Assembly (NCBI RefSeq): GCF_037042905.1
Contig: NC_087252.1
Location: forward strand, 3,846,001-3,910,000
DNA: 64,000 nucleotides
Source: Lytechinus pictus
Lineage: Eukaryota
Direction: 5' to 3'
Shown here: one piece after another, positions 1 to 64,000 of the stretch
How the letters are laid out: each line of letters opens with the position of its first letter
Numbering within the stretch: position 1 is the stretch's first letter
Translations under genes and position numbers: made by a program
Notes under the pieces: generated by a model
Told to the model about the DNA's origin: nothing
Databases searched by the model: none
Seen by the model: only the letters and a program-made list of their open reading frames with translations

Positions 1-1450
1 CACTTCATTTTTTACAGTGCAGACATAAAATGCTATAATTATCCCATTGCTCAATAAGAGAGCAGCGCTGACCACAATCAAAACCCTTTACAATCGTGTT
101 TGGATAGGAAATATAAGAGTACACTTATGTGAAAAATTTTTACAATGTGAACATTCATAACGTTTTTCTCCCGTGTGTGTTAGCAGATGATTTTGTAGAT
201 TGTTGTATTGTGAAAATTTCTTCTTGCAATGTGGACATTCATAAGGTTTTTCACTTGTGTGCACAAGCAGATGGTTATTGAGATTACTCCTTTGTGAAAA
301 TTTATTTTCACAATGTGAGCATTCATAAGGCCTTTCTCCTGCGTGTGTATTAGTAAATGAGATTTGTCATGACTCTTCTGTGAAAATTTCTTTTCACAAT
401 GTTCAAATTCATAATGTTTTTCTCCTGTGTGTGTAAGCAGATGATGTGCAAATTTCTTTTTACAATACATGTATGAACATTCATTAGGTTTATCACAAGT
501 GAAAGCAGATAAGTGTTGAGAGTACTCCTTTGAACAAATTTCTTTCTACAATGTGAAAATTCATACGTTTTTTTTCTTCTGTGTGTTACAAAATGAGATT
601 TGAGCTGACTTTTAAAAAAATAATTCTTGTCACAATGTTAACATTCATAAGGTTTTTTTCTTGTGTGTGTGTGGAGATGAATTTTTAAAGAACTTATCAA
701 TGCAAATCTCTTTTTACAGAATGAACAGTCAAATTTTTTATCTCCTTTGTGAGTCAAAAGATGGCATTCAAGATCTCTCTTCTGTGAAAATCCTTTCTCA
801 CAGTAGTCACATCCATGCAGTGCATTGACAGATGACCATCCAGACTATTTTTACTCATGAACATTCATGAGATTTTATTCCTGCGTGTGTGTTAGAAGAT
901 TTTTAAGTTACACTTTAGTGAAAATTTCTTTTCACAGTGTGAACAATCATAAGGTTTTTCACTAGAATGGGTTGCAAGATGGATATTTAGATCGGTTTTC
1001 TGTGCGAATTTCTTTTCACAATATGAACAATCATGAGGTCTTTCTCCTGTGTGTGTTAGGAGATGTTTGTTGAGAGCACTCCTATGTATAAATTTCTTTT
1101 CACAGTTTTCACATTCAAAAGGGTTTTCTCCAGTGTGTGTTAGGAGATGGTGTTTGAGAGTAGTCACTTGTGAAAATGTCTTCTCACAGTGTGAACAATC
1201 ATAAGGTTTTTCACCTGTGTGTGTTAGGAGATGGTTGCTGAGAGAACTCCTTTGTGAAAATTTCTTTCCACAATGTGAACATTCATGAGGTTTTTCTTCT
1301 GTGCGTGTTAGCAGATGAGTGTTGAGAGTACTCCTTTGTGAAAATTTATTTTCACAATGTGAACATTCATAAGTTTTTCCTCCTGTGTGTGTCAGAAGAT
1401 GTCTATTAAAGTTACTCTTATCTGAAAATTTCTTTTCGCAATATGAACAT
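1..1450 (-). pseudogene. Degenerate C2H2 finger repeats downstream of zinc-finger block A (probable 3' UTR made of decayed fingers)
   Basis: 84-bp HTGEKP-C-x2-C repeat pattern continues with frameshifts and stops; short ORFs 892-1167 and 180-470 are finger fragments. Confidence 0.8.
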
Positions 1451-2547
1451 TCATAAGTTTTTTTCTCTTATGTGTGTAAGAAGATGTCTATTTAACTTAA
1501 ACGTATGTGAAAATTTCTTTACACAGTATGAACATTCATAGGGTTTTTCACCAGTATGGTTTGAAAGATGGATATTTAGATCGGTTTTCCGAGCAAATTT
1601 CTTTTCACAATGAGAACATTCATGAGGCTTTTCTCCTGTGTGTGTTAGGAGATGTTTCTTGAGAGCACTCTTCTGTGCAAATTTCTTTTTACAGATTTCA
1701 CATTCAAAAGGTTTTTCGCCTGTATGTTTTAGCAGATGATTTTTTAGAGTACTCCTTTGTGAAAATTTCTTTTCACAATGTGAACATTGATAAGTTTTTC
1801 CTCCTGTGTGTGTCAGAAGATGTCTATTAAAGTTACTCTTATCTGAAAATTTCTTTTCGCAATATGAACATTCATAAGGTTTTTCTCCTGTGTGCGTTAG
1901 GAGATGGTTGTTGAGACTACTCCTATGTGTGAATTTCTTTTTACAGTTTTCACATTCAAAACGTTTTTCTCCTGTGTGTGTTAGGAGGTGATTATTGAGA
2001 GTACTCATTCGTGAAAATTTCTTTTCACAATATGAACATTCATAAGGTTTTTCTCCTGTGTGTGTAAAGAGATGAGTGTTGAGGGTACTCCTATATGGAA
2101 ATTTCTTTCCACAATGTGAACATTCATGAGGACCTTCTCCTGAGCGTATTAACAGATGAGTTTTTAGAGTACTCCTTTGTGAAAATCTTTCACAATGTGA
2201 ACGTTCATAATGTTTTTCTCCTTTGTGAGTTCGGAGGTGAATTTTCAAAGAACTTATAAATGAAAATCTCTCTTTACAAAATAAACAGTCAAATTGTTTG
2301 TCTCCTTTATGAGTCAAAAGATGGCATTCAAGATCTCTCTTCTGTGTAAATCCTTTCTCACAGAATTCACATCCATGCAGTTTTCCTCCTGTGTGTAAAT
2401 TGGTTTGTGGAATGGAACATGTGCTTTCACTGGATCTTGGAGATTGATGTAGTCTTTCTCTAGGATGTACTTCATATTGAGATTCACCTTCACCACTTAT
2501 CAAAGAAGATTGTCCTTCCAATTGATGTCCATTGTCACAGATATCTC
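1451..2547 (-). CDS. C2H2 zinc-finger block A (11 finger repeats, third degenerate); probable alternative terminal exon
   Basis: ORF 1451-2557 with tandem C-x2-C...H-x3-H and TGEKPYEC linkers. Minus-strand acceptor cccttaattttctcatgtttcatgtcatcag|GAGATATC puts the exon start at 2547 in phase 1. Confidence 0.85.
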
Positions 2548-2616
2548 CTGATGACATGAAACATGAGAAAATTAAGGGTTTATTTTTAATTCATACTTTC
2601 TGTTGTGTGATCTTAA

Positions 2617-3204
2617 AGGACAAGTCCACCCCAACAAAAACTTGATTTGAATAAAAAGTGAAAAATCCATCAAGCATAACACTGAAAATTTCATCAAAAT
2701 CAGATGTAAAATTAAGAAAGTTATGGCATTTTAAAGTTTCGCTTCATTTCACAAAACAGTTATATGCACATCTCAGTCGGTATGCAAATGAGGAACTGAT
2801 GACATCACCCACTCACTATTTCTTTTGTATTTTATTAAATGAAATATTTTTATTTTCTCGTCATTGTCATGTGAAATGGAGTTTCATCCTCCCTGAACAC
2901 GTGGAATTCCATTATTTTAACATTTTGTGCTTCAGGCAAGGAGGTCCTAATCATCAAATTCATAAAAGTTGAAATATTGTATAATTCAAACAATAAAAAA
3001 CAAAAGAAATAATGAGTGACATCGACTCTCTCATTTGGATGTAACTGGCTCGTTCATATAACTATTTTGTTAAAAATAAGCGAAACTTTGACATGTCATA
3101 ACTTTCTTACCTTACATCTGATTTTGATGAAATTTTCAGCACTGTGCTTGTCTGATTTTTCTCTATTGATTCAAATCAACATTTTTCTGAGGTGGACTTG
3201 ACCT
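2617..3204. mobile_element. Non-autonomous TTAA-targeting DNA transposon (Kolobok-type MITE, 588 bp)
   Basis: TIR AGGACAAGTCCACC / GGTGGACTTGACCT (1 mismatch); TTAA at 2613-2616 and 3205-3208. Paralogous units show the empty site (gatcttaaacattaa near 6995 and 12676). Confidence 0.9.
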
Positions 3205-3649
3205 TTAAACATTAACCAAAATCTAATATTTCTGGGAACAAAAGAAAATGTATCAAATTTAACTCGCTATGACAATTAAAATACATGTATAATGGATCAG
3301 CAAAGATTTTTCTTGTTTGTAAAAGATAGTACAAAGTGTTATCAAAACAAAGTGCAAAATAGTACGAAAAAGTAGAACAACTCCAGTTCTTAATTATCCC
3401 TTTCAGAGAATTCATGAATGTTTGATAGGTTTTCCCACGTGGTTATCTCCAGAAGGGGTGGTGAAAACAAAATCACTTTTTATTTTGTACACTTTTTTAT
3501 TTTACTCTATTAGAACTCATTTTTTTGCAGTGTGAAAATCAAGATGAAAATAACCTAGTTTGGTTTAAAGAAGTGTCCTCATGAAAATCTTGTATAAAAG
3601 ATATTCTCTAAACTTTGCCTTTTCTCTCATGATGTCTTTTATTTACAGC

Positions 3650-5433
3650 ATGGACATTCATAAGGGTTTTCTCCCTTCATTTTGTGTGATAACAATTCAT
3701 TTTTAGATGACTGTATTGAGAAAAAAAAAATGTGAACATTCATAATTTTCTTCCATGTTTGTTGAGAAATTAGATTTGAGATGGTAAATTGTCTAACACC
3801 AGTTCATCTATTTCCATTTTCTTTCAAATCCAGTTGGTTTAATGCCAATTTTTCATTAATTTCACCCCAAATCAGTCCAATTAGATAGCATGGTATAAGG
3901 ACTAAATGGCTATCAGACCAACTGGTTTTTAGACAAATGGTGAATGGACGAAATGACAGTAAGAACATGTGGATAATGGACAATCTGATGGAAGACCAAA
4001 TAATATTAAACAAGTTGGTGTTTGAATGAATTGGGATTACCTGTAGACCAAAAGGAAATAAACTATTGAGATGACTCTTGTGAGAATTTCTTTTTACTGT
4101 GTGAATATTTACAAGGTTTTTTACACTAGTATGTTGACAGATGAACATCCAGATCACTTTTCCATGAAAATTCTTACATGATGAGATCATTCATGAGATT
4201 TTTCTCCTGTGCGTGATAGATGTCTATTTAAGTTAAACTTATGTGAATTTTTTTTTTCACAGTATGAATAATCCTTAATGTTTTCCCCAGTATGGGTTGA
4301 AAGATGGATATTCAGACCGTTTCTCTATGACATTTTCTTTTCACAATGTGAACATTTATAAGCCTTTTCTCCTGTGTGTGTTAGGATATGACTGCACAGG
4401 GAACTCTTCTGTGCAAATCTCTTTTCACAATGTGAATATTCATAAGGTTTTTCTCCTTTGTGTGTTAACAGTTGATAATTTACAGACTTCCTATGTACAA
4501 ATTTCTTTTCACAATCTGGAAATTAAAAAAGTCTTTCTCCTTTGTGTACTACATGTAGCAGATGAGTGTTGAGAGTACTCTCATGTTAACATTTCTTTTA
4601 AAAAATGTGAACATTCACAACGTTTTTCTCTTTTGTGTTAACAGACGATTTTTTAGAATATTCCTCTGTGCAAATTTCTTTCTACAAAGTACACTGTAAC
4701 CATTCACAAGGTTTTTCTCCTGTGTGTGTTACGAAATGAAATTTAAGCCATCTTTTGTTTGAAAATTGCTTTTTACAGTGTGAACATAGGGTTTTTCAAC
4801 AGTATGGGTTGAAAGATGGATATTCAGATTGCTTTTCAGCAATTTTAGTTTTTCACAATGCGAACATTCATAAGGTTTTTCTCTTATGTGTGTGTGTGTA
4901 AAAACAGATTAGTGTTGAGAGTATTACTATATGCAAATTTCTTTTGACAGTATTCGCATTCATAAGGCTTTCTCCTCTGTGTGTAAGCAGATGAGTATTT
5001 CTTTGTGCAAATTTCATTTTACAATAAATGTATGAACAATCATAAGGTTTTTCACAAGTTTGTGTAATCAGATAAGTGTTAAGAGTAGTCGTTTGAACAA
5101 ATTTCTTTCTTAAATTTCTTTCATAAGTTATTTTCTCATGTGTGTTACAAAATGAGATTTGAGCTGATTTTTGAATATTTCTTGTCAGTGTTCACATTCA
5201 CAAGGTTTTCTCTTATGTGTGCTTGGAGATAAATTTTTTAATAACTTATCAATGCAAATCTCTTTTTACAGAATGAACAGTCAATTTTTTTTATCTCCTT
5301 TGTGAGTCAAAAGATGGCATTCAAGATCTCTCTTCTGTGAAAATCCTTTCTCACAGTAGTCACATCCATGCAGTGCATTGACAGATGACCATCCAGACTA
5401 TTTTTACTAATGAACATTCATGGGATTTTACTC
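3650..5433 (-). pseudogene. Decayed finger array downstream of block B, containing a short-repeat MITE remnant (~3800-4050)
   Basis: Degenerate 84-bp finger periodicity; paralogous to ~7430-9296 and ~13100-14900. Confidence 0.7.
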
Positions 5434-6938
5434 CTACGTGTGTGTTAGAAGATGTATTTTTAAGTTACACTTTAGTGAAAATGTCTTTTCACAGTGTGAA
5501 CAATCATAAGGTTTTTCACTAGAATGGGTTGCAAGATGGATATTAAGATCAGTTTTCTGTGCGAATTTCTTTTCACAATGTGAACATTCATGAGGTCTTT
5601 CTCCTGTATGTGTTAGATGTTCGTTGAGAGCACTCTTATGTACAAATTTCTTTTCAATGTTTTCACATTCAAAAGGTTTTTCTCTTGTATATGTTAGCTG
5701 ATGATTATTGAGATGACTCATTCGTGAAAATTTCTTTTCACAATGTGAACATTCATGAGGTTTTTCTCCTGTGTGTGTAAGGAAATGGTTATTGAGAGAA
5801 CTCCTTTGTGAAAATTTCTTTCCACAATGTGAACATTCATAAGGTTTTCCTCCTGTGTGTGTCAGAAGATGTCTATTAAAGTTACTCTTATCTGAAAATT
5901 TCTTTTCGCAATATGAACATTCATAAGGTTTTTCTCTTATGTGTGTTAGAAGATGTCTATTTAAATTACACTTATGTGAAAATTTCTTTTCGCAGTATGA
6001 ACATTCATATGGTTTTTCACCAGTATGGGTTGAAAGATGGATATTTAGATCCCTTTTTTGTGAAAATTTCTTTTCACAATGAGAACATTCATGACGTCTT
6101 TCTCCTGTGTGTGTTAGGAGATGTTTGTTGAGAGCACTCTTCTGTGCGTATTTCTTTTCACAGATTTCACATTCAAAAGGTTTTTCGCCTGTATGTGTAA
6201 GCAGATGATTTCTTAGAGTACTCATTCGTGAAAATTTCTTTTCACAATATGAACATTCATAAGGTTTTTCTCCTGAGTGTGTTAGCAGATGTTTGTTGAG
6301 AGTACTCCTATGTGTGAATTTCTTTTTACAGTTTTCGCATTCAAAAGGTTTTTCGCCTGTGTGTGTTAGCAGATGATCATTGAGAGTACTCATTCGTGAA
6401 AATTTCTTTTCACAATATGAACATTCATAAGGTTTTTCTCCTGTGTGTATCATGAGATGAGTGTTGAGAGTACTCCTATATGGAAATTTCTTTCCACAAT
6501 GTGAACACTCATGAGGTGCTTCTCCTGCGTGTGTTAACAGATGAGTTTTTTTAGTACTCCTTTGTGAAAATTTATTTTCACAACGTAAACGTTCATAACG
6601 TTTTTCTCCTTTGTGTGTTCGGAGGTGAATCTTTAAAGAACTTATCAATGAAAATCTCTTTTTACAAAATGAACAGTCAAATTGTTTATCTCCTTTATGA
6701 GTCAAAAGATGGCATTCAAGATCTCTCTTCTGTGAAAATCCTTTCTCACAGAAGTCACATCCATGCAGTTTTCCTCCTGTGTGTAAATTGGTTTGTGGAA
6801 GGGAATATGTGCTTTCACTGGATCTTGGAGATTTATGATGTAGTCTTTCTCTAGGATGTACTTCATATTGAGATTCACCTTCACCACTTATCAAAGTAGA
6901 TTGTCCTTCCAATTGATGTCCATTGTCACAGATATCTC
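5434..6938 (-). CDS. C2H2 zinc-finger block B (16 finger repeats, 3 degenerate); probable alternative terminal exon
   Basis: ORF 5434-6948; acceptor cccttaattttttcattttttatgccatcag|GAGATATC, phase 1. Confidence 0.85.
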
Positions 6939-7429
6939 CTGATGGCATAAAAAATGAAAAAATTAAGGGTTTTAATTCATTCTTTTTGTAGTGTGATCTT
7001 AAACATTAAACAAAATCTAATATTACTGGGAACAAAAGAAAATGTATCATATTAAACTGGCTATGAGAATTAAAATATATGTATATAAAGATTGTTTTTG
7101 TGAGAGATAGCACCAAGTGTTATTAAAACAAAGTGTAAAATAGTAAGAAAATTAGAACAATTCCAGTTCTAAATTATCACTTTCAGAGGGAGAATTCATG
7201 AATGTTTGATAGGTTTTTCCTAGGGAGTTATCTCCGGAAGGGGTGGTGAAAAAAATATCACTTTTTCTTTTTTCACCTTTTCTATTTTACTCTATTAGAA
7301 CTCATTTTTTTTGCAGTGTAAAAATCAAGATGAAAATAACCTAGTGTGGTTTAAAGAAAAGTGTCCTCATGAAAATCTTGTAAAATATTTTAACTGTGTG
7401 AAAATTTGCTTTTTCTCTCATGATGTCCC

Positions 7430-9296
7430 TGAAGATGTCTTTTTTTACAGCATGGACATTCATTACAGTTTTCTCCCTTATTTGATAACAATTCATTTTT
7501 AGATGACTGTACTGAGAAAATACAAAGTGAACATTCATAAAGTTTTTTCCATGTTTGTCGAGAAATTAGATTTGAGATGGTAAATTGTATAACACCAGTT
7601 CGTCTATTTCCATTTTGTTTCAAAACCAGTTGGTTTAATACCTATTTTTCATTCATTTCATTCATGCTCCCAAAACATTCCAATTAGACCACATGGTATA
7701 AGGACTAAATGGCTATCAGACCAACTGGTTTTTAGACAAATGGTGAGAGGACGAAATGACAGTAAGACCAAGTGGATAATGGACAATCTGATGGAAGACC
7801 AAATAATATTAAACAAGTTAGTGTTTGAATGAATTGGGATTACCGGTAGACCAAATGGAAATAAACCTTTGAGATGACTCTTGTGAAAATTTCTTTTTAC
7901 TGTGTGGATATTTAAAAGTTTTTTTTTTTTACCCTTGTGCGTTAACAGATGAACATCCAGATTACTTTTCCATGAAAATTTTTACACAATTAGATCATTC
8001 ATTAGATTTTTCTCCTGTGTGTGATAGAAGTTGTCTATCTAAATTACACTTATGTGAAAATTTCTTTTCACAATGTGAATAATCCATAAGGTTTTTCCCA
8101 GTATTGGTTGAAAAATGGAAATTCAGATCGTATATCTGTGATAATTTCTTTTCACAATGTGAACATTTATAAGCCTTTTCTCCTGTGTGTGTTAGGATAT
8201 GACTCCACAGGGTACTCTTCTGTGCAAATCTCTTTTCACAATGTGAATATTCATAAGGTTTTTCTCCTGTGTGTGTTAACAGTTGATTATTGACAGACTT
8301 CCTACGTACAAGCTTCTTTTCACAATCTGAAAATTCATAAAGTTTTTCTCCTTTGTGCACTACATGAAGCAGATGAGTGTTGAGAGTACTCTCATGTGGA
8401 CATTTCTTTTAACAATGTGAACTTTCATAAGGTTTTTCTCCTTTGTGTGAACAAACAATTTTTTAGAATATTCTTCTGTGCAAATTTCTTTCTACAAAGT
8501 ACACTATAATCATTTACATGGTTTTTCTCCTGTGTGTGTTACGAAATGAAATTTAAGCCGTCTTTTCTTTGAAAATTTCTGTTCACAGTGTGAACATAAG
8601 GTTTTTCATCAGTATGGGTTGAAAGATGGATATTCAGATTGCTTTTCTGTGATTTTTGTTTTTCACAATGCGAATATTCATTAGGTTTTGTCTCTTAGGT
8701 GTGTGTAAAAACAGATGAGTGTTGAGAGTATTACTACATGCAAATTTCTTTTGACAGTATTCGCATTCATAAGGCTTTCTCCTGTGTGTAAGCAGATGAT
8801 TTTTTAGAGTATTTCTTTGTGCAAATTTCGTTTTACAATGCATCTATGAACAATCATAAGGTTTTTCACAAGTTTGTGTAAGCAGATAAGTGTTGAGAGT
8901 ACTCCTTTGAAAAAATTTCTTTCTCTAATATCTTTCATAAGTTTTTTCTCTTGTGTGTTACAAAATGAGATTTGGGCTGACCTTTGAATATTTCTTGTCA
9001 GTGTTCACATTCACAAGGTTTTCTCTTGTGTGTGCTTGGAGATAAATTTTTTGATAACTTATCAATGAAAATCTCTTTTTACAGAATTAACGGTTAAAAT
9101 GTTCATCTCTTTTGTGAGTCAAAAGATGGCATTCAAGATCTCTCTAATGTGTAAATCCTTTCTCACAATAGGACATCCATGCAGTGCGTTGTAAGATGAC
9201 CATCCAGACTATTTTTACTCATGAACATTCATGAGATTTTATTCCTGTGTGTGTTAGAAGATGTATTTTTAAGTTACACTTATGTGAAAATTTCTT
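7430..9296 (-). pseudogene. Decayed finger array downstream of block C
   Basis: Finger fragments (ORFs 7995-8360, 8634-8843) with stops and frameshifts; paralogous to the tails of B and E. Confidence 0.7.
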
Positions 9297-10579
9297 TTAA
9301 CAGTGTGAACAATCATAAGGTTTTGCCCCAGTATGGGTTGCAAGATGGATATTTAGATCAGTTTTCTGTGTGAACTTCTTTTCACAATGTGAACATTCAT
9401 GACGTCTTTCCCTTGTATGTGTTAGGAGATGTTTGTTGAGAGCATTCTTCTGTGCGTATTTCTTTTCACAGTTTTCGCATTCAAAAGGTTTTTTGCCTGT
9501 ATGTGCTCGCAGATGATTTCTTAGAGTACTCATTCGTGAAAATTTCTTTTCGCAGTATGAACATTCATATGGCTTTTCACCAGTATGGGTTGAAAGATGG
9601 ATATTTAGATCCCTTTTTTGTGAAAATTTCTTTTCGCAGTATGAACATTCATATGGCTTTTCACCAGTATGGGTTGAAAGATGGATATTTAGATCCCTTT
9701 TTTGTGAAAATTTCTTTTCACAATATGAACATTCATAAGGTTTTTCTCCTGTGTGTGTCAGGAGATGAGTGTTGAGAGTACTCCTATATGGAAATTTCTT
9801 TCCACAATGTGAACATTCATAAGGTGCTTTTCCTGTGTGCGTTAACAGATGAGTTTTTAGAGTACTCCTTTGTGAAAATTTCTTTTCACAATATGAACAT
9901 TCATAAGGTTTTTCTCCTGTATGTGTTAGGAGATGTTTGCTGAGAGTACTCCTATGTGTGAATTTCTTTTTACAGTTTTCGCATTCAAAAGGTTTTTCGC
10001 CTGTGTGTGTTAGCAGATGATCATTGAGAGTACTCATTCGTGAAAATTTCTTTTCACAATATGAACATTCATAAGGTTTTTCTCCTGTGTGTATCAGGAG
10101 ATGAGTGTTGAGAGTACTCCTATATGGAAATTTCTTTCCACAATGTGAACACTCATGAGGTGCTTCTCCTGTGTGTGTTAACAGATGAGTTTTTTTAGTA
10201 CTCCTTTGTGGAAATTTCTTTTCACAACGTGAACGTTCATAACGTTTTTCTCCTTTGTGTGTACGGAGGTGAATTTTTAAAGAACTTATCATTGAAAATC
10301 TCTTTTTACAAAATGAACAGTCAAATAGTTGATCTCCTTTATGAGTCAAAAGATGGCATACAAGATCTCTCTTCTGTGTAAATCCTTTCTCACAGAAGTC
10401 ACATCCATGCAGTTTTCCTCCTGCGTGTAAATTGGTTTGTGGAAGGGAATATGTGCTTTCACTGGATCTTGGAGATTGATGTAGTCTTTCTCTAGGACGT
10501 ACTTCAAATTGAGATTCACCTGCACCACTTATCAAAGTAGATTGTCCTTCCAATTGATGTCCATTGTCACAGATATCTC
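9297..10579 (-). CDS. C2H2 zinc-finger block C (13 finger repeats plus one cut by a stop); probable alternative terminal exon
   Basis: ORF 9297-10589; acceptor cccttaattttctgatattttatgccatcag|GAGATATC, phase 1; internal 84-bp finger duplication. Confidence 0.85.
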
Positions 10580-10709
10580 CTGATGGCATAAAATATCAGA
10601 AAATTAAGGGTTTTAATTTATTCTTTCTGTAGTGTGATCTGAAACATGAACCAAAGTCTAATATTACTCTAATATTACTGGGAACAAAAGAAAATGCATC
10701 AAATTAATT

Positions 10710-11513
10710 TTTTTTTACAATGTGAACATTCATTAGGTTTTTCTCCTGTGTGTGTTAGCATATGGCTGTGGAGAGTATTCCTAAGTGCGAATTTCTTTTC
10801 CCCAATGTGAACATTCATAAGGTTTTTCTCCAATGTGTGTTAGCAGATGGTTATTGAGAGTATTCCTAAGCACAAATTTCTTTTCACCATATTTCTTTTT
10901 CATCATTGTGGGTTGATAGATACTTATTTAGATTGCTTTTTTGTGAAAATTTCTTTTCACGTGAACATTCATTAAGGTTTTACTCATGTGTCAGAATATA
11001 AAAAATTCTTTTGACAATATGAGCATACATAGATTTTTCACCAGTATGTAATAGGAAATGTCTGTGTAAGCTACTCCTCTGTGTGAATTTCTTTTCAGTT
11101 TTCACATTCAAAAGGTTTTTTGCCTGTATTTGTTGGTAGATGATCATTGAGAGTACTCATTCGTGAAAATTTCATTCCACAATGTGAACATTCATAAGGT
11201 TTTTCTCCTGTCTTTGTTAGCATATGATCATTGAGAGTACTCCTTTGTGAAAATTTCTTTTCACAATGTGAACATTCATAAGGTTTTCCTCCTGTAGAAG
11301 ATGTCTATTAAAGTTACTCTTATCTGAAAATTTATTTTCTCAATGTGAACATTCATAAGGCTTTTCTTCTGTGTGTGTTACCAGATGAGTGTAAAGAGTA
11401 CTCCTTTGTGAAAATTCCTTTTCACAATGTGAACATTCATAAGGTTTTTCTTCTCTGTGTGGTAGCATGTGATCATTAAGAGTAGTCCTTTGTGAAAATT
11501 TCTTTTCACAATG
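10710..11513 (-). pseudogene. Decayed fingers downstream of block D
   Basis: Finger repeats continue past the TGA at 11514-11516 and accumulate deletions. Confidence 0.7.
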
Positions 11514-12619
11514 TCAACATTCATAAGGTTTTCCTCCTGTGTGTGTCATAAGATGTCTATTAAAGTTACTCTTATCTGAAAATTTCTTTTCGCAACATGA
11601 ACATTCATAAGGTTTTTCTCTTATATGTGTAAGAAGATGTCTATTTAAGTTAAACTTATGTGAAAATTTATTTTCGCAGTATGAACATTCATAAGGTTTT
11701 TCACCAGTATGGGTTGAAAGATGGATATTTAGATCCCTTTTTTGTGAAAATTTCTTTTCACAATAAGAACATGCATGACGTCTTTCCCTTGTATGTGTGA
11801 GGAGATGTTTGTTGAGAGCACTCTTCTGTGCGTATTTCTTTTCACAGATTTCGCATTCAAAAGGTTTTTCGCCTGTATGTGCTCGCAGATGATTTCTTAG
11901 AGTACTCATTCGTGAAAATTTCTTTTCACAATATGAACATTCATAAGGTTTTTCTCCTGTGTGTGTTAGGATATGTTTCTTGAGAGTACTCCTATGTGTG
12001 AATTTCTTTTTACAGTTTTCGCATTCAAAAGGTTTTTCGCCTGTGTGTGTTAGCAGATGATCATTGAGAGTACTCATTCGTGAAAATTTCTTTTCACAAT
12101 ATGAACATTCATAAGGTTTTTCTCCTGTGTGTTTTAGGAGATGAGTGTTGAGAGTACTCCTATATGGAAATTTCTTTCCACAATGTGAACATTCATAAGT
12201 CGCTTCTCCTGTGTGTGTTAACAGATGAGTTTTTTTAGTACTCCTTTGTGAAAATTTCTTTTCACAACGTAAACGTTCATAACGTTTTTCTCCTTTGTGT
12301 GTTCGGAGGTGAATTTCTAAAGAACTTATCATTGAAAATCTCTTTTTACAAAATGAACAGTCAAATTGTTTATTTCCGTTATGAGTCAAAAGATGGCATT
12401 CAAGATCTCTCTTCCGTGAAAATCCTCTCTCACAGAAGTCACATCCATGCAGTTTTCCTCCTGTGTGTAAATTGGTTTGTGGAATGGAATATGTGCTTTC
12501 ACTGGATTTTGGAGATTGATGTAGTCTTTCTCTAGGATGTACTTCAAATTGAGATTCACCTGCACCACTTATTAAAGTAGATTGTCCTTCCAATTGATGT
12601 CCATTGTCACAGATATCTC
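11514..12619 (-). CDS. C2H2 zinc-finger block D (11 finger repeats); probable alternative terminal exon
   Basis: ORF 11514-12629; acceptor cccttaattttctcatattttatgccatcag|GAGATATC. Ends at TGT TGA CAT where other fingers read TGT TCA CAT. Confidence 0.85.
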
Positions 12620-13099
12620 CTGATGGCATAAAATATGAGAAAATTAAGGGTTTTAATTTATTCTTTTTGTAGTGCGATCTTAAACATTAATCAAAATCTA
12701 TACTATTGGGAATAAAATAAAATGTATCAAATTAAACTTGCTATTAGAATTAAAATACATGTATAATTGTTCAGCAAAGATTTTTTTTGTTTTTGTGAAA
12801 GATAGCACCAAGTGTTATTAAAACAAAGAGTAAAATAGTAAGAAAATTAGAACAATTACAGTTGTAAATTATCACTTTCAGAGGGAGAATTCATAAATGT
12901 TTGATAGGTTTTTCCCAGGCGGTTATCTCCAGAAGGGGTGGTGAAAAAAATTCACTTTTTTCGCCTTTTATATTTTACTCTATTAGAACTCTTTTTTTTT
13001 TTTGCAGTGTGAAAATCAAGATTAAAATAACCTAGTGTGGTTTAAAGAAAAGTGTCTACCGGTATGTGAAAATTTGCTTTTTCTCTCATGATGTCCCTG

Positions 13100-16000
13100 A
13101 AGATGTCTTTTTTACAGCATGGACATTCATTACCGTTTTCTCCCTTATTTGATAACAATTCATTTTTAGATGACTGTACTGAGAAAATACAATTAGAACA
13201 TTCATAAAGATTTTTCCATGTTTGTTGAGAAATTAGATTTGAGAAGGTAAATTGTCTAACACCAGTTCGTCTATTTCCATTTTGTTTCAAAACCAGTTGG
13301 TTCAATACCTATTTTTTATTCATTTCACCCCAAAACATTCCAATTAGACCATATGGTATAAGGACTAAATGGCTATCAGACCAACTGGTTTTTAGACAAT
13401 TGGTGAGAGGACGAAATGACAGTAAGACCATGTACAATGGACAATCTGATGGAATCCAAATAATATTAAACGAGTTAGTGTTTGAATGAATTGGGATTAC
13501 CGATAGACCAAATGGAAATAAACCTTTGAGATGGCTCTTGTGAAAATTTCTTTTTACTGTATGAATATTTTTTTTTTTTTTTTTTTTACCCTAGTGTGTT
13601 GACAGATGAACATCCAGATCACTTTTCCATGAATTTTTTCATTCACAATGAGATCATTCATGAGATTTAACTCCTATGTGTTAGAAGATGTCTATTTAAG
13701 TTACACTAATGTGAAAATTTATTTTCAGTGTGAACATCCATAAGGTTTTTCCCCAGTATGGGTTGAAAGATGGATATTCAGATCTTTTCTCTGTGAAAAT
13801 TTCTTTCACAATGTGGACGTTTATAAGCCTTTTCTCCTGTGTGTGTTAGGATATGACTCCACAGGGTACTCTTCTGTGCAAATCTCTTTTCACAATGTGA
13901 ATATTCATAAGGTTTTTCTCCTGTGTGTGTTAACAGTTGATTATTGACAGACTTCCTATGTACAAACTTCTTTTCACAATCTGAAAATTCATAGTGTTTC
14001 TCCTTTGTGTACTACATGTCGCAGATGAGTGTTGAGAGTACTCTCATGTGGACATTTCTTTTAACAATGTGAACATTAATAAGGTTTTTCTCCTTTGTGT
14101 GAACAGACAATTTTTTTAGAATATTCCTCTGTGCAAATTTCTTTATACAAAGTACACTGTAACAATTCACAAGGTTTTTCTCCTGTGTGTGTTACAAAAT
14201 GAAATTTAAGCCGTCCTTTCTTTGAAAATTTCTTTTCAGAGTGTGAACAAAAGGTTTTTTAACAGTATGGGCTGAAAGATGGATATTCAGATTGCTTTTC
14301 AGTGATTTTTTTTCACAATGCGAATATTCATAAGGTTTTTCTCTTATGTGTGTGTAAATACAGATGAGTGTTGAGAGTATTACTACATGCAAATTTCTTT
14401 TGACAGTATTTGCATTCATAAGGCTTTCTCCTGTGTGTGTAAGCAGATGATTTGTTAGAGTATTTCTTTGTGCAAATTTCTTTTTACAATACATGTATGA
14501 ACAATCATAAGGTTTTTCACAAGTGTGTGTAAGCAGATAAGTGTTGAGAGTACTCCTTTGAACAAATTTCTTTCTTACAAGTCATAAGTCTTTTCTCCTG
14601 TGTGTTACAAAATAAGATTTGAGCTGACCTTTGAATATTTCTTGTCAGTATTCACATTCACAAGGTGTGAATTCTCTTGTGTGTGCTTGGAGATAATAAT
14701 TTTAATAACCTATCAATGAAAATCTCTTTTTACAGAATTAACAGTCAAATTGTTTATCTCCTTTGTGAGTCAAAAGATGGCATTCAAGATCTCTCTTCTG
14801 TGAAAATCCTTTCTCACAGTAGTCACATCCGTGCAGTGCGTTGTAAGATGACCATCCAGACTATTTTTACTCATGAATATTCATGAGATTTTACTCCTGT
14901 GTGTGTTTGATGTATTTTTAAGTTACACTTTAGTGAAATTTTTTCACAATCTGAACATTCATAAGGTTTTTCTCCAATGTGTGTTAGCAGATGGTGATTG
15001 AGAGTATTATTAAGTGCAAATTTCAGTGTGGGTTGACGAGATGCTTATTCAGATTGCTTTTGTGTGAAAATTTATTTTCAAGTGAACATTCATAAGGTTT
15101 TTCTCCAATGTGTGTTAGCAGATGGTGATTGAGAGTATTCTTAAGTGCAAATTTCAGTGTGTCAGAAGATGTCTATCTAAGTTACTCTTATATGAAAATT
15201 TATTTTCACAATATGAGCATTCATAAGGTCTTTCACCAGTATGTAATAGGAAATGTCTGTGTTAGTTACTCTTCTGTGTGAATTTCTTTTCACAGTTTTC
15301 ACATTCAAAAGGTTTTTCTCCTGTATGTGTGAGTAGATGATCATTGAGAGTACTCATTCGTGAACATTTCTTTTCACAATATGAACATTCATGAGGTCTT
15401 TCTCCTGTGTGTGTTAGGAGATGTTTGTTGAGAGTACTCCTATGTGTGAAACTGTGAATTTCTTTTCACAGTTTTCACAGTCAAAAGATTTTTTGCCTGT
15501 ATGTGTTAGCAGATGAGTGTTCACAATATGAGCATTCATAAGGTCTTTCACCAGTATGTAATAGGAAATGTCTGTGTAAGTTACTCTTCTGTGAAAATTT
15601 CTTTTTACAATGTGAACATTCATAAGGTTTTCCTCCTGTGTGTGTCAGAAGATTTCTATCAAGGTTACTCATATCTGAAAATTTCTTTTCGCAATATGAA
15701 CATTCATAAGGTTTTTCTCTTATGTGTGTTAGAAGATGTCTATTTAATTTACACATATATGTGAAAATTTCTTTTCACAGTATGAACATTCATAGGGCTT
15801 TTCACCAGTATGGTTTGAAAGATGGACATTTAGATCGGTTTTCTGTGCGAATTTCTTTTTACAGACTTCACATTCAAAAGGTTCTTTGCCTGTATGTGTT
15901 AGCAGATAATTTCTTAGAATACTCATTCGTGAAAATTTTGTTTCACAATATGAACATTCATAAGGTTTTTCTCCTCTGTGTGTTAGGAGATGGTTGTTGA

Positions 16001-16388
16001 GAGAACTCCTTTGTGAAAATTTCTTTTCACAAAGTGAACATTCATAAGGTTTTTCTCCTCTGTGTTCGGAGGTGAATTTTTAAAGAACTTATCATTGAAA
16101 ATCTCTTTTTACAAAATGAACAGTCAAATTGTTTATCTCCTTTATGAGTCAAAAGATGGCATTCAAGATCTCTCTTCTGTGAAAATCCTTTCTCACAGGA
16201 GTCACATCCATGCAGTTTTCCTCCTGCGTGTAAATTGGTTTGTGGAATGGAATATATGCTTTCACTGGATCTTGGAGATTGATATAGTCTTTCTCTTTCT
16301 CTACGATGTACTTCATATTTAGATTCACGTGCACCACTTATCAAAGTAGATTGTCCTTCCAATTGATGTCCACTGTCACAGATATCTC
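13100..16388 (-). pseudogene. Zinc-finger block E, frameshifted at the end of finger 2, plus decayed tail
   Basis: Same GDICDSGHQLEGQ start after acceptor catgtttcatgtcattag|GAG at 16388; 2-nt loss in the His/linker codons near 16060 (LRTQRRKTL*); further fragments 15744-15926, 15481-15756, 14192-14494. Confidence 0.75.
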
Positions 16389-17735
16389 CTAATGACATGA
16401 AACATGATTTAATTCTTTAGTCATTCACTCGTATTATCTCTTTATATTATGACCCATCACTCGCATTATCTCTTATTGTGACCCCCGTCCAAAAAAAAAA
16501 GAAAAAGGAAAAAGTCAAATAACACAGAAAGTTTAAATAGACCCCTCAAAAAGGTTCTGCAGCTCAAGTTTGAAAGGTAATGAATTTAAGTGTTCCATCG
16601 TATATGAATACGGTACCATTGGATGATAATTCCTCTTCTTAATAATGCATTATTTGCATATTGTAATGTTTTCATGGAATGCACAGAATTTATAAATATG
16701 CAGCAATGTAAAAATGACATGTTGCAAAATTCATTGTTTCTGATAACGAATTTCCAATTTCCACGGTCGTGTACACTGTATACAAAGGTTAGTAATCGCT
16801 ATATGAAACGTCCTATCAAGATCATTGTTACATGTGCATTTTGCTCAGTATGCAAACTACATGTACATGTAGGAACCAATCAGAAATGCTGTTTTAAAAT
16901 TAGCGATCGATCACTAACCTTTGACACAGTTTGATTGACGCTGATCCACTTCACGGAAGTCCACACATGGTGTACTCTCGTTTGCATTTAATGGATTGAA
17001 TGTGTTTCAAATCACGTTTGAACCATGAAATTTAAAAAGGTTTTAAGATGGTGAACTAAAAAAAAAAATCATTGGTTTAATTGTTGTTTACATTTTAAGT
17101 TTTCACTTCAAGCAAACACAAAATCACACAATATTTCAATCCTTTACAATTTTTATCTGAAACACTTGATCATGCACACAAACAGTGGAAACACATCTCT
17201 TCAACAACACAAACCATTCCTTTCAACTTTTAAATGACCCAAACATTCATTCTCACCTGCTTCCCAAGGGCAAAATTCAAGGAAATGGAGACTCTGGTTT
17301 AAAGAAAACAAAGCATTTTACAACATTTTCACTTCTGACTTTGCCCTAAAATGGCAAATCATCGAAAAGAGGAATAATCCAGCTTTCAAATGATACCACT
17401 TCCACATTTTATAATTCAGTTGCAAAAAAGATATCGTCCCTCACATTCGAGCTGCAGAATTTTTATGGGTTTATATAGTTCAGTGGAGAATTCTCATTTC
17501 ATTGTAATGTCTTTGATATCACATGATTGTTGAAATGAAAGGGGAAAAAAGAGAAGAAAATTTGGATTGCTCTATTGACTTTATTAAGGAGTTTAACATG
17601 AAGCTAAATCAATACTTGTTCATGAAAATTCTAAGGAATTAGATAAATTTAAGTTGGAGGAAACTGCAGATAGTCTTCAAACTGATTTTTATTAAGTTTT
17701 TAATCTACATGTACACTCAACGAAAATGTACACTC

Positions 17736-18684
17736 ACGCAAATCTACGTATCCATGGCATCCGACCAGAAGACATATGCTGTTAATCTACTGAGTGACTG
17801 CCTCAAGGACATCAAGGTCTGGTCAGCGAAGAACAGACTCCGTCTCAACGAAGCCAAATCAGAACTGGTACATCTTTCTTCGCAATTTAGAGCTACGGAG
17901 CCTCTGCCAGACTTCAATATGGGAGAGGGCATACTTAAGATGTCTGACTCTGTCAAAGACCTTGGTGTCACTTTAGACAAGCACCTTACCCTCCAGCCAC
18001 ATATCAGGAACATCTGCAAATCAGCATCATGGGGTTTATTTAGGATTGGTAAGGTCAGGCGACTACTCGACCAAGCCTCTACTGAAAAACTCATTCATGC
18101 CTTCGTCTCATCCCATCTAGACTATTGCAACTCCCTCTTTGCCGGCCTCCCAATTTCTTCCATCTCTCCCCTCCAGCGAATCCTCAACACTGCAGCGAGA
18201 ATGGTAACCTTGAGCAAGAAACACGAACACATCACCCCTATTCTCCGATCACTTCATTGGCTTCCGGTTCACTCTCGCATAACGTTCAAAATTCTACTCA
18301 TTGTATACAAAATTACCCATAATATGTCACCCAAATATCTCCAAGACCTTATTTCCCTTCGTTCTTCCTCTTCTGTCAGATCCTTACGTTCATCATATTC
18401 CAATAATTTAATTCATGGCCCTCGCACTAAGACCCGATATGGTGATCGTGCATTTTCTGTAATTGCTCCCACCCTCTGGAATAAACTCCCAATTCATATC
18501 CAAAATGCTCCCTCCGTAGAAATCTTCAAATCGTCACTTAAAGCTCACCTTTTCTCATAACTTAACTTTTTTTTTTTTTTTTTTTTTTACCGATTGACTG
18601 TATACTATTATAATCTGCCAACCTGTGCGCTTTGAAACACCAGTATAAAGCGCCCTACAAATGTTATTATTATTATTATTATTA
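17736..18684 (+). mobile_element. 5'-truncated L2/CR1-group LINE (RT C-terminal region, 3' UTR, (TTA)n tail)
   Basis: Open frame begins at TQIY (just after the expected YADD motif) and has NRLRLNEAKSE, DLGVTLD, SHLDYCNSL, HITPILRSLHWLP and YGDRAFS..APTLWNKLP; tail gcgccctacaaatg(tta)n. Confidence 0.9.
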
Positions 18685-18962
18685 AATGTAAGCCACTATC
18701 TCTGAACAAAATTATGTAAATTTTGAAAGGAATAATTCAAAGATTTAATATTACATTTCAGGTTTTTTTTTTTCAAAACTCATTTACTACTGTACCTTCT
18801 GAAAAGAAGTGGAACGCCCCTGGCAGTCTCGCCTGCATTACGATTCAATATAGCAGCAATGCTGACTTTGAAAACTGTTAAATGATTATTCACAAAAAAC
18901 ACGAATCATATGATAATACTACATGACCCTAAATGACCTCCGACCTTGATTATGTGATCTAA

Positions 18963-19767
18963 GGGTGTGTTTATGCGCCACTTTTTTACCCTAGAATCAT
19001 GATCTGAATCATGATTCAAATCATGATTCTGCAGAATCACGATTGCATTTAGTCTAAAATGGAAATAAACGTCTTTCAAATCACAAACATGAAACACGGA
19101 AAAAGGGCGTTTAGAAAGACGTTTCTGTAGAATCACGAACGAAAAATGTCGTATAAACGCAATCGTGATTTGAATCATGATTCTATGACGTCACTGTGTC
19201 GGGCTACTTTAGGTTTGACTCTTGCCAAGCTCAAGACGCGCTATGCTCAGTGTATTTATACAAAATATGATATGCATGCATTTCTTGTCACATGCATTTA
19301 ACTGTGTTGGGCATCGCATCGTCCACTTCTTTTGATCTTTTTTTTGTCATGTCGTCAACTTCAAGTGAACTAGTAAATGAACTAACTGAACAGACAATGA
19401 TATCAATTGTGGATGAGTTAACAAGTGTCAATATGAAATTGGATCTACGCTTAAATTTACATCCGAACACAATTTTCGATAAACCGACAAGAAGAATAAT
19501 AAGTAAACAAATTTTGGTATAATAGACTGAATTCGGAAGGTACAGGATTGATTTTTCGAGAGCCAAAACCCGTGCGAAAAAAGTGGACCTAACTTCCTCT
19601 GTCAAACTGCGCACTGTGATGCGCACTGGATCGGTCCGAATCCGAGGAAAAACAGCTTTAAAATGAAGGTTCGTCTGAACGCTGATTCTGTGGTATTGTG
19701 ATTCATGTTTGTTTTTTGAATCATGATTCAAATCATGATTCTGGCTTGAGGTCGCATAAACGCAGCC
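18963..19767. mobile_element. PIF/Harbinger-like MITE (805 bp)
   Basis: TIR GGGTGTGTTTATGCG / CGCATAAACGCAGCC; TAA TSD at 18960-18962 and 19768-19770; subterminal palindromic AATCATGATT arrays at both ends. Confidence 0.8.
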
Positions 19768-20029
19768 TAAGACTCATGCAAATCAATATTTCATTACCCT
19801 TCTGCCCATATTTAATAAACAAGGTCCATATATGGTGTCATTTCAAAAAGGGCAAGTCCAAGAAAAGGTCACCCTAGAAGGCAAAATTTCATCTTTAATT
19901 TAAGAAGTTATCTTTGGTGGGGTAAGAAAGCCAAAATGTTGAATTTCAAAATTTTATTAAGAAAAATTTGATAATATGCATATTTATGCTAATTTGGGGC
20001 ACCTAATTTGCATAATTGGTAAAATGAGT

Positions 20030-22400
20030 GTTACGTATGGGACAATTATAAAATCTCATAGAAAATAAAAACAAAACTTGTGAGATTTAGTTATTGGTGG
20101 GACATGGACCCCTAACATCTTATTCCTTTTGGGGAAAAAAAGTGGTGTCATCTAATTAAATATGCAAATTAGATCTTGTCTAAGGATGGAATGTCCCATA
20201 CGTAACATTTTGAGGATGTTTTTTAAAGTTATTTCTCAAAATACAATACTTGTATTATTGCATCTCTGGGAAGTTCTAATAAATTAAGTATGAAAATGTT
20301 ATACCACAAAAAGTTTCTAAAATATAGTTTACTTTTTAATCAAAAGTTAATTAAAAAATTGTTACGTATGGGACATGTTACGTATGGGATATTTACACAC
20401 AATGTCAATGGGGAGATTTGTGTACAAAGTGAATGGAGAAAAACATCTTTCAAGAGTGCTCTGATTTCATTCAAAACTTTAACTCTTTATCTGTATTTGA
20501 CAGTTTACGGGTTTACAATTCAGCATCCACAAATGATGGAATATTTTTTCCTTGTAAGAAAGGTATTCTCAATAGTCACTCGCACCATCTGGCATGGTTT
20601 GGTAGCCAATGATGTCATGTATGACTCCTTTTTCTTGAAATATTGGATTACAATATTATCCTCCTTAAATATTTTAGGCCTTGTCCAAATAGGACTTGGC
20701 AGCTTCAATGTCTTTTTTTGTACACTGTACCAAACCACAGTTACTTGGCTGCACACTTCAGATAGATAAATCTGTGAGAAACTTTAATAGGGATCAAGTT
20801 CAACTCATCAAGCATTGGTTTTCTCCTGAACACTGCTTGTATGTGGACCCCTCCAAAGGCACTGTACCAAAATTCAGAGTTATGATTTTTTAGCAGGAAT
20901 CTTGCAAGCTGTTTTTCATTGCTAATTATCATATCTGATAATAAACCAAACCACGAGTAATACATGGAAAGCCACGAGGTGAAAGACGCATAGTTAGTAC
21001 CTGATTCTTGCAAAAAGCCACAGCACAGTCTGTTTAGTATTACCTACATGTACAACTTCATATCATTAGCCTTTCCTTTGATGAGCCCTTGGATGTTACA
21101 CTGAAATTCAATTCAGCATCCCCAACCATCAAATACTCCCCCTATACCTCTATAGCTTTTTCCGAGGTCCAGCTCAGTTCTAACCAGGGTACCCCCCAAG
21201 AAAAATTGATCTACATGAAAACAAGGCAACTCACCAAAGTTGCTTAAATGCAAATTTTCGGTCTTGGTTGGGACTTGTTGGTACCTACCTAATTTACTCT
21301 ATCAATTTTTGTGTGTAATGCAAATCTGCTCTGAACCCACATTAGCCCGCTCACGGTAGTTTGCTGTGCAGACCCTAGTTCATCACTAGGGGTATGAATG
21401 GTGGCCGAACAAAGAATGATTTTGAACCAGGCATGTAGCTACTTCAAGCAATATCCAGAATGCTCTTTAAATCTCAGTGTATTCTCACCTGAGATGTTCT
21501 TGCAAAAAAATTGTTTATTTCATGTCCTCGAACACATGCTTTGTGGCAAAAAAGGTTAATTTTAATTAATCAGAAGGAAAGAGTTTTTTCTGATTTTGAA
21601 AGAATGTTTGGTGTTCACAGAGATTTCTTCATACTCTTTTCTACCATAAGAATATTTTATCTATTTCTGCAAATTTCAAAATAAGATCCCTGACGTTGTT
21701 AGCTTTATAAACCTTTCTTAATTAGTAAGACAAAGAAATAACATTCCTTAAAAGATAGGTGAACGTTCTGCTCATTTCTGTAAATGGAGACAGAGAATGT
21801 TCAAGTCATACCTGACTAACTTGAACCATCGCCAAATCTTAATGCACTATAAATATGTTCATTACTATGTATAGTGGTTTTCTCTTGATATGTTCATAAT
21901 TTTGTGTTGATTGATTATGTTATATTCTTTTATCTCAGTACATCATTAAAATATGAATTATGATCCGAGTCTTCACACGAATGGAAAGTTGTCAGGATTT
22001 TTGAAACTGAGGAAACCATGGAGAGGAAAGAAAATAGATGAACTCAACGTCAAATTCAATATTTCCATTGATAGGGGTGAAGTTGGGAAAATTGAAAAAT
22101 ATTAGCCTTTCATAGGCCTAAATGATGTCAGGAACAACATTTTGACTTCATCACTGACTTTATCTTGTAAAATGCTTTAAAAATTATTCGATGTCCTTTT
22201 TTATACACAATATGAGACCGTGAGTGACACGACACAACTTTAACAGTTAATTATAGCTTAACCTTAACACATTGGACCAAGTTACTTTATATACAATAAG
22301 GTATGGGAAAACTGTATTTGCTCCTGTACTGGGATAAATTAATTTTCAGAATACACAGGTCTAGAAAACTTTTTTGTCTTTTAAACGTGAGTGACACGAC
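20030..22400. mobile_element. Probable decayed DNA-transposon remnant with repeated motifs and an eroded minus-strand reading frame
   Basis: GTTACGTATGGGA occurs at ~20030, ~20193 (inverted) and twice at ~20361-20390; CGTGAGTGACACGACA at ~22219 and ~22386; broken codon-like frame ~20500-21550. Ends and family not determined. Confidence 0.35.
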
Positions 22401-23951
22401 ATCCAGTTTTGACAACTTTAAAGATCTACTTTTTTCAGAAAAACACTTCAGATAATTTGTTTTTCTTATTTAGGAGTTAGATACAATACAGAACTTGTAT
22501 CTTACCAACAAATAGGCTTCTAATACAAATTTTATATTGTGATAGGCAATATGTGAATTTTAATGCAAAAATCAGCATTTTGTAACATTTAATTTCCCTT
22601 GCACTAAATTCACTGTATTTCCAGACAAAATTAATAATTTTATGTAACTGAAATGAAAAAACATACTTTGAGATGTTTTCCTATTTATTATTTCATGCAT
22701 GTATTGGGCCTCTTTGGCTGAAATTGGGCTATCCCTATTCCAATTTATTCCCTAAAACAAGTTATAATATGGATAATATGTACAATGAAAATGTGTTTTG
22801 CATGATAAATTTAAGATGTTATGATGGTACATGAAAATGTAACTGGCACCTGATATCTTCAGGCGTGGTTTTCTATTTAGTAGAAAAAAAAAAAAAAGTC
22901 CTATTCATATTTAGTGTGCTTGATCAACAGTTCAAAGTTATACATGTAAGTGTTATGGATGAATAAGAACAGCAAGTACCTTATAACTAAATTTGAAATT
23001 TGCCTAAGAAATTTCGTTTTCAAGTTTTATTTCAACCCCAAGAAAATTAGTCTGATGACTTCCTTAATTGTGTCCTCACTCATCTGTTTTTGCACAAAAT
23101 ATCATCCATAATCCACATGTAGCAGTTATTGTAGCTTAAACATGTTCTGCCAATTGCCAAATGATAATTGTTCAAGACATTTATTTTTTCAATTTTTGTT
23201 TCACCAAACCGTTATAACCTTAAACCCTTTGGTGCCCAGACTTTGCATAATATTGATCAATAAGAGGAAATCAAACTTCCAACAAAATTGAAATGAGGCC
23301 TTGTTTTATTTACCATTTTTGTAGATTCTGATGTGAGTTTTTTCATGAAACTTGGCACATGACTTTTATTTCACAAAGAGATGTAGTAACATATTAACAA
23401 ATATTTGATATGGCAAAGAGTGAGGCAAGGCCTAATTTTTAAAATGTGGACTCACAGAAGCGTATGACATTTATAGGAATTCATAAAAATCTTATAAAAT
23501 GAAGAAAAAAAGGGACGGTCTGTGACAGGTAGCCAAAGAAATTAGAAGGGACTTTTCAGTCTGTGTTTACTGAAGCATGAAGTTTTACTGAATATTTCTT
23601 TGTCATATAGAAGCAATGTTATGTAGTGCAAAAAAACAGTATTAACAGTAGTACGGTACTAACCTTCAAATTTTGAAAATTTCATTTTTTTTCTATTTTG
23701 TTCTCATCACTGTAGAAGATACTCTCCAAATGTGCCAAAAATGCAATTTTATCAAAATTGGTATTGTGCTCATTCAACCATAAAAGTTGAGGCAAAAGTC
23801 ATCCTACAACTGTAGGCCTATGTAAGAAAGCATCTCTTACAAGCCTTCTCAACATGTCTCATGTTGAAAATCTGGAACTATTTCCAACAAAATGGAATCA
23901 ACATCATGATTTTAGGCTTCTGACTTTGAAAAAGACAATTTTTCCTTCTAA

Positions 23952-25625
23952 TAGGAGTGGGCTATAAATGGGTGATTTTTTTGTTTTACTGTGGCAACAG
24001 TTTTTTGTGTTCCTTTTACCTTATCTCAACATGAAATGACAATATTTTTTATCTCGAGTCAGAGAAAAAAGTGTGCCGGGCCAAAATCCAAAATGGCCGC
24101 CAAAACCCCCCAAAATCACATTTTGGGCCACTACTTTTTTATTTGATGGTCTTTTCTCTGGTTTTGGTGTCTATTCATATGTTTTTGAGGGCAGGTAATT
24201 TGTTTTCTTAAAATTAGTAATTTTAAATCATTATTTGTAGAGTTATAAGGTGATTTTACTTAAATTTCCCCATTTTTAAAGCCCCCTTTTCAGCCAAAAA
24301 GTAGGTTTCATCGTCATGTGGTTCTTGGATATACGATACCAGTTGAACAGTAGCAGGCAGCTTATACAGTATAGCTATATTGCTTTTATTCCTCTAACTT
24401 GAGGTTTATGGATATTTGCGAAATATATCTTATCAAATAAAAGAAAATGTCATTTATCCATGGGGCTATATGGTATACAATGTACTGTATGTACTACACT
24501 GCATAAATCCATGCATTGACCACCATGACATATGACAAGGCCTGTATACATATAAACTATAGTGTCATAGAAATGAGCTCCTAAGGTTTAGAATTAGATT
24601 GTGAATTTGACTGCTTGTCAGCTGATGTACATGATGAAACCAGCAACGTAAATTGCACATTTTATAAATATCACATATCATATATACGTACATCACATTT
24701 TAGCCATATTCTTCATTTGGAGGCTTTTTTACCTGGTTGTGGGGTCTAACTGGCGTGTGTTTATGGGGTATAAAGATAACTATTATGGTAATGGTGATCA
24801 ACAGCCAATCAGAATCAAGGATTCCATGCAAGTTACCATAAAGTAAACATAATGTTAAATAGCTAGTGTAAATGCCATGATGTGGGGTTAATTACCTCTC
24901 TCCACCCCCTGAATTAGCATATCTGACAAAACATGTCCTCAATTTCTGAGACAAAACATATCTTCAATTACTGAGGCATCAAATTCTAAACCTGAGAGCT
25001 CATTTCTATGACACTATAGTTTATACAGGCCTTGTTATCTGTCATGGTGGCCAATGCATTTATGCAGTGCAGTATGTACAGTACATTGTATACTGTATAG
25101 CCCCAATTGATAATTGACATATTTTTATTTAATAAGATATATTTCACAAACATCCGTAAAACCCCAATTTAGAGGAATAAAAGCAACATAGCTAGATGAA
25201 GCTGCTTGCTATTGTTGACCTCGTACCATCTAATATCCAAGAACCCCAGGACAATAAAACCTACTTTTAGGCTGAAAAGGCTTTAAAAATTTGAATTTTT
25301 TTGTATAATTACCTTTTTACTCTACAAATAATGGTTTTAAAGTACTAATTAAAGGAAAACAAATTGCCTGCCCTCAAAAACATATGAATAGACACCAAAA
25401 CCAGGGAAAACGACCACCAAATTTATAAAGAAATTGTGGCCAAAACTGTGATTTTAGGGGGTTTTGGCGACCATTTAGGATTTTGGCCCGGCACACATTT
25501 TTCTCGGACCCGAGACAAAAAATATTGTCATTTCATGTTGAGATACATTACAAGGAATTTAAAAAAACGGTTGCCATACTAAAATTACAAAAAAGTATTT
25601 TTGACCCATGTATAGCCCACTCCTA
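23952..25625. mobile_element. Foldback non-autonomous DNA transposon with ~650-bp TIRs and 7-bp TSD
   Basis: Termini TAGGAGTGGGCTATA / TATAGCCCACTCCTA; arms ~23952-24600 and ~24980-25625 are inverted copies; CTTCTAA at 23945-23951 and 25626-25632. Confidence 0.9.
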
Positions 25626-25918
25626 CTTCTAACTTTGCTTTGTACAGAAGGATATTAACATTACAAGTATTTCTAATAAAGATGGAAGCTTAAAAGAAAA
25701 AATACCTACGGATGCATGTAAAGTTTTTTTTTAACTCCTCCTGGTTAAGAAATTATGGATGTTTTGGGGGAGAAGGGGGAGGGGAGACTTACTGTTTTGT
25801 TTTGTGTTCTTTTCTTTTGTTGAGTATACTTTGGATATGCAAAAAATTATTCAGTAATTAGCCCCCCTCCCCATGCCCCCTTTTTAAAAATAATTTAAAG
25901 TAGAACTATTAAAGGTAC

Positions 25919-26524
25919 CTTCTTGTTTTTGTAGATCAAAATCAACTTCATTCTGTTCATCTTCCGGTTCTGTCTTGATGGTGAACGTCGGAGGATGGGA
26001 GATGTCCAAACTATTCTCACCAGCAGACGATGGTGTGGCCGACTCCTCTTCCTTGACGATGAATTGAAAGGTGACTGATGAAAACAAAGCTTCTGATTGG
26101 GAATGTAAGTCACTGTTCTCCAATTCTTGTTTGATTTGTGGTTGGACAGTTCCTACACCCCTAGGAATTGGAGTCTGCATTGGGGTTAGAGTCTCTATTT
26201 CTTCCTTTGGGCTCATGTTTCCTGAAAACATTGAATCTGATTGGGAATCTACATGTAAGTCACTGTTCTCCACTTCTTGTTTGATTTGCAGTTGTAAAGT
26301 TCCTATTTCCCCAGAATTTGAAGACTGCATCAGGATTAAAGTCTCTATCTCTTGCTTTGGGCTTATGTTTCTTGAGAATATTGAATCTGATTGGGAATGT
26401 AACTCATTCATTCCCACTTCTTCCTTGATTTGTGGTTGGTCGGTGGTTCCAATTTCGTCAGGACTTGACAACTGCAGAGGGTTCATGGTCTCCATCTCTG
26501 CATTTTGCTTAAGGATCAAGATTC
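25919..26524 (-). CDS. Upstream (constant) coding exon of the zinc-finger locus; acidic Q/S/E-rich region with internal repeats and psi-K-x-E motifs
   Basis: Inside ORF 25884-26564; acceptor tgtttgtattttcag|GAATC at 26524; donor CAAGAAG|gtacct at 25919 (phase 1). G+GA gives Gly in frame with all finger blocks. Confidence 0.75.
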
Positions 26525-27049
26525 CTGAAAATACAAACAGCACAAGAATTAAAGTGATTGGCAAAACTATTGTACTCCATCTCTATTCTCATTTCTATTA
26601 AAGATTAGTGTTCATGGAAATTCAGATTAATGTATGCACCATGGAGGTCAAACATTTACCTCATACTTATGGCAATTTCATACAAACTCTTAATCTGCCA
26701 AAAACAGAATCTTCCCTATCTTAGAAATGCTTGTCAAATCATTGGTTTGTACAAGAGACTATTTATGCTCATTGGGCTAATTTCTAATCCTCAGGTTGAT
26801 TATCAAACAGTGGGTTTTTTTTTTCTTACAAAAAAAAACAGATAGATCTTGTAGATCTACATTATATCACCCAAAACAAATATAAATGCGTTTACATGTA
26901 GATCTATGCAAATTTCCTTACCAGGGGGGTGTTTCACAATGATTTATTTATGACTTAGTTAGAGTCACACCAACGTGTATATGATTAGCAAAGCGCAATC
27001 TTATTGATCAATACGCAGTAATGCGTGTCATCCTGGCATGATCTGACCA

Positions 27050-27232
27050 ATGTGTGTGTGTATTTGAGTTTTGTCAGGCGTGCATCAATCAGATATGATT
27101 ATTTACGTCTGGGACCGACCTTTAACGTCACCATCCGAAAGACGTGACCAGGGCTCAAACCTCGAACCTCTGCATCAATTTGTAACTTCCCCCACATAGC
27201 TTGGTTTACAGGCGCATGCCACAACGCCCAGT
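27050..27232 (-). mobile_element. SINE-like element with 7SL/Alu-domain-like head and (CA)n end, inserted in a small MITE
   Basis: Minus strand reads ACTGGGCGTTGTGGCATGCGCCTGTAAACCAAGCTATGTGGGGG...GAGGTTCGAGGTTTGAGCCCTGG, then GTCACGTCTTTCGGATGGTGAC..., ending in (CA)n; CAATG occurs on both sides. Confidence 0.6.
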
Positions 27233-28000
27233 TAAACAATGGAATGCGGTCATGCCTTTTATACCACACGCAACTAGACATTAAGTTAATGTAGGTATGT
27301 TACGAAAGCGCCCTCTAGGTGCATTCTGAATGAGGCATTGAGTGTGCTGCCTGTAATTGCAGGTTGACTGTGGGGGCATTGCTTTGTATTGTGTTTGCAT
27401 GTGCAAGGAAAGGTTATTCCCCATGACATCACTGTTTTTATGTAGTTGAATGTTTATGGCAGCTGTCTAGACTTGAAAAAAAACCTCACTCTGTGATCTT
27501 GCGACTGTGTGCTACTGGAACTTTTGCCTTGCTTTCAAACTCTTGCTATTCATATAATAACAGGTATCATCCCACTCTAAAAGGTATTCATTCTGATAGA
27601 ACAGCATTTCAACTACATTGTGGTGAAATTTGAAAGAAATCTACTGACGCTAAGTGTGTTTTTTTATGTCCCTGTTTCGGCGGCGGCTGTAATTTTTGGG
27701 AGTGTTGTTGGGCACTTCCATGTATGCCAATTTATGCGCATTGTTGTTTCTTCTTTAGTGCACCTTGGACTTGATCCCAATTAAGATCACAACTTTTGTT
27801 TTCAAAAACAAAGGAATACATACATGTATAATTGAATAGGCGATTTGTACGAACTAACTTTCTTGTTACTGGGGCTATTGAAATGAATGAGGTATTAAAT
27901 GAAAGGTCTTGATGAGCTCTTAATGATGCTATGAAGCAAACACCTCATTTCTCAATTTTTTTTTTTTTTGTAACCTACCTACATTAAGTGTGACTCTAAC

Positions 28001-28453
28001 CCCGGGGGGGGGGGGGGGGTCGGGGAGGTACTCGGCCAAAAAATAGTAGGTATGTGCCGCGGGCGAGACCAAAAACGGGGGCCTTGGAGCGGGCTTTTTG
28101 TAAAAAGGAGGGTCCTCGGAACGGGCTTCGAAACTACAAATGTTTGTGAAAACGGGGGTCCTTGGAATGGGTCGCCGGGTGCGCAAGCGCAGAGGCGATG
28201 GTCAGACAGCGCTCTGCTGCCGCATTTCACCAAAATTGCGGCTCATTGTAGCAGATCAATACGGACGGAATGGCGTAACGGAAAATATGCGAAGCTTTGT
28301 TGCGGATTTCTTCATTTTTCTCGATAAGAAGAAAATGCTATGCTTTGGAGCGGCTTTCTTTATTCTTTTTCTCAATAAGACAAATGCTATGCCTTCACGG
28401 CACATACCCACCATGCATTATTTATATACTGAGTGCCCCCCCCCCCCCCCGGG
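28001..28453. mobile_element. MITE with CCCGGG(G)n termini and 8-bp TSD
   Basis: Begins CCCGGGGGGG and ends CCCCCCCGGG; ACTCTAAC at 27993-28000 and 28454-28461. Confidence 0.85.
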
Positions 28454-29149
28454 ACTCTAACTAAGTCATACATACTTTAATGATCTTTTTAAAGTGTGTG
28501 CTGTTTACAGCATTGGCATACCATAGTGTTACTGTAGCAGCCCGAACACAATGTACTGTGTTCGGGCTGCGTGGTGTTTCCCCCTGACTCACCAGATGAA
28601 ACCGAGTGAGCATCAGGAATCACAGGAAAAGCAATAAAATTGGACAAAACTGTAATAAAGGAAATCAATACATACTCACAACTTGAGCCGCAATATACAC
28701 GATCATCAAAACTAAGAGATAATGCCCCAAAACTAAGCAAAAACGTCGGAAAAATTTGCCAGTGTGCATTAAAAGTCGTTCGTACAGGAAGCAATGGAGG
28801 ATCGACATAGCCTTTTGACGAGGCAACGAGATAAATTTATTTTTACCACCAAACGGGCAACAAAAAAAAGATAAAAGAGAATAAAACATACTTATAAGAA
28901 ATAAAAAAATAAAAAAATTGGAGATGCGATTTTAGTAAGTTCGTGTTATCATCAGATCCTGCCAATACCACTAATGTCCATATAGAAAATACAACAGAAG
29001 GCCCCAACAAAAGGCTATCATTTGATGCGTCGGAGAGATTGTTATGAATATTCATGAGTCTAGTTCCGTAAATTCTTGCTTCTCCCTTTTCCAGTCAACA
29101 TGACTATTTTAGCTACGGCTTTGGTTTTTTTCTTTGAAAGAAATAAACA

Positions 29150-29460
29150 TATTTTCGTTTGAATTATTTGTTTTTCTTTCTTTTTTTTCTCCTCCATTCT
29201 TTTCTTTTCTTCTGTAACTGTTTTATTTTCTTTTCCCCCCTGTTTTTATTCTTTTTATTTTGTTCCTCTACCTTCTTTTCATTTTTTTTGTCGGTTTTCT
29301 TTTCTTTCTTCCCTTCTTTTGTTCTTCTCTTTTGCCTTTTGCTCTTTTTTCTCTTTTCTTTTGTTTTCTTCTTCGTCATTTTTCTTCTGTTCTTTTTTTT
29401 TTCTCTAATTTTCTTCTTGTCTTTATCCTCTCTTTTTCTTCTTTGTTTTCGAGAGATTAT
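29150..29460. repeat. T/C-rich low-complexity tract
   Basis: Nearly pure polypyrimidine sequence. Confidence 0.9.
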
Positions 29461-29569
29461 GCACATGGTGTCGTACTACAAGTTTTTTCTTAATTATTAT
29501 TATTATTGGAAACTGTATAGATATAGGTAAATAAACAAGTGAAGAAATAAATGAACACTCATATATTAA

Positions 29570-30749
29570 AGGTAAATTCCAGTTCTGGTAACGATCTCAA
29601 AATGACTTTTTACAGAATCTAATATAATGACCACTCAAGTGTCTGTTTGTATGAATAAAAAATATGTGCCAAAGGATTCTGGAAGAAATTGTGTAATTGC
29701 TGAGAAATAAGCAAAATAAGCGCGGATTCGGTCACTTCCGTCGGGTCTTTATTCCAGCAATAATAATACACTGTCCCACATGTGCCTATCTGTGTTGGCG
29801 ATCTTCAGTGTGATCGTATTTCAGCTTAGATCTTATGATTTCACAAAGTTCAGTTTATGTAACTGTACACATCTAGATCCACAACGATATTATAGTCATA
29901 CTTAACCTTGGTTTTACAGACTTTCTCACGAAATTAGTGTATTACTGCACCTATGAGTACATTACCGCCGCCGTCCACAGGATAACCACTTGCACTGCAC
30001 TTAAAATGCCTTTCGGGCTATATATTTTAAATTAGCAATATATATGGATTTAAGATCAGATAAGCTTTGGATATGAAACTTACAAAACGATATGAAGCCA
30101 ATTTCAATTCCTCTCTGTCTTTCTGGTACTTTATATCGATGATTTTTCTTGATGTCGAAGCAGGCATGGCCCCGATTCGCTGGTTCTCTCTATACGCACA
30201 GAGAGGGCGCGCGATATTATTTAATAAACTTGCTTGTTTACGTCGTTAACGTCAGATCAGCTGTACTGCTGGCTGCGTTCTAGGCGCTCCGCATTTTTTT
30301 CGCTGTTCAGCGTTATTTTATGATGTAGCGCCATCAGCGATTATACGTGACATGCAACCTGTTGATTTTTGGTACAATTTCCTATTATGCGCCGGCGACT
30401 TGAATCTAGACTGTTCGATAGGAAAAATTCGCATTTCGATTGTTGTTTGCGTAATTTCCACCGCAGTATTAAGGATCGGACGGAGTAGCTGGCTGAGATT
30501 TGGAGGTAAGCGTTTAAAATCCATTTTTATAGATAAGTTCGTGCTGATTTTTAAAATTAGATTACATTATAAGATTAAGATAACTAAATTTAGTATATTG
30601 TGAAGATTTAGGCGTGTTTCATATTCTCACATTCGTGTGATGAATGAAAACGTCAAAATTCATTATGAAATTACATGCATTGTGCGAGGTTAGTATACTA
30701 ACCTCGCATGTTGTGTGAGTGGTTTTACTGCAACTACAGTAATCTAGCT
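29570..30749. mobile_element. Kolobok-type TTAA MITE interrupted by a ~775-bp insert
   Basis: 29570-29949 is the reverse complement of the copy at 57502-57895; TTAA at 29566-29569 and 30750-30753; terminal piece resumes at ~30725. Confidence 0.7.
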
Positions 30750-32552
30750 TTAAAGGAATATATTCGTTGATCAAAATTATTGAATGATCAGCAAATCATC
30801 TCTTTAATATATTGATGCCTATTTTCTGGAACCCTGCAGCCTCTGAAAGGCCTGTGCTGGCTTAGCCTAGAGGACTCCGTGATGTAAAATGATTTTAAAA
30901 ATATCAACACGGAGTCATATGCTGGCTCCCACATATTTTTTTTTTCTCTCTCTCTCTTGTTATGTTTTCCATTTTGTTTATTTTGTATACTGTGCATGTA
31001 TCCTTAGTTTCAATTTGAATTTTATGTTGTATGTTTTAATGAGAATTTAAAATAAATAAATGAAATGAAAATATATGCAAATCTCATTATCATCCAACAA
31101 CCATTTTCATACATGCCTATTTCAATATTAATTTGTATTATGTTTGAACGGAGATCATAAGGTAGAGTATAGAATCATGAAATATGACTATAATTTATAA
31201 GTTTGTTTAGATTAATATGTTATCTTTCATCTTGTTGGCATTTGTTAAGCTTCAATCATTGAGTATATAAATCTCTGTGGGATATGTATAGGCCTATAAT
31301 TAATAAGAATTGAGTTGCTCATTGTAGGACCGTAAAGTCGCCGCGAATCTTGCTTGTCTGATTGGTTTCCTGGCGTCTAAGAGGCTTTTTTTTTCTAAAA
31401 ACGAAAAGTTCTCTCCTTTTACCCAGTCTCGATAGGCCATTTTTGATATGAATCATAACAAAATGGCCGATCGAGACTGGGGTAGGAGAGAACTTTTCGT
31501 TTTTTTGAGGTTCCAGTCTGTGCCTCGATGTCAGGATTCTACCACTCGATAGACCTTCATCCATATAATTGTGGTAAGTGCATAATTTCTGTTTTCACAA
31601 TTTATCTTGCTAGATATTTTGACCATAATCTACCCTTGTCCCGTGAGTATGGGTAAATACACGGTGAGCTCCTAGGCGCCGGCCCGCTTTGCGGGCCGGC
31701 GCTCCCTGGGTTAGGCCTCTGCAAGGTCACACTCACCATGTGGTAATCTCTTCAAATTACCCGCGCCTGTTGGTTTGAAAACATTATTCAGCCAATCAGA
31801 ACTCTGGATTTTATGTAACTCAGAAATTTCAGAAATCTCGTCTTGCATCTTGATGGAAAAAGCTGGCTGCTGACCCATCTAAAAGATGCCACATATCGAG
31901 AGTGACATTGAATGTAAGAAAGTATAGAGTTTGAGCTTTCTGATGATATAAATTATGTTTGTGCCTAAAACACAAAATGTTGCACAATTTCATGAATTTG
32001 CAAGTGAAAACAGAGGAAGAAAACTCTGTTTGATGCATCTTTTCAGGTACAAAATTCACTTATTTATCAAAATATTTTATTCACAAAAAATTACTAATAT
32101 AAAGGAATAACATTTACTGTTTCCCATGGTACAAAAATAATCAATATTACTCAAGAGAAAGTGGTTAAATTCTTTAGTTTGAGAAAGAAAGTCTCACAAT
32201 TCACGAGATTTTGCAGGGACATGAATTAAGCCGCGAGAGGACTTGGATAAATCTTGCTCATTTGCTCATTAAAACAGGGGCTTGCCGACTGACTGTACTC
32301 GTTAGATTTTTAATTGATTATGATCATCGGTTTTTTAATGCCAAACATCGCGAATTTTTGTACTCTGGTGATAATTATAAATGAGTGGTGGCATTCATTC
32401 AGCCTTTTTCAGGACCTCGACACTGTCTGAAGACGTGTCGAGGTCCCCGGGGCAAACCATAGTCCTACCTGTAGATTCCCCCACAGGCAGGATGTTTGCA
32501 GTGAGGAGGTGGGCTAGTAGTAACTTAAGCCTTAGTGTAACTTAGTTTAAGG

Positions 32553-33333
32553 TAATGTTGTAACCCGCAAGTGAAAACCCGAACCGTACCGTCCCGTATA
32601 ATCCAATAATTTGCAAGCGGGACCCGCTGACCCGTCGGGTTTTAACCCGCAAGTCAATTTATCTTTGAAAAATAAAAATTATTTCTGCAATCCCCACACT
32701 ATACAGGCTCAAATCAGGAAAATATATGCCAACTACTAACCTAGCCTAGAGTGAATTTACTTACAATTTGCAAATTCGCCTTTTATTCCGGAGAGAAAAT
32801 GTTTTTTTGGGTGACTTTGTACCACGAAATGGGTCCGCTCTGATCTCGAAATTGAAAGCATTGCGCAATTAACTCCTCAGATCGGAGCCGCAGCTCAGCG
32901 CGCGCTAGCTAGCCCAGGCTGCATAGCAAAGATCGGCAATGTTGTTTTTCAGTCCAGGACAGTCGACACGGCGACTCACAACAATAATAATTACAATACG
33001 GGGAATAACTCATCGGTAACGTATATTTTCGATATTTTATAGATTTTACATCGTATCAATAGAAAGATTAGAGTCTAAAGAAAATAGTGGGCCTTCGTTC
33101 AAGATGATATAATGTCATTTAGAATCTAAAAGAAATGAAAAATCTGGACAAAACCCACCCTCCGAAATGTCGAGCCAGATTACACATGCAGGCTCGCACT
33201 AACACACTACCGTCGGTAAATGGGGATTATAGTAAAATGTCAGAAATTGTTGAATAAATCCCCAGAAACGACGGTTATTCCTGTCTAACCGGCAGGTTAA
33301 CCCGTACCGCAACGGGTGCGGGTTACAACATTA
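32553..33333. mobile_element. hAT-like MITE A (781 bp)
   Basis: Perfect 17-bp TIR TAATGTTGTAACCCGCA / TGCGGGTTACAACATTA; flanked by GTTTAAGG (32545-32552) and GTTTAAG (33334-33340); ACCCG subterminal repeats. Confidence 0.85.
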
Positions 33334-33690
33334 GTTTAAGCAGGGCTCGACACTAGCGCCGGTCCGACGGTCCCAGACCGGTAAAAATCGCTGTCGGGCC
33401 AGTAGATTTTCAGAAATAGGAAGATTTACTGGTCCGACATGACCAGTAAAAAATATCATTGTCGGGACAGTAATTTTTGCAAAAATAGCAAGATTTAAGG
33501 GTCCGACATGACCAGTAATAAAAACCATTGTTGGGCCAATAACTTTTCTAGAAATGGTCAAATTCACTGCAAACCATTTCCCCCCGTTAAATTCTGTCAT
33601 TCACACACAGAATACACACAGAATGAATCGCACGCAAGTGTTACTAAAGTAGCATGCAGTGTACATGTAGCCAGCCACACAACCCACGTG

Positions 33691-35982
33691 CAGAGATGCC
33701 AACCGTTACGTTTTTGCCGTATTTGTTACGTTTTTTCACCCAAAATACGGCGTTACTTTTTTTCTTTGTAAAATACGTTTTCTTAAGATTTCGATCGTGT
33801 CCAATATGCATTGTGTTTAGCTAGCTGGGTGTTTAAGGTGAGTGTGCATTACGATAGGTAGTGCGGTAAAGAATTACGCATAAAAAATCCCCAATGTGGT
33901 GGTGTTTTGTGCAGGGCATAAATTAAGGTATACCATAAAATTAATCGACGGCCAGGCCGTCGATGCCCCTATAACTGTCCGTGATGCCTTTACAAAAAGT
34001 GATCAATTCACGGCCAAAAAGGCTGTGCCCTTTTTTTCTACCTGGCCGACGTGCCCTTTTCAAAACTGGTCATGCCCTTTCTCAGTGTAAGATTAAAGTT
34101 TACAAAGTTCTCCGATATTTCACAAGCAAAAATACAGAAGAGAGAGAGAAAAAACAAAGTTAAAAACTAACTCAGATCAATTCAAACTGCAAGCCATTTC
34201 CCGTGATTTTCTGGGATCTACACACAGACACACACACACACGCAAAGTTAGCATACAGTGTACATGTACCAGCTGCCGCACGTGGCTTGGCCTGCCTGCC
34301 TGTGTGGTGTGTGGCAGGCTTGCGTGATCGGAGGAGATTTGCAAACTCTAAATCAAAGTGAACAATCTCACATGATTAATAGTTTTTCCAACAAAATAAT
34401 CACAAAATCGGCAGGACGTTTTTATAATTACATATAATTATATGGATCCTCAGATTAATGATTTGGTGATGTAGTCGTAGGAGCAAGTTATCGAGTTTTC
34501 ATTACTAGTTCGGTCTAGTTGTTTCAGCTTTTGTTTTGAGTGAAATTGAGTCTTATCGTGTTCGCACCGATAACAAGACAAGATTGGGAAGAGAGATGGT
34601 GCGATGCCGCGATGTTCATTTTATTAAGGTTTGACAATGTTTCACTTTGAAATTTTATTCGTTTCTAAAACATGTTAGTTTTCTAACAATTTTTAAATAT
34701 ATTATAAAAAAGACAATTATCAGTAAGATTTTTGTTACATGATTACATTTGTTTTGTTTGCTTAAAGCTGGAATTTTTTTCCTCTTTAATTCTTTCTTCA
34801 TTTCTTTCTTTATTGCTTTCTTTCGTTCATTTTCTTTCTTTTCTATCTTTTTTTCTTCATCCTTTCTTCTATCCTTCCTGCTTGCTTTTTTGTTCTATCT
34901 TATTTCAAATCTCTCCTAGCTTTCTTTCCTGATCCTTTCTCTCTCTCTGTTCATTTTTTGTTCTTCCCTTCCTTTTCTTATTTTCCTTTTATTTCCTTTC
35001 TCCTTTCTTTCCTTATTTTTTTTTTGTTCCCTTCCTCTTCTCTTTTCATTCTTTCTGTCATTCCCTCTTTCTTCTTTTCTTTCATTCTTTTCTTGCTTTC
35101 ACTCTCTCTTTCGCTTCATTCATTCTTTCCTTCCTTTTCTTTTCCTTTCCCTTATTCTTTCTTATCTTCCTTCCTGATTTTTTCTCTTTCTTTTTCTTTT
35201 TCCATTCCTTCTTTCTCCATCCTATCTTTTCTAAATTCGCTTTTCCATACCATCTATATTTATTTCTTATTATTTCCTAGATTTCCTTGCTTTTTTCTGT
35301 GTTCATTTATTTTCTTCATTCTTTCCTTCTTTACATGTCCCTCATTGTTTTTCTTTCTTTCTCTTACTTTCCTTTTTTTTTTTTTTTTCTTTCATTCTTT
35401 CATTTCTTAAAATTGTCTTTGCATCCTTTTCCCTTCCTCTCCCTTTTTTTTTCTTTCTCTCCTATTATTTTCTTTCTTTTTTATTCTTTCCTTCCTCTCT
35501 TTCATCCTTTATTTCATTCTTTTTCCTTTTTGCTATTCCCTTCCTTCCTTTCTCCCTCCCTTTCTGTTTTCTTCTTTCTTTTTCTCAAGGAATGAAAAAA
35601 AATTTCATTCCTTCATTCATCCTCCATGTTTTTTCTTTTCCTTTCTTTCGTTTAAACATTCATTCATCATCCCTTCCTTTCTTTTTCTTTCCTCTTTTCT
35701 TTTTTATTTATTTCAAAGAATGAAGGAAACCTTTCTTCTTTCCTTTATTATTTCTTTCATCCTTCTTTTATTCTAACTTTCTTTCTTTTTTCCTTCATTT
35801 TCTTTAATTCATTTTTTCTTTGTTTCTTTTATAATTATTTTCAGTGATTCCCTTTTTTTATTTTGTGCCACGGTTCGGTCGTTTTGCTTCGTTATATTTT
35901 ACAAAATACTTTTTTTTAAATCAAAATACTGTTTTTTTCCTCTCAGAATACTGTTTTTGCTTTTTGGAGGTTGGCATCTCTG
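33691..35982. mobile_element. Nested hAT-like element C with 6-bp TSD
   Basis: Perfect 14-bp TIR CAGAGATGCCAACC / GGTTGGCATCTCTG; CACGTG at 33685-33690 and 35983-35988. Confidence 0.85.
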
Positions 35983-37330
35983 CACGTGGTAAATTCTCTA
36001 CTGGCTGCGCGAACGAAGCTTGGCTAAACTCTGGCAGAAATCTCTCACAGAACTGTCAAAATTCACGATTCATACTCATGAAAGGCTCTTATAATGTCCA
36101 TATTTCCTAAAATTTGGAGTAACTCTGTCATTTGTAAGCAGTAAAAGGAGAAATTTTCACTTCTGTTTTGGTTCAAACAGATCGGGTTTCGGGTGATATT
36201 GTCTGAATACATAATAGCCCCACATATGCATTTATGTGTGTGTGTTGATACACTTGGTTTCTTTCTTTCTTTCGTAGCTATTTTAATTGAGCCAAAAGAA
36301 ACTGATAAATTATTTGATAGTTTTAGCTTTCTTCTTCTGTTTTCTTCCTATCTTTCTTTCCTTATTTCTTTTAAATCTTTCTTTGTTTCTTCCCTCTCTT
36401 CTTTCAATTTTTTTTCTTTAATTCGTTCTTTCTATCCTTTTTAATAATATTTTTCTCTATTTCTTTTTTCTCTCTCTCTTTCTTTCTTTCTTTTTTGTGT
36501 GTGATATTTTCCTTTCTTTAATTCTTGAGTCCATCCATCCTATATTCATCTCTTCTCTTCTTCCTTTCTTTCCTTCCTTCTTTTTACCCTTTTCTTTCCT
36601 TCATTCTTTGTTACTTTCTTTGTTTCTTCCTTCCATCCATCCATCATTTATTTACCCTTTCTTTTTTCTTCCTTCTTTCAGCCCTCTCTCTCTTAAATTC
36701 ATTCCTTCCTTTCGTCTGTCTTGTTCTTTCCTTTTTCCCTAAAAGTTGTTAAATCTATCCTTTTACCTTCCCTTTTTTTTGACTGCTTGCTTCCTTTCTC
36801 TCCTTTATTCTTCCATTCCTTCCTTTCTTTGTCTCTCAGTCCTTCTTTTTTCTCCCTTTCATCTTTTCTTTTTTTATATTGCTTGCTTCTTTCCTTCCCT
36901 TCCTTCATTTCTTTCCTTCTGTCTATCATTTAACCTTTCCTTTATTTCTTCCTTAATTCCTTTCTTCCTTCTTTCAATCCTTCCTTCCTCTCTTTCTTTC
37001 TTTTGTCCTTCTTTCCATCTCTCCTTTTACCCTTTATTTTTGTATTGCTTCTTTCTTTCCTTTACTACTTTCTGGATTTGTTCTTTCTTTCTGTATTGCT
37101 TGCTTCATTTCTTTCCTTCATTTCTTTTTTCTTTTCTTTCTTTCTTATTTTTGTTCCTTCTTTACTCCTTCCTTCCTTTCCTTCTTTAGTTCTTTCTTTT
37201 TTTCCCTTCCTTCACATCTATCCTTTCTTTACCTTTTCTTTTTTTTTCTTCCTTCCTTCCTTTCTTTTATTCTTTCTTTCCTTTCTTTCTTCGTTTCTGT
37301 CTTGCTTTCTTTTTGTCCTTCGTTCCTTCA
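34780..37330. repeat. Long polypyrimidine (CT-rich) low-complexity tracts (~34780-35840 and ~36300-37330)
   Basis: Base composition; source of the spurious F/L/S-rich and K/R/E-rich ORFs. Confidence 0.9.
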
Positions 37331-37535
37331 TTTTATTTGGGGGGGGGGGGTAACAAAATGCTAGAAAAATAAAATTGCGCCTTTTTTAATGTTTTCTTTA
37401 TTTTTTGGGACCAGTAGATTTTAGGTTCGGACCAGTAAAAATTTGAAAAACTGGGTATCTACTGGTCCGACATGAATAGGTTGGACCAGTAGAAAAAAAT
37501 GGGTTAGTGTGGAGCCCTGGTTTAAGGCAAGCTAA

Positions 37536-38001
37536 GGGCGCACACCACTAATAGGATCCGGCAATTTCGGGAATCCCCTTTAGACCCGTACCTAAAATGA
37601 CGTAATGGTTGGAAAAATATTCATATAAAATCAACGGTGCATATCTCAGCAATTTTTTTCATATGGGCATAGAGAGGGATTACTACTGGATCTGTTCAGT
37701 CCCATGGGAGAGCAGTAATTTGTCAATGCTAGATTTTATGGGACCTTAATTAGTTGCCCAAGAAACCCTGTGAGCACTGTGACTGCAACCAAGTTTGCAC
37801 GTAGTCTTGGTTTGAGCCCCTGTAGCGCGAAAAAATATTGAAAAACACCCTTTCATATCTTTAGCATTTGAAGGATATTGGATACACTACCAAATGATAA
37901 AGGTGTGGATGATGTCATTTCTAAGACTTATTTTTGGCGATTTTTTCAAATCTCATTTTTAACACATGAGTCTATGGGGAAATAGTTAGTGGTGTGTGCC
38001 C
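37536..38001 (+). repeat. Left long direct repeat (LDR, 466 bp)
   Basis: Starts GGGCGCACACCACTAA and ends TTAGTGGTGTGTGCCC; one substitution seen by eye against the right copy. Confidence 0.95.
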
Positions 38002-38536
38002 TCAACAGGTATTGTGCAGTAAACAGGGCTAGTTGGATGTAATTGCTGCTGGAAGGGAAACTGATTAAAAAGAAGGTGTGCAAACACTCTGAATAAATGC
38101 CTGCCCTGTTGTTCTATCATGAAAACCCAATTGGCAGCTAACTAGGCACCATTTTCTTCAAAATACTCAAACAAATATAAAAATGCCACTTTTGCCATTG
38201 CTTTGACTTTGTATGTAATTTTGGCACTCTCCTACATTGGGGTCTTAAATGCAAGACTAGCACGCGCGTAGTAATCAGAAATACGTGTAGATCGTAGACC
38301 AAAACATAAACAGGCCAGCACCGACACCGGCACCTAGTTTATTGTTAGTAATTCTCTTTCAACATCTTCCTAAGATAGGATTTTCAGTCAAGTTAAAAGG
38401 AATAACATGGCAAGGTAAAATTTGAAGTTTTTATATGGAATTTTATAGCAATGAATGTCTGGTTACTGAAATTCATTACAGAGGGCAAAACTTACTATTA
38501 TTAATTAATGTTATTTGGCTGTAGGCCTACACAATC

Positions 38537-38920
38537 ATGGCTGATCCACATCAGGAATGGTGTTCCAAATATTCAAAACTATTGGACAGTAAGACAGAAA
38601 AGAGGGGAAATGAGCCGTCGGCATGCTGGCCATTTAAAGGGCGAACAAAAAATGGGTATGGCTTAGTGGATGTGAACATCCCAGCCCCAGGCAGCCGTAA
38701 GACCACTAGGCATGCCCATCGGCTTGTGCTGATGACAAGGGTGGCGATGACTTGGGAGGTTTCGTCTGAGCTCCATGCCTCTCACCTTTGCGGTAATGGC
38801 ATCTGTGTGAGGCCAAGCCATTTAGTGTTTGAGAGCCATGAAGAGAACAAACAGCGTCAAATTTGCCATAATTTGAAAACTTGCCAATCCCACGAGCCCC
38901 CTTGCATCATATCAGCCTGA
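38537..38920 (+). CDS. His-Me finger (I-PpoI-like zinc-binding loop) nuclease of the KolobokP-type element
   Basis: CWPFKG...GYG...AHRL...SHLCGNGICVRPSHL..ESHEENKQRQIC...C.SHEPPC matches the His-Cys box/His-Me endonuclease pattern; intact 127-aa ORF. Confidence 0.9.
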   Translation: MADPHQEWCSKYSKLLDSKTEKRGNEPSACWPFKGRTKNGYGLVDVNIPAPGSRKTTRHAHRLVLMTRVAMTWEVSSELHASHLCGNGICVRPSHLVFESHEENKQRQICHNLKTCQSHEPPCIISA

Positions 38921-39040
38921 CTTAAGTATCACTGTGACTAACTGAGACTACAGTGAGTTTATTAACTAATTTTAGGGAAATTAGGCATAGAGGTCTGGGC
39001 CTAGACTACATAATTATTAAACAAATAAAGTGATCCAAAG

Positions 39041-41066
39041 TCAAGATCTAGTTTCCCCTTTATCGCAGATCTTTCTGTCATAGGAGTGATCACTTTGAAT
39101 AGATATGTGAGTGTTTTCTAATTGTCCCTTCACATAAGAGTGGAAATTGCTGTCATCTTTCCACCTTTTTACCTTTTGATACAGTTTGTATTTATACTCC
39201 CTATGTGTAGCTTTGGACTTAATTGCTGTCATCTTTTTACTTCTCTTTCTCCAGTAGTCCCTTCTCTGCTGCAGATGCAAGAGCTTGTGTCGAAGTCTTG
39301 ATCCCCCTTTCACTGGAACCTGGGCAGCTAAGGCCTTGTCAAGGATCGATGCGGGGCCCCCGTTGGTAAGTTGTATTGCAGAATGCTCTCTGTTTGCTTG
39401 ATTTCTGACATAGGTAGTGGAATGCTTTGGGTAGGTTACTCTGAAAGCAGAATTCATTGACTCTGCCTTTTGTGTTGACAAATTAAACCGTGTTCTCCTG
39501 AGGGTTTGAGTGGACAGTCTTTGACGTATTGTTCCCAAAATTTGTTGCTGATCTCTCATATTAAGCGTTATCCGCTGTCTAAACTCCAGAGGTAAAAAGG
39601 GAAATTTGAACCCTCCGTTACATGCTAGGCTCTGGTTCCAGCACAGTTCATGATTTCCAGTATAACACAAAATCATTGCCTCCCCACATCTTTGCAACTG
39701 TTCTTTGTATACTAAAATGTCCCCTGATTGATTATGTGCTGAATTTAATTCAGCTTGAACCCTGTAAGCAATGTCGCCTGCCATTGCTCTCTGCTGCTTG
39801 TCTCTCAGTCTTGAAGTTTTACCTGGGAAAGTATTTTTGCTTAGAGTAAGTCTTTCCAATTTTTTACACAGAGACCGCTTCAGGTGATTGACACAAAGGT
39901 ATGATGTTGGATCTACACCAGCTGCGCTCTTCATGACTTCTTGGACTCCCCTGTGAAAGTGTCCATCACTATCGCTAACAACACCTTTGACAAGTAGCTG
40001 CGTTTCATCTCCAGTAAGTAATTTTTGTGCACATTTTTGTCCACCAAGCATTTCGTCCCCTATGTTATCACTCATCTTTATTGTGGCTGTACACTTAGGA
40101 TGGTTAGGGCAGGCAGGTTCTTTTCCTTGACCAACTAATCTCTGGCCTACTCTACAAAGTTTGTTTGTTGAATTGTAAGTTACAATGTACTTCTCCGGGG
40201 TCACATTTTCTGTCACAACATCACGAGCTTGAGTCGCTGGTGCAAATGGTGTTCTCCCCTTTGCATGGCTGAGAGGTATGTTATATTGTCTGTCTAATAG
40301 GTGTATTTCTGTCCATCCCTCTGTACTCCAAAATGTCTTTCACCTTCCTGCGCTTTTCTGCCATATCCAATTCATTGGCAGCGGCCAAGATATCACCACA
40401 TTTGTTAGCTGTCTTTTGGAAACCGCTAAGTGATCCAGTTGGAATACTCATTGCTGTTAGAATCCTGCTTGCAGCAGCATTTGCAATACTGCTTTGGTAT
40501 AGCCCCACCTGTAGAGCCATGTTTGGTACAGCAGTTTTTCTCCCTGATTCTGTTTTATCAATCTCTCTGAAAAACTTTAGAGCGGTTGATTCAAATTTAC
40601 AAGTCCTGCACCTGAATACGACAGTAACTGCAATTCCTCTTATCTTTTCTTTTTCTTCAGGAATCATCCAGTCCATGTTTGAACACCCAGGGCTACAATG
40701 TGAATGCTGTTGGCAAGCTTCATTGATGGCCATGGTGAGCTTCTCTACATCAACAATCTGATGACCGACAGCTGAACCATCAGTGGATGTCAACATTTTT
40801 GCCAGTGGTACAGAGTCTTCTGATGTCTTTGGCCTGAGAATCATGGTTGTAGAAGAGCGACTGACAGGTTGATCATGCTTGTGAAGAAAGTTGCCACGCT
40901 CATCACGGGACATTGTGCGGTCCAAGTCCTCTCTTGTTAGACGTACATATTTGGTCTTGAGAATACTGTTGGAATTACCAGCTTCCCACTTCAGCCCCTT
41001 ATTCCATGCTCTATGGCCAGGTACAAAAAGGTTCTTTCGCTTGTCAGATAGTTTCTTGGGGCCCAT
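39041..41066 (-). pseudogene. Kolobok-family DDE transposase, frameshifted near 40295
   Basis: MGPKK start at 41066; FVPGHRAWNKG motif; H..C/CxxC zinc cluster. After the shift the frame reads DRQYNIPLSHAKGRTPFAPATQA and joins ORF 39041-40216 with VVSDSD, CVNH and TQKAESMN (putative D, D, CxxH, E). Confidence 0.85.
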
Positions 41067-41974
41067 TGTGACTGCTTTTGGTTTGGCAGGGAAAGTTTTC
41101 ACTTGTATTTATACACTTTTCTACTGTGCATCCTCCCCCCCCCCCTCCTCCCCACAATAGGGAGAAGAAAAAAAAATCACAATTATGTCATGATTTCCTC
41201 CCTATTTTACAGGGAAATCATTTTCTTTTTAACCCAGAAGGGCAGCAGTGACGTATTTTGTAGCCAGAATTCCATGAGTACTTCCATGTCCTTCACCTAG
41301 TTTACATTACACAATTGTTATGGTGACAGATTCATATTCCACACTGGCCAGCAATAAATGTCCCTTTAGTATACTACTGAATCAATACTCTGGATCATGA
41401 TAATAATCACAATGTATTCAGCTATCATTCTCTGTCATTTGGCTCTTCTCAATAACCCCCTCCCCCTCTCTCTCTCTCTCTCTCTCCCCCCCCCCCCTCT
41501 CTCCCTTTCCTCCTTCCATTTTTCATCCCTTTCTGTCAACATGTCACTCATTTTCTCTGCCTTCTGTAAAACTATGAATGTTATTACACACAAGGCACTT
41601 AGATTTGCTTTTTCTTTTGTTTTTATTGTTTTTTCTCTTGAATTGTGATATTAATTTCAAGTGATAATGACTTGGAAAAATGAATCAAGTACTATTAAAA
41701 CACATTTACAACATTTCAAAGGTGATGATTATCATTAAATTTCAATTCATGAACATGGATTGAGCTTAAACATTACAAAATTTTCTTATAGGTGCATTGT
41801 TTCAACATTGTGTATTCTGTCTGTATTATAACCCTGGAGAGACAATGTTTATTCCCTGATCAGAAGAGAACGGGGTCTCCAAAAAAAAAAAAAAATTAAC
41901 ATTATGCATATGATACCCTAAGGTTGTGCCAAAAAAAAAAATTCCCAAGTTCAGTAAGAATCGCACCCTCTGAA

Positions 41975-42320
41975 GGGCGCACACCACTAATAGGATCCGG
42001 CAATTTCGGGAATCCCCTTTAGACCCGTACCTAAAATGACGTAATGGTTGGAAAAATATTCATATAAAAGCAACGGTGCATATCTCAGCAATTTTTTTCA
42101 TATGGGCATAGAGAGGGATTACTACTGGATCTGTTCAGTCCCATGGGAGAGCAGTAATTTGTCAATGCTAGATTTTATGGGACCTTAATTAGTTGCCCAA
42201 GAAACCCTGTGAGCACTGTGACTGCAACCAAGTTTGCACGTAGTCTTGGTTTGAGCCCCTGTAGCGCGAAAAAATATTGAAAAACACCCTTTCATATCTT
42301 TAGCATTTGAAGGATATTGG
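41975..42320 (+). repeat. Right LDR, 5' part (346 bp)
   Basis: Copy of 37536-37881, interrupted after ATATTGG. Confidence 0.95.
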
Positions 42321-44919
42321 TAGGGATCCCAAAACGAAAATCTAATTTTTTAAATCTATGTTTAAAAGCATTGAAAAGTACCTCACCTGAATCAGCATAT
42401 TCAAAAACCCCAAGTGAATGACTTTTAGTGTTCCAAAGACATCTAAATATCTGTTAATCTGAGGCTAAAGTTGGTCCGAATTGTGACAGATTTGTGTACA
42501 AATTTAATTTTGAAATTTCGTCGACACGTATTCACAGAGCTCGGCACTGAACGAGGGATTGTGGGCGTGTCCTTTCTCGCCTCGGCGTATTGTTACGTAA
42601 ATACACAACTCGAACGAAAGTGCGTTCACCGTCCCAGTTAGTCTCGGATCCGAGCTTATCCAAATAAACAATGATTAAATAACAACAAAAAATAGAAAGA
42701 AGAGAAAAGAGAAAATAAATGGCTCAAATGCAGTCGTTTGGTGACAGATAGTATGCTGTGACCTCTTGCTGATATAAGGATTAGATATGACAAGTTTTAT
42801 GCCATGATAACTAAAGCATGGGGGTGGGGGCACTCTGACTTTCAAAATAATTAATTCTTTAAACATCTATATCTAGGCAAGGGAGGGTCCAGGATTTTCC
42901 AAAGGGGGGGGGGCACTATTAGCGGCGGCAGTCAAAAAATTTAGGGGGGCACCAAAATCTTTGACAAAAAAAGGTTATCAAAGGGGGGGGGGACCGAAAA
43001 AAAAAATTAGCAAAAAAAGGGTAACAACGTCCCCCCATAGGCAGCGGGGGGGGGTCGTGTCCCCCCTAAATTTGAGGTGGGGGGACAATCGCCCCCCCCC
43101 TAATTTTTTTGTTGATAACCTTTTTTTTTTGCTTGACAATTTTTTTTCCTGCGTGCCCCCTAAATTCCAGTGGACCCCCCCCCCTAAAAATTTCATGTGG
43201 TCTCCCCTAAAATTTGGGTTGATAAACTTTTTTTTTGGTGGGGGGCCTATGGAGGGCATATTTTCCCGATGCAAATTTGATAAGCATTACAAAATGTTTT
43301 TACAAAAAATTCAAAGTCATTTCGTCCCTAAAAATTTACAAGCAAAAAAATTGGGCCTATATATATATATATATATATCCTCACTTTCAAGGGGGCATGC
43401 TTGGGTAAAAAGGGCATGCTAATGTTACAAATTACAATTTTGGCTCTCGATAATTATGCCCCATGGATCCACCAGTAATCTAAGGGGAATTTTTTGTTTT
43501 TAGTTTTGATATGGCTACCTTCTCGGAGGGCGTCCTCGCCGCGGTAGCTGGATAGTGCTGCAAAAGAGTAGGCCTTATACATCTTTTGCAGCATTAACTG
43601 ACACTCCGAGACTTATAATTTAACCTTATACTTAAAAATGAATAATACAAAATAAAACATAACACTTGTTTTTAGAGAAAGTTGATGTCAAAATATATTC
43701 AGTCTGGGGCATGAAGACTTGGAACTCTGCCCCATATCATTGTACTTGCCTCGCTCGATTTGTATCATAATTTTTTTTTAAATGTTTCCACAATAAAATA
43801 TAGATCTAAGTACAATGGCCAGAAATAATAGTACGAATAAACTAGCAGAATTTGTATCATATCACCCATATTATTGAACGCCAATAAAGGCAGTTTCTAA
43901 AACTTGTTTGCTTTATCCCACTTTTCCACTAAGATCTATCCCTTTTGCGTGTCATATAAAAGCAATTTTGTGCGCAGATCTAGCGTAACGGTGGGACCAC
44001 ATGCAGTCATTAATAGGTCTCTTTAATTTTTTTTCAACATATGATGTCTCATGCTTTCTTTAAAATTAATAAATTAGAATCCTTGTATATGGCCCTGAGA
44101 AGTGGGGTGCTCGGGTTGTTACCCCCAAGATTTTTTTTTTTTTTTGCTGGTGGTGCGTTTTTTGTACACGTACGGCAGGGGGAGTGGAGCGAAGTTGGGG
44201 GAACAGAAAATAAGGGGCACTTTTTAGTGCTTTTAGAAGTGGGGCATTGAGCCCTCGCCTATCCCCTGGATCGCCGCCCCTGCACCAGAGGCAGCACCCC
44301 CTGGAAATCAGTTTAGTATGATATTCGACCAAAATCAACTTATCTTTAGAGAGATAATCTCTTTCTTTTGGCTTTTTTTTCAAAGCCAGCAACCCCTCTT
44401 TAAAAGATTTCTTTTCGGGCAATCCTCATGATTATCTCAAAAATTTGAACATTTTTCCTTCAAAGCATCTTTATAGTGACGGATGGTATAATCATATTAC
44501 TAGCAGTGGCGGTATGGCCAACCCCCCCCCCTCCCAGTTTTTTTTTTTTCAAGTAGTTTAAAACAGGAAGAAGAATTACATAGATTTTTGTACCGAATTA
44601 TTTTCATTAATGATTTTATTGGTAAAAATACCCCCCCCAAAAAAAAAAATTAAAAAAAAAAATCAATTTTTCATGTTTAACCCCACTTTCAAAACTATTC
44701 CTCGGTTCCTGGAAGAATGGAGAGATGGATGGAAGGAGAGAAATAAATAGGATGAAGGGTGGATCCAGCTTTCGCCAAGGGGGGGGGGGTTTCTTTCACC
44801 CATATTTTTCCCCAATCGGCCGCGCGAAGATGATTTATGTTTGTTTCTTTGAATAAAATGTCACTTCTTAGCTTTTGTCTTATAAATCAACATAAATATA
44901 TAATATCATAACTCTTTTT

Positions 44920-47450
44920 TATATAATGCGAGCGCAAAGCGCGAGCTAATTTATCATTAAAAAATATGTGTTTTTTCCCCAAAGTTTGAAATTTCTGGGC
45001 AATGTTTATCATGAAAAAGATGTGTATGCAACTAAATAATTACTAAGAACGCGAAGCGCGAGCAGAATTGAAATAATAGGCACTTTTTGTAACTTAAACA
45101 GGATAGGTATATAACTTAGCAATTGATGCGAAGCGCGAGCACAAAATTGGAAGATTTAGACCTAAAAACAAGACATGTCTATTCATGTATTTTAAATCAT
45201 GCATGGAAAGGATATCAAATTTCCGATCTTGGTTAAAGCGCGAGCATAAGATTTTTGTTTACGTTTTCAACTGATCAAAAAGGTACCTGTTAAGGACTGC
45301 TTATTTCACTTAGCCATGGGGAGACGTTACATATTTCAACAATAAAATCATGCAAGCGCGAGCCGATTTTTTTTGGGGGACACTTCTACATAAAGAATGG
45401 AAAATTTAAATCAATTGTAACCATGAACAGGATCGTCGCTATAAAACAATTAATGCGAGCGCGAAGAGCGAGCGGAAAAAAAAATCGAGATTTAGACCTA
45501 AAAATGGGACACTCTATTCATGTTTTATATATCATGAAAAGGATGAGATAAGAAAGAAGTAGTAGTGCATGGGCGGTATCGCCAATAGGGGGGGGGGGGG
45601 GTGCCAATTCGTCTACGGCAAACTCGTCCACTCACTACATGGTCTATTTTCATTAAGTCTAATGCCAATCTGTCCATCAACATTTCGTCTAACAGCCATT
45701 GGTCCATTAACCATTTGGTCCAATCATCACTTCTTCTAATAACCATCTCGTCTATGACCATTTAGTCACATAACCGGTTGGTCTAATAGCCATTTTATTT
45801 TCATAACATTTATAGTCCAATTAGATGAAATGGTATATGGACCAAATGGCTTTTGGGTCCACTGGTCATTAGACGAAATGGCATTATACTAAATGAAAAA
45901 AAAAGACTATGTGGTGAGTTGACGAACTGATGGACCAAACGATAGTAGACGAGTTGGCAATTAAACAAATTAGAAATAAACCGGGGAAGGGGCCGAAAAA
46001 TATTTGCTCTGCTCAAAGTTAATAGGGGTAGTCCTAACAGTCACTTCTTTATTCTCATTAAACAGCATACACAAAACACAATATATAATAATCTCATAGC
46101 CCCTATAGTGCGAGTGAGAAGCGCGAGCTAAAATATCTTTGAAATTTCATGTTTTTTATCCTCAAAATTGAACATTCTGGGCAATGTTTGTGAACTTGAA
46201 CAATATGCGTATTTTAATAAAATTTCTGCGAGCGCGAAGGAGGAGCAAAAAAAGAAAGAAAAGGGAGAAATATACATTCTGGTCTGATCGAAAAGGGACT
46301 TGCTAATGGCGGTTTACAGTTCAATCAAAATAATGCGAGCGCAAAGCGAGCTAAAAATGTTTGAAATTCTGACCATAAAAATGGACATTCCAAGCACTTT
46401 GTGTATGAACAGAACAGAATAGGGCCTAAGTAATATTTTAGGTACAAAGTGGGAGCACGAAGCGTGAGCGGATAAAAATTGAGATATATAGACCTAAAAA
46501 AGGAACACTATTTTATATTCATGTTTTCTAAATCGTGAAAAGGATGGGTACTTGGTTACACCTTTACTTGTATAATGCAAGCGCGAGAAGAAAATTTTTG
46601 ATATTCTAATCTGAAGCGAGATAATTTAAGCATGCTGTTTTCAATACAGGATAAGCAGCCCGTCTCAATAAACATGCATGTTCTAGAATTTGCGCATTCT
46701 TAATACACTTTTTATCACGGAAATCAATAATGCGAGCGCGAAGCGCGAACTGAAAATATTGGATATTCCGATGTGAAAAGGTCAAATTAAGCACTGCACT
46801 GTGTAGGAAAATAATCATGAAGTGGACATGGATTGCTCTTAAAAATGAGGCGAATGCAAAGCATGTCGAGCTGAAGTTATTCTGGACCGTAGGACCGGGA
46901 CATTCTAAGGACATTTTTTCATCATTATGAATGACTGTCTTCCGATTCCTCTTCCCAAGCGCAAAAAGAAACATGTCGATCTTCCATTCTGAAAAAAGTG
47001 ACAACTTAATTACGGTATTAGGAATTAATGAAATGTTATCAATATCTTATTTACTAATCTAATAAGCCTAATGAGAGCGCTAAATTTGTTGATTTTAAAG
47101 TGTTAACCTCGGAGATTATAAGCACTTTTGTCATTATGAATAGGATGCATTAATTAACGTACTTAACGAAATTAATGCGAACGGCAATTGCGAGCAAATT
47201 TTTAATTTAATAAACTTATTATTAACTAAAAAAACTGTAATGAAAAGGGGAATGTGAGTACTTTGATTTATATATATTAGGTATACATGACTCACCAATT
47301 CTAGCACGTGCGCGCAATATAGCTGATAAGATATGACAATCAGACCTTAAAAGTTATATTTTGAGAAATTTATGGAATAGGGCCTACACGAAGAGGAGGT
47401 ACTCCACAAATCAAATAATGCTATAGGGCACAGCGTGAGCTAAAAATGTT
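44920..47450 (+). repeat. Diverged array of GCGAGCGCGAAGCGCGAGC-like motifs in AT-rich spacers
   Basis: About 15 variants, many 100-125 bp apart; interrupted by a short-repeat MITE at ~45570-45960. Confidence 0.75.
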
Positions 47451-49069
47451 GATACTCGGATCATAAAACAAATATTTTACAAAGCACTTTTTTATTGATT
47501 CGTTATACCTCAGTCACATTTTTTCTACGGCGGGCGTACGGCGAGTCGAAAACAGTCGTTTTAACATTTTTTTTGTACCAGCTTAATATAGGTGGTTTGA
47601 ATAAAAATGAATAAAACGGCTGTTTTCGACTCTCCGTACGGCCGCCGTAGAGCAAATGTGACCGAGGTATTAATAAAAAAGAATAATGAAATATCCTAGC
47701 TGACCGTACAGTATATGTTTTGTATTTTGACTGCAAAGCTTGAAATGTCAAGCTCATATATATCAGCCTATTGAGCAATATGTATAGCTCATCGAAAATG
47801 AGCAATGTGATGTTTTTTTTTTTAATCATCAAAGTCTCCCCTCCCTAGTTTTATTCACTTTTCTCCCTCCCTTCCCCCCTCTTCCTTTTCCCCTCTCTTT
47901 TCCTTCTGTTTCTTCTTCCTTCTCCATTTTTTTGTCTTTAATCCGCCAACAGAGGGGGGGGGGGGTGACCGGCCCCTCTGGATCCTTCTATGGTAGCGAT
48001 GGTGAAAGCATTTGAATTATTCACCTCACAGTGTTAAACTGGGAAAATAGGAAATGGCTAAATTTTGAAAATCATCAATGTGGAGCCCTATTCAAGTTTA
48101 GTTTAGTTTAATCTATATACACCTTCGACAGGGGCTGATCCAGGATTTTCCAAAGTGGGGCATTCAATACAAAAAATAAACAAGACCTAGTATACTAGAA
48201 ATTTTGCTAGGAAAAAAATCATTCCATACACAAAATTCCTGGGAAAAGTTGATAAATAAGTCCTCATCTGAGAATGAACGACAAAATCCACTAACAAATA
48301 TTTGATATATTACGGGAGGGGACACCTTTATCTTTCTCCCCTTTCCTTATTCCTCATCCATTCCATAGGCAGATCCAATTATGGGCGGCGGCACCCCCTC
48401 TTACTGGCGGTGCGAAAATTAAAAAGAAAAGTTAGATCGTGCCGTTTTGTTAAAGAAAAAAAAATCGGCTTTTAACGGCGCCGATCGGGGAAAAAAATTG
48501 TTGTCCCCCCCCCCCCATTGGAAAAAAAATTGATCTACACCGGGTACTTGTCTGTCGTACCACCCAGCATTGGCGGCGGAAGCCAAGGGGGGGGGGTCTA
48601 CCTGAAATTTTGTGATGGACACAGGTAAAAAATAATTTGACAAGCAAAAAAAAAAAAAAGGTTATCAACCTCAATTTTAGGGGGGGGCCGTCCCCCCCCC
48701 CCACCGCAAATTTAGGGGGGACCTGTCCCCCCACTTCCGCCGCCTATGCCTCCCAGTAAATGAAACAACAAAATCAACAAATCACCGTTGCACTAGTACT
48801 AAACATTTTGCGAGTCTTTATTTTTTTAATATTTTTGTTTATAATGGTATTCATTAATTATATAGTGGAGGTTCGCATCCCGAGAATGTGAAATGAAAAA
48901 AAAATGCACTGAACAGGAAACACTAAATGTTCTTTTCAATTCCAAATTTACTCAGTCATTCAAATAAAAAAATAAGCATCATTTTTTGATACCTTAACTT
49001 GTGCATCACGAGTACAATGAAGCCGACAATTCTTTGCTTTGTTTTGGATTAATCTTTGTAATATATTAT

Positions 49070-49540
49070 TAATTCACTTCAAATAAAATTCATACATAAA
49101 CAGGAAAATATCACAGAAAATAATGTAACAAATTAATTGCAGTTGTATAAAACATCATAGAAAATAACATGACAGATAAATTTTATGTCGATAGGCACAC
49201 TGTTCATTCGATCATAAAACAATCGCGCTGTTTCACTCCTTGTACACGCACAACTCTATCAGTATTGTTTCATCTTCATCTGTCCTCAATGGCAAGGACA
49301 CCAGCATAATTCATTCACTTCAAATAAAATTCATACAGAAAAATATCAAAGAAAATAAAATAAAAAATCAACTTGCAGTTGCATAAAACATGATAGAAAA
49401 AACATGGCAGATGAATTTTATCTCGACAGGCATACTGTTTCATTCGATCATGAAACGATCGCGCTTTTCCACTCATTGGACACGCGCGACTATATCAGAA
49501 TTGTTTCATCTGTCCTCAATGCGGCAAACACCAGAAGTGA
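49070..49540 (+). repeat. Diverged ~240-bp tandem duplication
   Basis: ATTCACTTCAAATAAAATTCATAC...CATCTGTCCTCAATG occurs twice (~49072 and ~49313). Confidence 0.8.
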
Positions 49541-50368
49541 TGATAAGTGCACAAGTTGCAGTTGCACGTGCGCGGAGAATGAATTAAATTCGGCGGCTGA
49601 GTAAAGTCTAGCGAGAGAGACAAGTCACCAACGAACTTCACGATAGACCACGCCTACTTGCCGAGGTAACCAACGTTGATTGACGGCCCATTTAGTTTTT
49701 TGAGTAGTATGAAAAAGTACAGGCATGTATAAACATCATTTTAGTTTGAATTCATTAAAAAAACACATTTTTCTTCTAATATAGATGTTTCAAACATATT
49801 CCATGTGGAAAACATAATTTTTTAAACATTTATTGCTATATTTTTATCATGAAAAAAGGATTTCTTACGCAACAACAAGTATGATATGTGTGGGCAAGAG
49901 AACTACCGTTTTAGCCATAAAGCATATTTTTTATGATTTTATTGTGAGCCTACTCAAAGGATTTTTGTTTATTTTTATGAATTTCCAGACCAAGTTCAAC
50001 AGCGCCGTCTCGAGCTTGCAATAACGCATGCGATCGCACGCATTTTTCTCCATAGCGAATACACGCGACGAAACTCTGTGGATTTCTCGTGGATTTAACC
50101 TCCAAACGTCACTTTCGATACCACATGAAGGTAAGACACTTCATCCCACATAAGTCAATTTAAATGTAGAAAAGACAGGGCCTAATTTTTTTCACTAAGA
50201 TGAACTAATTTGCTGAGGAAAAGCATTTCAATGCTCATTTTTGCCGTCGAGAACAGACGATGGTGGCAATGCACACTGTTTACGCACTTGCAATTGAATT
50301 GGCTTTTCATTTGCCCATAGCAATTTTGCTCAGTGGATCGGCCGACCTTTTGGTAACTCTAATATTGG

Positions 50369-50488
50369 ATACACTACCAAATGATAAAGGTGTGGATGAT
50401 GTCATTTCTAAGACTTATTTTTGGCGATTTTTTCAAATCTCATTTTTAACACATGAGTCTATGGGGAAATAGTTAGTGGTGTGTGCCC
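50369..50488 (+). repeat. Right LDR, 3' part (120 bp)
   Basis: Copy of 37882-38001, followed by the CTAA TSD. Confidence 0.95.
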
Positions 50489-50965
50489 CTAACAGTTAGA
50501 ATTTTTACACCGCCTTTCACAATGCAATGACACAAATAGACATGTGTGGGACTGGGATTAAAAATTGCGGGGAGTTATTTGACCGCCGATCATGGCGATA
50601 TTTTAAAATTTCTTCAAAACAAACTAACTAGGCATGACATTTTAAAGAATTCCTTCCCCAGTTTTCTATGGAAATGGATCAAGAATAAAAGTCAATGCAA
50701 TCCAAATATTTTTCACTTACTTTTTAGAGAAAGGTGACCGTGGTGGCCGTGAATCAGACCCGGGAATCAGACAGACCCAGTTGTGTGTCCGGTGCGGTGT
50801 ATGTAGCGGCGGATATCGTTCTAAATGGCCGGTGTAGCGGCGGATACCGTATCCGCAGGCAGATATTGTTCTAAATGGCCGATATTGTTTTTAATCGGAA
50901 CCATATCCGCCGGGTTTGACGCGGCTTGATGTTTGCAGATTTGGTTCCTCGGAGGATTTGGTTCT

Positions 50966-51389
50966 TACGGAGCCTTTAAAGTGCCATCGACTTGACGACT
51001 TGGCGATATGTACTTTATCTTGCCATGTCGACAATAACCTTATTATGTCGACATATACGTTATCTCGCCAATTAGACTTATAAAAGTTATATGTCGACAT
51101 GGCAAGATATGTTAGCTCGCCAATTCAACTTATAAAACATTATATGTCGACATGGCAAGATATGAAGTGTCCAAGGCCCGGCGAGAGTCCAATTATCTCG
51201 CCAAGTTAACATATAACTTGTTATATGTCGACTTGGCAAGATCAAATATCTCGCCAAGTCAACATATATCCTTTAATAAGTCGACTTGACGTATCTCGCC
51301 GTGTCGACATATAACTTTTTATAAGTCGACTTGGCGAGATAACGTATCTCGCCAAGTCGTCAAGTCGATGGCACTTTAAAGGCTCCGTA
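50966..51389. mobile_element. IS3EU-like MITE (424 bp)
   Basis: ~41-bp perfect TIR TACGGAGCCTTTAAAGTGCCATCGACTTGACGACTTGGCGA; TAC...GTA termini; 6-bp TSD GGTTCT at 50960-50965 and 51390-51395; internal GTCGAC/TCGCCAA repeats. Confidence 0.8.
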
Positions 51390-51747
51390 GGTTCTATTGA
51401 CTATACGTGTAATATTGATTTGGACAGACAACCTCGGCAGCGCGCTCATGATAAAGAGGAAATGAAAATAAATCAACTCTACAATCTACTAAAACAATGC
51501 TCTGAGAGGATTTCGGTGGTCACAAAATGAGCTTGGCTAAATCCGGGTGAAATTAGAGCAGAAATGTTTATTTATGACAGAATTTAATCCTGTTTTACTG
51601 AAGATGTACAAAAAATTATTACAATAATTTAGTGATATTGAAATGTGGTTAATTATTGTTAATTTTTTTTATTTTTTTATTTGAGACTATATAAGAACAA
51701 GAAATATATTACTACAATAACTACCCTTATACAAACACAATACTAGG

Positions 51748-51968
51748 CCTACTACCACTACTACTACTACTACTACTATATACTACTACTACTATTACTA
51801 CTACTACTACTATACTACTACTACAACAACTACTGCTTCTACTACTACTACTCAACAACAACAACAACAACTACTACTACTACAACTACTACTATATAGT
51901 AGTATTACTACTACTACTACTACTACTACTACTCCTACTACTACTACTACTACTACTAATAGTACTAC

Positions 51969-52004
<36 letters not shown>

Positions 52005-52023
52005 AACTACTACTATATAGTAT

Positions 52024-52065
<42 letters not shown>

Positions 52066-52410
52066 TACTACTAGTAGTAATACTACTACTACTAGTAATA
52101 CTACTACTACTACTACTCATCGTATTGCTGCTACTATTACTACTACTACTACTCTGCTACACTACCATACTACTACCACTACTACTACTACTACTACTAC
52201 TGCTGCTGCTACTACTACTACTAGTAGTCACTACTACTACTTCTACTACTACTACTACCACTACTACTATCAACTCCTACTACTACTAATACTACTACTA
52301 TACTACTACTACTACTACTAATAATAATAATATTTCTGCTACTATATTACTACTAATACTACTACTATATTACTACTACTACTACTACTACTACTACTAT
52401 TGCTGCTACA
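51748..52410 (+). repeat. (CTA)n microsatellite, ~660 bp, imperfect
   Basis: Direct reading. Confidence 0.95.
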
Positions 52411-52633
52411 GCCTAGCTACTGTATGCCCACTTCTTCAAATTCCTTTAGGAGTGTGCGTGGATAATTTAATCTCAGTGCGCCTATATAGGTAATTACAAT
52501 AATAAATGGAAATTCAATTGGTAATTGTTGCATTAATCACTCTACTCTCCCAACTGAATATTCATTAAGCCGTTTCAAAGAAAAAATAAATGAAAAGACA
52601 AGGTATCTCCAAATATGCTTTATCGTGGACTGT

Positions 52634-53694
52634 GGCCCCCGTCTTGCAAAGAGTTGGGACTGATCTGATCAACCACAATTATGGAAAGCCAGCAACGCCA
52701 TTGCAACATCTCAAATGCAAAGTCATGTTTGTTCAAAATATTTCTTAAATAATATGTAGGCCTATATTCGTACATTCACCATTTTCTTGACAATAAGTTT
52801 GTTTTCAAAGGACATTGTACATTGCACAGAGAAAATTATGACAACAATGGATTTCCATAATTATAGTTGATGTTAACCAAATCGGTGACACGTCAAGGTT
52901 CTGCGACATTTGCTCTGGTCTTAATATCTCAGCGGGCTTAGGGTGAAATTAGTTTTATAATATATATTTTTTTGTTCAAATTTCAGAATAATGTAAAGAT
53001 TAGGATTAGGATTTATTTAGTCTCGAAGGTTAGGTTTTATGTTTCGCATAGGAGCAATTACCTTTACGTATACCTTGAATATACCTTTCCGTCTCCCCTT
53101 TTTTTTCTTTCTTTATTTTCTACCTTCGTTCTTTCCATCTTTCTTTCCATCTTTGTCTTTCTTCGTTTCTTTCTTTCTTTCTCTCTCTCTCCCTTTCTTT
53201 CTTTCTTTCTTCTCTCTTTTCCCTTCCCTTTTCATTTCTCTCTCTCTTTCCTTTTCTGCCTCCCTCTTCCGATTTGATTATGATCCATGTTAGCAAGTAT
53301 ACTTGAATACATTTCACAATTACATAAGTAGTACTCACCTGAAATGTAAATTACATCTTACCAAGTTTTCCACCCTTTATTACAATTAAATCAATCCAAT
53401 AATTGTCTTTTCATGATAATTCCCAAATTGCAAATTTCAGTGAACTCATGCCTTTCATGTTATTCAAATACTCTATTATATGAATTATTATGTAAGATAT
53501 ATTATGTTTATTGTCATGTTCCAAATGTATATTCCATTGTTCATGTTGAATTTATACAATTTGTTGTCTATCATTTTGCACGGCATGTAAACAAGAAGAA
53601 TTTCCAATTATGGACAATAAATAAATACTTATACTTATACTTAATTGTCATGGAAGCGATCGAATCAATCGCAACTCTTTGTAAGACGGAACCC
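52634..53694. mobile_element. Old Harbinger-like MITE with internal insertions
   Basis: CCGTCTTGCAAAGAGTTG at the left and CAACTCTTTGTAAGACGG at the right form an imperfect TIR; TGT on both flanks. Confidence 0.55.
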
Positions 53695-54401
53695 TGTACT
53701 TTGGCGAAGGGTGTTACTTCCACGCTCCTCATAGAATATGGCAATTAATAGTAATGTCCTCTCTCTCGTCATCTCGTCATAAAGCATGACTATCAATGAA
53801 AAATTCATTGGTCTTCGGAGACCCGTCGGTATACGCACATGACACTCCTAATCTGGCAAATATTTTGTTCTTATAATCATTTCTTCAACTCAGTGCTTGC
53901 CAGTGGTGCGAGAAACGAAGCATTATCGAGTTCACGTAGGCCTCTATATCATGTTTGTTCTGAAATTTAACGAAGTTATTAATAATCGTGGACGAAGGTG
54001 TGGATAATTGCCCTGGATAATTGCAGGTGATGGAACAATGTATTATTGTAACGGGCGATAGGATGGATAGGTGGGGGTCTGTATTGAGTTGATATGACAT
54101 AAGGCCAATGTTCTTGTGGGTTTGGGGCGGGATCACCCCCCGGATCACCCTTTAAGATCGGGATAAATCCTCTCAAGCTCCCAAGTCTTGTTATTCTGCA
54201 TGTTGTGAATTGAAGGAGGGATCCGGAGTGCAGGGGGTGACGAGGAAGAGCACACATGCAAGGTCTCCTTCAACCCCCATGGAGGCCAACATGCCATTGA
54301 CTGGTTGTGTGTCGTGGCCTACATTAAACATAGGACTCCTATGGATTTAATTGATGTGACATTCGCAATATTGCCAGAGCACCTTAGCCCCTTAGAGCAA
54401 A

Positions 54402-54545
54402 CGCCAGTGAAGTTCAAAACATCCTTGATCCAGTGATAGAATCTTTTGGTTGCTTTGCATCGTTGGATTATCGCCAGTGAAGTTCAAACCATCCTTGATC
54501 CAGTGATATAATCTTTTGGGTGTTTTGCATCGTTGGATTATGCCA
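54402..54545 (+). repeat. ~70-bp tandem duplication
   Basis: CGCCAGTGAAGTTCAAA...GCATCGTTGGATTAT occurs twice. Confidence 0.9.
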
Positions 54546-55684
54546 AAGTTATGGAATAACGAATACTAATTCGGCAAGGTTTCAGAAAGAATTTCTTTGT
54601 GAACGTTAAGGTGAACTTAAAAGCGGCATATATTTTTAATTACTGTTTTAGCCATCGTCATGCATGCTAATGCGATAATCATTCTGACCATAATTCTGGA
54701 CGTCTTTGTCTCTTGTCTGGGGATGCCTCGTAGCGGATTCTTTGTATTCGAAGTTAACACTAATACAGCTGTATAACCTGTATTTAAACACTATAGTATT
54801 TGGATGGTATGTGCATTTTGAACTACTTAACATTTTTAGCGAAGACAAATCAAGGATTCATTTGGAGTTTTATCAGCTGATATTATTAATACATGTACTT
54901 AAAGAGGACTAATTTCATAATCTGGCTAACCATAATATATTCATGCTCGTTATTCGGTAACTTGTAAGTATATAATTCAACTTTGGTAACCATAATTAAA
55001 ACAGATAATAGAGTCCTTTCTTTGGCATGGCAAAATCTCGTGAACGAATATGTAATATTTCAAAAATATATTTGCTGGATGGTCCTATTTTCGTAGCAGG
55101 TATTAATTGAAAAGATGATAGAAAAGAATGGTAAAGAGGAGAAGGGGAGGAGGAGGAGAAGAAAGAAAAATTGAAAGAAAATAAAATAATGAGAAGAAGA
55201 AGAAGAAAGGTATGAAGAAGAAGAAGAGTAAGAAGAAGAAACCATGATTTTGACGAATACTTAGATCATGCATTTTTTATTTTGCAGAATTCTGATAAAG
55301 TCAGGGTACCGCTTACTTTATTTCCCAGTAATACACCAACTTATTAGCCTTATTTTACAATAGCCCATATAAAACACTCCGTTTGTATCCTTTACATTTG
55401 TAGAATTAGCATTTAAATCTATCTCTTGTGCGGTCTTCATTGGGCTATCCTGGCTGTGTTTACAAGTGTTATTGGGATTTTTTTTGCATTTTAAAGAGAT
55501 GGTAAACCGGATGACAAGCGGTTCATTCAGGTACTCAATCGTATATCAATTTTTGAAGTTGCTCATTCCAGGAAAATCATATTCATGTCATTAATTCATC
55601 TCACTCGATTATCTTTGATTGTTGTGGGGGAAAAAAGATGAAATATTCCCGATTCTCTCTAATATTCAGGCTCCTACCACGAAG

Positions 55685-55751
55685 ATGATGCTATACACAT
55701 TGGTCGCATATTTATGCTTACTTCTGAACATCGGATCGGCGAATTTTCATT
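55685..55751 (+). CDS. Ig-superfamily gene, signal-peptide exon (MMLYTLVAYLCLLLNIGSANFH)
   Basis: Acceptor ttcag| at 55670, AAGATGA start context, hydrophobic leader, phase-1 donor T|gtaagt. Confidence 0.75.
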
Positions 55752-55890
55752 GTAAGTAAGTTTATCCTTCACAAGACCTTACTAATTTAAATTCGACACA
55801 ACTGTGAGCTTTTTTCAAATAACATATACATTTTTTGTTTGAGCTAGAAACCCTGCCACCTATCATCCCCATTTTGAAAAAAAAAATCGT

Positions 55891-56180
55891 TGAATGTGGC
55901 CCAGTGGATTAGTCCTTTGACTTTGAGTCAGAGGTTCGTAAGTTCGAATCCAAGTCATGGCGTAATTTCCTTCAGCAAGGTATCTATTCACAGTGTGCTG
56001 CACTCGATCAACCCAGGTGAGGTAAATGGGTAGGCCTACCGGCATAGTGTAATTCCTTTAAAAAAAATGTGAGCACAGGAATCGGTATTCGAGCTTAGCC
56101 GGGGCAATATAGGAATGTCTTGAGCACCTATCAATGTGGATACGTGCGCCATACAAATACCCTATGTTAATATTATTATG
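55891..56180 (+). mobile_element. tRNA-derived SINE (intronic)
   Basis: A box TGGCCCAGTGG, B box GTTCGAATCC, core ACCCAGGTGAGGTAAATGGGTA, tail GCGCCATACAAAT...TATTATTAT. Confidence 0.8.
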
Positions 56181-56269
56181 AATACGAAAAGTTTTGATAA
56201 AAAAGGCCTGTCGAATCCCATTTCCTTTGTATTGGTTAGACTATATACCTGATAATAGGTATTCCCCCG

Positions 56270-56540
56270 TCATCATTATTATCATCATAATCACCATCAT
56301 TTTCATCACCATCATCACAATCACTATCATCATCATCACCATCATCATCATCATTTCCATTACCATCATCACAATCATTATCAACACCATCATCATCATC
56401 ACCATCAATATCATCATCATAATTACCACCATCATTGTATTTCTGTTGAAAATGATTTGTTAAATAAATTTAATAAATCTATCAGTTATGAATTCAGTCA
56501 TCATCAATGTCCCCATCATCACCATCACCATCACGTCATC
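56270..56540 (+). repeat. (CAT/CAC)n microsatellite
   Basis: Direct reading. Confidence 0.9.
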
Positions 56541-56562
56541 ATTGTTATCTTTTGCACCACAG

Positions 56563-56694
56563 GTCCAGATCATGAATACCAAGTTCTCTACGTCCAGGAA
56601 GGGGTTTCGATCACATTACCCTGTACCTATACACCTACAAACATCGATACGGTCGTTAATTTTTACTGGTATGCTAAGCATGCTATCAAGCAAG
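56563..56694 (+). CDS. Ig gene exon: first half of Ig domain 1 (V-like)
   Basis: cacag|GT CCA...VQEGVSITLPCTYT...FYWYAK...CAA G|gtatgt; phase 1 at both ends. Confidence 0.85.
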
Positions 56695-57095
56695 GTATGT
56701 TAATCGAGCCGGTACTATCTGTTTCTGAATTCTTTATAACAACAGTGGCATAATGAGCAACAACAACAAAAATCCTTTACAAAAAATAGGGACTAGACAT
56801 TGCATGTAGGACAAATATTCTTAAAATGCTGTGAGGGAGCGAGGCGAGAGAGCAAAAATTTATTTCGACCCCTTTTATACCTTTTAATAAATTTGTCTGC
56901 CAACTGAAGGCAAGTGTAATTGTGTGCATCCCTTTATTATCTCCTTGAAGGTACACAATCAGGTCTAATTATCATTATTGTTATTATCATGATAATTATA
57001 CCTCTGTGTCTCTGCCCCCCCCCCCCCCCATCTCTTTCTCCTCATTCACCTCCCCCTCTTCACCTACTACCAATATTTAACCATCGCCCGTCCAG

Positions 57096-57314
57096 CCAAG
57101 TCCATAACGTTATATGCAAACGAAGAAATTAAGCAGGGAGCTGAAGATGTAGCGGGGAATTATTCGCTTGTTTACCGGAAGGTCAACCCGGCTCCCTCAG
57201 GCAGTTCGAACCTCACAATTTTGTCTGCACACCGAGACAATCCACGGATCTACAAGTGTCGGGTCTCGGCCCCGAATTGCAGATTCGATCGAAGTTTTAC
57301 TGTCATCGTTAATT
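57096..57314 (+). CDS. Ig gene exon: second half of Ig domain 1 (not in the ORF track frame)
   Basis: tccag|CC AAG...KSITLYANEEIKQGAEDVAGNYSLVYRKVNPAPSGSSNLTILSAHRDNPRIYKCRVSAPNCRFDRSFTVIVN T|gtgagt; phase 1/1. Confidence 0.85.
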
Positions 57315-57501
57315 GTGAGTATGAAGCTGTACGAGGGACTCTTTCCATTTCATGGGGCAGCCCCAAATTGTGTGTGTGAATGTGTGTGCATTAGGGTGTG
57401 GGTGAAAGGATGTGGGTGTGCGTGCGTGTGTGTGTTGGGGTGTGTGTATATTGGTGAGTTGGATTCATCTGGAAATGGCTAAGCCGCCAAACTCAATTTA
57501 A

Positions 57502-57895
57502 AGAGAAATTCCAGTATTTGCAGGAAACACTGATTTCATGAGAAAGTCTGTAAAACAAGGCTTAATTGTCAGTATATCATCGAGGATCTAGATCTGGTAC
57601 AGTTACATAAACTGAACTTTGTGAAATCTTGAAATCTACGCTGAAAAATGTTCACACTGAAGATCACCAACACAGATAGGCACACGTGGGACAGTGTATT
57701 ATTATTGCTAAAATAAAGACCCGGCGGAAGTGACCGAATCCGCGCTTATTTTGCTTATTTCTCAGCAATCACACAATTTCTTCCAGAATCCTTTGGCACA
57801 TATTTTTTATTCATACACACAGACACTTAGGTGGTCATTATATTAGATTCTGTAAAAAGTCATTTTTAGATCGTTACCAAAACTGGAATTTATCT
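57502..57895. mobile_element. Kolobok-type TTAA MITE (394 bp)
   Basis: TIR AGAGAAATTCCAGT / ACTGGAATTTATCT; TTAA at 57498-57501 and 57896-57899; second copy at 29570. Confidence 0.9.
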
Positions 57896-58584
57896 TTAAC
57901 AATGACCTACCGTGAATAATCTCCAAAAACATTTTGCAGAGAGGTAGGTGGGTTAGATATATATATATGAATATATATATATAGAGAGAGAGAGAGAGAA
58001 TGTTTTCTTGGCCTATTTTGATTCCACCTTTTGTTTTGGATGTTTCATTGCTCATATTTAAAAGAAAAAAAATTCTCATCTTCTCTCGTGAGTTTACTTT
58101 ATCTCCTTGCATATTGCACGAACGTTTAAAAGAAAAACAACGAAAGAATGTGTAATTTACCAGTATGGGAGAAATAGACTAATCAAATACGACTTTAGGT
58201 GGCTCATGATTGCGTTGAAAAAGTACAGATTCTTCCCCTTTTGAATACAAAACATTGTGCATGATTCCAACACTTTAATGGGCTTGGGGTTCATCGATCA
58301 TAATTGATGGTGGAAATTAAGTCTGCAAACTATGAATAATGAAATTCAATTATCCCTCCTCCTCGCTCGACCCTCCATTAATACACGATTATCTGGTGAT
58401 GAGATGCTACGTGTCTACACGCAAACGTTCAGTGCATGCAGCCGCACCTACTCATGTAACATTATATGTCGATGTATTACAAAGAATATCACGTGCAAAG
58501 AAAACTACTCCACATTAAATAAAATTACCACTACTATCACCATCATATCTTATTAGGACCATTTCAGTGCTACTAGTGACTTTG

Positions 58585-58591
58585 CTGATGG

Positions 58592-58622
<31 letters not shown>

Positions 58623-59290
58623 GGTGATAATACAGCCTAAATAACAACAAAAACATCAGTAATAATAATTTTCATAGGCATAAAGCTGATGAGGATGATA
58701 ATGATGAACAGGGGCGGATCTAGGATCTTCCAAAGGGGGGGGGGGAGATTATCCCGACGAAAATTTGACAAACCCCCAACAGGGGTTTTTCACCCCAAAT
58801 TTAAGGTCATTTCGTCCACGAAAAAAATTGACAAGCAAAAAAAAAATAGTAATACAAATTATTGTGCCTCTCAAATGGGTGGGGGGGGGGGACGGCCTCC
58901 CCCTGGATCCACCAGTGATGATGATGAGGAGGAGGATGATAGTAATGGTGATGATGAGGATGATGATAGTGATGGTGATGATGATGATAGTGATGATGAT
59001 GATAGTGGTTATGATGATGATGATGATGATAGCACTGATGATGATACTACCAGGTTCGGATCCAGCCGGATTAGACACAATTATTTATAGGAGCCAACTA
59101 TTGCACTAAAACAATATTTACCCCGAAATGGAATAGTGTTCAATCTGACTGGATCACCCACTGACTACTACAACAACAACAAAAACTACTACTACTACTA
59201 CTACTTCTACTACTAATACTACTTCCAGTATTAAATGATAATAATATTAATGATGATGATGACGATGATGATGATGATAATGATAATAAT
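58585..59290 (+). repeat. (GAT)n and (CTA)n microsatellites with an embedded G-run/C-run MITE (~58710-58915)
   Basis: Direct reading; GGGGCGGATC(C/T)AGGAT...CCCCTGGATCC family also seen near 42882, 44757, 48130 and 61629. Confidence 0.8.
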
Positions 59291-59392
59291 CATTACAAAA
59301 CTATTACTAACAATATTAGGGATAGCCGCAATAGATTATCATAACTAACGACACAGATGACTCCATTGCGTTTGTTTCTTCTTCATTCTAAG

Positions 59393-59584
59393 TTTCCGCC
59401 ACTATCCAATATATTGGACCAAGAAGGGCGCCACATTGGACCCCCGCGGAGCCGGGTAAGATAACTGTCAACGAGACCGATGACGTCACGCTCATTTGCT
59501 ATTCCAGAGGTGAACCACCGCCATTTAATTCCTGGGCTAAAACAAACCATGATGGAGAGGTCATATATAACATAACACTTTCAG
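59393..59584 (+). CDS. Ig gene exon: first half of Ig domain 2
   Basis: ttctaag|TT TCC...KITVNETDDVTLICYSRGEPPPFNSWAKT...TCA G|gtaaac; phase 1/1. Confidence 0.85.
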
Positions 59585-60216
59585 GTAAACATTTTGAAGC
59601 GATCATGATTTCGTGCTTTTTATCTTTATTAAATCTCCTTTAAACTTTGTTGTTAAGTTTATGTTACTTCTACCAACCCATCAAACCTGCCTACAATGAA
59701 ATTGAATTATTGGAATCATAATCCATGCATATTTTGTTCACTCAACACCATAATTATATGCTTTGTAAAGCTGAAGTTTTTGAGTAAGTTTCAGACCTCA
59801 TTTCTCTTTGTTCTTGTTACCCCCCCCCCCCCCCCCGTGATATTCTCCTTATTCAATCAAGTGGTTACTTAGGTTTTACTTCATCAAGTGCGAAGTGACA
59901 TATCATTTCATAGCTCATTCTAACGGCATTGAAGACTATGCTTCACGGACAAATATAAATAATTTGACGAAATTTGATTTGTTCTTATGTACTTGATCTA
60001 AGGGAGATGTGAAATAAGTTTTGGCAAGCCGGTTATGTTTTTCTTTCCGAAAGTTAAAGTCAATTCAAGCAATTATTTCTTTTTTGTTAACTTGGTTTTA
60101 TCTTTTATATACACTTCCTCTGTATTTGTAAATCGAGGGTGTGTGTGAATGTGGTTTTAGGCGTGTGTACGTGTGTGCATTACGATTTGTCAAGGGCGTA
60201 TAGGCTGGTTTGAGTA

Positions 60217-60410
60217 TTGGGGGTGCACATCCTGGGGAGGTGGAACTAAAGTGGTATGGGGGGTGCACATCCTGGGGAGATGGAACTAGAGTGGTATGGG
60301 GGGTGCACATCTTGGGGAGATGGAACTAAAGTGGTATGGGGGTGCACATCTTGGGGAGGTGGAACTAAAGTGGTATGGGGTGCACACCTTTGGGAGGTGG
60401 GACTAAAGTT
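60217..60410 (+). repeat. ~40-bp minisatellite, about 5 copies
   Basis: GGGGTGCACATC(C/T)TGGGGAG(A/G)TGGAACTAAAGTGGTAT units. Confidence 0.9.
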
Positions 60411-60771
60411 TGGAAAAATCAGCTGCTGAAAGCTTAAAGGGTACGAATCTCGTTTTGCTTGCCAGTTTCGGAACTTCTCTGCCTACGCCCTTGCCGTAGG
60501 TGGGTGTGAAGGAGGGCTGCATGCGTTTGTATGGCTATTCAATTTCTTTTTCATATTTGAATTCTTCGGGGGGGGGGATTTGTTTTGTATTAGCATGAGA
60601 GATGTTTTTGTAAGCATTTAATGTGCATTTGTCTGAGGGTCTTCAGACAGAACCTCTTAAAAAAGAGTGATACTCAGAATTGGATAGGCTAGCCTGCATA
60701 AAGAAGACAGTTTATATATGAATAAAACAATCCAATGTATTTCTTAGTTTTTTTTTCTCCATTTTTTGCAG

Positions 60772-60894
60772 AGAAGAAATCGAATGGAAATTTAACGTTA
60801 ACTAACGTATCAAGAACGCAGAGTGGAATATATAGATGCCAGTCCAGTAACACATATGGAAATGATACGACAGATGTGGAACTTGAAGTACAAT
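60772..60894 (+). CDS. Ig gene exon: second half of Ig domain 2
   Basis: ttttgcag|AG...NLTLTNVSRTQSGIYRCQSSNTYGNDTTDVELEVQ T|gtaagt. Confidence 0.9.
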
Positions 60895-61171
60895 GTAAGT
60901 TATTACATGACTATCTTAAAGATTTATGCTTCTGTTATATTGTGTTGATGTTGTAAGCTCGCTTTTAACAAGTTGAAGAGGTTGTATGTTTTGCTAAATA
61001 CGTCCATCCTGTTTAATGGAAATTAAATACTTAAATTAAATCAGATTCCTTTATTTAGAGCACCCAGCTGCTAAGATGTGCTTTAATAAATAATGTATTT
61101 GAAATATTGTTAGAGATTTTTCAATATTTTCAATATAGAAAGCTGTAAAAATGTTTTCCCCAAATGCCCAG

Positions 61172-61343
61172 ATGCCCCAGAAGTACTAACCTACCAAACT
61201 GACATCCGGGCTGCTCCTGGCGAGGCACTTTCAATTGTTTGTAACGTCACAGCTTTGCCCGAGCCTCTGGATTTCTATTGGTTAAAGGATGACGTCAGAA
61301 TCAAAGATGGCGACGAAGATGATGAGGGGTCGATCCCTAACGC
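61172..61343 (+). CDS. Ig gene exon: first half of Ig domain 3; later exons not identified in the window
   Basis: cccag|AT GCC CCA...YAPEV...AAPGEALSIVCNVTALPEPLDFYWLKDDVRI...GC|gtaaga. Confidence 0.85.
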
Positions 61344-64000
61344 GTAAGATGATATGTAATTGATGATGCATTGCAGCTTTTACTGTCAGAGCAACGAAAA
61401 GGACTCCAGACCGACCAAATCTATATTACGTTATTTCCTGTGACACGTCCATCGGTCGGTTTGGAATATTTCTTGCCCGTGAGACTGTAGCCTTATTATT
61501 AGCAATTATGCACAACAACAAACAAAATATGTGCTAATTTGTCACTTACAGAGGTTGCAGAATCCAGTGACTGCACTTCAGAGTGCTGATTTTCTAGTTC
61601 AATGTGAATTACTACATAAACAGTACAAGGGGAGGATCCAGGATTTTTCAAAGGGGAGGGGGTACATTTTTCCGAGGAAAAATTTGACAAGCAAAAAAAA
61701 AAGAAAAGGATAAAAAAAGGTTTTTAACCCAAAATTAAGGATATTGAGTCCCCGGAAAAATTAACAAGCAAGGTCGTGCACTTAAAAAAAAGGGGGCACA
61801 CTTCTGTTTTAACGGTATTTTACATTAAACATTTTAATTTTGCTTCTCAAAAGGGGGCACGGGCCGGCTGTGCCCCCCCCCCCCCCCAGTGAACACTAAG
61901 AACTATAAAAGCTTGTCAGTTAAGTGCTTAATTAACACTTCATTTTCTAACGTGTATTTGCTTAATTTTTTTCCATAAATAAAAGTGACACTGCTTGCTG
62001 TACTAATATTTGATATTTTGACATCTAATTTCTTTTTATTTGCTTACTTTTATCAGGATCTCCCTGTCATGTTTCCCCACTTTTACTCGGTAAGTAGGCT
62101 TAAACATTTCATTTTCTAATTCATTTCTTGCTCGATATGTCCAACAAATAATGTCGCAATCGAACCAATGAAACAGACTAAAAAAACGAGTTTGCCCATG
62201 ACATAATGTAATAGTTTTGATCAATCAATCTAGGTTGCGTTTCATCAACTTTTGTCGTCAGACAAGTTGTCGGATCTAGCCACTTTCCTTGATTTTGATT
62301 GGTTGGGTAGAATTGTCACTATGGTAACTGCATATAAAACAAAGTTTATTGGATAAAACGACCGACAAGTTTATTCATAAAATTCTCAACGCAAGCTGTC
62401 GGTTTCGTTGGTGCGACTTTATAACACTCTAAAAAAAACGGTAAAAAGACTAGTTAATTGGGTCAGCTGGGTGCAACTGTTATTCTAGTCATATTTGACT
62501 ATTTTCTAGTCGTATTTTACTAGAACAGAGTTATATCTAACTAGAATACCTATGTCAGAAATGTGACTATAGCAGTTGCACCCAGCTGACTACTTGTCTT
62601 GTCAATTTGACTGATTTGTTGTAAAAGTTTAACGTTATAATTTAGATATTCTACGTCTAAAATGTTATTTCTTCATTTTATTGTGATGTGTGATTTGGCA
62701 TCACGATTATGTTGCAATCAAGTGTCAGTCATGAGTATACTTTTAAAGCAATAAACTTTAATTTCTAAGATTTACTTCTTTGAATGTTGTTATTATTATT
62801 ATTATTATTAAAAATTATTTGTTCATACAAGTCTATATCTCTTTATTTTTTCTATTTATTTCATGCTTATAAAATGGTATGTATCCAATTAATATAATAT
62901 ATGCAGTCTGTACAAACAAATTGCGTCTTCGGATGGAATTCTTCATACCCAGTTATTAGTATCAAACTGAAAATAATTGGACATAGCAATACAACCTACA
63001 TCAGTGGGTTAAGGACCCCAATACCAAGTGACCCATATCAAACTAAATAGCGATAACATCCCCCTAAGGAAATACGTTTTAAGTGCCGTAAGAAATGAGT
63101 AATGTCGGCTGGGCGGCTACGTCTATACTCCCTTTCTGAATTTAAGTTACAGGACAGCTATTGGATGATGATCTATTTAAGTATCGCGAGTAAGAAGGGG
63201 CGTATCTAAGATTGAAAAATACAAGAGCATATATTTATGATAATCAATAAAAATTCGAACAAAAAAAAATCATTTAACCAGATATATGCAAAGACAAGAC
63301 GCGTCCCCTGATGTGTGCCCTGGCTTTTTTCACTATCTTATCCAACTACTGCAAGGTCCAATATCTGGAGGCTTTTCCTTTATGATAATGATTTCTTTAT
63401 AAAATTTGCCACTCTGCTTTTTGATGCAACTCTTCCTCTTGTCGTTTGCTTTGCTGGCTTGTATCATGTCCATGTAGTCGTCAGTTTCAAAGTGACTTTA
63501 ATAACCTGATTCTCCTAATTTAACTCGGGTTAAAATCTATAATGTTTATTAAACATGTTTAAACATTTTTTGACCATAAATATATAGAAATGCTTGATTT
63601 CATCCTCTATATTCAATACCAATGGCAAAAGACGTGTAAAATAATCAACTACAATATACATGTAGGGCCAATATAAACTCTTATTTCATGATCAAATTAT
63701 TCCATGGGTACACCTAGATACACTGAATAAAAATGATAGTGCATGTTAATCCAGACTTTTAATGATAACGTATGATAATTTCACTATTCACACCAAGTTC
63801 ACTAACCTTCATCCATCATTTAATCCATCTCGTCTATTATTTAAAATTCGGCATCAACTAATTTTTATCACATTTACTTCTTATTACAATTACAAATTAC
63901 AATTCATTATATTACTTTTTTTTTCTTCCACCAAATTGATTATTAAGCCTATACACAAATCTCCGAAATTAATAATGATAATTTTATTCTGCTGATGTTG

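Follow-up and report, generated by a model that had tools for sequence, protein, structure and literature searches.

Tandem copies of a terminal zinc finger exon facing one constant exon in the sea urchin Lytechinus pictus

A locus of Lytechinus pictus carries five tandem C2H2 zinc finger exon copies (A-E), which open at phase-1 acceptors and face a single 606-nt constant exon. This is probably a single poly-C2H2 gene, whose terminal exon has been tandemly copied to give five behind one constant exon, and in which the copies D, C and B serve as composite exons. The intact copies are four (A-D), with 10-13 fingers each, while E is frameshifted and almost unused.

Layout of the locus and its copies

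The window is the whole stretch of 64,000 nucleotides that was analysed (NC_087252.1, 3,846,001-3,910,000); the array occupies 1451..26524, and all coordinates are window-based. The constant exon (25919..26524, minus strand, 606 nt) ends in a phase-1 donor, and has its first in-frame ATG at 26495 and an out-of-frame ATG at 26503. It is acidic and contains about three internal repeats and five [IV]KxE motifs, which may be SUMO-type sites. A Pfam search of this exon and of the paralog protein P0002 found no family, the BTB domain included; no KRAB domain was found in the upstream exon, and P0001 and P0002 had no Pfam match at E 0.01. Within the window, neither a coding exon upstream of the constant exon nor a counterpart of the upstream ATG exon common to the C5 and C9 paralogs was found. 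One candidate for such an exon, at 31964-31737, was dropped, as it sits in a repeat shared with C5; a second lies at 56828-56627.

The layout of the constant exon and the five block acceptors given in the original prediction is confirmed. The acceptors of A to E lie at 2547, 6938, 10579, 12619 and 16388, those of A-D consisting of CCCTTAAT, a pyrimidine tract and CAG, and that of E having TAG but lacking CCCTTAAT. As claimed, an intronic ATG precedes the acceptor by 10 nt and has a pyrimidine (T) at -3, and no copy of the constant exon lies between the blocks. The best pyrimidine-rich acceptor is phase 1 in 32 of 32 zinc finger exons here and at related loci, which are related copies and not independent trials. 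The donor at 25919 is likewise phase 1 and fuses in frame with any block, giving 557, 693, 619, 560 and 307 aa for A to E; in E, however, the reading frame is soon lost by frameshift. The suggestion that the array extends to the left of the window is ruled out, since genome-wide searches return these five block starts only and the 10 kb of left flank contain no finger-linker motif.

Block A (1451..2547, minus strand; 364 codons, 10 fingers) is the last copy and the dominant ending, and matches PF00096 and PF13465 as a tandem C2H2 array on one 3' exon. Five further intact fingers (895..1467, minus strand) lie behind it in another frame, after a +1 slip within seven consecutive A that is either a real allele or an assembly error, and are followed by AATAAA at 879. 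Block B (5434..6938, minus strand) has 500 codons and 13 strict fingers, and AGTAAA directly after its stop. Block C (9297..10579, minus strand; 426 codons) has 12 fingers with internal finger duplications and AATAAA at 9243, and its acceptor lies only about 130 nt from the decayed D fingers. The AATAAA of C and A occupies the site homologous to the AGTAAA of B. Block D (11514..12619, minus strand; 367 codons, 10 fingers) is close to a truncated B and terminates at a nonsense codon within a finger. Block E (16042..16388, minus strand) had been counted among five alternative 3' exons; it is instead a pseudo-exon with a weak acceptor, 114 in-frame codons, one strict finger and a frameshift after finger 2.

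The five blocks are homologous last exons of the same phase that arose by tandem duplication, and differ by about 3-6% substitutions in their colinear coding parts. The diversity of the fingers is limited, as the first 4-5 hardly differ between copies; together with the closeness of D to a truncated B, this leaves about three finger patterns overall. The intron upstream of A holds a MITE-like insertion of about 590 bp with short terminal inverted repeats (2614..3204, boundaries approximate), recognized from an alignment break at 2617/3205 and from inverted ends read from the sequence; it leaves the branch-like motif and the acceptor undisturbed.

Splicing of the constant exon and of the copies

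The RNA data comprise stranded reads from three rRNA-depleted runs (X19-21) and contigs from a second study (X1, presumed to be RNA). Reads were compared with 25919-26169 and the start of block E, and blocks were distinguished by single letters, among the 40 best-supported ones. The constant-exon donor is joined to a block start in 43, 34 and 39 reads of the three runs, so the predicted splicing from 25919 is found in every run and in X1. These reads fall on the joint 16387>25918 (GT-AG; 19, 14 and 14 reads and an X1 contig) and on 16388>25922 (24, 20 and 25 reads). The latter is 3 nt shorter and fits an allele without one AAG; a tandem (NAGNAG) acceptor, which would read 16385>25919, was rejected. 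The joints at 26155 and 26169 were disregarded, being attributed to the internal repeats of the constant exon where the compared stretch ends.

Overlooked in the original prediction is an internal donor at exon position +60 in A-D, which closes a 60-nt head in B (6879..6938, minus strand, AAG|GTGAAT), C (10520..10579, minus strand, CAG|GTGAAT) and D (12560..12619, minus strand, CAG|GTGAAT), and is also present in A and absent from E. It is spliced in frame to the acceptor of another block in 15, 23 and 20 reads, with heads of both types: the joint 16389>16330 (9, 18 and 18 reads and an X1 contig) has a C/D-type head, and 16390>16332, with one T between (6, 5 and 2 reads), an A/B-type head. Internal-donor use within the exon amounts to 58 joint reads over the three runs and one contig. 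All four joint coordinates agree exactly with those expected from constant exon to block, the 3-nt-shorter form of it, C/D head to acceptor and B/A head to acceptor. In total there are 58, 57 and 59 joints, where the depth over exon position 16 is 81, 76 and 73, and the first mate lies on the plus strand for all reads in both exon bins and on the minus strand for none, which fits minus-strand RNA in a stranded library.

The two head types and their in-frame joints to an acceptor mean that a single transcription unit uses three acceptors or more. The predicted choice by splicing among duplicated terminal exons therefore stands as regards one transcription unit, a spliced constant exon and several acceptors in use. 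It falls as regards five working alternatives and a simple mutually exclusive choice, since E is broken and nearly silent, and much of the use of upstream copies is as 60-nt in-frame cassettes that hand the transcript on.

Under the single-gene model, the copied unit would comprise the last exon, a few hundred bases of the intron before it and a decayed finger tail, and D, C and B would each be a composite exon. Where the +60 donor is used, 20 codons would be added and the transcript would move to a later copy; where it is not, the whole finger array would be read and the transcript would end there. The output would be mostly A-type protein, with or without extra 20-residue inserts, and a minority of B-, C- or D-type proteins, perhaps up to about a third and possibly much less, all sharing the N-terminus and the first 4-5 fingers and differing in their C-terminal fingers. 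More speculatively, the constant N-terminus, judged by its possible SUMO-type sites, could act as a repressor, and the fingers might recognize repeats or transposons, by analogy with what has been proposed for large metazoan ZNF families.

Endings in use and alternative readings

Block A is the main ending and E is essentially unused. At exon position 136, the A-type letter is found in 155 of 232 reads (53/82, 63/84 and 39/66 per run), and the single X1 contig over positions 85-162 is A-type. E-type letters occur in 0/232 reads at 16329, 0/255 at 16320, 0/236 at 16304 and 1/232 at 16256, and in 8/81 reads at 16373 in X19; at position 105, 15 of 225 reads lack the A-D letter. The remaining 77 of 232 reads have a non-A letter at position 136, and a C/E-type letter appears in 16 of 219 at position 162, with E-type letters almost absent from four other sites. 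Full-length use of B-D is likely, on the strength of these non-A letters and of preserved frames, and is confounded by alleles: the RNA animals differ from the assembly and the shares are allele-sized, so the non-A third could be an allele of A. The share of 3-nt-shorter donor joints (69/116) cannot be distinguished from the A-type share (155/232; Fisher p = 0.19).

The preserved frames come from comparisons between copies. Three coding comparisons (2,484 aligned nt, 102 substitutions) contain no frameshifting indel against about 13 expected, whereas three tail comparisons (410 substitutions) contain 54; openness was part of how the coding stretches were defined, which biases the test, sequences recur between the comparisons, and gene conversion could have kept the 5' parts intact. 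For the first 225 codons, dN/dS lies at 0.9-1.1 when B, C and D are compared with each other and at 0.51-0.75 when they are compared with A, without significance in any case (p 0.06-1.0); the full B-D comparison gives 0.52 (p 0.052).

The strongest rival, which we regard as improbable though serious, makes A the sole productive ending: B-E would be young decaying duplicates with acceptors that are still recognized, bypassed by the +60 donor, the 20-residue inserts harmless and the non-A letters alleles of A. It draws on the A-type majority and A-only contig, the allele-sized ratios, the dN/dS near 1 among B, C and D, the nonsense codon ending D and the broken E. It has to explain, however, why B, C and D have kept open frames of 367-500 codons when 14-23 frameshifting indels per 1.75 kb set their tails apart, why B stops just before its AGTAAA at the site where C and A have AATAAA, and the 7% C-type class at position 162, which misfits a simple heterozygote.

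Far less probable is that the joints leading back 60 nt come from back-splicing (circular RNA), from trans-splicing that links copies or from a 60-nt stretch duplicated in the genomes of the animals sampled. Libraries X19-21, being rRNA-depleted, keep circles, the acceptor following the head is indistinguishable among blocks in the read comparison, and lola uses trans-splicing (10.1101/132027). Against this, both joint ends coincide with a donor and an acceptor, there are two head sequence types, one of them also in the second study, and the shorter joint side is at most 61 letters in all three runs, as expected if another splice precedes the head; even circles would mean several acceptors used in one transcript. 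Finally, a tandem cluster of separate single-exon zinc finger genes starting at the ATG 10 nt upstream of the acceptor is very unlikely: that ATG is in frame at every block, and loose ends at the E acceptor are absent among the rows listed, with a small unspliced class possible, but spliced joints make up about three quarters of the depth at exon position 16, block-start depth (47-56) matches constant-exon depth (51-61), the C acceptor has little room before the D fingers and the ATG context is poor.

Related loci, known systems and meaning

Eight other units were examined, most of them picked from match clusters, and seven appear, from their sequence, to stack 2-9 phase-1 zinc finger exons behind a last constant-type exon; a neighbouring locus at C8:3766430-3797423 seems to hold up to nine intact, divergent finger arrays, with a candidate constant-type exon that ends at about 3766553. 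The C5 paralog has two finger exons, the first of which likewise carries a donor-like AAG|GTAAAT at +60. Donor-like +60 sites, present in 7 of the 11 exons at the left-hand locus, were discounted, as they coincide with a repeated Ser-Gly-Asp codon pattern and comparable sites are seen at further multiples of three. When annotated isoforms of the array locus were sought by protein search, the one match was P0002, the C5 paralog, which is weak evidence, and the four block ORFs from the intronic ATG had no exact protein match, although RefSeq may already list isoforms. Atlas scores were 0.82-0.83 only.

A lola-type arrangement is known from further tramtrack-group BTB genes, namely broad, fruitless and mod(mdg4). 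In lola and its group, a constant N-terminus is joined to alternative 3' zinc finger exons (10.1101/132027). The sea-urchin locus shares a constant N-terminus facing an array of such exons, here probably alternative, and differs in that no BTB domain was found by Pfam in the constant exon or P0002, in that each variable exon is a 10-13-finger tandem array, and in that the copies are young and made skippable in frame by the +60 donor.

There are human KRAB genes that carry two alternative finger exons or form read-through fusions. KRAB-ZNF and fish FiNZ-ZNF genes are described with one finger exon per gene (PMC4592553; PMC10547256). They resemble this locus in having an acidic N-terminal exon ahead of one 3' exon that encodes a long C2H2 array, and in rapid turnover by duplication, the likeness of the constant exon to FiNZ being its acidic make-up only; here, in contrast, several copies of the finger exon lie behind one N-terminal exon, in which no Pfam domain such as KRAB was found.

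Among human tandem-duplicated exon substitutions, duplicated last exons swap the C-terminus in 77 of 236 events, and ZFP64 has a duplicated alternative C-terminus involving a truncated exon (PMC9741552; PMC8373072). Those substitutions are mostly ancient, whereas the sea-urchin array is young, has five copies and a layout that recurs across the gene family. In the IgM secreted/membrane switch, a composite internal/terminal exon has an internal donor that competes with read-through to a poly(A) site; here the composite exon is repeated in tandem, which would form a chain of exits. No published description of sea-urchin zinc finger genes with stacked terminal finger exons was found.

Large zinc finger families are usually described as growing by the copying of genes with one finger exon each. 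At this locus, the finger exon alone has been copied. A new copy gains a promoter and an effector part at no cost, and since the internal donor lets transcripts skip it with the frame intact, it can be tested at a low dose. A tentative extension is that the sea-urchin poly-C2H2 repertoire consists largely of stacked terminal finger exons with shared promoters and N-termini, the array being selected through a conserved in-frame donor at about 60 nt. L. pictus being an experimental animal, the putative switch is open to direct testing. If general, the arrangement would change the way in which sea-urchin zinc finger genes are counted and knocked down and their evolution is modelled; family-wide, it would mean that zinc finger ORF counts overstate gene number, and would provide a BTB-independent splicing route to diverse multi-finger DNA binding.

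Splicing of the constant exon to tandem zinc-finger exons

The constant exon (26524-25919, - strand, 606 nt) is spliced to the start of the zinc-finger blocks, as the original prediction had proposed, and junction reads in three runs and one contig support this directly. RNA was mapped to window positions 16170-26169, which hold the donor and the start of block E. The data came from three raw stranded RNA runs of one study (X19-21, about 6% of each being used) and from contigs of a single run in a second study (X1), which is RNA by our guess. Because the block starts are almost identical, reads from every block map onto E, and block-specific letters were fixed before mapping. The GT-AG junction from donor to block start is seen in 19, 14 and 14 reads (X19-21) and in the contig. 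A 3-nt-shorter version, in which the last three nucleotides of the constant exon (25919-25921) are missing, accounts for over half of the X19-21 donor joints (24, 20 and 25 reads; none in X1), and is probably an in-frame allele.

Further joints appear to go back by about 60 nt: 9, 18 and 18 reads and one contig of C/D type, and 6, 5 and 2 reads of A/B type. Simulated splicing of a donor after exon position 60 onto a block acceptor reproduces them. In E this donor is destroyed; C and D have it as CAG|GTGAAT, A and B as AAG|GTGAAT. The 60-nt head that it closes adds 20 codons in frame. On a linear reading, the A/B-type joints run from the head of B to A, which is the last copy in the array, and the C/D-type joints from the head of C or D to a later block, so that at least three acceptors are in use within one transcription unit. 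Reads over the constant exon and the block start come from a single strand and have about the same depth on both. At exon position 16 the depth is 81, 76 and 73, of which joints (58, 57 and 59) account for roughly three quarters, so separate promoters could contribute little.

The predicted choice among copies stands insofar as several acceptors are used; E is nearly silent, and much of the use of upstream blocks takes the form of 60-nt head joints. E-type letters are found in 0/232, 0/255, 0/236 and 1/232 reads at 16329, 16320, 16304 and 16256, and E's letter at 16373 in 8/81 X19 reads. The A-specific letter at exon position 136 is carried by 155/232 reads and the C/E letter at position 162 by 16/219, the letters coming from the best 40 of 811 rows and indels from the best 12 of 95, with the most informative positions (42, 47, 58, 73 and 82) outside these rows. 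At face value, A makes up about two thirds of the endings, C 7%, and B or D together a quarter, although alleles may confound these shares. The sampled animals have alleles foreign to the assembly: the 3-nt variant is found in 69/116 joints, a share not different from that of the A letter (p = 0.19), and the A-D letter at position 105 is absent in 15/225 reads. The sole X1 contig at these positions is A-type. A is shown to be dominant.

Layout and conservation of the blocks

The sequence bears out the acceptors of blocks E, D, C, B and A (16388, 12619, 10579, 6938 and 2547), the branch-like motif shared by A-D, the ATG within the intron, and the donor at 25919, which is in phase 1. Four of the five endings (A-D) are long and open, E being frameshifted after finger 2: E, D, C, B and A stay in frame for 114, 367, 426, 500 and 364 codons past the acceptor, with 1, 10, 12, 13 and 10 strict fingers. 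Each unit consists of the acceptor, a short leader and a finger array, followed by 2-3 kb of decayed fingers and AT-rich spacer. Most of the tail is missing in D, the intron upstream of A has a MITE-like insertion, and that upstream of E is dissimilar to the others. Blocks C and A are followed by AATAAA at a homologous position, and B by AGTAAA. Block A ends at 10 fingers by a +1 slip in a seven-A run near 1460, which is either an allele or an assembly error; five intact fingers follow in another frame. Recognition residues (-1, 2, 3, 6) are almost identical across copies in the first 4-5 fingers, and diverge beyond them among A, B/D and C. The array does not continue leftward as had been suggested, since the block start occurs just five times at high identity in the genome.

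The B-D, B-C and A-B coding comparisons hold no frameshifting indels in 2,484 aligned nt, against 54 in about 5,200 nt of three tail comparisons and about 13 expected from substitutions, a test biased by coding stretches being defined as open and by comparisons sharing sequences. The reading frames look protected; dN/dS among A-D (0.5-1.1, never significant) reveals no significant amino-acid constraint.

The constant exon is single-copy in the window, with diverged paralogs on contigs C9 and C5. As it is open from its phase-1 acceptor, and both paralogs have an ATG exon upstream, the N-terminus may exceed 192 residues; a search for the window gene's first exon did not find it.

The long intron also holds a fragment resembling a LINE 3' end by eye (17643-18557, + strand; no Pfam match) and a 650-bp inverted repeat pair of 82% identity (23952-25625). 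Elsewhere, a His-Me finger ORF (PF05551, + strand) lies opposite a split Mutator-like transposase (PF20700, - strand) at 38525-41108. The pair would fit KolobokP, which excerpts of PMC9587614 report from L. pictus. Exon-like open frames at 56259-57376 (+), immunoglobulin-domain-like by eye, belong to an unrelated gene on the opposite strand.

Related units in the genome

Eight further units were examined: the paralogs on C5 and C9, two units that lie left of the window, and four groups of genome-search hits, a biased sample in that these four were picked for clustering. The acceptor is in phase 1 in all 32 scored finger exons, the window's five included; the donors of constant-type exons are in phase 1 as well, less clearly so on C2. 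Behind the last constant-type exon stand two finger exons on C5, two on C2, three on C13, three at C8:15.9 Mb, four on C12, two and nine in the left units, and one on C9; a further exon, C8:15938803, was left unassigned. No constant-exon copy was found between finger exons of these units; the single strong match, on C12, is an additional constant-type exon ahead of the first finger exon. A 21-nt match in the second left unit (E 0.008) was set aside.

This second left unit (G000:C8:3766430-3797423, +, loci L012-L015), about 50 kb from the window, has nine intact, divergent finger exons with 2-12 strict fingers behind its last constant-type exon, with no constant exon intervening. Its nine arrays (C8:3770775-3797423) have clearly different recognition residues; two starts, 3771565 and 3776050, look decayed. 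It would serve better for testing than the window itself.

On C5, a donor-like AAG|GTAAAT lies exactly 60 nt past the acceptor of the first finger exon (G000:C5:10875649-10875708, L023). The last C5 finger exon has none at +60, nor does this pattern find one on C2, C13, C12, C8:15.9 Mb or C9. Protein P0002 supports, as a gene model, an arrangement on C5 in which an ATG exon is followed by the constant exon and then by the first finger exon, and RefSeq XP_054755828.1 from L. pictus matches this locus almost letter for letter, save an insertion and the last residues. At C9:21530030 (L017) and several L012-L015 acceptors, GT follows the acceptor immediately (CAG|GTAAAC on C9); it might rebuild a donor after splicing, recursive-splice-like, or be due to chance. 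Strings of short, repeated, IKQE-like constant-type exons with phase-1 donors precede the finger exons at L052 (G000:C8:15905334-15906862) and L056-L057 (C12:26448726-26456010).

Proposed mechanism and known systems

One transcription unit with several acceptors in use and a working internal donor is shown by the RNA. In the mechanism we propose, the +60 donor would compete with read-through to the poly(A) site, the outcome setting the ending; read-through transcripts spliced later at a downstream +60 donor would perhaps undergo nonsense-mediated decay. The [IV]KxE motifs of the constant exon, which we take to be the SUMO-type consensus, could speculatively confer a repressor role. The fingers might, again speculatively, target transposons, as proposed for metazoan ZNFs, sea urchin included, in excerpts of PMC10547256.

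The gene works like lola, which is described with 20 protein isoforms and a BTB domain (10.1101/132027), yet it is not a member of the lola family. Excerpts of other sources describe a FiNZ exon with one finger exon, without 'splic' wording (PMC10547256), KRAB fingers mostly on one 3' exon (PMC4592553), and human duplicated C-terminal exons, ZFP64 among them (PMC9741552, PMC8373072); the isoform tables of these human papers may hold further ZNF cases. Excerpts of PMC2865497 and PMC3971581 hold nothing on stacked finger exons, and an abstract-level search found none for sea urchins. RefSeq models might already contain these isoforms. The feature itself is real and RNA-supported. Its new aspects are that the variable part is an entire multi-finger array, that the copies contain an in-frame exit donor which is used, and that the layout recurs across the family.

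Follow-up and report, generated by a model that had tools for sequence, protein, structure and literature searches.

The window, the whole 64,000-nucleotide stretch of Lytechinus pictus DNA that was analysed, contains an element built of two long direct repeats (LDRs) around an internal region, with a CTAA target duplication, a DDD/E transposase and a convergent His-Me finger nuclease. This structure, proposed in an initial annotation of the sequence, was confirmed as real. Its features were located as follows.

37532..37535, no strand: target duplication, left copy, 4 bp, CTAA
37536..38001, minus strand: left LDR, intact, 466 bp, the 3' LDR in the reading direction of the transposase
37536-37551 and 37986-38001: imperfect 16-bp TIRs of the left LDR
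38002..41974, minus strand: internal region, 3,973 bp, with TCAA at its start and TGAA at its end on the plus strand
38537..38920, plus strand: His-Me finger (His-Cys box) nuclease ORF, 127 aa, open; Pfam PF05551 zf-His_Me_endon, E 1.2e-15
39041..41066, minus strand: DDD/E transposase gene, frameshifted; PF20700 in two pieces, E 5e-22 and 5e-16
41975..42320, minus strand: right LDR, part 1, LDR positions 1-346, one substitution at position 96
42314-42320 and 50362-50368: 7-bp duplication ATATTGG of the nested transposon
42321..50361, no strand: nested unrelated non-coding DNA transposon, 8,041 bp, termini TAG...CTA, interrupting the right LDR
50369..50488, minus strand: right LDR, part 2, LDR positions 347-466, completely identical to the left LDR
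50489..50492, no strand: target duplication, right copy, 4 bp, CTAA

The single mismatch between two 466-bp LDRs, a 16-bp TIR in each LDR, the outer CTAA, the TCAA (38002-05) and TGAA (41971-74) abutting the inner LDR ends and the convergence of the two ORFs had all been noticed in the initial annotation, and each was found at these positions. The TIRs pair at 15 of 16 nucleotides and have GG..CC ends. A 346-bp repeat at 99.7% identity, taken with linked copies elsewhere, is well above chance. The left LDR was 100% identical to both LDRs of a copy on C16, and in older copies the internal region has the ends TGAA...TGAA. Two features were absent from the first reading, namely an 11-bp deletion in the transposase gene and the 8,041-bp transposon that splits the right LDR.

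Each end of this nested transposon was present in at least 40 copies, and the 7-bp duplication was found in 18 of the 20 other copies fetched. In the window copy the longest ORF was at most 181 aa and no coding sequence was seen. It was ruled out that the 8-kb stretch is plain genomic DNA separating two half-LDRs, since the stretch forms a linked unit that occurs in many copies and has a 7-bp duplication to itself. Duplications of this length are made by Galileo of the P superfamily. They are also known in some hAT families, according to passages of PMC4455052.

Two Pfam-positive genes, and no reverse transcriptase, were found in the element. The best PDB sequence match of the nuclease ORF was I-PpoI (E 0.007), and the ORF keeps residues equivalent to S97, H98, H110, E114 and N119 of that enzyme, the residues named in PMC9587614. 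No shared candidate homing site was evident across the LDRs of three families beyond the termini and a subterminal motif. The transposase gene is frameshifted by the 11-bp deletion near 40295, immediately ahead of the first catalytic D. The missing bases were retained in all four other copies aligned, and an open frame of 678 aa was found in natural copies on C16 and C6; the window copy is not autonomous. An intron was rejected as the source of the split gene, because the four other copies have the 11 extra bases and two of them have a single open frame. As the window copy is frameshifted, the transposase motifs of its family were taken from the C16 copy, which is intact. The motifs IEID, C-x-C-x2-H-x2-C, SDSDG, CxxH, a C/H cluster and TQKAES were conserved among nine aligned proteins, and agreed by eye with the alignment in PMC9587614, in which the KolobokP transposase has a CCHC finger after the first D, a C/DxxH signature and a second finger before the E.

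On these sequence features the element is assigned to KolobokP, as the initial annotation had suggested: its layout and the length of its LDRs match the definition in PMC9587614, as do the RR..YY termini, the 4-bp duplication, the signature of the transposase and the resemblance of the nuclease to I-PpoI. LDRs of 466 bp were linked to the internal region in the window copy and in six further copies with both LDRs, the TIR falls within the 11–18 bp of KolobokP and follows its RR..YY rule, and both Pfam and I-PpoI matches identify the nuclease. Matching 4-mers of varied sequence flanked 16 of 34 window-family insertions, which fits the 3–5-bp duplications of KolobokP; none of the 34 had the TTAA duplication of classical Kolobok (Kol0). 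A CTAA in place of TTAA, to which the initial annotation had drawn attention, is not unusual in KolobokP, for which PMC9587614 gives no strong target preference. Solo LDRs, expected for KolobokP, were common (27 window-family solos with both ends read), and internal-internal joints occurred in the same family. Five motifs from the window LDR termini gave no match in the supplements of PMC9587614 (2022), so that by terminal-motif match the family is absent from them. Its transposase is only 50% identical to that of sister family 2, whose transposase and nuclease were close by eye to KolobokP-1_LyPi, and on this measure it is a family distinct from KolobokP-1_LyPi. The same 50% identity provides an indirect link between the window transposase and the KolobokP reference sequences.

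Paired LDRs were found to be reset per element. The comparison within and between copies that the initial annotation had called for gave far closer pairs within elements in three families (0.5–0.7% against 2.7–5.8%). The LDR distances within and between elements were 0.50% and 2.73% in the window family (7 pairs; 2 of 5,040 pairings were as close), 0.57% and 5.8% in sister family 2 (8 pairs), and 0.66% and 4.4% in sister family 3 (9 pairs). Same-side distances equalled cross-side distances, indicating that there are no distinct left and right LDR lineages. In a decayed copy on C7, five private changes were common to both LDRs. How the LDRs stay identical had been taken as an open question, in keeping with the available text of PMC9587614, which has no passage containing 'homogen' or 'divergence'.

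Target duplications and solos were tabulated, as also proposed initially, from insertions among the matches listed for all three families, a sample and not a census. The 34 window-family insertions with both ends read (27 solos and 7 monomers) comprised 14 with perfect duplications other than TGAA, 2 with TGAA on both sides, 13 in which one side but not the other had the internal tetramer, and 5 with other mismatches. It was thus observed that the terminal tetramers of the internal region occur in place of one copy of the target duplication. The background frequency of TGAA was 0.0076, and even with the rate expected by chance set generously to 0.25, the 13 of 18 mismatched duplications with an internal tetramer gave a P of 3e-5. 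In family 2 (internal ends TATA/TACA), 72 loci yielded 53 insertions for which both ends were read. The duplication was perfect in 42 of these and mismatched in 11; seven of the latter carried an internal tetramer, in one case the variant TGTA, and all seven on the side of its origin. In family 3 the internal tetramer, predicted beforehand, was found in two of three mismatches among 20 insertions. Across the eight informative cases (seven of family 2 and C16) the tetramer was always on its own side, for which equal sides would give 1 in 256. The duplication of the window copy is perfect and carries no information on the donor of that copy.

Two clean empty sites were available, one of them in a related organism with a similarity of about 90%, where the tetramer has a substitution. 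At C15, an inverted neighbouring copy has ATAA alone, and the filled site reads TGAA[element]ATAA. At C16, the empty site, read on a contig of run X4, shows a single tetramer that resembles the target copy, and the filled site has TCAA there, which is the internal start of C16's own subfamily. Genome searches for empty sites of two window-family solos found none, the matches stopping short of the junctions. A target preference for TGAA or TATA was rejected, as none of the 42 perfect family-2 duplications was TATA or TACA and the empty sites lacked the tetramer. Leftover adjacent internal region was likewise rejected as the tetramer source: matches to it were absent beside the cases, including those of family 2, and the family-2 solo L266 with an internal tetramer was inserted between contiguous halves of a common repeat. 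C15 and C16 are full units of LDR, internal region (INT) and LDR with an outer internal tetramer, implying that their donors had internal region outside the LDR. Such outer tetramers were found in two of seven window-family monomers (plus one with TGAA on both sides), and in none of nine family-2 and none of nine family-3 monomers or arrays, so that the multimer-donor step rests on two cases.

Solo LDRs, internal-internal joints and LDR-LDR joints were all observed. A single tetramer was kept in three of three clean internal-internal joints (C6, C2 and C109). The LDR-LDR joint on C157 contained the reverse complement of the flank tetramer (n=1), as expected from a hairpin opened on the other side, and LDR-tetramer-LDR joints occurred at L295 and L325. 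A family-2 array of the form (LDR-INT)n-LDR had a TGCG duplication, units 99.9% identical and open genes, and the nuclease frame was open in every array unit read. The matches listed included no (LDR-INT)n array belonging to the window's own family; the LDR-bearing arrays seen came from a sister family.

We read the locus as a KolobokP copy in which the transposase is frameshifted and the right LDR split; its family probably moves by cut-and-paste with each excised end carrying four bases of donor flank. Judging from the junctions, the transposase most likely excises with 4-nt flank overhangs as in piggyBac, and monomers would come from multimers. Any left TIR could pair with any right TIR, so that the freed unit would be a solo LDR, a monomer or something longer. 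The transposase would nick the transferred strand at the TIR and leave the other strand 4 nt longer, through a piggyBac-like hairpin or a staggered cut, and the donor is proposed to reseal with a single tetramer as a result. At insertion the carried tetramer would lie opposite a 4-nt target gap, whose repair would mostly restore a perfect duplication and occasionally fix the donor tetramer. The source of monomers would be arrays or concatemers of (LDR-INT)n units in head-to-tail order, from which they are cut, and the LDRs of a monomer would be twins because all LDRs in the array or concatemer descend from one template.

It is unlikely, in our judgement, that monomers instead move as monomers and have their LDRs equalised later at the insertion site, where the His-Me nuclease would trigger gene conversion or unequal crossover (model c of PMC9587614), with arrays as by-products and carry-over still possible. 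The absence of an outer internal tetramer from all 18 family-2 and family-3 monomers or arrays and the lack of an LDR-bearing window-family array among the matches listed would agree with this, as would the private changes shared by the C7 LDRs, but such changes are equally expected when the donor lineage is lost. Moreover, at C15 and C16 the internal tetramer stands outside the LDR and replaces a target copy, and a donor needs internal region on that side to supply it. Copy-out-paste-in via a circle, in which the TIRs would be joined by a short donor-flank spacer as the source of the foreign tetramer, was suggested for KolobokP in PMC9587614 by comparison with bacterial IS3/IS256. Although the excision footprints in that paper lose 1–5 bp on one side, and LDR-tetramer-LDR joints exist at L295 and L325, we regard this route as improbable: a spacer could land on either side, yet all eight tetramers lie on their own.

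In Tn7, TnsA assists TnsB. By analogy, the overhang might be the work of two enzymes, the DDD/E transposase acting on the transferred strand and the His-Me nuclease cutting its partner strand at 4 nt into the flank. The open nuclease frames in the arrays, the 4-base staggered cuts of I-PpoI and the accessory nucleases of other Kolobok lineages (both PMC9587614) speak for such a division of labour. Nevertheless, the flank tetramers vary freely, as opposed to the sites of sequence-specific homing nucleases, I-PpoI gives 3' overhangs, which is the wrong polarity, and some KolobokP families apparently have no nuclease (PMC9587614), making this source of the overhang very improbable.

Extending the excision with donor-flank overhangs to Kolobok transposases in general (hAT/MuDR clan), with a hairpin-derived 4-nt overhang, a seamless donor and no fixed target, and with KolobokP tandem arrays as a reservoir for twin-ended monomers and solo LDRs, is a tentative proposal that we hold with some doubt. 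In the related MULE transposase Muta1 the hairpins form on the flanks and not on the transposon (PMC5499845, in part), which implies that the piggyBac-like route is not the default in Kolobok's clan. The transposition pathway of KolobokP was called unknown in PMC9587614, and a 2026 review states, in the portion available, that the nuclease model still awaits experiment (PMC13565253). Taken alone, the element adds one further family to KolobokP; the junction data yield a specific strand-cutting prediction, and the LDR pairs an LTR-like clock for dating insertions. The intact natural transposase genes on C16 at 27426839-27428872, on C6 and in the arrays of families 2 and 3 are candidates for assay. 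A seamless-excision transposase that does not need TTAA would, if true, be of interest to mechanism and genome-engineering specialists.

The window element shares with KolobokP (Kojima and Bao 2022, PMC9587614) the LTDR-INT-LTDR layout, LTDRs of ~450–480 bp with their own short TIRs and GG..CC termini, a 4-bp duplication and a DDD/E transposase with a convergent His-Me nuclease. Both also occur as solo LTDRs and multimers, and both show INT-INT joints that keep one tetramer. That study counted only insertions with recognisable duplications, and its available text contains no report of LDR-pair homogenisation or donor-tetramer carry-over. KolobokP-1_LyPi (sea urchin, PMC9587614 supplement) has the same 466/467-bp LTDR, 16-bp TIR and 4-bp TSD, and the subterminal motif TTCCCCATAGAC in common with the window family, but its TIR differs. 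With piggyBac (PMC7351741, in part) the family would share, if our reading holds, a 4-bp duplication, transposon ends with a 4-nt overhang of flank, and a donor that is repaired seamlessly. PiggyBac belongs to a different superfamily, with a strict TTAA target and without long direct repeats or a nuclease; the likeness proposed is one of mechanism. Bacterial composite transposons and LTR retrotransposons also have a core with genes between two direct repeats that move or recombine, and solo repeats. In contrast to these, the window repeats are non-coding and there is no reverse transcriptase; as in LTR retrotransposons, the LDR pairs track the element like LTR pairs.

The KolobokP copy of the window (C8:3846001-3910000), carried by an 812-Mb animal assembly, has two long direct repeats (LDRs) around an internal region (INT). 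Features in and around it were as follows:

about 140-16400, - strand: C2H2 zinc-finger-like ORFs of 379-523 aa in a tandem cluster, their translations showing TGEKPY linkers
17643-18560, + strand: 305-aa frame, presumably akin to the C-terminal portion of the reverse-transcriptase protein of non-LTR retrotransposons
37536-38001: left LDR, 466 bp, from repeat comparison
38537-38920, + strand: nuclease ORF, Pfam zf-His_Me_endon (E 1.2e-15)
two frames, - strand: transposase, both matching PF20700
41975-42320: right LDR, first stretch (346 bp, up to the break), one substitution relative to the left LDR
42321-50361: nested insertion
50362-50488: remainder of the right LDR, resuming with the repeated 7 bp ATATTGG
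50966-51389: MITE-like element, 44-bp inverted arms at 98%, internal subrepeats

The initial annotation had described twin 466-bp LDRs with one mismatch, 16-nt terminal inverted repeats and two genes on opposite strands; all were recovered, with 15 of 16 nt of the LDR termini matching as inverted repeats. CTAA at both outer ends, and TCAA at the start and TGAA at the end of INT, were likewise found as claimed. The solved structure closest to the nuclease ORF by sequence was I-PpoI (E 0.007). Alignment with four other copies revealed an 11-bp deletion near 40295 in the transposase, which is a single open 678-aa frame in the C16 and C6 copies. The window copy is a defective, ordinary, dead KolobokP copy. 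The C16 copy (L031) had a premature stop in the nuclease, and the C6 copy (L038) had both frames open and one end rearranged; no fully intact monomer (LDR-INT-LDR) of this family was found among the copies examined.

All testable structural features of KolobokP, as defined in the accessible part of PMC9587614, were present, in agreement with the original assignment. Because its five terminal motifs had no match in the accessible supplements of that paper, the window family is probably not among the 228 families described there. The conserved transposase motifs occurred in 13 database homologues of 52-72% identity (8 of 13 aligned). A protein search of the genome yielded two sister families, each ∼50% identical to the window family; family 2 was close by eye to KolobokP-1_LyPi, a likeness suggestive of an echinoderm host. 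At L199 (∼1490-1540) a window-family LDR and the end of a family-2 LDR were a single base apart.

The nested insertion is an element separate from the KolobokP copy. Each of its ends gave at least 40 matches at 95-100% among 40 candidates scored per end. The 20 fetched copies (L075-L094) spanned 5.2-9.9 kb and all had TAG...CTA termini; 18 were flanked by a 7-bp duplication (consensus roughly nTAnTAn), and none contained a long ORF, later insertions aside. It is a non-autonomous DNA transposon, young and high-copy, whose 8 kb hold a patchwork of older repeats.

The tabulation of solo LDRs, full-length copies and target duplications that the initial annotation had proposed was made on 34 window-family insertions with both ends read (27 solo LDRs and 7 LDR-INT-LDR copies, with a triplicated segment entered once). 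Loci at which an end was absent or ambiguous were excluded (L049, L121, L122, L198, L201, L204, L099/100, L101, L103, the C6 and C2 loci and four C17 loci). Matching duplications were present in 16 of 34 (14 perfect non-TGAA, 2 TGAA/TGAA), and 5 showed other mismatches. The remaining 13 carried the internal tetramer, the terminal four bases of INT, on one side only (left in 5, right in 8); P was 3e-5 with chance set at 0.25, and much smaller with the background rate. By eye, likeness to INT outside the LDR ends ceased after about four bases. In 3 of these 13 insertions (L117, L120, L124) the tetramer other than TGAA was TCCA, and many targets were T..A.

At two empty sites the foreign tetramer is seen to replace one target copy and not to be added to it. 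At C15 the empty site, an inverted neighbouring copy, had ATAA alone, and the filled site had TGAA left and ATAA right. At C16 the empty site (contig from X4, a sequencing run of a related organism, ∼90% alike) had a single tetramer similar to the target copy, without TCAA; the filled site had TCAA on the side opposite the target copy. TCAA as INT start was found only in the young subfamily of the C16 copy.

Since its INT ends differ (TATA start, TACA end), family 2 tests sidedness. From the first 100 of 455 pattern matches 72 loci were fetched, with an array and five clustered hits left out: 19 had an unresolved end, 42 were perfect (two at one site) and 11 mismatched. Among the mismatches, TATA was on the right in 4 and its variant TGTA in 1, TACA was on the left in 2, and two single substitutions and two others made up the rest; none had an internal tetramer on the wrong side. 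No INT was found in the flanks of the seven tetramer cases, one of which was flanked by contiguous halves of a common repeat. For family 3 the prediction was written alongside the search, ahead of any junction reading. Its 30 loci gave 20 distinct insertions with both ends, of which 17 were perfect (including 2 TATA/TATA) and 2 of the 3 mismatched had TATA on one side.

Comparison of LDR pairs, also suggested in the initial annotation, showed far closer likeness within pairs than between elements in all three families. For seven window-family elements, within-pair substitutions were 0, 1, 1, 2, 2, 3 and 7, compared with a maximum of 29 between elements (mean distance 0.50% and 2.73%). Between-element distance was equal for same-side and cross-side comparisons, and only 2 of 5,040 pairings were as close as the real one. 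In the LDR tree four pairs formed their own clades and the other three grouped inside their subfamily. The values were 0.57% and 5.8% for family 2, where the closest LDR was the partner in 7 of 8 pairs, and 0.66% and 4.4% for family 3, where it was in 9 of 9. As judged from these sequences, LDR pairs are reset per element. Plain monomer cut-and-paste would give diverging left and right LDR lineages, and none were seen.

Two long insertions were found in the sister families:

C8:21257288-21299717: family-2 (LDR-INT)n-LDR array, TGCG duplication, assembly gap inside
C5:35918878-35970417 (L211-L215, L332, L333): family-3 LDR-(INT)n-LDR insertion, TAAG duplication

The macrosatellite-like units of the former (4,461 bp) were 99.9% alike, with transposase and nuclease frames open. 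In the latter, 8 LDR-less units had both genes open (8 open transposase frames); near 35.934 Mb unrelated sequence breaks the insertion. The family-2 unit was also found in every stretch sampled from seven unplaced contigs (29-82 kb; C109, C157, C174, C200, C214, C219, C273), which may overlap one another; the 82-kb contig alone would hold ∼18 units. INT-INT joints with exactly one tetramer occurred at C6, C2 and C109, and two LDR-LDR joints kept one tetramer. Multimers and single-tetramer INT-INT joints were already reported in the accessible part of PMC9587614; those found here are not new in kind. At one LDR-LDR joint (L227 on C157, ∼5360-5366), TATA preceded TGTA, which reverse-complements the usual left flank, TACA; this single case may be a hairpin footprint.

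We propose that excised ends would hold a 4-nt donor-flank overhang on the non-transferred strand, that the donor site would reseal with a single tetramer, and that the carried tetramer would be either removed at the new site or fixed on its own side. This rule alone would account for the foreign tetramers, the sister-family sidedness and the precise joints, and the putative carry-over is well supported; targets able to pair in part with the carried overhang may be preferred. A multimer or concatemer would be the source of monomers with the internal tetramer outside the LDR. The LDRs of one multimer would descend from a common template, which would explain the per-element reset.

This multimer-donor step, as read from sequence, rests on two cases, and the absence of an outer internal tetramer in all 18 family-2 and family-3 monomers or arrays counts against the model. 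In-place conversion would also make the two LDRs of an element alike, and is considered unlikely. Spacer circles as the transposition route seem more doubtful still, and a second cut assisted by the nuclease is very improbable. Carry-over combined with a multimer donor is, as a whole, the probable explanation.

The window family and its sisters thereby give a concrete, testable answer on how KolobokP moves and how its twin ends are kept up. No prior report of tetramer carry-over or LDR-pair reset was found in the openly readable text of the literature searched. According to the accessible part of PMC7351741, piggyBac likewise carries a flank overhang, through transposon-end hairpins, whereas Muta1, a MULE enzyme related to Kolobok transposases, does not work through such hairpins (PMC5499845, accessible part), a contrast that calls for caution and makes the overhang interpretation interesting.
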